A program made the position numbers and the translations under genes. This document shows, piece by piece, positions 1 through 64,000 of a stretch of 64,000 nucleotides of DNA; position 1 is the stretch's first letter, and each line of letters opens with the position of its first letter. Source of the stretch: Squalus acanthias (taxonomy: Eukaryota); NCBI GenBank assembly GCA_030390025.1, contig CM059431.1, positions 141,114,001-141,178,000 of the forward strand. Direction: 5' to 3'. The notes under the pieces were generated by a model. The model was not told the origin of the DNA. It made no database searches and worked only from the letters and a program-made list of their open reading frames with translations.

Positions 1-671
1 ACAATAGTATAAAACTGCCCGATATAGTGAACAGTAAAATGATGGATTTCCTTCTGTTCTCCAATTCTGGATCCCTCTAATTTTCACTCCCGTGACCCCG
101 GAGTCCCCTGCGGGCTCTGCTGGCCACTAAAATACGTTGAACGGTTAAATAATTAAACAAGGCGATTAAAGTAAAAGGAAGCCAGAGGACCCAGGCGCTG
201 TGAAACCAGACGGATGCTATGACTGGAGGTGAGGTAAAAAAAAGCGACACTTGACCCGCAGCCCCACTGCACCTTACTAATTATTTGCTCAGATTCAAAT
301 GCAAACAAAACGGGGATGTCCTTTAATACAATCAGGACCTTGAACGCTGTTATAACCGCGGCCGCAGTTCTCCCGGTGCAATACTTGTCTTTAAACTTCT
401 GGCAGCAGATAACTACACATCGCTCAAATGTGAAGGAGACGCTGAACCAAACAGACACATCGAGGTTGATAGCAGTGATGTATAGAATTAACTTACACAC
501 GGGAGTGTGGGACAGGAATGAAAGTGGAAAGTGATAACCAAAAATATAATAACTATTACATTGATGATAATGACAAATAGATCTGCTGTTGCCATGGCCA
601 CCATGTAGACAGATATACACTTGGAAAGGCCGCAGTTTTCTCGGTAGAGAATAAAATTGTCAACAAGTTCG
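1..671 (-). pseudogene. GPR139/GPR142-like class A GPCR copy A, exon 2 (disabled; runs off the left edge)
   Basis: Acceptor ctcttacag|CG AAC at 672/671. Pieces in shifting frames: ANLLTI, NCGLSKCISVYMVAMATADL, TVCK-like TPVCKL..SFTFERC, WLPFTLIALFN..RILVASRARRGLR..ENRRKSIILLFTISGSF. Frameshifts near 655, 552 and in the A-run 236-243; in-frame TAG at 77-79. Confidence 0.9.
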
Positions 672-1114
672 CTGTAAGAGAGAGAGAGGAGAGAAATAAT
701 GTTCCAGTGTCTGATTAAAATATATATGGAGAGGCCTGTGGAGAGCATTTTACTCCATTCAATGTGATTATCAACACGGAGCAGTGTGAGAACAGGATTA
801 GTATTGGAGCCATTAACTGGGAAACCCACCCACACATTTTAATGCGCTGCTGCAGCGCTCACTCTGCACAGGGGGACAAGACGGTCCGGAAATCCGGTAA
901 AATCCTTGTGTTGGTGCTTTATAAAGCATTGCAACATCAGTGAGGTTATTGGATTAAGGGAAGCGTGGGAAGTGTGCATAGGAGGTTCACGAGTTGGCTC
1001 CAGTCACTACCGACTATTTAATACTTACATATAGTAAACACGTTACCTGATCTAACAGGCTGAACAGGGTTACAATTAACACCGATTAACAATAAACAGG
1101 TTAGAATGGCTCAC

Positions 1115-1184
1115 CGGAGAAACCGACGGCTGCGAGAATCGGGTAGTAAATCTCTTTGATCAGCAGAATAGTTGAGTGACCCAT
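1115..1184 (-). pseudogene. GPCR copy A, exon 1 (70 nt, MGHSTILLIKEIYYPILAAVGFS, phase-1 donor)
   Basis: ATG at 1184, donor G|gtgag at 1115/1114; same length and phase as exon 1 of copies B and C; 443-nt intron 672-1114. Confidence 0.9.
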
Positions 1185-1256
1185 TTTCTGTGAGAATGGA
1201 TGAATTATGTGTCGGAGCTGAAAGACTCTGACTGGCGCACGGCTGAGGCAATGGCA

Positions 1257-1334
1257 GGGAACCTATATTTATCCACAAAACAGTCCTGCAGGGAGTCAAT
1301 CAGGTTAAATCATAATTAGCGTTAGTTACAATCA
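1257..1334 (-). promoter_or_regulatory. Putative proximal promoter of GPCR copy A
   Basis: 21 bp (tgtggataaatataggttccc) identical to 55283-55303 of copy C; TGATTGTAACTAACGC motif 150 nt upstream of ATG has counterparts in B and C. Function inferred. Confidence 0.45.
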
Positions 1335-1599
1335 TTTTACCAATATACTCAGGTAAATTGATTTTTTTCTGATACGTCAGATTAAAGAAATAGTTGAAGT
1401 TGTTAATGGAAAATTTAATAAAAAAACAAAATTAAAGCATTCTTTACAATCCGAGATTTGAAACTCCCACTGCTGCTGCTGCCTCTATTACTACAGGAGC
1501 ATTGAAGGCAGCTCCCCTAGCATTACACGTCCTGACCCTCTGCTTGACTCAGTTTTATTGCTCAAACTAATCCAGAACAGGCGGTTTTCGTGATGACCA

Positions 1600-2530
1600 C
1601 AGTCATGCAGCATTAAAGGTAACCGTGTTCCTCTGGCAGTTGTAGTAAACCTACACTTCCACTAGAGGTGAGAGTGTTCCTTCTGTGCTTGTGAAAGCCT
1701 TACACTTAAACTGGAGGCGCCCGTGCTTCTCCGTTAATAAAAGTAGCCCCTACACTTACACTGGAGATGAGGGTGCTCCTTCAATGCTAGTGGTGAACTA
1801 CACTGATACTCGAGGTGACCTTTCCCCTCAGGTGCTAGCGATACCCCTGCAAATAGACTAGTGCTGGACGTAAACGTTCTGTTAAAGTAGTTCCCCACAC
1901 TTACACCAGCAGTGCTCCTGCTTCTACTGTACGAGTGGTACCCCTACATATACTATAGTGTTGACCGTGCGCCAGCAGTAGTAGTGGTAACCCCACACTT
2001 ACAATGGTACTGATAGTGCTCTTCTAGTATTAGTGGTAACCTGCAATTACACACGAGCTGACCGTCCTCGACTGGTACTAGTGTTACCGCTACACATACA
2101 CTAGAGGTGGCCATGCTCCTCCTGTACTATTGTTAATCCTATACTTATATTAGAGGTGAACACGCTCCTCCCTGTCTAGTGGTACCCTACACTTATACTA
2201 GGTGTGACCATGTTTCCCGATACTAGTGGTACTCACACACTTGCACTGATACTGACATTTTTCTTCTGGTATTAGTGGCAGCGTACATTTACACAAGAGC
2301 TGACCGTCCTCCTCCTGTACTAGCAGTACCCCTCCACTAACATTAATGTTGAACGTGGTCGTACGCTATTCGTGGTCCCCTACACTTAAACCAGCGGTGA
2401 TCCTGCTTTTAAGGTACTTGTCGTAAACCGAAACATACATTAGATGTGACCGTGCTCCTCTGGTAATAGGGTGCCTACCGTTACACTAGAGGTGACAATG
2501 CTCTTCCTCTGCTATTGATGATTATATTCC
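1600..2530 (-). repeat. Degenerate 47-49 bp minisatellite, reverse-complement of arrays at 50660-51800 and 53510-54930
   Basis: Recurring ccctacacttacactagaggtgaccgtgctcctcctgtactagtggta-like units. Confidence 0.85.
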
Positions 2531-2704
2531 TATTGGAGGCCCCACTCTTGTTGCACTGACGGAGACCAATCTACTGCACGACTGGCGATGAATCTGCTTT
2601 TGCAGCATTGGTGTTATACCAAGTACTCTAACACAAGGACTGACCAGTTTTGCAGCAGCAGTGATAGACCTACTGCTGGGATACAATAAAGAATATAAGA
2701 ATAT

Positions 2705-3070
2705 CAGAAATTATGAGGGGCCTAGATAGAGTGCACAGCAAGGGCCTATTTCATTTAGCAGAGAGGTCAATAACCAGAAGGCTTAGTTTTTAATAAAGTG
2801 GTAGAAGGATTTGACGGGAGATGATGATAACTGTTTCCACCCAGAGGTCCGTTGGGGCCTGGAATTCACTGTCTGAAATGGTGGTAGAGGTAGAAACCCT
2901 CATGGCATTTATAACGTATTGAATATGGACTTGAAGTGCTGTAACCTACAGGCTGCGGCCCAACAGTTCGAAAATGGGGTGAGGCAGGCAGACTCTTTCT
3001 CGGCCGGCACAGACACGGTGGGTCGAATGGCCTCCTTCTCTGCCGTACATTTCTAAGATTCTATGATTCT
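2705..3070 (+). mobile_element. CR1-type LINE 3' fragment
   Basis: Degenerate RT C-terminal region and 3' UTR ending gaatggcctccttctctg..ttctatgattctat. Confidence 0.7.
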
Positions 3071-4380
3071 ATTCGGCCTTTCGAGCCTGCTCCTCTATTC
3101 AATAAGATCATGGATCATCTTATACCTCAACTCCAGCTGCCCGCGCTATCCCCATATCCCTTGGTTCACTGATTATCCAAACATCTATCGATCTCTGTGT
3201 TCAAAATAGTCAAGGAATGAGCATCGACAGCCCTCTAGGGTAGCGAATTACGAAGTTTCACAGCCCTTTGAGTGAAGAAATGTCTCTACATTTCAGTCCT
3301 AAATGGCCGACCCCTTATTCTGAGATTGTAACCCTAGTTGTAGATTCCCCGGCCAGGAGAAACATCCTTCCTGCATCTACCCTGTCAAGCCCCTCAATAA
3401 TTGTATACGTTTCAATGAGAACACCTTTCATTCTTCTAAACTCTTGGGATTATAGGCCTAGTCTACTCAGTCTCTCCTCATAGGCAATCCCCTCATCCCA
3501 GGAATCAGTCTAGCGAAACTTTGTTGCACTCCCTCTATTGCAAGTTTATCCTTCCTTAGATAATGAGACCAAAACTGTACACGATGCTCCAGTTGTGGTC
3601 TCGCCAGGGCCCTACATAATTGCAGTAAGACTTCTACAATTATGCTCCAATCCTTTTGTAATGAAGGCTGACAGACCATTTCCTTTACTAATTGCTTGCT
3701 GCACCTTCATGTTAACTTTCCGTGATTTGTGTGCAAGGACACCCAGTTCCCTCTGATTACCAACATTTCCCAATCTCTCACTATTTAAAAAATACCCTGC
3801 TTTTCTATTTTTCCTACCAAAGTGAACAACTTCACATTTCTCCACAGTGGATTCCAGCTGCCTTGCGCTTACCCACTCACTTAACCTGAATATATCCACT
3901 TGCAGCCTCTTTGCATCCTCGTCACAACTTGCCTTCCCACCTAGCTTTGTATCATCAGCAAACCTGGATACATTACACTCGTGCCCTCATCGAAGCCATT
4001 GACATAGATTGTAAAAGCTGCGGCCCAAGCACTGATCCTTGCATTACCCCACTATTTACAGCCTGCAAAACTTTAAATAACCTGTTTATTCCTTCTGTCT
4101 ATTTTCTGTCCGATAACCAATCCTCAATCCATGCTAATATATTGCCCACAGCCCTTATCTTGCATAGCAACCTTTTATGTGGCAACCGATCGAATACATT
4201 TTGGAAAACCAAATATACTACCTCCACTGTTTCCCCCTTATCTACCCTGCGAGTTACAACCTCAAGCAATTCTATTAGATTTGTCAAACATGATTTCCCT
4301 TTCATAAATCCGTGTTGACACTGCCCAATCATATTTTGATTTTCTAAGTGCCCTGTTACCAATTCCCTAATAATAGATTA

Positions 4381-4514
4381 CAAAACCAAAAAACTGCAGT
4401 TGCTGGAAATCTGAAATAAAAACAGAAAATGCTGGAAATACTCAACAGGTCAGGCAGCATCTATGGAGAGAGAAACAAAGTTAACGTTTCAGGTCGATGA
4501 CCCTTCGTCAGAAC
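4381..4514 (-). mobile_element. Penelope-like element 3' terminal fragment with hammerhead motif
   Basis: Reverse complement closely matches 19916-20045; flanked by imperfect duplication attccctaataatagatt / attccaaataaagatt. Confidence 0.75.
4480..4514 (-). ncRNA. Minimal type I hammerhead ribozyme motif (Penelope-associated)
   Basis: Minus strand: gtt CTGACGA A GGGTC atc GACCT GAAA CGTT aac. Confidence 0.55.
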
Positions 4515-4804
4515 ATATTCCAAATAAAGATTCCTTCATTAGCATTTTCACTACTACTGATATCAGGCGAACTGGCCTGTACTGCTCAATATTCTCTCTT
4601 CCTATTTCTTGAATAGCAGGATTACTGTTGAAACTTTCCAATCGGTGGGGAGCGTTATTGAATCTAAGAAATTCTGGAAGAGCAAAACCAAGGCATCCAC
4701 TATCTCTGCAGCAACTTCTTTTAAAACCCTAGATTGTAGGCCATCAGGTCCCGGGTATTGTCGGCTTTTCATCCCATTAATTTCTCCAGTCTATTCCTTT
4801 ACTC

Positions 4805-5100
4805 AGGGAACGGTAGCGGAGTGGTAATGTCACTGGGCAATAATCCCGAGACATGAATTCAAATCCCACCCAGACAGCTGGGGAATTTAAATTTACTTAA
4901 TTAAATACATCTGGAATGAGTAGTAGTAATGGTCGCTATCGTTTGTCATAAAAACTCATCTGGTTCACTAATGTTCTTTAGGGAAGGAAATCTGCCGTCC
5001 TTACCTGGTCTGGCCCAGACCCACAGTCATGTGGCTGCCTTTTAACTGCCCTCTGAAATGGCCGAGCAAGCCATTCAAACCGCTACGAAAAACAATAAAA
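4805..5100 (+). mobile_element. tRNA-like-headed SINE or LINE 5' fragment
   Basis: Head ggtagcggagtggtaatgtcactgg..ttcaaatcccacc (A/B-box-like); body similar to reverse complement of 16925-17342. Confidence 0.6.
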
Positions 5101-5431
5101 AGGAAGTCCTTAAAGGGACTGTGGAGGCCGCCCAGAGAAGGTAAACTAAACAGTTTTGGACTTGGCAGATGTTGCAAGATTGGACCTGGGCTCACCCTCT
5201 CAACTTTTGCCTCCCTCCCTTCCCCAAGGGCTGGCTCGCTGTCGGTGCCAGCCGAATTTCGACAAACCAGCTGCATCAGACGATTGGCGTCTGAAGCTCG
5301 CGGATTTTAAGTGGAGAAAGCCGAAGGCCCAATTTTCAGTGAGTTTCTGCCTCACGTCTTTGAGTGCATGTTCAACTTGTGCAAGACACTTGGCAATCCT
5401 TTCCAGCACTAGACCAAGTTCTTCCCCAGAG

Positions 5432-5970
5432 CCCAAGGCGCTTCACAGGAGCGATTATCAAACACAATTTGACACCAAGCCACATATGCAGATATTAGGA
5501 CAGGTGACCAAAGGGTTAGTCAAAGTGATAGGTTTTAAGCAGCGCCTTTGTGGAGGAGAGAGAGAGAGAGGTAGAGAGCGGTACAGGTTTATGGAAGTTT
5601 TACCAGTGTTTAGGGCCTCTGCAGCTGAAGGAACAGCCGTCAATGGTGCAGCGATAAAAATCGGGGATGCGCAAGTGGGCAGAATTGGAGGAGCCAAATA
5701 TCTCGGATGGTTGTTGGGTTGGAGTAGGTTACAGAGATAGAGAGTGTGAGGCCATGGAGGGTTTTGAAAACATGGATGAGATTTTAAAATTGGTGTGTTG
5801 CAGGAGAGGAGGCAATGTAGTTCAGTATATTGAGGGGTTGATGTGTGAACGGGACATGGTGCAAGTTAGAATACAGGCAGCGGAAGTTTACCGAGGGTGC
5901 AAGGTGGAAGGCCGGCCAGGAGACCATTGGAATAGTCGAATCTTGATGTAACAAAAGCATGGCTGAGGGA
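5432..5970 (-). mobile_element. L2-type LINE 3' fragment
   Basis: Reverse complement resembles 47340-47900 and 52400-52900 (ttttaaaat..ctcatc, tcctgtgaagcgccttggg tail). Confidence 0.7.
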
Positions 5971-6010
5971 TTGAACACCTCTTTTAGGCCCCTAGAGCAA
6001 GCTGAAAAAC

Positions 6011-6760
6011 TAATGGCCCAAAAATTAGTGAGGGCGCCTTCGTGCGAGGGTAAGGCTTCCCCGCGATCTCTCACTGCGCGCTGGCTATTTCATTCCCAGC
6101 TCGCACGAACTTGATGTTCTGGACAGCAGCTGTGCAGGGCTTCCGTATCCCACAGGCGCAGTTAATTCTTGCGAGCTGTGGGATCACGTGACTCAGTTAG
6201 AGCCAATGGCAGCACACCATCTTTCATTCATAGCTTTCACAAAAGTGCTGTGAAAGCTATGAATCTATACCCCCCAAAAGAACAGCTAAACCTCAATTAA
6301 ATTTATTAAAAAAAACCTTACATTCATAAAATAAGTATAGTTAAATAAATTAACCATTTTAAACAAAAAATTAAATTTAAAAAAAAATTTAAAATCTTTT
6401 AAAAAGTTATAAAAATAAACTTACCTTTCTTTAAAGTCTCTAAAAAAGATGTACTTGTTGAAAAAAATTCAAAATAATACTTAATTAACTACTTACCTTG
6501 TTAAAAGAGGGTCTTACGCCTCCTTTCTTTATGTGCAAAATCTTCCATACTTACCTGCGCGTTCAAAGCAATAAGTGCACTGCGTGCGCGCAGCTTGTAG
6601 CGCGCACGCGGTTCACCTAGGAACCGCCCCCTTTTGAAATCACCACGTGCCGGTTTTCAGCGCATGCGCAGTGCATGCAGAAAACCGGCAATTGGCGACA
6701 GAATACGCGAGAGTGCACAGTGCGTACTCTCGCGTAGCAAAACTATTTTTTGGGCCATTA
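6011..6760. mobile_element. MITE / non-autonomous DNA transposon
   Basis: Terminal inverted repeats taatggcccaaaaattagt / actattttttgggccatta; CpG-rich arms around an AT-rich core. Confidence 0.7.
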
Positions 6761-8361
6761 CAAATAAACAGAAATAGGTCTGTGCAACTGAAAGATGCGC
6801 GGTCAGTCTAAAAATTACTGTTTGCGATATTTACAGATTAAATCGTAATATTTAGAATGGAATCCCTCCGTACAATTGTAGTGGTGGTTTTGACCTTTCT
6901 ATCCTGAATGACAGGCGAAGTTGCTTGAAATGAGTGAGTTACTGATTCCGATACCAACAAAAACAGGGCTAATGTTAATCTTCTTTCAATGGAGAGTAAA
7001 AACGGGTGGAGTTTCAAACGAGCGGAAGCCCAGAACCCGCACGTTTACAGTCCGACCGGTTTAGTTAAATTACCTCTCTTGGGTCTTATCAAATACTTTC
7101 ATGACACGCCCGTGCCATGTTGCTCCTTGTGAATAGCTTAGTTGACTCGCTGGGAGATTCCTACCAAATTACCCAGCACCGTTCCAATTCCACAACCTGC
7201 CTGAAGAGCCCAATCATTTCCCTGTAGATTCCGGTGTCTCTGTGAGCTGGAGGTCACCGCATGTGATCTTAGAGGAAGAATGCAACCGGTGACATTCCTG
7301 TTCTTTAGAGGAGGTGTTCACCAATTTAAAAGGAAATAACATTTTCCAATCAGGCGTCTACTGAGTGCAAGGCCTCTCCCCAGGCTTTCAGTCTAGAATC
7401 GGAAATCCGCTACAATTCCTTATAATCCGTGACAGATCCGTGAAATTGGATACAGGGATATGGGCACAACAGGTGCATCAGCTAACGTCTGCATTTCCTA
7501 TTCCATAGATCAGTCCGTTTAAGCAGCTGATTGCTACGGGGCACAGAGTAGGAATGTCGCAGGTTCTAGACTGGCGTAGCATTCGTTGGGCGGGGGAACA
7601 GGAAAATTATTACCGCTCTTGCATGCAATTTTAACCTTACCTGACAGTCGGGAAACTGATGAAATCGGGTGAACGCGGATTTTGTACCACCTCCTGCTTT
7701 TATTCAAATTGAAGTCAACGTACAAAAATGTAGAGGGGGCGGGGGTGGGGAGGATGTAAAACTGGCTTTCCACCCGATCCTGTCAGTTTCCCTCCCGGCC
7801 TGTTATGTTAAAATTACTCCAGTGCGAGGGGTGTAAGTGTGTGGGAGGGGGGGGGGGGCGGGGGGCGGGGCTGGAGTCCAGGACCAGGTATGAGTGATCA
7901 CTCTCCGGACAGGCTGAGAAATGTACAGTTGACACCCAACCGATTGCCCGACTGATCGCCGCCACCAACAAGTAATGAAGCTGATCAGAGGTGAAAAGTG
8001 AGGCGGGGGGAATTACAGGAGGTGTAGAAAGAAAATAAGTTGGTCTTAGGTCAAAAAATAAAAGAGCAGTAATTAGTTTATTTCAATCGTTTAAGCAACA
8101 CATTCATTACTGCATCAAAGATCAGCAAGGTTGTTCACTACAGAAAGAACAACGAATCAGAGCTGGAATCTGTTGTATTATAGGGTGATTTTCCCAATCT
8201 AATCCGTTGTGACAGGTCTCAAATTTCTCTTTATTCTATTCATTTATGAGCTGGTTTTTGAGGAAATGCTCTTAGCTTCACACGTGTTGTTCGATAGAAA
8301 AAATGACGTCATGCATGAACTGGATTGTGACGCCACTGCAGCAAATAGTCTTCTTGCTAAT

Positions 8362-9900
8362 CATAGAATCACGAATGATACAGCACAGAAAGAGGCCATT
8401 CGGCCCATCGCGCCTATGCCGACTTCCTGAAAGAACGATCCAATTACACCCACTGCCCTGCTCATTCCCCATAGCCCTGCAATTTTTCCGCTTTAATTTT
8501 ATATGCACTTACTTTTTGAAAGTTAATTTTGAATCTGCTTCCACCGTCCTTTCAGGCAGTGTGTTCCAGATCATAACAACTCGCTGTGTAAATACATTTC
8601 TCCTCATCTGCCCTCATGCACTTTTGCCAATTACAATGGCCCATAATTTACGGCCACGCATGTACCGCGTTTTCGCGCGAGACGCGCATGCGTGACTATC
8701 CGGATCCTGCGATCTTTCAAAAATTTTCTTGACAGATCCAATACGTTCCCAGGATAAGGGCATCGCGGCCCGAGAGTTGTGCTATTTGTCCAACTTCTGC
8801 CGAGTGAATGCCCGTGAAATTCTCATCCCTGGTAAAACCTGCGTAAGAGATTTAAAAAATGTTAATTTAATATCCAATCATTCATAAATAAAAATAACCT
8901 GCAATAAGGTAAACTTATTTTAGCACCTTTAAAACATTTAAATTTATTTTTCAAAAAACTAAGTTTTTATTTCGAATATTTAATGAAATGGCATTTTAAA
9001 TATATAATGTTGTTTTATTTAGTAATTTGATGTGCAGTTGTATTTTTGGGGTATTCCCATTCATGCTTGTGGGGATTCCGTACAGAAGGAATACCCAAGA
9101 GCATGAATGGTGATTCCTTTATTTTATTGGTTGGGCAAGCTCACGAGATCCCAGGTGCGCTTGAGAATCACGTGCACCCCTAGGATACCTGGGCCTCTAC
9201 CGCGGCAACCCCGAGAGGCGCAGGACCTCGAATCTCCGGACTTCCTGGACCACCAGGTACGCGGGCATTTTATTTGCGAATCGGAGACAATTCCCCGCTG
9301 GAAGCCCCTGACCACAAATTCAGGGCCATTAAATCTGTGTCCTCTGGTTAACTACTCTTCTGTCAGTGGAAATAGCTTTCCGAAATTGATCTATCAAAAC
9401 GCCTCATAATATTGAACACCTCTATTAAATCTCCCCTTATCCTTCCCTGCTTTAAGGAGAATAATCTCAGCTTCTATAGGCTCTTGAAGTAACTGAAACT
9501 GCTCACCTCTGCTAACATTCGAGTAAATCTCGTCTGCATCATCCCCAAGGTTTTGATATCCTTTCTAAAGTGTGGTATGCCGAATTGGGCACAATGCTCC
9601 ACTGGAGGCCTAATCAGTGATTTACAAAGATTGAGCAAAGCTTCCGTCCTTTTGGACACTATGCCTCTTTTTAGAAAGCAATTTATCCCGTATGCTGTTA
9701 ACAGATATATCAGCTTGTCCTGCCACCATCAAAGTTGAGTGTCCCTGAACCCCCCGGTCTCTCGGTCCCTGTACTGCCTTCCAGTACATAAGGTCGCAGA
9801 AATGAATATTTTATAAAGATTCTCCTCGTCCCACGTTCAAAAATACAACTTTTCACACTTCTCTGCATTAAATTTCATCTGTAATGTGTCCCATTGTAAG
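8362..9900 (-). mobile_element. CR1-type LINE 3' part, interrupted by MITE 8635-9330
   Basis: Tail catagaatc..gaggccattcggccc; ORF pieces LIRPPVEHCAQFGIPHFRKD and QMKFNAEKCE. Confidence 0.8.
8635..9330. mobile_element. MITE inserted in CR1
   Basis: TIR aatggcccataattt / aaattcagggccatt; CR1 sequence resumes on both sides. Confidence 0.7.
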
Positions 9901-9945
9901 ATCTCCATTCGTACCATTGAAACACGTTCTATAACGGTGGTGACA

Positions 9946-10020
9946 TCAGACTGTTGTCGGATGGACCGTGATGATTGGTGTTTGAGACATGTTGTCCTGA
10001 TCAGTAGGCTCATGGGAAGG
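9946..10020 (-). pseudogene. MS4A copy 1, putative last coding exon (PSHEPTDQDNMSQTPIITVHPTTV*)
   Basis: Acceptor tccttcccag|, phase 0, ends TGA 9948-9946; P/S/T-rich tail is plausible but not diagnostic. Confidence 0.5.
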
Positions 10021-11035
10021 CTGGGAAGGAATTCATAAAAGTTGGAAAACAGTAAATAAATAAACAAATAAATAAATAAGCAAACATCCAAGCTGAGGTA
10101 AATGCTAATGATTTCCTCCACGTAATGTGTGAAATTCCTCGATAAATGAGAATCGCAGTATACGTTATAATGGGCTTGAAATTACTGTCTATTTAATGGT
10201 GAGGTTAATGGTACTCACTATTATTTATTTGCAAATCAGACAGCTACTTCCAGACAGCACAGATGCGCAGTTCTACTCGAAAACCTGGAGTTGCTGTCCG
10301 AGACCCACCGCTATTCGTCAGGCTGCTCGAGAATGGCATATCGTTGTCTGTCTCCCCATTCAAATGTACTGAGCTGCGTGAATTTCCTGCACTTGCGAGA
10401 TAGAGCGGGACTAATCTCGCCACAGAAAGCTAGGGAATGTCCATATCAGTCAAAGTAGATTTTTTTGAAAGAGTAACAATTTTTAATTGCTGCCAAACAA
10501 CCTCTCCGGCATTGATAATTAATTATTACGAATGCGGAATCTTATTCCTACAGATTTTAGTTGTTGACCGAGATTATTTTAAAAATTTAAAAATGTTAAT
10601 GACTTAGTTTATCTTTCTTTCTGTCTCTATTTACTCTCTCTGAATCCAATCTTCCTGTCCCTTTCTCTTTTTCGGTTTCAATACCCGATTTGACATTGAA
10701 TTCACTATTCTAACTTACAATTCCCACACCAGAATCTGCGTTGTTCGTACTTCATTCCTTCACTATGATTGGTGAAGGAGATACACAGTTGCTTACTCGC
10801 GGCAACGTTTGAATCTCTGACTGCAGCTTCCAGTACAAAAGGTCATCGAAATTAAATGGTCATGGCAAGTCTAACGAATGGCGGACGCCGTTCGTCCGCT
10901 GGCTACTGGAAATCGTGGCGCCAAATTCCTCATTGCAATACCTTTGGGAGGTTAATACCAATTTCTGAATATTTAGAGTCAATATTCAGCAGAGCCAGGA
11001 ATATTGATTGTTAATTTGGTCTTGCAAATACAAAC

Positions 11036-11161
11036 CTTATTGACTTGTATCATTGAATGGCACCAACAATCCTTGCCACCGGAAATGGAAACGACAATTG
11101 ATATCAACATCTCCAATATTGCCAGCAGGTAGAGAACGAGTACGAGACTGAAACGGTATAT
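11036..11161 (-). pseudogene. MS4A copy 1, TM4 exon (IYRFSLVLVLYLLAILEMLISIVVSISGGKDCWCHSMIQVNK)
   Basis: Acceptor gatccacag| at 11162/11161 (alternative tttcag| at 11147), donor AAG|gtttgt; LE-x-x-I and following Cys pair typical of MS4A TM4. Confidence 0.75.
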
Positions 11162-12145
11162 CTGTGGATCAGTGGCAAGAACATGTTCAGGGCAATCAGA
11201 AATAAGACGAATTCTGGCAACGAGAAATGTCGTTCATACAGCGACAGCACAATTCAAGGAGAATCTGAAATCGAAGCTCACAAATTAGCCAATTTTGGGA
11301 CAACGAAAAATATTGGGAGTGTAATTGATTTCGACCAGTAGTGCTAAACGGGCATCGGAAGTCCGTTTTACGCTCCTCCCGATTTTCCTCTACAATTCAA
11401 TTTAATGGAAAAGAAAATATAGTTGGCTTAAAAGAGAAACAGAAGAATTGAGATTTATTTCAATCTAATTTGTAGAAGAAAATGTTTTTATATGTTGGAT
11501 TCTGCAGTGCAATTTGAATAGTGGGAAACTGCACTGATCAGGGGTAGAGTCTAAAGAACAGATAATGAAATCCCGGCTAGACAGTCATTAGGAACACAGG
11601 AACATAGGAACAGGAGTAGTTCATTCAGCCCCTCGAAACTGTTCCGCCATTCAGTTAGATTATTTCTGATCTCTAGCATAATTCCATCTAGCCGCCTTGG
11701 TTCCGAATAGCGTTAATACTCTTGCCTAGTAAAGGTGCAACGAGAGCAATTGTTTGGAATTACAACTGGGCCTAGTGGGTAAAACACATTGGTGTAGATG
11801 TTAAAAAAGGCTGCCGATTCGTTTTCCTACCAACGAAGTCCAATTTAATCCCAGTGAGTGTAAAACAGTCAATATAGTTTAAGAAATCAATAGAATTAAA
11901 TATCGGGCCGGCCGTCTAACGGGCGACCGATGCACTACCGCTTGTGTTACCGCCCTGCAATTTTCCAATTTCATCCCCAAGAACTACCCAATTATACGGC
12001 TTACCACATATCTAAACAATCCCAGTTAAAGGTTACTTTGTGAATATGTCAATAATCAGCTCAGCAAACAGAATGTCAAATTAGAGCAGTATTCCGTGCA
12101 ATGGACTGTTTTGTTTAAATGGAGAGTCATTGTGGAGATACTTAC

Positions 12146-12202
12146 AAGGCCTGTAGATGATGTCTTTCCCACAATGCACCACAGGCTCCCAGAAAGTATA
12201 AA
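12146..12202 (-). pseudogene. MS4A copy 1, 57-nt exon (FILSGSLWCIVGKTSSTGL)
   Basis: tttcccag| ... |gtaagt, phase 0/0; matches the short F/Y-I-I-S-G-S-L exon of MS4A genes. Confidence 0.9.
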
Positions 12203-12269
12203 CTGGGAAATAAATGAGAAATATCAATTACACTTGATGAAGCCTGTGTATAATTATTGGAAGACAGAA

Positions 12270-12730
12270 TCACGACTAGGTCATTCAGCCCCTGGAGCCT
12301 GTTCCGCCTGTTAATTAGATCATGGCTGATCTATAATTTGACTTCATCTGCCTGCCTTGGTTCCATAACCCTCAATAACCTCCTGCATGTGACATACCTC
12401 GATCAGACTCAGTTTTGAAATTTACAATTGACCCCCACCCTCAACAGCTATTGGAGAGAGACAGGACCAGCTTTTCAATACCCTTTACGTGAAGATGTGC
12501 TTCCTGCTGTCACCCCTGAATGGCCTAGTTCTAATTTTAAGGTCATGTTCCGGACTCCCCCACCAGAGGAAATCGTTCCTCTCTATCAACTATGTTAGAT
12601 ACTTTAATCATCTTAAACACTTCCGTTAGATGACCCCTTAACCTTCTTTTCTCGAGGGTATTCAAGTTAAGACTATGCAACTTGCCCTCATATTTAAAAT
12701 TAATTTAACCCCGGTATCATTCTGGTGAAC
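12270..12730 (-). mobile_element. CR1-type LINE 3' fragment (intronic)
   Basis: cattcagcccctggagcctgttccgcc..agatcatggctgatc tail followed by degenerate RT C-terminus; similar short piece at 11590-11730. Confidence 0.7.
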
Positions 12731-13119
12731 TATAATAACTGTTTTAAATTCTGAAGCGTAATTCACTGGCTAATTGTTCAGACCATCACAAGTTGAATAC
12801 GATAGCAATAAACAAATAACCATCTCGATAAAAAATATTTTAAATAAATCTGGGTGCAGACTTTATTATTTCTGCTTTTACCTTCGGAATTTTCGTTCCT
12901 GTAACATCACATTTGTTCGCCATTTTAACGGGAATGTTATTCGGTTTAGAATAGTCGATGCCTCCGATAAAATAGCGACAATCAGAAGAATATTACAGCA
13001 AGGTGCTACAATTCCATGCATAAAATGGCAAAAAAGTTCTAGCATCTCATCTAATCAATTCCAACCGGATTTAAATTCCTCCCTGCAGTATCTACTACAT
13101 ACATTGCACGGAAACTCAC

Positions 13120-13230
13120 CGACAGTCCGCCACACCAGTGTGTTCTGTGTGCTCCCGGCATCGGTATCGGACTCAGAATTAAAGTCGTCCAGAATAGTAT
13201 AACAAATATTCCCAACACAATCTGAGTAAA
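13120..13230 (-). pseudogene. MS4A copy 1, TM1/TM2 exon (FTQIVLGIFVILFWTTLILSPIPMPGAHRTHWCGGLS)
   Basis: tctcttttag| ... |gtgagt, 111 nt, phase 0/0, open. Confidence 0.9.
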
Positions 13231-13700
13231 CTAAAAGAGAGCAATATTGACCAAGAAAGGTAACATATATAAAATCATACAAAAAATATCAGTGTGTGTG
13301 GGAGCTAGAGAGAGGGGGAAGTAGCGAGAGAGGGGTGAGAAAGAAAGGCAGAGAGGGAGAGAGATGTAAGATATAAGTAAAGCTTTGTTGAAATCTGAAT
13401 TAGATGATTCGATTAGCACATTGTTAGAATGCTTTACGATCATTTAAATGGTCAAGATGTCCTAGCATTCTTTCATGAGCATACTTAATGAGCAGATGTG
13501 GGAGAAAAGGGAACTTGACTGTTGTCTCTAAGTATGAACCATAAAGAGTTTGGAAACGCAAGGACACAAATTCAAAAAGCCCAGGTCGACAAAAAGGCTG
13601 AAAAGATACTAGTTGCCAAGACACCATATAACACGGTAAAAGATAAAAATTTACCTAATTGCTGCATTATAAAGAAAGCTTGTAGAAAAGAGGCAAAAAT

Positions 13701-13890
13701 TTGGCCAGAAATTCGTCTCGGTCGGTGACACAAAACGGGCGGTATAGGATCGGCGTCCCAGTTAAATGCAGCACCTGATATTCAGTCAACTTGACTGCAA
13801 TGGAACTGAATATCATGCTCTGGGAATACCAGCCCCCTATCCGATACCGCCCGTTTTGCGTCACCGCCCGAGCCGATTTTCTAGCCCTAA
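13701..13890. mobile_element. Short fold-back MITE
   Basis: cggtgacacaaaacgggcggtat pairs with ataccgcccgttttgcgtcaccg; related copies near 6960-7070, 11320-11430, 16153-16334, 26970-27225. Confidence 0.65.
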
Positions 13891-14394
13891 TTAAGTGAGG
13901 TAAACACCTAAAAATGTGGCCTCAGCAAAACGGCAACTATGTATTACGTAGGCACAGATCAAGCTTGTACTATAGTATAAAAACAGAACCTGTTTGTCCC
14001 CAAGGCAGACGTTCTCGGGTTGGTCAGGACTCACGCAGCCACAGGTAAGACCTGGAGGGATGGCGCTGTTCGCCTGGGAAACACGGCTTGTGTGGTTCTC
14101 TTGTAGGTGGGAGCGCTCTCAGGGTCAGTTGGATACCCGCAGACATACAGGCAGCCTAGAGCCGAAAGTGATCACTCCGGGCCGGGGAACCAGGTTGTAT
14201 AATTTACATGGATTCTTGCCATTTACTATAACACTGCAGAAAAGTTATACAAATTCTAATGTTGTTAATGTTCAATGTTCAATGTAATCAAGCTTGATAT
14301 TATTTTTTTAAAAACACTCGTGCAAGAATCATGAGCTGAGTTATTATCGTCGGACTAACAACCTTTTGTTACGACGATAGCCACGGAGGAAATT

Positions 14395-14770
14395 CTCCAA
14401 CACACCTTAAGCATTCATTCCCTCCACCACCGGCGCACCATGGCTGCAGTATGCGCCATCTACAGGATGCACTGCAGCAACTCGCAAAGGCTTCGTTAAC
14501 CGCACTGCTCCAACCCGGGAACTCCACAACCTAGGAGAAGGGCAGCTGGCGCATGAGAACACCATAAACTCCGCTCCAGGTCACCACCCCGACATGGGAA
14601 GATATCCGCCGTTCCTTCATCGTCGCTGGGTCAAAACCCTTGAGATCTTGGCTAACGGCACTGTGGAAGCACGTTCAGCACAGGGCGCACCAAAATTTTT
14701 TCATGGGGAAATACTCTGGGAAATAAATGCTGACGTTATTAGCGAGGCCCATATCCCCAGAATTAATTTT
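14395..14770 (+). mobile_element. Non-LTR retrotransposon 3' fragment (clade uncertain)
   Basis: Encodes SLHHRRTMAAVCAIYRMHCSNS; reverse-oriented relative at 31770-32110. Confidence 0.6.
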
Positions 14771-15036
14771 TAAAAGTATAGCTCATAAATATACTCAGGA
14801 ACATAATTCCCGGTTGGTAGTCCCAGTGAAATTCTACATGTGATCACACTGAAGTTGTTTACAATATCTCTACGACTAGTGACGGGAACTAACCTCCATC
14901 AGCTAATTGATGATGTCTCTACACTTGCGGCTCGAATCCATTTTACTCAAGGCGTCTTGAAATTAAAGCATTGCATGTTGAAATTATGATCGACATGAGA
15001 AGGAATAAATTATTAAAATAAAGGGTTTCATCTTAC

Positions 15037-15215
15037 CCCCAGAGCTTTATGTTTTCCCATGTGAATTCCTGGACAGTTTATTCTTCTGGTTGGTTAATGA
15101 GTCTGGGAGCCTCCTCGTCTCATTGGGGCTTCCCTTGCACCAGATTGTAGGTTAATATTGGGACTGATGACGCTCTCTTCTATGCTCAGTGATGCTGCCA
15201 TGTTCCAAATAAGGA
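15037..15215 (-). pseudogene. MS4A copy 1, first coding exon (ATG 15201; MAASLSIEE..QTH*PTRR..HMGKHKALG)
   Basis: Acceptor tgtccag| 15216/15215, donor GGG|gtaaga 15037/15036; TAA at 15096-15094; second in-frame ATG at 15060. Confidence 0.85.
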
Positions 15216-16152
15216 CTGGACAATTGGCCCTTAGTGAATAAGAAGCTATTTCCACAGACATTAGAATGCCAACATTTGACTTAATAGTAAATAAACAACA
15301 TTCTTTACAATATTATAATCTGGCAATGGAAAATTGCGACATGTTAGCCATCCTGGCACCGAATCCATAACTATTTTCTACGAAATCAATTCATTTCGAT
15401 TGAACCCATCAATATAACACGTTCATGTCACGTGCATATGGTTATTTCCTTTGACTCTTGAGGAGTGCTTCGTTTTCACGAATCACATGATGGGGATTTT
15501 AATAATTCAGTTAAAAAAATCTAACAAACTAAACCTCTGAAGGCAACTTTCTGCCCAGTCATGAAATTTTAATCGGGACAATCGATTTGTGCCAAATCGA
15601 TGGCAATATGTTTCCTGCGGTGATGAAGTGCTTTGTTTTGTCTTTTATTTCTGGAATCGCAAGCGTCTATTTTTATTGTGAATTTCGCTGTAATTACCAA
15701 CCGAAATAATATTTCCATGCACACCTAGGCATTTTTTTCAATACAGCCCAGTGAAAATCTTCCCATTTAAGTTTCATCACGTTCTCTATATTTTTAATAA
15801 TAAATCACTTAACACTAAATATTACTAATGTATGAGGTTACACGGATCATTGAACTAAAAAGAAAAGTAATTGCATCAATGTAAAACATTGTGTCTTATT
15901 TCGGTTGAATGCTAAGACGTAGTATTACTTCCGTATCGTGTTCAATGCAAATTGAATAATCAGTTGTTAAAAATAATCCTGCCCACACGTTTCCTTTGTT
16001 CGTGTGATATTGTATGTAATGGTTGGATTGCATTTGAGGACAGGACCTCAACTGACAAATACGGACTGAAAATATCCACCAATCCGAGAACAAACTGTAA
16101 TATTTAAAATGCAGATAATATACAGATAAAGTTGTCACAATTCTATAAACGT

Positions 16153-16334
16153 TGGGGGCAATTTTAACTTTGACCGATAGCGTAAAACGGGCGGCATCGA
16201 ATGGGCTGTTATCTGCCCTGGCAGATTTTCCCTTCAATGGATCTCAATGGAAAGGAACATCTGGCGGTCGTATAACGGGGGCTAATTCCACATCGCCCAT
16301 TTCACACCATCGCCCAGGGTTTAAATTGCCCCCA
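16153..16334. mobile_element. Short fold-back MITE
   Basis: TIR tgggggcaattt / aaattgccccca with internal dyad symmetry. Confidence 0.65.
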
Positions 16335-16404
16335 TTGATCGCAACAAAAGCCATGTCTCTGGTAAAATGAATCACATGGACAATATGAAGTCAGCTTAAC
16401 TTAC

Positions 16405-16480
16405 CCGTGAGTATCGGTCACCGGTCGCGACTCTGCGTCCTCCTTCAGAGCTCGGCAGCCTTTCTGACCGGACACTTGAG
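16405..16480 (-). other. Putative non-coding first exon of MS4A copy 1
   Basis: Strong donor CGG|gtaagt at 16405/16404; homologous to 27520-27599 on the plus strand, which also ends in a GT donor. 5' end unknown. Confidence 0.55.
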
Positions 16481-16924
16481 TAACACTGCGGGGTGTGTCT
16501 CATATTACCGGTTAGGCGGGGGGGGGGGGGGGGGGGGGAGTTTGGCCCTGTTCTCTCACTAGATTCTTAAAGCAACAGTCCAACCATTTTATCTTTTCTG
16601 CAGCTGTTTTCGTCAGTTCAGTTCCGAGGAGAACAGCTGATATTTGAGGGATAGAATGCGGGAATGCTGATCTGTAATGTGAGGCTGGATATTACACTTG
16701 GTCCTATAGGTGGTCAGACGCTTCCTGTGTCCGTACTGATGGTTATTTTATCGGAAGGTTCAACGTTTGAACTGATTGATTAGGCGCTAACATTGGACAG
16801 TAGATTTTCAAGAATCACTTATTATTCAATTATCTCAAAATAATCTCCACAAGATAATTTCTTATCTTGTTCATTGTCTCATGAAACCGAGTACCAAAAG
16901 AACATATTAATCCGTTGAATTGTT

Positions 16925-17342
16925 TTTATTCATTCTAGGCATGTGGGCGGCGCTGGAAAGGTCGGCATTTAATGCGATCCGTAGTTGTCCTGTATACAGC
17001 TGACAGGCTCGCTAGTCCACTTCAGAGGGGCCGTTAGGACTCAGCCACGTTGGTTTGGGACTGGAGACACACAGAGGTCCAGACGGGGTAAGAAATGTAG
17101 ATTGCCTTCTCTAAAGGACATCAGTGAACCAGTTTGGGTTTTTCCCACAACCCGACAGCTTCATGATTAATTTTACTGATGCCAGCCTGTTATTTTCAAC
17201 AGCTTTTATTTTCAGAACTTTTCAGAAACAGAATTCAAATTCTCAAACTGGCATGGTGGGATTTCAGCTCACGTTCTCTGTATTATTATTCGAGGACACC
17301 AAATCATAGTCCAGTAGAATAAGCATGACATTACCATACCCG
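16925..17342 (-). mobile_element. tRNA-derived SINE
   Basis: Same head as 4805 element (ggtatggtaatgtcatg..ctgga); tail similar to 14720-14770. Confidence 0.6.
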
Positions 17343-17754
17343 AGATATTGTTCATCAAACACTAGAACCCGTGGTCCATGTTTTCGGAATTTATGATATA
17401 GCGAGATTATGAGTTATGAATTATGTGTATATATGAATCCCAAACACATTTTCTATAAACGGGTTAACGATTCGTCGAGACAAAGGGAGCAGGGGAACTT
17501 TTGGAGATTGCATTTCACTGATTATGTGTCCTTCCCACTATTGATCTAGAACAGAACCGTGATGACTGGAGTCTGTTCCTACTCGGACCACGGTCTGTCA
17601 GTGCAATTATTTTTGTCGGTGTCACTGCAGAATGGAAATTTGCACAGATTTATACAAACACTTTGCAGAAATGTAGATGGGGACGATTAATTTATTTACC
17701 TTTCGGGACTGTATAGAAGAAGGAAATCAGTGCGTTGAATTCCCTACTCTCGCT

Positions 17755-18530
17755 ATATAGTGTTCAGCTGGTAGCACCCTCGCCTCTGAATCAGAAGGTT
17801 ATCGGTTCAAATCCCACTCCAGAGACTTGAGCACAGAAATCTTTGCTGACACTCCAGTGGAGTGCTGCACTGTCGGAGGTGCCGTCCTTCAGATGATAAA
17901 TAGGCTACATAGGATATACGGCACAGAAACAGGCCATGCCGGCATTTATGCTCCACTCGAGTCTCCTCCCGTCTATCCTCAACTAAATCTATCAGCACAT
18001 CCCTCTATTCCCTTCTCCCTCATATGCTTGCCTAGCCTCCCCTTAGAAGCATCTATACTATTGGCCTCAACCACTTCCTGTGGTAGAGAGTTCCACATTC
18101 TCACCACTCTCTGGGGAAACAAGTTACTTCTGAATTCCCTATTTGATCTCTTTGTGACTATCTTATACTGATGGCCTCCAGTTATGCTCTTCCCCACAAG
18201 TGGAAACACTATTAAGTGGATACGTTAGCCCGAGGCCCCGTCAGCCCTCTCAAGTGACGTAAAATATGCCTAAGCGCTATTTCGAAGAAGAGCAGGGGAG
18301 ATATCCCCGTTGCCCGGACTGATATTTATCCCTCAATCAACATCACTGAACACAGATTATCAGATCATTATCATATTGCTGTTTGTGGGAGCTTGCTGTG
18401 CGCATAAAGCTGCCGCCTTTCCTACATTACAATAGTGACTACACTTGAAAAAAAAAACATTTATTGGATGTAAAGCGCTTTGGGTCGTCCAGTGGTCGTG
18501 AAAGGCGCTATATAAATACAAGTATTTCTT
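17755..18530 (+). mobile_element. tRNA-derived Deu-type SINE, split by a minus-strand CR1 3' fragment (17905-18210)
   Basis: Head tggtagcaccctcgcctctgaatcagaaggt..ggttcaaatcccactcc; tail taaagcgctttggg..aaggcgctatataaat; insert encodes NLFPQRVVRMWNSLPQEVVEA. Confidence 0.8.
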
Positions 18531-19600
18531 TTTGTTTCCTTTTTTTCTGCCCGGGCTGTTGTTGGAAGTTGGTTTCTCACAGCCTGACTTCAGATGGTCG
18601 ATTATCTCACTGTATTTCAGAGATATGGGCTGTCCAGAAAGCTGCCGCTGCATTTCACTTCGGCAGTTCAAGCGGGTCAAGTGGAAAATATCACAGTGGG
18701 GTAGAATCTCGGAATAGACATCATTGTATCATAAAGTTTAGATTAGCTATTGAGAAGGACAATGAGCAATACAGAATAAAAAAACTTAACTGGAGGAGGG
18801 CTATTTTCAGCGAATAGAGGAGGGAATCTGTCCCGGGTAAACTGGAGTCACAGATTGGCAGCAGAAATGTAATGGAGCAATGGGCGGACTTTAAAGAGGA
18901 GATTGTTCGGGTACAGTCTAGGTACATTCCCACAAGGGGGAATGGGCGGACAACCAAAGCCAGTGCTCCCTGGATGACGAAGCGGTTAGACTAGGATGAA
19001 GCATAAAATGTATGACAGATGTCAGCTTGATAATGTAAGCGAGAATCAGGCTGAGTATAAAGCAGCAAAGAGGAGAAGTGAAAAAGGAAATAATAGAGGG
19101 AAAGTGACAGTGCGAGAATAGATTGGCGCCTAACATAAAAGGGAAACCAAAGGTCTCATATCGGCATACCAACAAAATTATTTGTGTCATAGGAGCAGTG
19201 GGGCCAATCGTGCAAAAATGTTGATCTATTGGTAGAGGCAGAAGGCATTGCTGAGGTATTAAATGAGTACTATGCATCAGTGTTTTCCAAGAAGAGGACT
19301 TTGCCAAAGCTACGGTAAACAGGAAGGATACTGGATGAGATAAAACAGATAAAGAGGATGTAATAGAAAGGCTGGTGTAGATAAAGTGGATAAGTCAGCC
19401 GATCTGGATGGGATCCATCCTCGGTTACTGAGGGAAGTAAGGTAGAAATTGCCGCGTTGCTGGCCACATTCTTCTAATCCTCACTAGATACATAGAATCA
19501 TACAAGCATATCAATTAACAGCACATAAGGGGGACATTTGAATAGTCGTTTCCGTGCGGCCGAAAAAGAGCGATCCAGCCTAATCCCACTTTCCAGCTCT

Positions 19601-20045
19601 GGACTCAACATCGAGTTCAATAATTTTAGATCATAACCTAGCCCCTATCACATTAATATTTTATTTTTTCATCCACCCTTTTGTTTACACCCCCCCTCTT
19701 TTTTTTCCTCCTAGAATCTGGCAGCTGTCCTTCATTTTGCCAATTCATTTCACACTTCATTTAGCCTCAACCTTTCACATTAACACCTCCTCTTGCCTTG
19801 ATCATCTCTTAATGTCTCTCAATGTCTCTTAATCGCTCCATTTGGACTTTTATCCACTCCCCCTTTTCCCAGCTTTATCCTTGCTTTAAATCTATTTCAT
19901 TTCCTTCTATTTCCAGTTCTGACGAAAGGTCTTCGACCTGAAACGTTAACTCTGTTTCTCTCTCCACGGATGCTGCCTGGCCTGCTGAGTTTTTCCAGCG
20001 TTTTCTGTTGTTATTTCGGATTTCCAGCATCCGCAGTATTTTGCT
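19601..20045 (+). mobile_element. 5'-truncated Penelope-like element with 18-bp flanking duplication
   Basis: atcccactttccagctct at 19583-19600 and 20046-20063; begins GLNIEFNNFRS* (recognised as Penelope GIY-YIG ORF C-terminus), pyrimidine-rich UTR, hammerhead motif. Confidence 0.8.
19915..19951 (+). ncRNA. Minimal type I hammerhead ribozyme motif (Penelope-associated)
   Basis: agtt CTGACGA A AGGTC ttc GACCT GAAA CGTT aact: helix I agtt/aact, 5-bp helix II, palindromic AACGTT in place of helix III. Confidence 0.6.
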
Positions 20046-22499
20046 ATCCCACTTTCCAGCTCTTGGTCTGTAGCCTTGTAGGTTACAGCACTTCAAGTCT
20101 ATATCCAAGTACTTTTAAAATGTATTGAGCGTTTCTGCCTCTACCGCCCTTTCAGGCAGTGAGTTCCAGAACCCCACCACCCTCTGGGTTAAAAAGCTTC
20201 TCTTCATCTCCCCTCTAATACTTCTACCTAATGCATTAACTCTATGCCCCCTTGTTATTTACCACTCTGCTGTGTAAATAAGTCCTTCCTCTCCGCTCGA
20301 TTTAGCATCCTCATAATTTTATACACCTCAATCAAGTCTCTCCTCAGCCTGCTCTGTTCCAAAAAAATCAACCCCAGCCTATCCAATCTTTTCTCATAGC
20401 TATATTTCTCCAGTCCTGGCAACAGCCTCGTAATTCTCCTCTGGCTCTCTCTGGTACAATCACGTTATCCCTGTAATATGGTGACCAGATCTGTACGCAG
20501 TACTCTAGCTGTGGCCTAAGTAAGGTTTTATACAGTTCAAGCATAATTTCCCTGCTCTTATATTTAATGCTTCAGCTAATAAAGGAAATTATCCCGAATG
20601 CCTTCTTAGCCAACCTTGTCTGCCTGTCCTGCTACGTTCAGGGATCTGTGGACATGCACTCCAAGGACCCTCTTTTCCTCTACACTTCTCAGTATCCTAC
20701 AATTCATTGTGTATTCCCTTGCCTTGTTAGCTCTCCCCAAAGACATTACTTCACACTTCACCGATTGCATTCCAGTTGCCACTTTCTGTCCATCTGACCA
20801 GCCATTGATATCTTCCTGCAGTCTGCAGCTTTCTTCCTCACCATCAACCACACGGCTATTGTTGTATCATCTGTAAACTTCTTCATCATGCCCCCTACAT
20901 TGAAGGCTAAAATAATCATATAAACAACAAAAAGCAAGGACCTTCGCATTCAGCCCTCCGGAACCACACTGGAAACAGACTTCCAATCACAAAAACATCC
21001 GTCGATCATTACCTTTTGATTCCTGCCACTGAGCCAATTTTGGATCAAACTTGACAGATACCGGGGTGGCGCCAGAGGTCAGGAGGATTGCAAATGTTGC
21101 ATCCTTGTTCAAAAAATGGAGCAGGATGGCAATTACAATCAAGCCAGTTTAACGTCCGTGGTGGGGAATCCGGGAGCTGATTACCAGCCACTTGGACAAG
21201 CATGGACTAATGAAGGAGAGCCTGCACGGATTGGTTAAGGGCAATTCCTGTTTGATCAAGTTGATTGAGTTTTTTTATGAAGTAACAGAGAGGGTGGATG
21301 ATGGCAGTGCAGCTGATGTTGTATATATGGACTTTCAAAAGGATTTGAGAAATAATGCATATTTGTCTTGTTAGCAAAATTGAAACCCATGTAATAAAGG
21401 GCAGTAGCAGCATGGACACAAAATTGGTTGAGGGATAGAAACCAGAGAGTTGTGATGAATGGCTCGTTTTTGTAATCGAGGGAACTGTACTGTTGTTCAC
21501 CAGGATTCAGTACTAGGCCCACTCCTGTTTTTGATATACATTACTGACTTGGACTTGGGGTTACAGGATTCAATGTCGAAATTTGCATTTGACACGAAAC
21601 TTGGACTTGTAATAACCAGTGAGTAAGATAGTAATAGACTTCAAGAGGACATAGCCAGGCTGGTGGAATGGGCGGACACATGGCGGATGAAATTTAACGC
21701 AGAACAGTGAGAGCTAATCCATTTCGTTAGGAAGAATGTGTGCGACAATAAAAGCTAAAAGGTACAATTTTAAAGGGGGTGTAGGAATAGAGAGTCCTGC
21801 CCGCATTTGTGCAAATATTTGAAGGTGTCCGTTTATGTTAATAAAGCAATTTATTAAGCATATGGATCCTGGGTTTAATAAATAGAGTCATAGAGTACAA
21901 AAGCCAGGAAGTTATGCGAAATCTATATAAAACACTCGTTCGGTCCCAGCGGGAATATTGTGTACAATTCTGGGCAAAACACTTTCGGAAGGAGCTGAAG
22001 ACTTTGGAGAGGGTGCAGAAGAGATTTACTAGAATTGTTCCAGGGTTGAGGGATTACAGTCACGTGGACAGACTAGAGAAGCTGTGGTTGTTCTCCTCAG
22101 AGCAGAGAACGCTAAGCAGAGATCTGATTGAGTTATTTAAAACCATGAAGGGTTTAGATAGAGTAAATAAAGAGAAACTGCTGCCAATGACTTATGGATC
22201 GATAACCTGAGGGCACAGATTGAAGGTAATTGTCGGGAGGACCAGAGGCGACATAAAGGTAAACGTTAATGCAACACGTGGTTAGTATTTGGAATGCGCT
22301 GCCTGATAGGGTAGAGGAAACCGATTCAATAGTAGTCTTCAAAAGGGAATTTGATAAATACTTGAAGGAGAAAGAATTGCAGGGATATGGAAAAAGAGCG
22401 GGGAGTGGGAATAACTGGATTGCTCTTCGAAAGAGCCGGCACCGACTTGATAGACCGAATGGCCTCCATCTATGCTGTCCTATTCTATGATGCTATTTA

Positions 22500-22890
22500 A
22501 ACTTCAACTTGGATTTCTATAGCACCTTTCACGACCTCGGGACCAACGCACTTTACAGCGAATTAAGTAGTTTTGATGCAAGGTCACTGTTGTGATGTAG
22601 GAAGGGTGACCACTACCTTGCGCACAGCAAGCACTCACGAATAGCAACGTGATATTGACCACACAAACTGTTTTTTAGTGATGTTGTTTGAGGGGTAAAT
22701 ATTGGTCCCAAGACATCAGGGAGAACTCCTCTGCTCTGCTTCGAAATAGACGGAGACTTTCTTTAAAGTCTCTTCTGAAAGAGGGCACTTCCGATAGTGC
22801 AGCATTCCCTCAGTACTGGCACTGGAAGTGTCAACCTAGATTTTGTGCTGGAGTGGGAATCTAGCCCTCAACCTTCTAACTCAACGGTGA
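22500..22890 (-). mobile_element. Deu-type tRNA-derived SINE
   Basis: Reverse complement of the family at 17755-18530 and 62965-63400. Confidence 0.75.
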
Positions 22891-23251
22891 CTATAGAATC
22901 ACTGCCCAAATCATGACGCTCAGTTACCGAGAACGCTAAATAAACGACCTTTCCCTTTTCAGCTGCTTAAACGTGCGGCCAATTTTCCTCACGATGGGCC
23001 CAGTACGCTGTAGGTCGATAATGGCGGAGTTCAAGGGGTCAGCACTCTGGCACTGACGCAACACTTGCGTATTTGTTTTGTTATTTAGTTTTCACTACGG
23101 AATGTGTCAGATATCTGCCGGCACGGGCACGATCGGCCGAATGTCCTCCATTTGTGCTGCACCATTCTCTGATTCCATTTAGTTAGGGAATAATGCTGAC
23201 TGTGCCCGAGTGGTGGCCGGTATACAGGGATGTTTGTACCAAATAATTGCC

Positions 23252-23500
23252 TGACTGTGAGAACAAGTAAATGTTAATTTTCTTGCTTCCTGTTCTCACC
23301 TTCACTCGCTACATCCGACCAATCAATAACCCATCTGGGTTAATGTGGTGATCGACAATGTTATTCGAAGACGGCGGGACTCGCACGTCCGCATGAAATT
23401 ATCTGGGTCAGGCCTGTGCTTTGCAGCAGTTTCGGTACATTGTCAATAGCAATTCAACCACAGCCAGTGGTTTCAGCAGCTGCACATCTTTTGGAGGTTT
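23252..23500 (+). repeat. Left arm of a diverged ~250-bp inverted repeat (partner 25819-26068)
   Basis: cacagccagtggtttcagcagctgcacat vs atgtgcagctgctgaaaccactggctgtg; cgcacgtccgcatg vs catgcggacgtgcg. Confidence 0.85.
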
Positions 23501-23799
23501 GCAGTTTGAGTTTAAATTGTGTCGAATCTATTTCTGCAAAAAAACAGTGAAGCAGAGAGATGGTTACTATTTTTTGTTCATTTATTTGGAGTTCAGTCAG
23601 TTTGGGTTCTGTTGAGACGCTGCAAAGATTTCTGATGATTGCTGATTTTGGTCTGATATCTCAGTTTGAGGCCGTCTCCCAATTTGGGTCGCTGGCGTTA
23701 GATCGGAACTTTGCGCCAATCTGTAACCCGAGTATAAACGTCAGTCGTTGGACAAACGCTTCAAATCAAGAAACCGAGATAAAATTAGTGAGGATTTAG

Positions 23800-25600
23800 A
23801 AATGCAAGGGTTAACTTAAGGGCTGCCTGCATGGATTTAAGAAAGTCAAGTCATATATGAGAACTTGTACAACATCTTTAAAAAAAGTAACCGATTGTAA
23901 AGATGGAGGGTATGAAGTAAATTCATAGTATACATTTTTGTCAGGTTTTTAATAATGTTTTCCACAAAAGGTTTGTTAGGAACATACAAAAAATTGCGGA
24001 CAGGAAGAGACCTACTGGTCCATCCAGCCTGTCCCGTACAGTTGTGATATCTTTTGCTTCCCAATATATAAACTCAACTCCCCACCCAAAACCATGTGAT
24101 CTACTGGAAGATAAGACAAAACAGATCGAAACCCAGGATCATGAATCGAAAATCTGGAAATTTCCTCTCAGATCCGTTTATGGGATTAAAATTAGTCTAG
24201 GGCATCATACCGGCCCGGATTAACTTTATCAGGTACCTTTCCGTTGTACGAGGTGCCCTCCGCACCCGCCCACAGTAGATCCAGCCCTCGCTTAATGGAA
24301 TTCAGCGACTCGGCGTCCACCGCACAAGCCTGTTCCACAGGAGCACTATTCTCTGATAAAAATAACTATCTCCTGAAATCGTAACTAGATCTGGCAGGAT
24401 ACAACTTCAGATTTTGACTCCTGGTCCATCCCAAACTATTTAGCTGAAGCATTTTTTCTAGAGAAAGACAACTTGATCCCATCATCATCTTATAAACCTT
24501 AATCAAGTCACCGCTAAGTCGAAGCTTCTCCAAAGTGTACAGACCCATTTCTTTGAGCCTATCTTGATAACTAGGATGCTTCAAACAGGGTATTAAAGGC
24601 GGGGCCTTCCTCTGCACCAATTCTATCCTCAAGTTCACCATGTGAGGGGATCAAAATTGGACACCGTTTTCTAACTGAGGCCTGACCAAGGTTTTCTTGA
24701 AGAACAAAATGGTTCGCTTCTTTTTATAGTTAACTGTCCTGTAACTACACCAGAGAAATATCAGACCTTCTTGATCAGAAAAGATGCTGCAGCATGGATA
24801 TAACGGCGGCTGATTGACAAGTATCAAAAAGTTAGGTTAAATTAATGTTAGTTAGAGTGAGAAAGTTTGGAGTTGGGTTCGAAGTGTACCACAGGAATCC
24901 CGTTTTCTGTTTTGTGTATTTAGATGATGTAAATTTGAAAATAGCAAGAATAATCTCTCAATTTGCTAACAGCACAAAAGGAAAGGGTTTGTTAAACATC
25001 GATCAGGATTGTCAGCACCTTCAGGAAAACAGGTTGGAGAACTGGGGATAGAGATGACAGATGGTGTTTAATGTGGACAAGTGTGACATGTTAGATTTTG
25101 TAATCAATGGTCGCATATATTTAACGGAGAACCAGAAGTACCCATGCAGGTAGGTAAAGTCATGAAAAAGACCAGCAGTATTTTGGATTTAGGAACATAG
25201 GGAACTGATGAGGCCATTCAACCCCTGGAGCCTATCCCACCATTCCATTCGGTATTGGCTGATCTGTATCTTAACTCCATCCACGGCCTTGGTTCTGTAA
25301 CCCTCAATACCATTGCTAACACAAATCTATTAAACTCAGTTTTACATTTTCAATTAACACCCAGCCTATACAGCTTTTTTGGGGAGAGTGTTCCAGATTT
25401 CCACTATCCTTTGTGTGAAGACGTGCTTCCTAACATCCGGAATTTTACTAGCTCCAATCTTACGGCTGTGTCCACTATTTCTGGACTCCCTCCACCATTT
25501 TTTTCAATTCTATCTACCTTGTCAAATACTTTAATTATCTTAAAATCCTCAATTGGAACACCCTTCTTTAGCTTTTATATTCAAAGGCATAAGATTCCGA
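23800..25600. mobile_element. Mixed-orientation CR1-type fragments filling the inverted-repeat spacer
   Basis: SYQDRLKEMGLYTLEKLRLSGDLIKVYK (minus), SQFANSTK..QHLQE (plus), CR1 tails at about 23980 and 25190. Confidence 0.7.
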
Positions 25601-25818
25601 GATTTGCGACTTCTGCACATCTGGATGCTGACTCTAAGTCTTGGGATGATGTCTCCAACGGGCAGTTGTGAATGAGGAAGGGGAGAGGGCGAAGCTTATT
25701 TCTTTGTGTGAAACCCCAAATGTAACAATGGGGAGCAGCCATTGCTGGAGATACTGCGTCTGTAGTTGGATAGTTAAGAATGGAATCAAGCGGGTGCAGT
25801 CCCATTGTGCTGGAATCT

Positions 25819-26068
25819 CAACATCCACAAAAATGTGCAGCTGCTGAAACCACTGGCTGTGTTTCGGTTGCTATTGACAGTGTGCAGAACCTACTACAAA
25901 GCACAGCCCTGACCCAGATGATGCCATGCGGACGTGCGTGCCCGGCCGTCTTAACGTCACATTGCAGATTACCACCTAAACCGAAATATGTAATTGAATC
26001 GTCAGATGCACGGAGTGAATGTGAGAACAGGAAACAAGAACATGAACATTTAGTCTCTCTTGCAGTCA
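25819..26068 (-). repeat. Right arm of the inverted repeat (partner 23252-23500)
   Basis: See left arm. Confidence 0.85.
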
Positions 26069-26319
26069 TGCACTTTTTGGTCAGAACATTGTCTTTACAC
26101 CATCTACCGCTCGTTGATAGTCAACTTTATTTCCACAACTAAATAGATCAGATTTTGTTATAAAAACTAAACAAAACTAACACGTCAGTATTATGTTCAG
26201 TAGCAGAGTGCTAATCCATTTACCTCTACCTAAAGTGTACTCAGCCCAGAGAGCGGTCGATTGCCTGCAAATTCTAGCCATTGTAAAGGCTAGAAGTCTC
26301 TCTGAAGTCTCCATAACAG

Positions 26320-26748
26320 ATAGAAACATAGAATCTAGGAGCAGGAGTAGGCCATTCGGCCCGTCGAGCCTGCTCCACCATTCAATACGATCATGGCTCA
26401 TCATCCAAATCCAGTACCCAGTCCCTGCTTGAAACCCCACAGTACACATATCCCACCCTACCCCCGTAACCCCACGTATTTAATTCCCCCTAACATATCC
26501 CATCCTATCCCCATAACCCCACATATTTAATCCCCCTCTAACACTAAGGGTCAATTTATCATAGCCAAATCAACCAAACCCGCACATTTTTGGACTGTGG
26601 GAGGAAACCGGAGCACCCGGAGGAAACCCACGCAGACACGGGGAGAATGTGCAAACTCCACACAGACAGTCACCCGAGGTCAAGATTCGAACCTGGGTCC
26701 CTGGCGCTGTGAGGCACCAGTGCTAACCACTATGCCACCGTGTTGCCC
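26320..26748 (-). mobile_element. HE1-like (V-domain, CR1-tailed) tRNA-derived SINE
   Basis: Head cacggtggcatagtggttagcactggtgcctcacagcgccagggac..ggttcgaatc; core cgtgtctgcgtgggtttcctccgggtgctccggtttcctccc; CR1-like tail; very similar to 61385-61799. Confidence 0.85.
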
Positions 26749-28502
26749 TGACGAACCAAAATTAAGCGGTAGACCATCATGCGGTTGAAATTGAACATAG
26801 GTGGGAAACCAAAACAGGTGTAATGGATAATTTGACAATAGCGGGAGAACACTGCACTCATTCGTATGAAAATGCGCTTTCCAATTTAATTTCCAGTACC
26901 AAATGCTTTCCTTGAAATAGATAACATTCCGATAAAATAACCAAAGAGGAATATTTTCAGGAAATTCGGAGGGGTGTAAAATTGGCCTTGGGCGCAAATA
27001 AAAATCAGGTGTTATCGCATGGGTCGCTTGATATATGTTCCGCCCGATATTCAGTCCCATTGTCTTCAATGGTGGTATCGCATGGGTCGCCTGATATATG
27101 TTCCGCCCGATTTTCAGTCCCTGAGGCATCAATAAAAATGAAAATCATAGGGTTCGTATAACAGTCCGGAAATGGGATTCCACCTGCTTTGCTTCACCTC
27201 ACATGTCCTATTTCACCCCCGAAACGTCTCTCCTCTGATAGGACAATGGGTAATTTCCAGACTCACATTGCAGGTCAGTATTCCTGCCATGTTTCTTTCA
27301 AATACCTGTTGTTCTCCTCTGAATTGAAATGTTTAGAACAGGTCCAGATAAGATGAAGGGATAGGACTCATGCTGTGAGATGCTATTGACCCAAAGAATA
27401 CACAGAAGTTACGACATAAAAGCAGGCCAGTGACCCAATGAGTCCGATTTACAATACCAGTGAACATGTCCCAAACCGGCCCCGAACGCGAGCCAATCGC
27501 TAATTTCCGTTAGCTCCGGCAGTATTACCCATGTGTCCCTAAAGACTCTCGGGCTCTAAAACAGGAGGCAGATTCCCGTTCGGTGATCGATAATCTCAAG
27601 TAATTTATGCTGACTTCATATTGAAAATCTGACGGGGCCGTATAAAAGCCTTTTCGATATCGTCTGATGTCGCTCAAAGTTAATATATATATAAAAATGT
27701 GATAAGTTTATCTGCATAAATAGTACAGCATTTTCTCGGATTGTTGCATATCTTCAGCCTGAAAGTTCCAGTGACGCTCATGTTTTAAATGTAATCCAAC
27801 CATTACACACAATATTCCCTGTGTAATGATAAGAATTTTCTATGCTAACATTTATATATAGAAATTCCAAGCTGTGGTTGAATCCTTCACAGCCGGCTGT
27901 TTACTGAATGTAAGTACTGAGTTTGTAACAAGGTCCTTTTTCTCAAATTCTATTTTCGGTAATTTGTCCGCTTTGAGGTTAAACGCCAACAGTGAGTCGT
28001 GAGGACGACAGGCCTGTTGTATTGCGTTGTAACTTCTATACGTTTCTATTTCTATACCTTGTTTTTGGATGATTGTTGTTTCGAACGTCAGAAGTAAATT
28101 AAAATGCCTGCTCAAGGTAATGTTGCATTTTTAAATTAGAAGAGAGTGAAGCTATTTGCACCAAAATCTCCCTCTCTCTCTCCCAGGCAAATAGAAGGAC
28201 CTTATCCCGTCAGTTTATTTGTAACATCTGTTTATTCAATTTCTACTTCACACAAAGTAGAATTAAAACAATTGCCTTAACTTGTATATGTTCAACTGAA
28301 TTGAAACACTAATTTTTACATTGATGCAATTATGTTAATTTTTATTTGAATGGACAGTGTAACCTCATACATTAATATTATTAAGTTTTTTAAAGTCTTT
28401 TAATATTAAAATGATAGAGAACAGGATGTAACGTAAGTGGGAAGATTTTCACTCTGCTTTATATGAAGATTAACCTAAATGTGTCCCTGGAAATATTATT
28501 TT

Positions 28503-30690
28503 ACATAGATACATAGATACATAGAAGATAGGAGCAGGAGTAGGCCATCCGGCCCTTCGAGCCTGCTCCGCCATTTAATGAGATCATGGCTGATCCTCCA
28601 ATTCAGTATCCCGTCCCCGCCTTCTCTCCGTAACCCTTAACCCCTTTTGCCTGTAGAAATATATCTAATTCCCTCTTAAATATATTTAATGAGCTGGCGT
28701 ACACTGCCCTCTGTGGCAATGAGTTCCACAGGTTCACCACCCTCTGAGTGAAGAAATTCCCCCTCATTTCTGTCCTAAATGGTTTAGCCCTTATCCTTAA
28801 ATTATGTCCTCTAGTTCTGTTCTCACCCGCCAAGGGAAACATTCCTTCTGCATCTAGTCTGTCTAGACCTGTCAGAATTTTATACACTTCTATGAGGTCC
28901 CCTCTCAATCTTCTAAACTCCAGTGTGTACATCCCTAAACTACATAGTCTCTCCTCATAGGTCAATCCCGCCATTCCTGGTATCAGCCTGGTGAATCGCC
29001 GCTGCACCCCCTCCATGGCAAGAACATCTTTCCTCAGATGAGGCGACCAAAACTGTACACAGTACTCGAGCTGTGGTCTCACCAGTGCCCTGTACAGCTG
29101 CAGCAAGGTATCCCTGTTCCTGTATTCCAACCCTTTTGCTATGAAGGCCAGCATACCGTTTGCCTTCTTGATCGCCTGTTGCACCTGCATGCTCGCCTTC
29201 AGTGACTGGTGTACAAGAACACCCAGGTCTCTCTGTACTTCCCCCTCTCCCAATTTATTGCCATTTAAATAATAATTTGCCCTCCCGTTCCTGCACCCAA
29301 GGTGGATAACTTCGCACTTGTCCACATTATAGTGCATCTGCCATTTATCCGCCCAATCACCCAGTCTGTCCAAATCGCTCTGGAGCTTCCTGGTCTCCTC
29401 CTCTGAGCCCACCCCTCCTGCTAGTTTAGTGTCGTCTGCAAATTTGGAAATGCTGCATCCGACTCCCTGATCCAGGTCATTAATGTAAATTGTGAACAGC
29501 TGGGGACCCAGGACAGATCCCTGTGGTACCCCACTTGTTACTGCCAGCCATTCAGAAAATGAGCCGTTTATTCCAACTCTCTGTTTTCTATCTGACAGCC
29601 AGTTCTCTATCCACGTCAATACTTTCCCCTTTATCCCATGAGCTTCAATTTTCCCTGCTAATCTTTTATGTGGGACCTTATCGAAGGCCTTTTGGAAGTC
29701 CAGGTACACCACATCTACTGGCTCTCCCCCATCTATTTTACCAGTTACTCCCTCAAAAAATTCCAATAGATTAGTCAAGCACGATTTACCCTTTGTAAAT
29801 CCATGTTGACTCTGTCCTATCCTGTCCCCATTTGCTAAGTGCTCCGCTATTTCATCCTTAATGATGGACTCCAGCATTTTGCCCACAACTGATGTAAGGC
29901 TTACAGGTCTGTAATTACCTGCTTTTTCCCTACCCCCCTTTTTGAATAGTGGGGTAACGTTAGCTACCCTCCAATCCATGGGCACTGTTCCCGAGTCTAA
30001 TGAATTCTGAAAAATCATACTTAGTGCATCCGCTATCTCTAGGGCCACCTCCTTCAGCACCCTAGGATGCATGTTATCAGGCCCTGGGGATTTGTCCGCC
30101 TTCAATCCCTTTAGCTTCCTTAACACCATATCCTTAGAGATATTGACTTGCGTCAGTTCCTCCTTTGCAAATGTCCCTATTTTTCCCGATATCCCAGGGA
30201 GGTTTTTTGTGTCTTCCTTCGTAAAGACTGACCCAAAGTATGCATTTAGTTGGTCTGCCATTTCTTTATTTCCCGTTATATATTCCCCCGTATCTGACTG
30301 CAATGGGCCAACTTTGATTTTCACCAGTCTTTTCCTCTTGATATACTTATAAAAGCTTTTGGAGTTAGTTTTTATATTTTCCGCCAGCTTGCTTTCGTAA
30401 GCTATTTTGCCCCTCTTGATTAAGCCCTTTGTCCTCCTTTGCTCTATCTTAAACTGTTCCCAATCTTCCGCTCTGGCGCTTTTTTTGGCTAATTTATACG
30501 CCCTATCTTTGGATTTTATGCTGTCTCTAATTTCCCCTGTTATCCACGGTTGAGTCACCTTTTTAGATTTCCTTTTATGCCAGATTGGTATAAACAATTT
30601 TTGCAATTTTGTCATTCTACCTTTAAATGCTTGCCATTGTTTATCTACCTCCAGTCCTCCCAGGAACGTTGTCCAATCAGACCTACTCAG
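28503..30690 (-). mobile_element. Young 5'-truncated CR1-type LINE
   Basis: (tatctatg)n microsatellite tail at 28503-28525, uninterrupted ORF2 remnant, empty site visible in the paralogous intron near 15690-15717. Confidence 0.95.
28603..30615 (-). CDS. CR1 ORF2 remnant: reverse transcriptase and C-terminal domain (670 aa, no endonuclease)
   Basis: KSPGPDNMHPRVLKE, NYRPVSLTS, QHGFTKGKSCLTNL, YLDFQKAFDKV, SGVPQGSVLGP, SKFADDTKL, FFTQRVVNLWNSLP. Confidence 0.95.
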   Translation of the reverse strand: MTKLQKLFIPIWHKRKSKKVTQPWITGEIRDSIKSKDRAYKLAKKSARAEDWEQFKIEQRRTKGLIKRGKIAYESKLAENIKTNSKSFYKYIKRKRLVKIKVGPLQSDTGEYITGNKEMADQLNAYFGSVFTKEDTKNLPGISGKIGTFAKEELTQVNISKDMVLRKLKGLKADKSPGPDNMHPRVLKEVALEIADALSMIFQNSLDSGTVPMDWRVANVTPLFKKGGREKAGNYRPVSLTSVVGKMLESIIKDEIAEHLANGDRIGQSQHGFTKGKSCLTNLLEFFEGVTGKIDGGEPVDVVYLDFQKAFDKVPHKRLAGKIEAHGIKGKVLTWIENWLSDRKQRVGINGSFSEWLAVTSGVPQGSVLGPQLFTIYINDLDQGVGCSISKFADDTKLAGGVGSEEETRKLQSDLDRLGDWADKWQMHYNVDKCEVIHLGCRNGRANYYLNGNKLGEGEVQRDLGVLVHQSLKASMQVQQAIKKANGMLAFIAKGLEYRNRDTLLQLYRALVRPQLEYCVQFWSPHLRKDVLAMEGVQRRFTRLIPGMAGLTYEERLCSLGMYTLEFRRLRGDLIEVYKILTGLDRLDAEGMFPLAGENRTRGHNLRIRAKPFRTEMRGNFFTQRVVNLWNSLPQRAVYASSLNIFKRELDIFLQAKGVKGYGEKAGTGY

Positions 30691-31769
30691 TTTTGGTTGA
30701 TAATTGGAGCGAAATCTCTTTCAAAACAAGACGCTAGCGAGTTCAGCACGAATATCAGACAGCAAAAAAAAATTGAAGGCGGCAACAATATGTTGATCAA
30801 TTGGCGCCCAAATCATTCCTACGTCTAAATTTCAAGACTGGGGAACAAAGATGACTTCAGCGGTTTAGTTTTTTTTTCTGGTTTTATGAACTGAAATATT
30901 AAAATCCTCAACACGAGAATCGTGAAAACGAAGCACTTCTCCAGATTGGAAGAAAAGAACTTCATGAACATGACATAAAATCATCACATTTATAATTACA
31001 ATCGAAATTAATTGAATTAGAAATATACAATTATAGATTCGGTGCCAGGTTGGTTAAAGTGTCACAAATTGCCAGTGTCAGACAGTAAAATCATAAAGAG
31101 TATTGTTTAGTCATTATTAAGCGACATGTTGGCATATTAATGTGTGTAGAACTTCCTTCTTATTCACTCAGTGTTTATTATCCTGTCTTTACTTGGAACA
31201 TGGAGACTTCACTGAGAACTGAAGGGGGAATCATCAAGTCTCCATATTGACCCGCAATCCGGTTCAAGGAAAGTCCCAGTGAGGCTCCCGAACTTATTCA
31301 AAGAAAATAAGTTTTACGGGTCCCGGAAATCAAATGGGAAAACCAAAAGCACTGATTAAACCATTTCTATTATTATTTTACTGATTCTCAAGTAGGTCAC
31401 GATTTCAATTAGCAATGGTCTAATTTCAAGACGTCTTCAAAAAAATTGATTCCAGTAACAATGTATTGGGACATCATTAATCAGCTGTTGAAGATTTATT
31501 CCCGTCTCTATTCCTAGCGAAATTAGTGACCTTAAGGGGAAGCTAGATAAGCACATGTCCGAGAATGGAATAGAAGGATATGGTAATAAGGTGAGCTGAA
31601 GAGGGGTGGATGGAGGTTGATGTGGAGTATAAACACGGGAATAGACCAGAATAGTCTATTTTTGTGTTATAACGCTATGCAATTATAATTAATATAAATA
31701 CCTTCAGTAAGATCAGATGTGCGATTTCGCTAGGAGTACTAACCGGGGAACATGGCTGCATTGAAAGTG

Positions 31770-32110
31770 AGTCGCTGGATATTGGCGTCACTGGAAAGGC
31801 TTGAATTTATTGCCCATCCCTAGGTGCCCTTCAGAAGATTCCGTGTGATGATGGTACTCCCACAGTGCTGTTAGGGAGGGAGTTCCAGGATTTTGACGCA
31901 GCGGCAATGAAGGAACAGCGATATATATCCAAGTTGAGATAGTATGTGACTTGGAGGTGATGCTGCCACCATTTACCTACTGCTCTTGTCCTTCTAGTGA
32001 GACCCTGGTGTGCTGCCGAAGAAGCCTCGATGTGCTACTGCAGTTCCACCTGTAGATGGTAAACACTGCAGCCACGCTGCGCCTGTGGTGGAGCGAGTTG
32101 ATGCTTAAAG
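31770..32110 (-). mobile_element. Non-LTR retrotransposon 3' fragment, same family as 14395-14770
   Basis: ctgcagttccacctgtagatggtaaacactgcagccac..ggtggag is the reverse complement of the 14420-14480 motif. Confidence 0.6.
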
Positions 32111-32299
32111 TCATACGTGGTTATGCGGTGATCTCACTCACTTTTCAAGGAATTTTATCTCTTGCACATACACATTTACATGTTGGTTGATTTATATAGT
32201 TTTCGTTTATTTTGCATAGTACGATATATGTTTTCTTTTAGGTCACTCTGATTATTTTGGTAATGTTTTATAATTTTCTGGACGCCTTTAATTCTGAAT

Positions 32300-32680
32300 T
32301 GCATTTACATAGCGCCTTTTCACGACCAGCGGACTCCTCAAAGCGCTTAACAGCCAATGACATACTTATTGGTTTGCAGTCCCTGTTGTAATGTTGGATA
32401 TACTTTTGGGTGAGGGATAAATATTGACAAAGGACACCGGGGATAACTCCGCTGCTCTTCTTCGAACTAGAGCCGTGGGATCTTTTACGTCCACTTGAGA
32501 GAGCAGACGGGGCCTCGGTTTAACGTCTCAGCTGAAAGACGGCATCATCCGACAGTGCAGCATTCCCTCAGCACTGCACTGGAGTGTCAGCCTAGATTTA
32601 TGTGTTCACATCCCTGGAGTGTGACTTGAACCCACAACCTTCTGACTCAGAGGCAAGTGTGTTACCCACTGAGCCACATC
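32300..32680 (-). mobile_element. Deu-type tRNA-derived SINE
   Basis: tgtggctcagtgggtaacacacttgcctctgagtcagaaggttgtgggttcaagtc head on minus strand; tail aaaggcgctatgtaaatgcaa. Confidence 0.85.
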
Positions 32681-32682
32681 TG

Positions 32683-35600
32683 AGTAGGGTCGCCACCAGG
32701 AATGTATGTGAAGATTCACCGTCAATAATGTTAAAGAAGTTTCATCACCAGTAATGTTAGAGTAGGGTCAACACCAATAATGATAGTGTAGTTTCACCAC
32801 CAGTAATGCTGGAGTAGGGTCATCAACAGTAATGTTAGAGTAGTGTCATCAGAAGTAATGTTAGAGCAAAGTCACCACCAGTAATGCTAGAGTAGCGACA
32901 TTACCAGTAATGTGAGAGTAGGGTCATCACCATTAATGTTAGAGTAGGGTCATCACCAGTAATAATAGAGTAATGTCACTACCAGTAAAGATAGAGTTGG
33001 GTCACCACCAGTAATGTTAGATTCGGGTCACCAAAATTCTTAGAGTAGAATAAACACGAATAATATTACAGAAGGGTTGCGGCCATTAACATTTTTGTAG
33101 TGTCAACATCAGTAAAATTCGACTAGATTCACCATCACTAATGTTAGTGCGGGTCACGACTATTGATGTTAAATTAACATCAACAACAGTAATGTTAGAG
33201 TCAGGTCACAACCAGAAATGCTAAAGTAGAATCACCAACAATAATGTTAGAGTAGGGTCACCACCATTAATGATAGATTAGGGTCATCACGAGTAATATT
33301 AGAAAAGAATCATCGCCAGTAATGTTAGAGTAGAGTCACCACCAATAATGTTAGAGTAGGGTCATCACCAGTAATGTTAGAGTAGGGTCACCGCCAGTAA
33401 TGTTAGAGTAGCGTCATCACCAGTAATGTTAGAGTAGGGTCATCACCATTAATGTTAGAGTAGGGTAACCACCAGTAATGTTAGTGTAGGGTCACCACCA
33501 GTAATGTTAGAGTAGGGTCACTACCAGCAATGTTAGTGTAGAGTCACCACTAGTAATGATAGAGTAGAGTCACCACCAATAATGTTAGGGTTGGGTCACA
33601 ACCAGTAATGTTAGGGTAGGGTGACCACCAGTAATGTTAGAGTAGGGTCACCACCACTAATGTAAGAGTAGGGTCACTACCAGAAATGTTAGAGCAGTGT
33701 CATCACCAGAAATGTTACAATAGGATCACCACCAGTAATAATAGAATAGGGCCACCATCAGTAATGATAGAGTAGGGCCAGCATCAGTAATGTTAGACTA
33801 AGGTCATCATCATTTATGTTAGCGTATTGTCACCACTATCAATGATAGAATAGGATCACCGCCAGTAATGTTAGTGCAGTATCCTCACCAGTAATGTTAA
33901 AGTAGGATCATCACCAATAATATTTGAAAAGATTAGCGCCAATAATGATAGGATAAGGCCAACACCATTAATGTTAGCGTCGAGTTACCATCAGTAAAGT
34001 TAGAGTGGGTGGCCGCCAATTTGTTAGATTTTTATCACCACCATGTTAGAATAGGATCAACTCAATTAATTTTATAGTGCGTTCACCAGCTGTAATTTTA
34101 GAGTACAGTACTCATCAGTAACGTCAGAGTATGGAAACCGCATGTAATTTTAGAGTTGATGTACCACCAATAATATTGGAGTACGGACACCACCACTAAT
34201 GTTAGATTCGGGTCACCATCCAAATTAGAGTAGAATAAATGCAAGTAATAATACAGTAGGGATGCTGCCATTAACATTTTAGTAGTGTCAACAGCAGTAA
34301 AATTAGAGTATATTCACCATCACTAATGTTCGTGCGGGATCACGACTATTGATGTTAAATTAACATCAACACCAGTAATGTTAGAGTGGGGTCACCAACA
34401 GTGATGTTAGTATAGGGTCACCACCAGTAACGATCGAGTAGGCTCACCAGCAGTAATCAAAGAGTAGAGTCACCACCAGCAATGTTAGAGTTGGGTCACC
34501 ACCAGTAATGTTAGAGTAGGGTCACCACCAGTAATGTTAGAATAGGGTCAGCACCAGTGATGTTAAAGTAGAGTCACCGCCTGTATTGTTAGAGATGGGT
34601 TACCACCAGTAATGTTAGAGTAGGGTCACCACCAGTGATGTTGGAGTAGAGTCACCGACAGTAATGTTAGAGTAGGGTCACCACCAGTAATGTTCGTGTA
34701 GGGTCACCACCAGTAATGTTAGAGTTGGGTAACCACCATTAATGATAAAGTATGGTCACCACCAGTAATGATAGACTAGGGTCATAACTGTTAATGCGAG
34801 AATAGAATCACCACCTGTAATGTTAGGGTAGGGTCACCACCAGTAACGATAGAGTAGGCTTACCACCAGTAATGATAGAGTAGAGTTACCTCCAGTAATG
34901 TTAGATTAGGGTCGCCACCAGTAATGTTAGAGTAGGGTCACCGCCATTAATGTTAGAGTAGTGTCACCACTAGTAATTATAGATTAGTGTCACCACCAGC
35001 AATGTAAGATTAGAGTCACCGCCTATAATGTTAGAGCTGGGTCACCACCAGTAATGTTAGTGTAGGGTCACCACAAGTAATGTTAGAGTAGGGTCACCAA
35101 CATAATGATAGATTAGGGTCACCACCAGTAATGTTAGAATAGGGTCACCACCAAAAATGTTAGAATATAATCACCACCAGTAATGATAGATTAGGGCCAC
35201 CGTCTGTAATGTTATAGTAAGTTCATCACCATTAATGATAGAGTATGGTCTCCACGAGTAATGCTAGAATAGGATCACCACCAGTAATGTTAGAGTAGGG
35301 CCACCACCAGTAATGTTAGAGTAGAGTCACCATCAGTAATGATAGAGTATGGTCATCAGCATTAATATTTGAATAGGATCAACGCCACTAATGTTAGAAT
35401 AGGACCAACACCATTAATGTTAGCGTATAGGTATCATCAGTAAAGTTAAGGTGGGCCGCCTCCAAATTGTTAGATTATGATCACCACCATGTTAGAATAG
35501 GATTAACACTATTTATTTTAGCGTGCCTTCCCTAGCAGTAATGTTATAGTAAAGTACTCATCAGTAACGTCAGAGTATGGAGACCACATGTAATGTTAGA

Positions 35601-38600
35601 GTAGATGCACCAACAGAAACATTGGATAAGGTCACCACGAATAATATTAGATTCGGGATACCATCAGTCCTAGAGTAGAATCAACACAAGTAATATTACA
35701 GTAGGATTACTGCCATTAACGTTATAATAGTGTCAACAGCAGTAAAATGAGAGTAGATTCACCATCACTAATGTCAGTGCTGGTACGACTATTTATGTTA
35801 AATTAACATCAACAGCAGTAATGTTAGAGTAGGTCACCAGCAGTAACGATAGAATAGGCCCGTCACTAGTAATGATAGAGTGCAGTCACCATCAGTAATG
35901 TTAGTGTGGGGTCGCCACCAGTAATGTTAGAGTAGGGTCGCCATAACTAATGTTAGTGTAGGGTCACCGCCAATAATGATGGTGTAGGTTCATCAACAGT
36001 AATGTTAGTGTAGGGTCACCACCAGTAATGTTAGAGTAGGGTCAACAACAGTAATGACAGTTGGGTCACCAACAGTAATGTTAGTGTAGGGTCACCACCA
36101 GTAATGTTAGAGTAGGGTCATCACCAGTAATGTTAGAGCAGGGTCATAACCAATAATGTTAGAGTAGTGACATCAACAGTCATGTTAGAATAGAATGACC
36201 CCCAGTAATGTTAGAGTAGAGTCACCACAATTAATGTTAGAGAAGGGTCACCACCAGTAATGTTAGAGTAGAGTCACCACCAGTAATGTTAGAGTAGGGT
36301 CAACACCAGTAATGTTTGAGTAGGGTCATCACCAGTAATGTTAGAGTAGCGTCACCACCAGTAATGCGAGAGTAGGGTTATCACCGTAATGTTAGAGTAG
36401 GGTCACAACAAGTAATGATAAAGTAGAATCAACAGCAGTAATGTTAGTGTAGGGTCACCACCAGTAATGCTAGAGTAGGGTCACCACCAGTAATGTTAGA
36501 GTAGGGTCACCGCCAATAATATTAGAGCAGGGTCACCACCAGTAATGTTAGAAAAGAATCACCACCAGTAATGATAGTGTAGGATACCCAGCAGTAATGT
36601 TAGAGTAGGGTGATCATAATTAATCTTAGAGTAGGGTCACCATCAGAAATGTTAGAATAGAATCACCGACAGTAAGGATAGAGTAGGGCCACCACCAATA
36701 ATGCTAGAGTAATGTCATCACCTTTAATGTTAGAGTAGGGTCACCACGAATAATGTGAGAATAGGATCACCGCAAGTAATGTTCGAGCAGGGTCATCACC
36801 ATTAATATTAGCGTATAGTTACCATCAGTAAAGTTAAAGTGCGTCGCCGCCAAATTGTTAGATTATGATCACCATCATGTTAGAATAGGATTAACACTAT
36901 TTATTATAGCGTGCGTTCCCCAGCAGTAATGCTAGAGTACAGTACTCATCAGTAATGTCAGAATATGGAGACCTCATGCACTGTTAGAGTAGATGAACCA
37001 CCAGTAATATTGGAGAAAGTTCACCACCACGAATGTTAGATTCGTGTCACCATCAGTCTTAGAGTAGAATAAACACAAGTAATATTACAGTAGGGTTGCT
37101 GCCATTAACATTTTAGTTGTGTCAACAGCAGTAAAATTAGAGTAGATTCACCATCACTAATGTTAGTGCGGGTCACGACTATTGATGTTAAATTAACATC
37201 AACACCAGTAATGTTAGATTAGGGTCACCACCAGTAAGGATAGAGTAGTGTAACCACCAGTAACCATAGGGTAGGCTCACCACCGGTAATGTTAGAATAT
37301 GGTCACCACCATTAACGATATATTAGGGTCATCACTAGTAATGTTAGAGTAGGGTAATCACCAGTAATATTCGAATAGAATCACCGCCAATAATGTTAGA
37401 GTAGTCTCACCACCAGTAATGTTAGAAGAGGGTCACCTCGAGATATGTTATAGTAGAGTCACCACCAGTAATGTTACAGTAGGGTTACCACGAGATATGT
37501 TAGAGTAGAGTCACCACCAGTAATGCTAGAGTAGGGTCACCAGGAGATATGTTAGAGTAGGGTCACCACCTGTAATAATAAAGTAGGCTCATCACCAGTA
37601 ATATTAGAATAGAATCATCGTCAATAATGTTCGATTAGAGTCACCACCAGTAATGTTAGAGTAGGGTCATCACAAGTAATGTTAGAGTAGGGTCAACGCC
37701 AGTAATGATAGTGTAGGGTCACCACCAGTAAGGATAGAGTAGGGTGACCAGCAGTAATGTTAGTGTAGGGTCACCACTATTAATGTTAGAATAGGGCCAC
37801 CACTTGTAATGTTAGAGTAGGGTCACCACCAGTAATGTTAGAGTAGGGTCACCACCAGTAATGTTAGAGCAGTGTCATCATCATAAATGTTAGAATAGGT
37901 TCACCAACAGTAATGATAGAGTAGGGCCAGCATCAGTAATGTTAGATAAAGTTCATCACAATTAATGTTGGAGTAGCGTCACCACCATTAATGATAGAAT
38001 AGGATCACCGCCAGTAATGTTAGTGTAGTGTCATCACCAATAATATTTTAATAGGATTACCGCCAGTAATGATAGGATAGGGCCAACACCATTAATGATA
38101 GTGTAGAGTTAGCATCAGTAAAGTTAGAGTGGGCCTCCGCCAAATTGTTAGATTATTATCAACACCATGTTAGAATAATTTTAACACTATTTATTTTATA
38201 GTGCGATCAACAGCAGTAATGTAAGAGTTCAATACTCATCAGTAACGTCAGAATGTGGAAACCACATGTAATTTTTGATTAGATGCACACCAATAATATT
38301 GGAGTAAGGACACCACCACTAAAGTTACATTCGGGTCACCATCAGTCTGAGTGTAGAATAAATACAAGTCATATTACAGTAGGGTTGTTGCGATTAACAT
38401 TTTAGGAGCGTCAACAGCAGTAAAATGAGAGTAGATTCACCATCAATAATATTATTGCGGGGTCACGGCTATTGATGATAAATTAACATCAACACCAGTA
38501 ATGTTAGAGTAGGGTCGCCACCATTAACGATAGAGTAGGGTCACCACCAGTAATGATAGAGTAGGGTCATCTCATGTAATATTAGAGTAGTGTCATCACC

Positions 38601-40680
38601 AGTAATGTTAGATTAGAGTCATCACGAGTAATGTTAGAGTAGAGTCCTCACCAGTAATATTAGAGTTGTGTCATCACCAGTAATGTTAGAATAGGGTCAT
38701 CATCAGTAATGTTAGAGTCGGGTCCTCACCAGTAATGTTAGAGTAGGGTCATCACCAGTAATATTAGAATAGAATCACTGCCAATAATGTTAGAGCTGAG
38801 ACACCCCCAGTAAAGTTAGAGTAGTGTCACCACAAGCAATGTTAGAGTATGGGCATCACCAGTAATGATAGAGAACGGTCATCAACACTAATATTAGAGT
38901 AGCGTCATCACCAGTAATATTAGAATAGAATCAACTCCAATAATGTTAGAGTAGAGACACCACCAGTAATGATAGAGTCGGGTAATCAACAGTAATGTAA
39001 GGGTAGGGTCACCGCCATTAATGTTAGAATAGAGTCACCACCATTAATGTTAGAGTAGGTTCAGCAGCAGTAATAAAAGAGTAGGGTCACCACTAGTAAC
39101 TTTAATATAGGGTCACCACTTGTAATGTTAATGTAGGGTCACCACCTGTAATGTTAGTGTAGGATCAACACTGGTATTGTTAGTGTAGGGACACTACCAA
39201 TAATGTTAGAGTAGGGTCACCAACAGTAATGTTAGAGTAGGGTCACCACCAGTAATGTTAGAGTAGGGTCACCATCAGTAAGTTAGAGTCAGGTCATCAC
39301 CATTAATGTTAGAGTAGGCTCACCACCAATAATGATATAATAGGATCACCCCCATTAATATTAGTTTACTATCCCCAGCAATAATGTTAGTGTAGGATCA
39401 TCACCAATAATATTTGAATAGAATCACCGCCAGTAATGTTAGGATAGGGCCAGTACCATTAGTGTTAGCTTATAGTTACCATTAGTAAAGTTAGAGTGGG
39501 ACGCCACCAAATTGTTAGATTATTTTCACGACCATGTTAGAATAGGATTAACACTATTAATTTACGAGTTTGTTCACCAGCAGTAATGTTAGAGTACAGT
39601 ACTCATCAGTAACGTCAGAGTATGGATACCACATATAATGTTAGAATAGATGCACCACCAATAATATTGGAGTAAGGTCACCACTACTAATGTTAGTTTC
39701 GGGCCACCATCAGACTTAGAGTAGAATAAACACAAGTAATATTTAAGTAGGGTTGCTGCCATTAACGTTTTAGTAGTGTTAGCATCAGTAAAAATAGAAT
39801 AGATTCACCATCACTAATGTTAGTGCAGTTCACGACTATTGATATTAAATTAACATCAAAACCGGAAATGTTAGAATAGAATCATCGCCAGTAATGTTAG
39901 AGTAAATTCACCACAGTAATGTTAGAGTAGGGTCAACACCAGCAATGTTAGAGTAGGGTGACCACCAGTAATGATAGAGTAGGTTCACCACCAGTAATGA
40001 TAGAGTAGAGTCACCGCCAGTAATGTTAGAGTCGGGGCTCCACCAGTAATGTTGGAATAGGGTCACCACCTCTAATGATAGAGTAGGGTCACCACCAGTA
40101 ATGTTAGACTAGGTTCATCACCAGTAACGTTAGAATAGAATTACCATCAGTAATGTTAGGTTAGGTCACCGCCAATAATAGTAGAGTCGGGTCACCACCA
40201 GTAATGTTAGTGTAGAATCACCACCAGTAAGGACAGAGTAGGGCCACCATCATTAATGATAGAGTAATGTCATCACCATTAATGTTAGAGTAGGGTCATC
40301 GCCAGTTATATTATTGTAGGGTCATCACCAATAATATTGGAATAGAATTACCGCCAGTAATGTTACGATAGGGCCAAAACAATTAATGTTAGCTTATAGC
40401 TACCATCAGTAACGTTAAAGTGGAATCACCATCAGTAATGTTAGAGTAGGGCATCACCAGTAATGTTCGAGTGTGGTCAGAATTAGTAATGCTACATTAA
40501 TGTCCCCACCGGTAATGTTATAGCAGAGTCCCCACTGCTAATGTTGGAGTAGAGTCACCACCAGTATTGTTACAATAACATTACCACCATAAATGTTAGA
40601 ATATGGTCATTATTGGTAGTGTTAAAGTAGGATCATCACCAGTCATGTTCGACCCGAGTCATCACTAATAATAATTACAG
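32683..40680 (+). repeat. 8-kb tandem array of a 26-bp unit (CACCACCAGTAATGTTAGAGTAGGGT) with higher-order structure
   Basis: Direct periodicity of 26 nt (about 300 units); diagnostic variant block recurs at 33161, 34347, 35790, 37180, 38470, 39837. Confidence 0.97.
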
Positions 40681-40933
40681 TACATAACAAATTTAATTTA
40701 TGCAATGGATGACTGAAGTTTTCAGAGAATTAATATGAGGTCACCAGAACTAACGCAGTGTTCGGGAGGGATGTTCCTTTCCGCCTTCAGGGGGCATGTA
40801 CAGAAAACATTCCCTCTAGGATTACTTCCCGCTCAATAATTTTCATGGACGGAGTTTTATGGACTGAGCTTCACAATTTCCCCAGTGGCGGCCCGGGCGC
40901 CCCGAAGTGGAAAATCGCTCCTTGTTTGTAAAG

Positions 40934-41000
40934 TGACTGTAACTAACGCCACTTATTGCGTAACCACGTTTTCTCACCGGGGCAGCGAAATTTGTATAAA
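40934..41000 (+). promoter_or_regulatory. Putative proximal promoter of GPCR copy B
   Basis: TGACTGTAACTAACGC at 40934-40949 (144 nt before ATG) and TATAAA at 40995-41000, positioned as in A and C. Confidence 0.45.
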
Positions 41001-41077
41001 TTGGGAGCATTTACGGATCTCAGATAAACTCCAGTCGGAACCGTAAAGCGGGTCAGAATTCACACATTCTTAAAAAA

Positions 41078-41147
41078 ATGCTACGGCCGACAATTCTGCA
41101 GCTAAGGGACATTTATTACCATATGCTCGCAGCCTTTGGCATTCCCG
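41078..41147 (+). pseudogene. GPCR copy B, exon 1 (MLRPTILQLRDIYYHMLAAFGIP, phase 1)
   Basis: 70 nt, donor G|gtaagt at 41147/41148; homologous to exon 1 of A and C. Confidence 0.9.
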
Positions 41148-41896
41148 GTAAGTCAATGTATTCTGTTGTCTGATAGCTGTTGACTATCTCAGTGTTAATG
41201 TAACAGATTCCGAGAATGTCCTCATTGCAGATTTTTTTATCCACTGGGATCAGTCGGTGAATATCAGCGGGAATGCTACACGTCCGCGCGGCCGCTGAGG
41301 CGCTGTTCTGGTCGCTCGATCATGGGCACCGGGCGCTCAACTTTCCTCCCTATACTGAGGGAGGGCGAGGCTGATTCACCGGCCCCTCCTACAGTACATA
41401 GATCACTAAAGAATGTGTTGCTCATTGCTCATAGTAATCATCTGTTTCGTACCTTTGTTCTCTATCTATTTTAAGTTGATAATTCCTGGCACTTCAGCCA
41501 CCTCCACCCAACACTGGACTTTGGAAGGTAAATTGAGAAAGAACTGTTGCTCGGGGAGCTGCTCCCCTCCGCTCGGCAGCGTTTCGAACTGAATTGAACT
41601 GTTTTATCTCAGCTGAATGTATTATTTGAATTATATCTTTCCATTAATTGCCGTGAAATTATATTTAGTACTTGACTGAAGTTTGCTGCAAGGACGGCGG
41701 ATTTTCAGTCCCTCGATATTGAACTTTCAATGATTATATTTCTTTAAATAAAGTGTCGTTACCCTCGCTTATATTAATGTTAAAAAATCTATGCGCATAA
41801 CGCTGAATAGGGACAGTACCGAACATTTCCCCACAATAAGCTATGAGACGTATCCCAGTATCCCCGTTACTGACCTCTTCCACATCTTTCTCACAG

Positions 41897-42786
41897 CGAA
41901 CCTACTGACAATCGTGATTCTCTCCAGAGGAAACTGCGGCCTTTCCAAATGTATCTCTGTCTACATGGTGGCCATGGCAATAGCAGATCTACTGGTCATG
42001 ATCATCAATATATTAGTGAACCGCATTATCAGTCATCACTTTCCACATTCCTTCCTGTGCTACACTTCCGTCGGTAAGATCATTATGTACATGCAATGTG
42101 TCACCCTGTATGTGTCGGTGTGGTTTACAGTCTCGTTCACATTTGACCGATTTGTAGCTATATGTTGTGAGACGTTTGAAACAATGTATTGCTCAGTGAG
42201 AACTGCGGCCGCGATTATAGCAACGGTCTCTGTCCTGATCTGTTTACAGAGCCTCCCTTTTTGGTTTGCATATGAACCTGAAAGAATAATTCACAATGCT
42301 CACTGGGGTTGCCGCGCCAGAGTGGAGTTTTTTTCATCGCCTGCAGGTGCAGCATACTCCTGGTTGTAAAGTATTTTGGTTGCTTGGCTTGCTTTTGCTT
42401 TGATATTACTATTTAATTGTTTGACAGTCAGACGCATTTTAGTGGCCAGTAGAGCCCGCAGGGGACTCCGGGGTCACAGCAGTGAGAATCAGAGCGATCC
42501 AGAGATGGAGAACCGAAGGAAATCCATCAGTTTACTGTTCACTGTATCGGGCAGTTTTATACTGTTGTGGCTGACAACTATCGTTAGTTTTTTAACTACC
42601 AGACTGACAAACACGGCGCAGTATCGAGGCGATTATGCAGCCCCTGCCGATATTGCCACTGAAACCGGATATATGGTCATGTATTTGAGCTCCTGTACAA
42701 ACACATGTATTTATGCAGCTACTCAAACTAAATTCAGGGAAGAGCTGAAGAATATGGTGAAATGGCCTTGCACATTAATTGGTTAA
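41897..42786 (+). pseudogene. GPR139/GPR142-like GPCR copy B, exon 2 (one internal TAA)
   Basis: ctttctcacag|CG AAC; ANLLTIVILSRGNCGLSKCISVYMVAMAIADL, TFDRFVAIC, ENRRKSISLLFTVSGSFILLWL, TNTCIYAATQTKFREEL. Spliced length 960 nt; TAA at 42367-42369. Confidence 0.92.
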
Positions 42787-45549
42787 AAAATACAAAAAAA
42801 TATCTAAAGCATCCTGTCCTAACTAGAGTTAAATTACAGCAGGTGTTCCATTTTAGAATAGCCGTCTGTCCTTTAGGACGGATATGGTTTGTTGTTGTTA
42901 AAATAAACAGTAATCAGAGAACGTTTCTTCCACTTTGTGCCGCGTGTTTGATGTCTGCTGCTTTCACAGGGTGAACAGAATGGATTCCGCTAAAACAGCG
43001 CGCTTCCCGCTCAAGATCCAAAGAGAACAGTCATGACTGAGCTTCAGCAGTGGAGTAGAACATGTGGGTGTCAGCGTAAACTGCCTCACACAAAAGTTAC
43101 TGGATGGAATGTGACGCTCCAGTTTAATACATATATACAGTTTCCGTTAATGTAGAAACAATGTGCAATAATGGTGGTTATTTGTAATTCTGCAATCTTG
43201 GTGTGAATGTTGCATGCGCTGGTCTCCCCATCAGACTCCGCCCCCCATTGTCTCCTGGACCAATAGAACGGGGCCTGTCTCCTGAGCAGTGTCTAATGAT
43301 GGAGACAGTAGGAACTTGACTCGTCAATGTGACATTAGACATTTTTATTCACAGATATTTACTGAAAATTTTAACGCGTCATCAACATGGAGTGCTACGA
43401 CAGGGGAGCAGACTATTCGACCAAACAGTCCTAGTCGGCGATTACCCTCCACCCTAACAATTAGTTCCAATCACTGTACCCGCTCTTTCTCAACATCCCT
43501 TCAACCTATTTGTATTCAACCATTTGTACAATTAAATATTGATATAATTTCTGCCTCCGTTAAATTCACAGTCTCTCAACTTTCCATGTAAAGAGGTTCA
43601 TCCTACCCTCATTTCTAAATTTCTTACGTTTATTATCTAATCAATGGTCATTCTTTATAGATCCTTCAACTAATGGAAGCAGTCTGATACTATCTATCAG
43701 TTCCCGTCCCTGTTTTACTTAAATCACCTAAATAACCTGGCATTAATAGACAATATAGTAAAAGTCAGGAAAGTGTAGTTAAAATGGTTAATTGATAACT
43801 TTCTGATGAAAATGGTTGTGTCCTTGTTTGTACTGAACAATGAGGAGTATGTATTGGATAGCTTTTCACGATCTGTAACATCGGGACATGCAGGGGGATA
43901 TTCTAACACCTCCGGGCACCTGGTCCATTGATGGATTTGCAGAAAGGGCAGGGATGTCTTGTATCGGATATCTTGTGCTGGGTGATCCTGGGATATCGCT
44001 TTGTGAGCAAAAGTGATGTGTAGCCCGTGAATCAACCAGCATGCGACACACTTGTTGAAGATGCCCAGAGGAACGGGTCCATGACATGGTTAGTAACGTT
44101 GATAACACCACTGCGTAAAATGGTTAATTCGTCTCTAGAGAATGAAAACATGTGTACAACCAATGGGTAGAGATCTGCGTAATTGAGTCGGTCGAGATAC
44201 ATACATGATACTGATGAGATATTGTTGAGTGATGGCCTGAAATTCTCTAACACCAACAGAGGGGGCACTTGGAGCATAGGGTTATTCAGACTGTCCTTAA
44301 GTCTGTTAATGTTATACTGTATTGGCTTCTCTTTGTATTGTAGTAATTTCAATCTTTAGCCCTTGCCTGTTAAGTAGGGAAGGAGAAGTCAGTCAAAATA
44401 GCATTGCTCTGGCTGATGGGCCAGGGCTGACCCTGCAGCAATGGTCAGTTTCAGGACGACGTAATGTGAGATTTAATTAAAGACATGCCATCCCAAAGTG
44501 ATTCAGAATGTTTTAGAGCTCTTTAATCGTTTGATAACTTTTGAGAAAGTGTTCCTTCTGCAAAGGAAAATAGCTGGACATACATCATCATTTTTAATTG
44601 ACAATAGTGATACAGAAACAAAGCAACACTTATTGTTCAACGTTTCACTTGTTAGAATTGCAATTATACGGATCAAGGGTGAAACTATCGATAAGATAAC
44701 GAACTAAGGTGAAAATAAATATTAGCCCAATGGAGCAACACTGCTTGTTTAGTAAGCAAAGCTATCGTGATTGATGAATATATGTAAATTAATTATCCGT
44801 ATATATTGAGTTGAATTTTAACTATTATTTATTTATGCAATACCGAATTGTGAGGATTTCCAAATAGAGGGAGCGACAGAAATATATAAAAACGAGCTTC
44901 TTGTAATGAGTATTTGAAACACATTTTGAATTCCCAACCAACCATCATCAGATGTGACTGTAATGTGTGCCTTTTCAGTGTGTGTTTAATACTATTGCAT
45001 GGACTGCATGCTCAATAAACCGATGACACCTCACTACAATTTTCAAGAACCTTGTTGAAAACCTTAATCTAACAATAGCCTCAGTACTTTAAATGTGAAT
45101 GGGCTTCATTTATTAATTGTGATTAAATGTCCACTTTAGCCGTCACTTTTTAACGTTTCGCGTGATCCTGAGGTTCAAAAAGCCAAACGCCACGTGATTT
45201 CATTTCCGCGTGGATCCCAGGCTCTGCCAATCCGGCTGGCATCCAGCTTCTTTGGGAAGTGGTGGCGAGTTGCGGGCAGTTTTTTTTTGGAATCGGCACA
45301 TTCTCATTTAACTGGATTCAGACGACCAACTGTATTTAAGGCAGGAATCAGGCAGCAGCCAGAGATTTTAATTCTATCAGTTAGCGATGTATCTGCACCC
45401 AGCTCCAATCGTGAGACGGCGATGTGTAATCAACCATATCATGTAATATCAACATGTAATATAGAGAGCAAAGGCATGAACAGGTTAACCATTACATTAC
45501 TGTGTCAAATCGAGTACCATTTGGTTGTGATTCTCCTGTCCCTCTTTCT

Positions 45550-46360
45550 AATTAAATAATTGTTGTGTTCCCTTAGGTTTCTCTGTTTCTAATCAAAGAA
45601 ATACTGTGTTTCCCTGACATTCCGTGCATTCTATTTGTTATTAAACAGTAACTATGTCCCCCTGTGTCCTCCTTCTATCTACATGGTTATTATGTTCCAT
45701 GAGGCCAGTTTCTAATTAAACCGTTACTGTGTTCTCCTAAAATTCCTGTTCTCTATTTATAATTAAATAGATAGGTTATTTCCTTAAGTTCCCCCGTTCT
45801 CTGTTCCTAATCCGCGTGTTCCCCATTTTTAATTAAACAGTTACTATGTTCACCTATCCCCCCAATCCCCATTTATAATTATACAGTTACTGTGTTCCAC
45901 TACATTCAACTTTATTCTATTCCTAATTAAAGAGTTACTGTGTTCCACTACATTCAACTTTATTCTTATTCTAATTAAACAGTTACTGTGTTCACCTAAA
46001 TCCCCCTCTTCCCCATTTATAATTAAACAGATACTGAGTTCTCCTATATCCACCGTTCCCCATTTATAATCATCAGTTACTGTGGTCCCCTATATATTCC
46101 GTTCCCCATTTATAATTGAATAGTTACTGTGTTCCCCTATATTCCACTATTCCCCATTTATATTTAAACAGTTACTGTATTCTCCTAAGTTTCACTGTAC
46201 TTTATTTGTAATATAACAATGACTGTTTTCCACTAAAGTCACCTTTATTCTACTTCTAATTAACAGTTGGCGTATTCTTCTAAATTCGCCTGCTCTGTAT
46301 TTGGAATTAAAGAGTTACTGTATTATCGGGAATTCCCCTTTGTTCCCTATTTTCCGTTGT
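45550..46360 (+). repeat. Degenerate ~46-48 bp minisatellite
   Basis: aattaaacagttactgtgtt recurs at 45831, 45877, 45925, 45973, 46021 and beyond. Confidence 0.85.
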
Positions 46361-46369
46361 GTCCTCTCC

Positions 46370-47900
46370 GTGCTCATTTTGTCCACGAACATGCTCTCCC
46401 GACCCTATTCCCACTAAACTGCTGATCACCCATCTTTCCTTTCTAGCCCTCATGCCAGCTGATATTATGAACTGTTCCCTCAGCTCTGGCACTGTCCGCT
46501 CCCTTTCAAATCTGCCGTCATCGCCCCTCCTAACAAATCCACCTTTGAACCCTCTGTCTTTGCAAACTACCGCCCCATCTCCAACCGCCTATTCCTCTCC
46601 TTGACCATATAGTCGTCTCCCAGATCTTTCTCACAACTCCATGTTTGAATTTTTACCGTCAAGTTTCTGCCCTTGTCACTGCACTGAAACCGTCCTTATT
46701 GAAGTCAAACGTCATCTTCTTATGGGACTGTCATTATGGTGCATTTTGCGTTCTCGTTCTTCACGATTGACGACACCATCCTCCTTCAACGCCACTCCTC
46801 CACTTTCCAGCTGAGTGAACTGCAGTCACCTGGTTCCGCTCCTCCCTATGCAGTCAAAGCCAGAGAATATCCTGCAATTTGTTATATTCGAGCTTTCACA
46901 CCGTTACCTCTGGTGTCCACGAAGGTTATATTATTTCGCCTGTCTATCTATATTCTGCCCCTTAGCAACATCATCCATATATACAATGACGACGCATCTC
47001 TCTAACTTAGTAACAGCTCTCTCCACACCTCCACTGATTCTGTGATATCAAAGTATTGACTGACATGCAGTCCTGGATGAGTGAACATTTACTTTAATTA
47101 AAGAGTGGGCAGGCTCACTCCATTGTCTTTGGTCCCAGCGACAAACTCCGTTCTCTCGCCACCGGCTCCATCTCCCTCCCTGGCCAATGTCTCAGGCTGA
47201 AACTGACTGTTCACATTCTCGGCCTCCCAATTGACCCTGAGTTGACCTTCTGATCCCAGATCGTCTCCATCACAAAGACCGTGTAACCTCACCCAGCTCC
47301 GCCCCTTCTGCCGCTAAACCCCTCCAGGCTTTGCCGCCTCCAGACCTGGTTTATCCAAAGCTATCCTGTCCCGACTCCCATCTTCCACCCTCATTAAACT
47401 GTGCAGCTCACCTTAAACTCTGCTGCCCAGAACCGAACTCGCACCAAGTCCCATTCACACATCACCCTCTGTTCGGTGAAGTACATCGGATCCTGTTCCA
47501 GCATCGTCTCGATTTTAAAATTCTCATTCTCCTGTTCAAATCCCCCCCATGGCCTCGCCGCTCACAATCTGTGAAACCTCCTCCAGCCCTACGATCCTCC
47601 GAGAACTGTGCATTGTCCATTCTCTGGCCTCTTGTGTATCCTCCAGTTCCTTCGCCCCATCACTGGAGTTCGTGCCTTTAGCTGTCTAGGACCTAAACTC
47701 TGGAATCCCCTCCCGAAGCCTCTCCATTTCTCTCCTTTAAGACTCTCCTTTAGAACCTACCTCTGATCACGCTTGTGGTCACCTGTCCTCATGGCTCCTT
47801 CTTTCGTTCGCTATCATATTTTGTCTGATTGCGCTCATGTAACATGCCTTGGGGTATTTTAATAAGTTAAATGCGCTACACAAATGAACGTAGTTGTTGT
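46370..47900 (+). mobile_element. L2-type LINE, degenerate RT and 3' end
   Basis: TCSPDPIPTKLL, aactaccgccccatctccaac (NYRPISN), RLDFKILILLFKS, tail ending gttgttgttg. Confidence 0.85.
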
Positions 47901-49589
47901 TGTAATGAACAGTCCATCCTGGCCAGTCCCGTCACCCACACATATCTTAATTGTTCGGTCCATTTACAATGATTAGTGGGGTCGGGCTGTGGTGATGATT
48001 ATCTTGTCATAAACAGTCCATCCTGGCGAATCCCGTCACTCACATGTATCTAGGTGGTTCGGTCCATTTACAATGATCCGTGGGGTTGGGTTGGACTGAT
48101 TCCATCAGTGGTACTGAACCGCTGATCCTCGCAATCTTCTGGTTCAACACAGGAAAGGAATCTGACCCCGATTCACAACGCGTTCATCTGCAATTAGCAC
48201 TGGGGCAGAGAGTGTCACAGCTTAGTGACTGTTCTCAACTAATGGGCCGTCAACTGCTCCCTACAGACTTCACCATGTCAAGCTGGACTCAATCTGCGTT
48301 GTACAGATGATGGAAAGTATTGGCTCCGAAATTATTGCTGCAATGTTAAAAACAACAGGAAGGAATGTGACGTCTCACTTTAATATCCCACTGTCCAGAT
48401 TATCTACTAGCTGAGGGAGAATAAACCCGTGATTGATCACCGAAGCAACGATATCCCTGACCATAAATGGGAGCGTGATGGGAAGGATCCAGATGTGGAG
48501 AACACGCCACCCTTTGGATGGTGCCTGCTCCAGCTCGCGGTGTTATGTTGAATATCCGACTGTTCTGCATGAAAAGCGCACGCCCTTCCTTTGCCAGAGG
48601 GAAAGAATGAGTTTACACTAAAACCCCGCCTGGTGGGTAGAAAACCGAGAGCCCCCGTTTATTGGTCAATCACATGTAGTGTGGAAACGGGCCCAATTCA
48701 CTCACTAGAACCCAGTCCACTGGCACTGGATCCATAACACTTAGAGCAAAGCACCGTGAGGTCTCCGTCAATCCAAACAATAACATTAAATGTGCATTGA
48801 GTGGGCGGCGGTGGGGCTGGGAGGATGTGGTGAGTGGACCAAAGAAAGGCTCTCAACTACCAATCTTACAATCCAATGGCAACTGAAAGGCAGGCGATGA
48901 TCAGTGACCTCCCCGGAGCAGCCAAGGTAACATGAGTCAGTGCCCCATGTAACAGTGCGCGAAAATAACCATGTTCACCATTGCCAATACCGGAATACCG
49001 GAACTTATTTCATTGATCACCAGATAACTGGATAGCAATGTGCATGAGGTTCCTCAATATACTTCAGCCCACCCCATCCTCTCCCCGACAGGCCTTCCTT
49101 CAATAAGACCGACATGTCTGAAATCAGTGGATGACTCACATGACGCATATTATCTGCTTTTTGCCCCTGTTATTACCCACATTAAGGACCGCTTTCTGGC
49201 CCCTGGGTTACATTACAGATTAAGCCAAACGGAGCGGCTTCAATCTCTGCACTTTCTTCTGAAAGGGGAAATAACCCAACACCAAATATAAGGAAGTGCC
49301 GCCTCAGTCTACAAGAAACGTGCAGGCCAGCATCAGTCAATCAGCTCACAACCGCCTATTGGAAAAGGCCCACTGAGGAGAGGGGAGAGTCTGGGATAAA
49401 AGGGTCTATAATTGTAGGAATCGGCAGGGGCACCGGTGGTTATCAAAATAGGAAAGCACACAGAATGGTTTCCTTTCATTGTTAGCACTATTTGGATAAG
49501 GGGAAATAATTTGGGCAAGGTGGGGTGTCCCGGTGAGATAGACGTATTACTAAAAGGATAGGGAGTCACTGGAGAAGTTTCAACAAATA

Positions 49590-50060
49590 TTTACAATGTT
49601 TATGCCAGAACTGAGAGTTTACAACTATCTAGAAAATTTGAACAGGCTGGGCTTTTTTCTCAAGTAAAGAGAAGGCTGATGGGTGACCTGATAGAGGTCT
49701 TTAAACTTATGAAGGGCTTTTGATAGGGGAGATGTAGAGAAGATGTTTCCACTTGCTGGAGTATCCGAAACATTGGATATTCCCTAATAAATCCAACAGG
49801 GAATTCAGGAGAAACTTCCTTAGTCAGATAGTTGTGAGCATGTAGATTCCTACAACATGGAATAAATGAGGCAAATTGCTTAGATGCATTTAAGGGGATG
49901 CTAGATAAATACATGAGGGAGAAAGGAAAAACATGATATGCTGATAGGTTTACATGTGGTAGGGTGGGAGGTGATTCGTCTGGATCATAACCAGCGGCCT
50001 GGATCAGTATCAGTGGGGCCGAATGGCCGGTTTCTGTGCTGTAGATTCTATGTAATTGTT
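49590..50060 (+). mobile_element. CR1-type LINE 3' fragment
   Basis: agaaggctgatgggtgacctgatagaggtctttaaa (RRL-GDLIEVFK); tail gggccgaatggcc..ttctatgt. Confidence 0.75.
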
Positions 50061-50165
50061 TGTAAAAATTGAATCAGAATGTTTTCCGACGGGAGGCTCG
50101 GTAGTTGTGGAGGAGAGCTCCATGATAGTGTGACTGGTTTATTTTTCTGATGTCTCTGTTCTTAG

Positions 50166-50319
50166 TTCTGTTCCGGTGCCCCCTCTGACCTGCAGTCACA
50201 GATATCTGACAGCGGGCACTGGGCTCTCCTGGGCGACTTCTTCCTGAAGCGAGTCTCCAGCTGCCTGCTTGCCCTGCTGCTCCTCATCATTTCCCTCTTC
50301 CTGCTCTCCATAGACACAG
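50166..50319 (+). other. Orphan candidate exon encoding a signal-peptide/TM-like segment
   Basis: ctctgttcttag| ... ACA G|gtaaag; open frame FCSGAPSDLQSQISDSGHWALLGDFFLKRVSSCLLALLLLIISLFLLSIDT; no ATG in frame. Confidence 0.5.
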
Positions 50320-50659
50320 GTAAAGGGGAAGGTCCAAAATATCCCCTCAGCGTGATGGAGAAACCGTTCACAAGCTGGAGATAGTAAAAGGCCACAAACA
50401 TGGACTCTTCAGAAAGAAAGTTTCCCCAAGTACACAATCCTAATAAAGTGCATCCAATAGGAATCGCTCCTGACAACCGCCACCGAGCAACAAGCAGCAT
50501 CGCTTTGGTGGGGGTTTGTGAGTCGGAATACGGACGATAAAGAGGAAATTCCAATAGTTTTAAATCCCATTTTCATCCAGCGGGCAGAGCGGGTGCTGGA
50601 AATTTCGCACCATCGGAAAATCAGTGCCAGACATTTACAACACACATTCCGCATGGATC

Positions 50660-51800
50660 AACTCTTGTGTAAGTGTTGTGTATCACCAGTACCGGAGGAG
50701 CGCAGTTACATCTGGAGGAAGTGCAGTGGTTGCACTAGTACTGCAGGAGTGCGGTCACCTCTAGTGTAAAGGTACTGGTGCGATTAATACCGGAGTAGCA
50801 CGGTCACTTCTCATGTAAGTGTAGGTGCCACTAGTGCAGGAGGAGAATGCTCAAATCTAGTGTAAGTGTAGGTGCCACTAGTACAGGAGGTGAACGCTCT
50901 CATCTAGTGTAATTGACATGTACCACCAGTACCAGAGGAGCCCGGTCACCTCTAGTGGATCTGTAGGGTACCACTAGTACAGGAGGAGCGCGCTCACATC
51001 TAGTGCAAGTGTATGTGCCACTAGTACAGGAGGAGAACGCTCACATCTAGTGTAAGTGTAGGTGCCACTAGTACAGGAGGAGAACGCTCACATCTAGTTT
51101 AAGTGTGGGTGCCACTAGTACAGGAGGAGAATGCTCACATCTAGTGTAAGTGTAGGTGCCACTAGTACAGGAGGAGAACGGTCACATCTAGTGTAAGTGT
51201 AGGTGCAAGTAGTACAGGAGGAGAATGCTCACATCTAGTGTAGGTGACACTAGTACAGGAGGAGAACGCTCACATCTAGTGTAGGTGACACTAGTACAGG
51301 AGGAGCTCGCACACATCTCGTGTAAGTGTAGGTGCCACTAGTACCGGAGGAGCGTGCTCACATGTAGTGTAAGTGTAGATGCCACTAGTACAGGAGGAGA
51401 ACGCTCACATCTAGTGTAAGTGTAGGTGCCACTAGTACAGGAGGAGCGTGCTAACATGTAGTGTAAGTGTAGATGCCACTAGTACAGGAGGAGCTCGCAT
51501 CACATCTAGTGTAAGTGTAGGTGCCACTACTACAGGAGGAAAACGCTCACATCTAGTGTAAGTGTAAGTGCCACCAGTACAGGAGGGGCGCGATCACATC
51601 TAGTGTAAGTGTAGGTGCCACTAGTACAGGAGGGGCGCGATCACATCTAGTGTAAGTGTAGGTGCCACTAGTACAGGAGGGGCGCGCTCACATCTAGCGT
51701 AAGTGTAGGTGCCATTAGTACAGGAGGAGCTCGCTCACATCGAGTGTAAGTGTAGAGTACAACTAGTAACGGAGGCGAACGCTCATATTTAGTGTAAGGA
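50660..51800 (+). repeat. 47-bp minisatellite (actagtacaggaggagaacgctcacatctagtgtaagtgtaggtgcc)
   Basis: About 20 well-conserved units. Confidence 0.95.
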
Positions 51801-52019
51801 GAGGGCTTGAGTCTGTGTCTAGGGAACGGGGTTTGTGGTGAGAACCGAACACTATGGCTTCGGTCTTCCCAACATTTAGTTGGAGGAAAGTTCTGCTTAT
51901 CCAATGCTTGATGTCGGATAAGCAGCGTGACAATTTAGAGGCAGTGGAGGTGTCGGGGGATGTGCTGGTGATTTACAGCGTACATGTTCCCCATCCGAAG
52001 TCACATCATCAGTTTGCAA

Positions 52020-53010
52020 ATATACACCACTCACGACCCCTCCACCTTCTCTAAATTAACACACTGCTTGTCCGACATCCAATACTGGATGAGCAGAAAT
52101 TGCATCCAATTAAATATATGAAAGACCAAAGCGATTTACTTCGGTCCCCACCAGGAACACCATTCCCTAGCACCGGACTCCATCTCTCAACGCGGCAAAT
52201 GACTGAGGTTGATCCAGACTGTTTGTAACCTTGGTGTCATTTTTGATCCCGAGATGAGCTTCCGACTACATAACCGCACCATCACCAAGACCGCCTATTA
52301 CCACCTCTAGAACATCCCCCGTCCAAGCCCCTGTTTCAGCTCATCTCCGGCTGAAACAAGCCTTTCTTACCTCCAGACGTATCTATTCCAACGCACTCCT
52401 GGCCGGTCTCCCACGTTGTAATTTCTGTTAACTTGAGGTCATCCAAAACGCTGCTGCCCCTGTCCTAACTTGCACTAAGCCCCATTCGCACATTATCCCC
52501 GTGCTCGCTGACCAACATTGGCTCCTGGTTAAGAAACGCCTCGATTTTAAAATTCTCATCCTTGTTCTCAAATCCCTACATGGCCTGGCCCCTCCCTGTC
52601 TCTGTAATCCCCTCCAGCCCCACAAATCTCCGAAATATCTGCGCTTATCCAAATCCAGCCTCTTGAGCTTCGCTGATTTTAATCTCTCAAATATTGGCGG
52701 CCGTGTCTTCAGCTGCTAAGGCCCTAAGCGCTGGAAATTCCCTCCCTAAAGCTCGCCGCCTCTCTACTTTTCTTTCCTCCTTAACGACACTCCTTAAAAC
52801 CTGCCTCTTTGATCAAGATTTTGGTTTTCTAAACTAACATCTTCCTATGTGTCTTGGTGTCAATTCTTGTTTGATAATGCTCCTGTGAAGCGCATTGGGA
52901 GGTTTTACGAACTTACGAACCACCAACTTTCCTCCTTACTTGCTGCACCTGCATACTAACCTTTTACGACATTAAAAGCACCATAAAAATTCAAGTTGTT
53001 GTTGTTGTTA
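52020..53010 (+). mobile_element. L2-type LINE 3' part (preceded by an opposite-orientation L2-like piece at about 51800-51980)
   Basis: LADQHWLLVKKRLDFKILILVLKSLHGLAP; tail (gtt)n at about 52995-53008. Confidence 0.85.
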
Positions 53011-53058
53011 AGTGTAAGGCTACCACGAGTACTGTAGATTCAGTATGATCATTAGTGT

Positions 53059-53497
53059 ATAGGCCAAAAATTCGATGCTTCCAGGGTGAGGATGCACTCT
53101 TTAGGCGTGCTAAAGTGCCAGTTTCTTGCATGCACCGCGCATGCGCGGGAAACCGGAACTTCCGGTCTGGTGAAGGGGGCGGTTCATAGGTTGAAGCGCG
53201 TGCGCGGTAGAGGCTGCGCGCACGCAGCAAACTCAGGTTTTTTTTCAGGTTTCTACGGGAGGGTAAGTATTGTAGAACCTGCGCTTTTACAGAGGAGGTC
53301 TTCCTGTCACGTGATCCCAGGGGACGCATCGCAATAACTGCGCCCCTGGGACACGCAAGCACTGCGCGCCGGCAGTTGGGAGAGGCCCAGGAGCTGAAGT
53401 TCCCGTGGGCCCAGAGGTCAACCGCAGGCACGGTAGGTAAGTGCGCGCGCGAACCTTACCCCCGGGGCAAGCCAGAGAGGCGAATTTCAGGACCTAT
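53059..53497. mobile_element. MITE inside the minisatellite edge
   Basis: TIR ataggccaaaaattcg / cgaatttcaggacctat; CpG-rich interior shares motifs with 6011-6760 and 8635-9330. Confidence 0.7.
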
Positions 53498-53509
53498 GTT
53501 TATGGCAGC

Positions 53510-54930
53510 TGGTTAACCACTAGTGTAAGTGTAAGGGTAACAGTCGTACCGGAAGAGCAGGTACACGTCTAGTGTATGTGTAGGGTACCACAGGTACGGA
53601 AGAAGCACGGTCAAAACTAGTGTAAATTTAGGAGTACGACTAGTACCGGAGAAGCACTATTATCTCTAATGTAATTGTAGGTGTACCAGTAATACAAGAG
53701 TAACTTGCTGATACCTTGCTTAACCGTGACGGTGCTACAAGTACCGGAGGAGCACGGTTACCTCTTGATTAATTTTAGGGGTAACACTAGTGTAGGAGGT
53801 GCACTGTCAACAGTAGTGTTATTGTAGGGGTACCACTAGTGTAGGAAGAGCCCGGTCACCTCTAGTGTTAGTGTAGGGGCACCACTAGTACAGGAGGAGC
53901 ACGGTCACCTCTCGAGTGTAAGTGTAGGGGCACCACTAATACAGGAGGAGAATGGTCAACGCTAGTTTAAGTGTAGGGGCACCACTAGTGCAGAAGGAGC
54001 ACGGGCAACGCTAGTATTAGGGTAAAGGTACCACGAGTATAAGAGGAGCCGGGTCACATCTAGTGTAAGTATAGTGACACCACTAGTACAGGAGGAGCCC
54101 AGTCATCTCTAGTGCAATTATAGGGGCACCACCATTACAGAAGGAGTCCGGTCACCTCTAGTGTAAATGTTGGGGTAACACTGGGACAGGAGGGACACGG
54201 TCACCTCTAGTGTAAGTGTAGGGGTAACACTGGGACAGGAGGGGCACCGTCAAATGTAGTGTAAGTGTAGGGGTAACACTGGGACAGGAGAGGCACCGTC
54301 ACATCTAGTGTAAGTGTAGGGGTAACACTGGGACAGGATGGACACGGTCACATCTAGTGTAAGTGTAGGGGTAACACTGGGACAGGTGGAGTCTCATCAA
54401 ATGTCAGTTTAGGGGTAGTACTGGGACAGGAGGAGCACGGTCACATCTAGTGTCAGTGTAGGGATAGCACTCGGAAAGGAGGGGCATGATCACATCTTGT
54501 GTCAGTGTAGAGGTAACACTGGGACAGGAGGGACACGGTCACATCTAGTGTCAGTGGAGGGGTAACCCTGGGACAGGAGCGGCACGGTCACATCTACTGT
54601 CAGTGGAGTGGTGCACTGGGACAGGAGGGGCACGGTCACATCTAATGTAAGTGCAGAGATACTACTGTACACGAGGAGCACACGCACATCTAGTGTATGA
54701 GGGGTATACCACTAGCATCGGAGGAGTAGCACTGTCAATAGTAGTGTTAGTGTTGTGCTACCACTATTACCATAGCAGCACGTTCAACATCAGTGTACAC
54801 GGTACTAGTACCTCAGGAGTTCGGACACATGTAGCCTAAGATTATGTTGCCAGTATTACAGGAGGAGAACTGTCCCTCTAATCTAAATGTAGGGTACAAC
54901 TAGTACTGGAGGAGCCCTGTCACCTCTAAT
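53510..54930 (+). repeat. 49-bp minisatellite upstream of GPCR copy C
   Basis: Units such as actagtacaggaggagcacggtcacctctagtgtaagtgtaggggcacc and acactgggacaggaggg..cggtcacatctagtgtaagtgtaggggta. Confidence 0.92.
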
Positions 54931-55225
54931 GCTGCCAGACTGGGCTCTTCACCAGTATTGCAGGATTTGATTCACTGCCTGTTCTGGAGGAGTTGGTGCA
55001 CTAGGAGTGAATCAAGGGCAGGGTCATGACAATTGTTGCCTGGGGAGCTGCATTCACCAGGCCTGTAGGACTAGGGTCAGCACCAGGACTGGGAGATTGC
55101 ACTTCCTACTCGTAAACAATTTTCAAATGCTGTATTTTGTAAAACTATCCAACAACAATTTCACAGATTTCTCTTAATCTGACGTATCGGATAAAAAAAC
55201 AACTTACCTGAGTCTATTTGTTAAA

Positions 55226-55303
55226 TGACTGTAACTAATGCTAATTATGATTTAACCTGATGGACTCCCTGGAGGTTTGATGTGTGGATAAATATAGGTT
55301 CCC
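55226..55303 (+). promoter_or_regulatory. Putative proximal promoter of GPCR copy C
   Basis: TGACTGTAACTAATGC at 55226-55241 followed by TAATTA; gataaatatagg at 55287-55298. Confidence 0.45.
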
Positions 55304-55373
55304 TTCCATTGCCCCAGCCGTGCGCCAGTCAGAGTCATTTTGCTCCAACAGAATTCATCCATTCTCACAGAGA

Positions 55374-55443
55374 ATGGGGCAATCAACTATTCTGCTGATC
55401 AAACAGATTTACTACCCGATTCTCGCGGCCGTCGCTGTCCCTG
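55374..55443 (+). pseudogene. GPCR copy C, exon 1 (MGQSTILLIKQIYYPILAAVAVP, phase 1)
   Basis: 70 nt, donor G|gtgag; 447-nt intron 55444-55890. Confidence 0.9.
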
Positions 55444-55890
55444 GTGAGCCATTTTAACCTGCTTGTTGTTAATCGGGATTAACTGTATCCATGTACATAG
55501 AGCCTGTTTGATAAGGTAACGGGTTTTCTAGATGGCAGCATTGCACAGTCGGTAGTGAGTGGAACCAAATCGTGAACCGCGTGTCCTCACTTACCGCATT
55601 CCCCTTAATCCAATAACCTCACTGATGTTACAATGTTCTTTGAAGCTACAACACATGGATTTAAGCGGATTTCCGGACCGTCTTATCACCCCGTGCAGAG
55701 TGAGCGCTGCAGCAGCTCATTAAAATGTGTGGGTGGTTTTCCCAGGTAATGGCTCCAATACTAATCCTGTTCTCACACTGCTCCGTGTTGATAATCACAC
55801 TGAATGGAGTAAAATGCTCTCCACAGGGATCTCCATATATATTTCAATCAGACACTTGAACATTATTTTTTTCCTCTCTCTTTCTTACAG

Positions 55891-56795
55891 CGAACTTGGT
55901 GGCAATGGTGATTCTTTCCCGGGGAAACTGCGGTCTTTCCAAGTGTATCTATGTCTACATGGTGGCCATGGCAACAGCAGATCTACCGGTCTTGATCATC
56001 AATGTAATCGTGTATCATATTTTCAATTATCACTTTCCACTTTCATTCCGGTTCCACACTCCCGTCTGTAAGTTCATTCTATACATGACTGTTGTCACCC
56101 TCGATTTGTCTGTTTGGTTCACCGTCTCCTTCACATTTGATCGATTTGTAGTTATCCAATGACAGAAGTTTAAAGCAAAGTATTGCACCGAGAAAACTGC
56201 GGCCGCGATTATAACAGCGTTCTCAGTCCTAATCTTTTTAAAGGACATCCCTGTATTGTTTGCATTTGAAGCTGAACAAATAATTAACAGGGTGCAGTGT
56301 GGCTGCCGGAACAGTGTGGCTTTTGTTTCCTCACCTCCAGGTGTAGCGTACGTCTGGTTTCACAGCGCCTGGGGCGTTTAGCTTCCTTTTACTTTAATTG
56401 TCTTGTTTAATTATTTGACAGTCAGACGTATTTTAGTGGCCAGCAGAGCCCGCAGGGGACTCCGGGGTCACAGAAGTGAAAATCTGAGAGATACAGAGAC
56501 AGAGAACCGAAGGAAATCCATCATTTTACTGTTCACTGTATCGGGCAGTTTTATATTGCTGTGGCTGACAACTGCCGTGAGTTTTGTAACTACCAGACTG
56601 ACAAACCCCACTTATTACCGAGGTGACCGCACAGACCCTGGATATATCGCCACTGAAACCGGAACAATGTTGAAGTTTTTGAGTTGCTTTCAAAACCCAT
56701 GTATTTATGTAGCGACCCAGACGAAATTCAGAGAAGAGCTGAAGAAGGTGGTGAAATCCCCCTGGGCACTCATTCTGAGATTAGGTAGAAAATGA
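55891..56795 (+). pseudogene. GPR139/GPR142-like GPCR copy C, exon 2 (two internal stops)
   Basis: tttcttacag|CG AAC; single frame to TGA 56795 (spliced 975 nt) with TGA 56160-56162 and TAG 56379-56381; TFDRF, FILLWL, QNPCIYVATQTKFREEL motifs. Confidence 0.92.
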
Positions 56796-57739
56796 GAATG
56801 AAAAGAATCAATCAAACGAAAGCTTCCTCGTAACTAAATCTCCGTTTGAACTCTTTTTTCACAGTAGAACGTCCTTCTTTCCGGTAATGTGAAATTGGGA
56901 GTGAACTTGTGTAAACATTTCTTCCATTTTGCAGCATGTGTTTGATGTGTTCAGTTCTTAATTGTGCATGCTTCTTTTATTGAGTAAATATATCCTATTC
57001 CTGCAAATTTAGCACATTTCAAGTTCAGGGATCATAGATAACGATGATGAGGTTCAGCAGTGCAGTCTGACATGTGAGCAACAGAGGAATCCACCTGACA
57101 CTGCAGGTACTGGGATCGGTCGCGGCCACTTTCCAATCATCAATAAAGATTCATTCGGTGCCGAAACAATCAAAGGTCTTGCGATCGCCGATATTGGTAA
57201 CGTTCATGGAGGTTTGGTGTGAATATTGCATGCGCGGCTCTCTCTATCGGACTCCATTCCTCATTGACAAATAGAGCCTGCTCTTGTCACGTGATCAGTG
57301 TTCGATTGGAGGAAACAGTCGGAACTCGGCTTATCGATGTGAACTTTCACCTCTTTTTTCACAGATTCTGACATAAAATCTCGGTGGTGCGCCGACCGGT
57401 GTCTATCACTCAGCACAAAGATGAAGTCTGCTCTTGTTTTGTGCAGTCGATAAAATTATTGAAATTCTGTCTCAATCAGGCACCCAAACAAAGTTGGAAA
57501 GGAATGTAAAATTAATGATTTTTCAAAAAGTTATTAATTATTACAATTATTACAAGTGATCTGTTAAAAACACTGCCAGAAATTCAGATACAATACAACT
57601 AATATTTAGTATTCTCTGTTTGGATGAACATTTGCAGACGGTCAGTAAAAATCTTTGGTAATTACCGTTTTATTAGGCGTTTACACATTTTTCAAATAAT
57701 AATTGAATAATCACAGCAACTTTGAATCTGTTACAAATT

Positions 57740-58490
57740 GTTCATCGGGAAATCGCCCGATTGTGCGAGAAACGTCAAGAAATTGGAGCAGAATTTCAAT
57801 GGGAAGGAGCTGAATGTTGTGGATGGACAGCGAAAGATAGGAATACAAATATTCAATTCCTAGAAAGTTCATGAGCAAACCAACAGGAATTACTGTTTGA
57901 TAGACAGGGACATTAATCACAAGAATAAACAAGTGATGATGAATCTTTACAAAATGGTGAGGCCACCGTTAGAACACCAGGTACAGCTTCGGTCCCTCAT
58001 TGTGGAAAGACTATTAAATCCACTGAGAGCGGGCAGTGTAGATACACCAGGATGGTGCCATGGATCAGAACTATGCTGGTGATGAGGGTCAAGATGTTGG
58101 TACTATTTGCACTGGAGCAGCGAAAGCTAAGAGGTGATTTATTAGAGATGCTATAAATTATCAACAGTTTCGTCAGAGTGAAGAGGGAGAGATTTTTCCA
58201 TTTCGTAAGCGAGCTAGCATTAAAGGGTGTTCGACTTAAAATGGTCACAAAGGGAATGAGCAGAGTGGTTAGAAGGAACTTATTTCTGCAAAGGGTGCTG
58301 GGGCATGGAATGTTTTACCTCACAGAATATTTTGAGGGCAGTTAGGTGAATATTTGAAAACGAGAAAATAATTGTCTGTGGAGAGAGAGGAGGAGAGTGC
58401 CGATAGTTTTTGATTGCTGTCTCGAAGAACCCAATGCAGATAGAATGGTTCAAATTACTAACTCCCGCCCAGTAAATTTCCGTGGTTTTA
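57740..58490 (+). mobile_element. Old CR1-type LINE 3' fragment
   Basis: NLYKMVRPPLEHQVQ; ctggagcagcgaaagctaagaggtgattta (LEQRKLRGDL). Confidence 0.7.
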
Positions 58491-59444
58491 TAGTTTTATC
58501 TCTGTTGGTATCATTTTCATTTTTTTAAGATACACTCATCCCACTTGAGCTTCAATTGAACAAAAGATTAAAAATAAACTGATTCCAAGGAAGATCACGG
58601 AGGTTCAATCGTCACCTGTCTCTTTCAGTTTCCCATTTGTCGATAACCTACTTTCATTTTGTAAAGAGCTGTCTGTGCAGTGCCAGATCTCCCAACCATC
58701 CCATAATTCCTCACCATTTGTAGATGTAGAACCTTGTCCGTTGCTTCGTTAAAATCAGACTGGGTCATTCCAGCTGCATTTCCCCTGCCCTACAGGCCAG
58801 TGATGTGTTTCAGAAACAACAGCAGGTTAGTTAAAGATGACACATCGTCCCTCAAAGCAATACAATTCCCATTTGCTTTCATCCTTTCCAAGGTGCTCAC
58901 CCATTAGATCTCTCCTGGCCTTATTTTAAACACTGGGATTATTTCAGCAACTGTCGGAACCTCAGGAATCTTCTCTAATTGAGGAAATGTGTACCAGTGT
59001 CAGTAAACCTTCACGCCGGTCAGTCCACATTCCATTATCTCCCGGTATCTGGGTCCCTGGATTCCAGATTTCCATTTTATGTGGTTGAACAATGTAACTA
59101 TATTTCAAAACCCGTTGTTCTCTGTCGCTCATTCAAGCCCTCCTTCAATGATTCACTTGTGTTCTACTTCGAATATTTACCTAACAGTCGTGGCTACTCC
59201 TTAATATCTACCTGCTAGATTTTTGGATAATTAAAATGCTTTTACTTTATCCTTAATATTGCTCCCTGCATGGATAAATACATTTTAATTCCACACTCGC
59301 TAAAACTTTCTTAACTAAATTCCGCTTGTCTACTCCAGTGTTGGGACATTCCAGACCTGCCCCACCCCCGGAGTCTCACACACACAGGGGCAGATTATCG
59401 GAAAATTATGTAAGGGCTTCCTTAGCTTTCAATCCTAAAAACAA

Positions 59445-62400
59445 TAGAACATAAGAAATAGGAGCAGGGGTAGATCAGTTGGCCTTTCAAGCCTGCTCCG
59501 TCATTCAATGAGATCGTGGCTGGTCTTTCACCTCATCTCCACTTTCCTAAACTATCTCCATCTCCCTTAATCACCTTAATATTCAAAGATCTAACTACCT
59601 CTGTCTTGAATATACTCAGCGACTGAGCCTCCACAGCCCTCTGGGGTAGAGAATTCCAAAGATTCATCACCCTCTGAGTGAAGAAATTTCTCCTCATCTC
59701 AGTCCTAAATGGACGACCCTTTATTTTGAAACTGTGATCCCTGGTTCTAGACTCCCCAGCCAGGGTAAACATCCTCACTGCATCTAGCCTGTCAAGGCCT
59801 GTAAGAATTTTGTATGTTTCAATGAAATCTCATTCTTCGAAACTCTCGAGAATATAGGCCTAGTCCACTCAATCTGTCCTCATAGGACAATCCCCCGATC
59901 CCAGGAACCAGTCTTGTGAACCTTCCTTGCTCTCCCTCTATGGCAAATATATCCTTCGTTATGTAAGGAGACCACAACTTCACGCAATACACCAGGTGTG
60001 GGCTCAGCAGGGCCCCATATAAATGCAGGAAGACGTCTTGATTCTTATATTGAAATCCTCTTGTAAAAAAGGCCAACATACTTTCCTAATTGCTTGCTGC
60101 ACCTGCATGTTAAATTTCAGTGATTCGCGTACAAGGATACCCATCTCCATCTGAACACCAACATTTCTCAATCTCGCACCATTTAAAAAATACTCCGCTT
60201 TTCTGTTTTTCCTACCAAAGTAAATAACTTCACATTTCTCGAAATTATATTATATTTGCCTTGTTCTTGCCCACCCACTTAGTCTGTCTGTATTCCCTTG
60301 ATGCCTCTTTGCATCCTCCTCACAACGTACATTCCCACCTAGCTTTATATCATCAGTAAATTTGGATATATTACATTTGGTCCCCTCATCCAAAAAATTG
60401 ATTTAGATTGTGAATAGCTGATGCCCAAGCATTGATCCTTGCGGTACCCTTTTAGTTACAGCCTGCCAACCCGAAAATGACCCGTTTATTCCTAATCTCT
60501 GTTTTCAGTCGGTTAAACCACAACCTCTCTGATAGAGCTACTCAAACGCAACTTCGGTTAGAATCGATTTATTGCAATTATTTCAGTCGGTTAACCAATT
60601 GTAGAATATTGCTAGAATATTCCCTAATCCCATGAGCCCTCATTTTGTTGAATAACCTAATTATTGAATGCTTTCTGAAAATCCCAATACACCACATCCA
60701 CTGGTCACCCCTTATCTATTCTGCTAGTTACAGCCTAAAAAACTGTATAACAGATTTGTAAAAACGATTTCCCTTTCATAAATTCGTGTTGACTCTGCCC
60801 AATCCTATCATTACTTTCTAAGCGCCCTGTTACCACGTCCTTAACAATAGATTCTAGCATTTCCACTACTACTGATATCAGGCTTACTGGACTATAGTTC
60901 CCCGTTTTCTCTCTCCCTCCTTTCTTAACTAGTGGGATTATATTTGCTACCTTCCAATCCGTGGAACCATTCCAGAATCTACGGAATATTGGAAAATTAC
61001 AAGCAATGCACCCACTATTTCTATAGTGAGCTCTTTCAAAACCCTAGGAAGTAGGCCATCAGATCCAGGGGATTTATCGGTTTCAGTTCCATTAATTTCT
61101 CCAGTACTACTTTTTTACTAATTCTAATTTCTTTCCGCTCCTCATTCTCACTGGACCCTTAGTTGTCCACTATTTCCGGGAAGTTTTTTGCGTCTTCTTC
61201 TGTGAAGATAGACACAAAGTTTTTGTTTCATTTCTCTGCCAATTTCCTTATTCCCCATTATAATTTCTCCTGTCTCAGTCTGTAACTGAACCACATTTAC
61301 TTTCGCTAACCTTTGCCTTTTTACATATCTATAGAAGCTTTAACAGACTGTATTTATGTCTCTTGCTAGTTTACTCTCATTCTATTTTCCCTTCCTTAAT
61401 ACATTTAGAAACATAGAAACTAGGAGCAGGAGTCGGCCATTCGGCCCGTCGAGCCTGCTCCACCATTCAATACGATCATGGCTGATCATCCAAATCCAGT
61501 ACCCTGTCCCTGCTCTCTCACACAGAATCCTCATCGAGCCTGCACCGACACATATCCCACCCTATCCCTGTAACCCAACGTATTTAATTCCCCCCTAACA
61601 CTAAGGGTTAATTTATCATAGCCAAATCAACCTAACCCGCACATTTTTGGACTGTGGGAGGAAACCGGAGCACCCGGAGGAAACCCACACAGACACGGGG
61701 AGAATATGCAAACTCCACACAGACAGTCACCCGAGGCCAGATTCGAACCCGTGTCCCTGGCGCTGTGAGGCACCAGTGCTAACCACTATGCCACCGTGTC
61801 CTCCTTTGCTGAATTCGAAAATACTCCCAATCCTCAGGCTTACTACACTTTCTGGCAGCATTAAAAGCCTCTTCCTTTGACCTAATACTATCTTTAACTT
61901 CTGTTGTTAGCCAAAGTTGGATCACTTTTCCTGTGGCGATGTTGTACCTTAAAGGAATGTATATTTGTTGTAAATTATGCATTAATTCTTTAAATGCTAG
62001 CCATTGCGCGTCCACTGTCATACCTTTTAATATATTTTCCCAATCTGCCTTAGCCAACTCGCCCCTCATGCCTATGTAGTTTGCTTTGTTTAGATTTAAG
62101 ACCCTAGTTTCGGATTTAACTATGTTCTTTCAAACTCAATATAAAATTCTGTAATATTATGGTCACTCTTCACTAAGTGCCCCTTTACTACAAGGTTATT
62201 AATTAACCCTTTCACGTTGCACAATACTAGATCTAAGTTCATGTTCTCGAGTTGGTTCCTCAACATACTGGTCTAGAAAACTATCTTGCATACAGCCCCT
62301 TGCTGTTTCTGAGATCCACCCAAACTAATTCTACTTCGTGATTTTCGGAGCTAAGATCCTTTCTCGCTACTGTCTGTATCCCATCCCTTATTATCAGGGC

Positions 62401-62600
62401 TACCCCTCCTCCTTTTTCATTTTGCCTATCTCTTCTAATATTTATGTATCCTGGAATATTTAGTTCCCAACTTTGGCCACTTTGCAACCACGTCTCCGTT
62501 TTGGCTATTAGATCAAACCTGTTAATTTCTATCTGCGCTATTAATTCATCTATTTTGTTGTGAATGCTTCATGCATTCAGATATTAGTCACTGATGCCTT
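59445..62600 (-). mobile_element. CR1-type LINE, near-complete but degenerate ORF2 (endonuclease to 3' tail)
   Basis: WELNIPGY..RRDRQNEKGGGVAL (endonuclease), MRGELAKADWE, LVYCVKLWSPY, RNFFTQRVMNLWNSLP; many stops and frameshifts. Confidence 0.9.
61385..61799 (-). mobile_element. HE1-like SINE inserted in CR1
   Basis: Very similar to 26320-26748. Confidence 0.85.
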
Positions 62601-62964
62601 TTTACCTTTGTTACTCTCTCTGTCCCTTCCTGACCCACTCTGTTTATGTTTACCCAAAACTCTACTCTGTTCTAGTGCCTTGACATTTCACTGCATTTAA
62701 ATGTAATCTTTCCTGAATCCTCCCACCCCCCGCCCCCTTCATTAGTTCAATTCAATTGACATTAATGGGCAGACAACGCAAGCGGCACAGAATCATAGAA
62801 TCAGAAAGCACATAAGGAGACCATGCTGCCTATCGTGCCTCTTCCGGCTCTTTGAAATAGGTATCCCATTAGTCCAACTCCCCTGCACTTTCCCCAAAGC
62901 CCAGCAAATCCTGCCTTTTCAAGTAAATACCCAATTCACTTTTAAAGTTACTATTTGTGAAAAG

Positions 62965-63400
62965 ATGTCAGCAGTGGCTCTGTGGTAGCACTCTCGCCTC
63001 TGAATCAGATGGCTGTGGGCTAAAGTCCCGCTCCAGAGACTTGAACACAAAATCTAAGTTGACATTCCAATGCAGTACTGAGGGAATGCTGCACTGTCGG
63101 AGGTGCCGTCTTTCAGATGGGACGTTAAACCGAGGCCCCGACTGCACTGTCAGGAGGACGTAAAAGATCCCACAGCACTATTTGAAAGAAGAGCAGGGGA
63201 GGTCTCCACAGAGTCCTGGACAATATTCATCCCTCAACCAACATCCCTGATCATCATCTCATGGTTATTGGTGAGACCTGGCTGTGTACAATGGGGTCAC
63301 TCCTCCTACATGATAACAGTGTATACACTTGAAAAATACTTTGTTGGCTGGAAAGCGCTTAAGGATGTTTTGGATCTTGAATAGATCTGTAAACACGTAA
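62965..63400 (+). mobile_element. Deu-type SINE inserted in a minus-strand CR1 3' fragment (62790-63660)
   Basis: gtggctctgtggtagcactctcgcctctgaatcaga head; CR1 tail sequence resumes at about 63430. Confidence 0.8.
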
Positions 63401-64000
63401 TTTTTTTTTATTTTTGTATTTGTTTCCATGACCCTTTCAGGCAATTCATTCCGGATTATAACAGTTCGCTATGTAAACAAAATATCCTCATCTGCTCCCT
63501 GGATCATCATCCAATTGCCTGAATTACGAATCCTCTGATTACTGACCCTCCTGCCAGTGGAAACTATCTCTCCTTATTTACTCAAAACCCCTCACCATTT
63601 TGAAAATCTCTGTTAAATCTCACCTGAACATTCTCTGCTCTATGAAGAACGATCCCAGCTTCTGGCCATGTCGGCAGTTTTCAGGTCTTTCACCCGCTGT
63701 GGGCGAGGGCCCACCCGAGACCTCACATCTGGGTACCTCCAGTCTGACTTTGATCTCTTCCTGGCTCAGTTTAGAAGATGAATCGTTATTTTTTTCGCAT
63801 AATCAAAAATTTACAAGATTATTAATACATGTTTTCATATAAGCAACAATTTAGAATATTAATCTTTATTTTTTTCGTATTATCAACAATTTAAGGATCA
63901 CATTTTAAATATGTTAACAAATTCCCCTTTGAAAAGAATCCAATCTCTTTCTTGAACGATTTGATCGAATCTCCTTTCATTTCATTTCACTGATCAGTTT

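Follow-up and report, generated by a model that had tools for sequence, protein, structure and literature searches.

A probable decayed part of a birth-and-death cluster of shark GPCRs, with satellite-led cassettes and an inverted MS4A-like gene

We analysed a 64,000-nucleotide stretch of Squalus acanthias DNA (hereafter, the window), which is probably a decayed part of a cluster of shark GPCRs that evolves by birth and death, in which satellite-led cassettes were copied and an MS4A-like gene was inverted once. A first-pass annotation had described two mirror-image arms, each consisting of an MS4A copy, a minisatellite and a GPCR. The parts that it named were found, but the arms did not pair module for module. 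Most likely, the MS4A-like genes came to lie between the GPCRs through one old local rearrangement and not as members of a repeating two-family unit.

Results

GPCR copies in the window

Three GPCR pseudogenes were detected by Pfam 7tm_1 and tblastn at about 1.2 kb (copy A, minus strand), 41 kb (copy B, plus strand) and 55.4-56.8 kb (copy C, plus strand), where the first-pass annotation had put GPCRs at 1.2 kb, 41 kb and, together with another satellite, 50.7-56.8 kb. Copy A has a 70-nt first coding exon with a GT donor (1115-1184, minus strand) and a main coding exon (1-671, minus strand), which was located by tblastn, has an acceptor, contains frame changes and is cut at its 3' end by the window edge. 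The first coding exon of copy B (41078-41147, plus strand) was also located by tblastn, and its main exon (41897-42789, plus strand) contains one in-frame stop at 42367-42369. In copy C, the first coding exon (55374-55443) and the main exon (55891-56795), both on the plus strand, were found, and the latter has two in-frame stops (56160-56162 and 56379-56381). All three copies are thus damaged, as had been claimed. The genes are of class A (rhodopsin-like), since all five pieces matched Pfam PF00001; two of them alone were above the curated cutoff, and one piece of the main exon of copy A was under it (7tm_1, E 7.5e-4). The best identities of A, B and C were 80-82%, and each copy was nested among shark proteins in the tree.

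Alignment of the region upstream of copy A (1185-1599, minus strand) revealed a block common to A, B and C, which may be a TATA-like promoter or, alternatively, a branch point and acceptor. Between A and C, the upstream distance was 0.12 in the proximal part and 0.41 in the distal part.

The shark GPCR family and its ligand pocket

A, B and C belong to an expanded, very large and little-studied shark family of class A GPCRs. There were 735 relatives, which bore out the earlier view of birth and death, here within a very large GPCR family of sharks; the 120 relatives listed were all from sharks (10 species) and were concentrated on few contigs. The database name "probable GPR139", carried by 112 of these 120 matches, is an automatic best-hit label. 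R3.50, N7.49 and Y7.53 are invariant across the family. When a 47-sequence family profile was searched against PDB, GPR139 was the top match (E 1.5e-18; next best, 9e-12), as it was for a single family protein, and the family proteins retrieved in the protein set examined included no true GPR139 or GPR142 orthologue.

The GPR139 pocket residues given in the relevant part of PMC5430874 were mapped onto 95 relatives via the alignment to the structure match. Among the Trp/Phe pocket residues, only W241 (W6.48; 93/95) and partly H187 (44/95) were kept; F109 (6/95), N271 (2/95) and R244 (0/95) were largely or entirely absent, and E108 was present in one of the 95. The previously proposed link to aromatic amino-acid sensing consequently failed. 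Pocket-facing columns, whose positions were taken from general class A numbering, were more variable (entropy 1.66, 26 columns) than the 136 other membrane columns (0.94, p 5e-5) and than 59 outer non-pocket columns (1.23, p 0.016) in a test treating columns as independent. The missing GPR139 residues and the hypervariable pocket fit a diversified sensing family, not GPR139 itself. Because the pocket is variable, intact members most likely form a diversified G-protein-coupled set that senses peptides or small ligands of various kinds; to that extent, the chemosensory role raised in the first-pass annotation is plausible as varied-ligand sensing.

Searches of the available literature found no paper on this family or on MS4A-GPCR linkage in sharks, and supplementary gene-family tables may still mention the expansion. 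The main text of two shark genome papers contained no occurrence of GPR or of MS4A.

Minisatellites and the cassette

Tandem arrays were present at 1.6-2.5 and 32.7-40.7 kb, as had been claimed, and at 50.7-51.8 and 53.5-54.9 kb, within the stretch given earlier for another satellite plus GPCR. S_A (1600-2540, minus strand) has a 49-bp period and is decayed, S_B (32682-40682, plus strand) has a 26-bp period and about 309 copies, and S_C (53510-54935, plus strand) has a 49-bp period. S_X (50650-51800, plus strand; 47-bp period) shares the family and polarity of the others but is not immediately followed by a GPCR. Homology and gene polarity hold for all four arrays: same-strand scores were 158-997, opposite-strand scores 30-66 and shuffle maxima 32-43, the shuffle controls preserving base composition only and not repetitiveness. 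Three of the four stop about 400-440 nt upstream of a GPCR ATG. In the remaining 51.9 kb, the satellite core motif had two matches, both adjoining S_C. These results show that the copied unit is a cassette of an oriented minisatellite, a short conserved upstream block, the 70-nt first coding exon, an intron and the main exon.

A 48-bp array at 45.7-46.3 kb was rejected as a cassette satellite, being unrelated to these arrays. An immunoglobulin switch-region-like repeat was also rejected, as AGCT was under the shuffle mean in all four arrays; WGCW clearly exceeded the shuffle mean in S_A only.

Upstream of S_C, a CpG-rich segment (53046-53510, plus strand) is homologous to left blocks at 6.0-6.8 kb. 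One block in the A/C unit (6000-6192, minus strand) showed 64% identity to 53306-53510 (score 78, shuffle maximum 28). The other, a GC/CpG-rich block (6519-6770, minus strand), showed 73% identity to 53046-53298 and ends near a GT donor-like site; it is possibly a distal promoter and non-coding exon.

The satellite was also observed in the sevengill shark Heptranchias, in which the model XP_067833181.1 (P0090) starts with 16-residue repeats resembling translated S_A, S_X and S_C. In sense orientation, the Smith-Waterman scores of this repeat against the three arrays were 69-87 (shuffle maxima 35-43), and no match to S_B was obtained. A second Heptranchias model (P0145) on the same scaffold has an identical N-terminal extension, so that the link in the second species, seen in 2 of 19 N-terminal extensions, counts as one observation.

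MS4A-like relics

The left MS4A-like copy lies on the minus strand. Its 5' region (15216-16724) aligns blockwise to 27221-31180 and is followed by an N-terminal exon (15037-15215; 179 nt, one in-frame stop). Next come a 111-nt, phase-0 hydrophobic exon with canonical splice sites (13120-13230; candidate first membrane helix), a 57-nt phase-0 exon with canonical splice sites (12146-12202), which we take to be an MS4A exon from its anatomy, a 117-nt, phase-0 hydrophobic exon with a weak donor (11045-11161; candidate fourth membrane helix) and a putative last exon (9946-10020) with an AG acceptor and 24 codons before a stop. The lengths of 111, 57 and 117 nt are all multiples of three, and these exons have AG/GT borders. 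Two exons are strongly hydrophobic (KD19 2.45 and 2.89) and one moderately so (1.02). A search for an exon encoding the third membrane helix found none in this copy.

The right copy (27221-32297, plus strand) is a 5' fragment only. Its N-terminal exon carries stops, the splice sites have decayed, and the fragment breaks off inside the first membrane exon at 32297. It is interrupted by a LINE insertion (28509-30720, minus strand) with a 705-codon open reverse-transcriptase frame (Pfam RVT_1, E 8.5e-32). At the junction of the fragment with S_B lies a short dispersed repeat (32299-32675), which is presumably SINE-like.

Phase-0 membrane exons, including one of 57 nt, are an MS4A family trait, and the exon-junction motifs resemble those of MS4A genes. 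Given this exon anatomy and these motifs, MS4A is a candidate identity. Pfam searches with single exons and 76 open frames gave no MS4A/CD20-like (PF04103) match, and neither a pyrin domain nor any other Pfam family was above cutoff in the MS4A-like regions. HMMER over 1.84 billion cluster representatives gave no hit, word-seeded searches gave 12 and 4 candidates with none at E<=10, and PDB and Atlas searches with the exons gave no MS4A match. These blanks are weak because each query was one decayed exon of 20-66 residues; in two of them, sensitivity was further reduced by about 18 codons of intronic sequence.

In other searches, Rfam had no match on 6500-64000, Pfam had none above cutoff on 39 other open frames of the window, and a metagenome scan yielded 74 pattern matches, none of which was confirmed.

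Inverted structure, pairing and ages

The inversion centre, earlier placed at about 24.6 kb, was set near 24.66 kb by an inner inverted block, the left arm of which (22920-23499, minus strand) is 75% identical to the right arm (25820-26320, plus strand). Farther out, 16.7-13.2 kb and 27.2-32.3 kb form an inverted pair with 75% identity (1403/1863 aligned bases), and by this alignment the left and right MS4A-like copies evidently derive from one inverted duplication. Of the two MS4A copies claimed, the inverted pair stood, with the right one being the 5' fragment that stops at 32297. In the left arm, the MS4A-like gene and the array are 7.4 kb apart. Immediately upstream of cassette C, there is no MS4A-like gene. 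Besides dispersed repeats, left 9800-13172 had no match in the right arm. Left 6771-13172 and right 42790-53046 have no unique sequence in common, the only hits between them being two short repeats.

The intron of A aligned to that of C over 385 of 442 bases (87%), and the A/B and B/C introns were at shuffle level (A/B score 29, shuffle maximum 34). The arrays of A and C both have the 49-bp period and that of B the 26-bp period. In the tree, a 100/100 branch split B from A and C, and either side of it holds genes of sawshark, sevengill and horn shark; a clade of A and B was rejected (p-AU 0.00096), and A and C as sister genes were disfavoured (p-AU 0.042). As judged from sequence comparison, left copy A pairs with far-right C and not with mirror-position B, which belongs to a different, older subfamily. 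Neither the mirror of modules nor the idea that the GPCRs in mirror position are mutual duplicates survived these comparisons.

The distance of the MS4A-like pair was 0.29 +/- 0.02 and that of the inner block 0.30 +/- 0.03. For A and C, dS was 0.27 +/- 0.05, and the distances were 0.41 +/- 0.06 in the distal flank, 0.22 +/- 0.04 in the 5' half of the intron and 0.34 +/- 0.05 in the CpG block. Going by the whole-intron distance of 0.14, A/C would be clearly the younger of the two pairs; we dropped this reading because constraint lowers the value in the 3' half of the intron (0.07), whereas the range at neutral sites is 0.22-0.41. As the A/C divergence overlaps that of the MS4A-like pair, one inversion may have carried both. 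Duplication as a unit thus failed as a repeating module and may hold through the A/C pairing.

Discussion

The interpretation offered in the first-pass annotation was supported as to birth and death and not as to a repeating module of MS4A, satellite and GPCR. We propose the following history. Cassettes would be multiplied, shuffled and deleted by unequal recombination, to which dispersed repeats and the homology between arrays probably contribute, and many copies would die. An MS4A-like gene in this zone was copied once, head to head, around the centre at 24.66 kb, and the chance that this inversion also carried the A/C cassette is about even. The right MS4A-like copy would have lost its 3' half through later deletions or an insertion, and the same events would have placed older-subfamily cassette B beside the remaining fragment. 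The mirror look would be due to this position of B.

Could the window instead be a true two-family cluster, in which MS4A and GPCR genes are interleaved, repeatedly co-duplicated and kept together because they share chemosensory or immune expression? With A and C taken as the pair, the order and polarity of both arms do make one inverted unit (inner block, MS4A-like gene, CpG block, 49-bp array, GPCR), the ages of the two pairs overlap, and MS4As are chemoreceptors in necklace neurons, in rodents only according to the part of PMC7776563 concerned. We nevertheless regard such a cluster as unlikely: there is one MS4A-like duplication only, both copies of which are broken, left 6771-13172 and right 42790-53046 share no unique sequence, and A and C are not sister genes in the tree. 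Furthermore, on one Heptranchias scaffold, 9 of 10 consecutive accessions (XP_067833181-190) are family GPCRs, which is weak evidence because numbering need not follow position. Just as unlikely, in our estimate, is that the minisatellite is a functional cis-element (an enhancer array, silencing or a gene-choice platform) whose place and polarity have been kept since before the main shark split. Related arrays that precede A, B and C by nearly equal distances, even though the introns of A and C no longer align to that of B, squalomorph and galeomorph genes in both subfamilies and the related upstream repeat in Heptranchias would all agree with it. However, the periods (26, 47 and 49 bp) and lengths (0.9-8 kb) differ widely, and every copy in the window is a pseudogene. 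Both S_A and S_C are preceded by a CpG-rich block that has donor-like sites, which suggests that the array could simply be intronic, and tandem arrays renew themselves by slippage, so that passive inheritance accounts for their persistence.

Less likely still, the "MS4A" exons would belong to another small four-pass family (e.g. TMEM176-like) or be partly chance open frames. The blanks in the Pfam, cluster-representative, word-seeded, PDB and Atlas searches and the missing third membrane exon speak for this; those blanks are weak, and against it stands a series of five exons in order, which have AG acceptors and consistent phases, with three strong donors among them and strong hydrophobicity in two, together with a 57-nt phase-0 exon and junction motifs that fit MS4A genes. 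Least likely is the combined picture of a large, undescribed GPR139/142-derived sensory or immune repertoire with an oriented, pre-split regulatory minisatellite before every gene and with MS4A-type receptors interleaved and co-regulated in the same chromosome region. A decayed corner of a GPCR cluster with one MS4A-like inversion remains our preferred reading.

The family has a hypervariable pocket, numbers hundreds of members in databases and did not appear in the literature searched; it may thus represent receptor diversity, sensory or immune, that has gone unrecognised. Sharks are reported to have small OR, TAAR and V1R repertoires, with 5-8 genes each in the catshark (PMC6368271). The value belongs to the GPCR family; the window contributes three dead copies, and it provides evidence for the satellite-gene link across both deep subfamilies and a second species. 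The satellite-led cassette is a concrete handle on how the family expands. The MS4A mirror in the window calls for caution, as it is probably a one-off.

The closest relatives are the shark "probable G-protein coupled receptor 139" models of the same family, such as Pristiophorus P0002, Heptranchias XP_067836107.1 and Heterodontus XP_067864716.1, with up to 81% identity over the B query. Their N-terminus maps to the short first coding exon of the window copies; unlike these RefSeq/UniRef models, A, B and C are pseudogenes. Among solved structures, human GPR139 (PDB 7VUG, 9M42) and GPR142 are the best match, and W6.48 is common to both sides, whereas most amino-acid-binding residues are absent in the shark family. 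Human GPR139 and GPR142 are single-copy genes, in contrast to the many tandem copies per shark genome.

The small phase-0 membrane exons and short terminal exons of vertebrate MS4A genes (CD20/MS4A1, FceRI-beta/MS4A2) would resemble those of the left relic, but both relics are broken and one helix exon is missing. Sharks do have MS4A genes, namely dogfish MS4Ax1-3, whose expression is broad or intestinal, the relevant section of PMC2826416 making no mention of the olfactory organ.

The OR, TAAR, V1R and V2R clusters resemble the present one in being large tandem families with pseudogenes, lineage-specific subclades and a variable pocket. The catshark survey, in the part concerned, covers V2R, OR, ORA, TAAR and TAS1R and does not mention a shark GPR139-like family (PMC6368271). 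The shark GPCR family is none of OR, TAAR, V1R and V2R. As to its mode of expansion, beta-satellite/zinc-finger cassettes occur in human 19p12, where a satellite block was co-duplicated with each tandem gene. The genes and repeats are different there, and the shark array is distinguished by its near-fixed distance and polarity before the ATG.

Results

Three GPCR pseudogenes, A, B, and C, of the family labelled "probable GPR139" in databases were found in the window. Copy A, on the minus strand, has its first coding exon at 1184-1115 and a main exon that runs from 671 to the edge of the window, with frame changes. Copies B (41078-41147 and 41897-42789) and C (55374-55443 and 55891-56795) lie on the plus strand and carry a single in-frame stop and two stops, respectively. 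All five GPCR pieces matched Pfam 7tm_1, and dN/dS between the copies was 0.41-0.50, which is consistent with constraint followed by decay. The MS4A-like relics are also broken; hence, the statement of the first-pass annotation that every copy in the window is damaged was borne out.

Each pseudogene belongs to a cassette consisting of an oriented minisatellite array, an upstream block, and the GPCR gene. The arrays are S_A (1600-2540, minus strand as copy A, 49-bp period), S_B (32682-40682, plus, 26-bp period), S_C (53510-54935, plus, 49-bp period), and S_X (50650-51800, plus, 47-bp period), which has no GPCR directly behind it. They form a single family and keep one orientation with respect to the genes: same-strand alignments scored 158-997, opposite-strand alignments 30-66, and shuffle maxima were 32-43. 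A 26-mer profile matched S_B 162 times, S_C 3 times, S_A twice, S_X zero times, and nothing elsewhere. In three arrays, the distance from the array end to the ATG was about 400-440 nt. A satellite-like single unit was observed at 53014, near the orphan S_X, suggesting that a repeat insertion separated S_X from the S_C region or that a cassette was deleted at S_X. Just upstream of S_X (50162-50657), open frames of 70-136 codons overlap one another and include Cys-rich stretches; they gave no match in a Pfam search and are possibly a transposon remnant. A fifth array, a 48-bp AT-rich minisatellite at 45700-46330, is unrelated to the cassette satellite.

A, B, and C have the upstream block in common, at a distance of about 75-140 nt from the ATG. 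It may be either a TATA-type promoter or a branch point and acceptor fed by a CpG-rich block. This CpG-rich block was found upstream of both S_A (6519-6770, minus) and S_C (53046-53510, plus) with 73% identity, and contains motifs that we take to be NRF1-like and ETS-like, followed by donor-like sites. It is possibly a distal promoter with a non-coding exon, in which case the array would be intronic. Within the A/C intron, the 3' half (55663-55890 and 672-899) showed a distance of 0.07, versus 0.27 at synonymous sites, which could reflect either constraint on an intronic element or a tract of gene conversion.

N-terminal extensions were observed in 19 of 187 fetched proteins. Those of two Heptranchias models on the same scaffold, P0090 (XP_067833181.1) and P0145, were identical and made of 16-residue repeats, which matched translated S_A, S_X, and S_C in sense (69-87, versus shuffle maxima of 35-43); no match to translated S_B was found. 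We read this extension as the product of a gene prediction that, in a second species, ran into an array of this satellite family lying upstream.

Between A and B lies an inverted pair of MS4A-like relics. The left copy contains five ordered candidate exons on the minus strand (15215-15037, 13230-13120, 12202-12146, 11161-11045, and 10020-9946) that have AG acceptors and agree in phase. Two of them are strongly hydrophobic, and the N-terminal exon contains a stop. A third-helix exon was looked for in this copy and not found. MS4A genes are matched by the phase-0 exon of 57 nt and by the motifs at the exon junctions. Library and database searches of these regions gave no MS4A match. We consider the MS4A label highly probable; of the copies proposed for the two arms, the right one is only partial. 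It is 75% identical to the left copy (1403/1863) and ends within the first membrane exon, where it meets a short dispersed repeat adjoining S_B. A LINE in it (28603-30720, minus) retains a 705-codon open frame over the reverse-transcriptase domain and thus probably inserted recently, when the gene was already dead. At 27246-27279 (plus), the right copy also has a 28-nt candidate for a first coding exon; it has a GT donor and a phase that fits the N-terminal exon of the left copy, where the counterpart start and donor have decayed. It starts with Met-Gly and has Thr at position 6, a pattern resembling an N-myristoylation signal. The distance of the inner inverted block (0.30 ± 0.03) equals that of the MS4A-like pair (0.29 ± 0.02), so the head-to-head duplication, with its centre near 24.66 kb, is genuine.

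The mirror proposed in the first-pass annotation did not extend to the GPCR genes as equal modules: the intron of A is 87% identical to that of C and unalignable to that of B, and an A+B clade was rejected (p-AU 0.00096). In a midpoint-rooted tree of 30 rows, 27 of them relatives picked from a 95-relative set so that both clades were represented, B was set apart from A and C by a 100/100 branch, and both sides held squalomorph and galeomorph genes. The A+C clade was weakly rejected (p-AU 0.042), since C falls with genes of the sawshark.

Comparisons outside the window rest on protein records and papers. The closest proteins mark the window as shark DNA. With the first half of the copy B main exon as the query, 735 proteins were obtained at E<=0.001. 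The best 120 of these all came from 10 shark species (horn shark 34, sawshark 33, sevengill 28, two catsharks 15, and five others 10), and 112 were named "probable or putative GPR139". Among these matches, 24/34 from horn shark lay on a single 74.9-Mb contig, and one contig per catshark species held 7/7 and 8/8. Several models (P0026, P0075, P0105, and P0123) were chimeric with LINE-derived sequence; hence, annotation-based counts of intact genes are probably inflated.

Discussion

A/C neutral distances (dS 0.27 ± 0.05; flanks 0.22-0.41) overlap that of the MS4A-like pair, which speaks against A/C being the younger of the two, and a single old inversion may have carried the MS4A-like gene and the A/C cassette together. 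B's 20-kb block would then reflect a later event, either an insertion into the right arm or a deletion from the left one. The gene and the cassette are not joined by unique sequence on both arms, and similar ages are common in a large family; we therefore give the inversion an even chance. Whether carried jointly or separately, the arrangement is one event. The first-pass observation was thus confirmed in part and its interpretation supported in part: the GPCR, satellite, and inverted MS4A-like parts of the proposed cluster stand, whereas a repeating two-family module is not supported. Among these pseudogenes, the MS4A mirror most likely arose by local accident; of greater note is the satellite-led cassette, whose GPCRs form a large shark family that has gone unstudied. 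Birth and death of such cassettes would follow from recombination between arrays and repeats.

Human MS4A genes adjoin olfactory receptor genes. The MS4A genes map to 11q12 (PMC11663944), and two papers describe broad or intestinal expression of dogfish MS4A genes (PMC2826416) and chemoreception in necklace neurons demonstrated in rodents only (PMC7776563). Literature searches found no dedicated paper on the shark "GPR139" family; GPR and MS4A do not occur in the main text of PMC10620051 and PMC13100897, and GPR139 appears only in the reference list of PMC7270403. The accessible sections of a catshark chemosensory survey list no such family (PMC6368271). Those of a vertebrate rhodopsin-like GPCR survey describe additional subtypes related to GPR139/142 in coelacanth, gar, and other fishes, with sharks unmentioned in that account (PMC6504862).

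The 95-relative set was made from the first 120 hits by removing models, most of them over-long or chimeric, and adding two cluster members. In the Pristiophorus protein P0002 and its relatives, P6.50 is replaced by Thr in 93/95 and P7.50 in 70/95, and the third intracellular loop is basic and conserved; signalling may differ from that of typical class A receptors. The closest solved structure to a 47-sequence family profile was human GPR139 (E 1.5e-18). Pocket-facing columns were more variable (entropy 1.66) than other membrane columns (0.94, p 5e-5) and outer non-pocket columns (1.23, p 0.016). Of the human GPR139 ligand residues, taken from PMC5430874, W241 was retained in 93/95 relatives and H187 in 44/95, whereas F109 (6/95), N271 (2/95), and R244 (0/95) were mostly lost. 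Taken together, these sequence comparisons suggest that the family derives from the GPR139/142 lineage or lies near it, yet differs from GPR139 itself. It resembles a receptor set with diversified ligands, whose intact members would sense diverse ligands.
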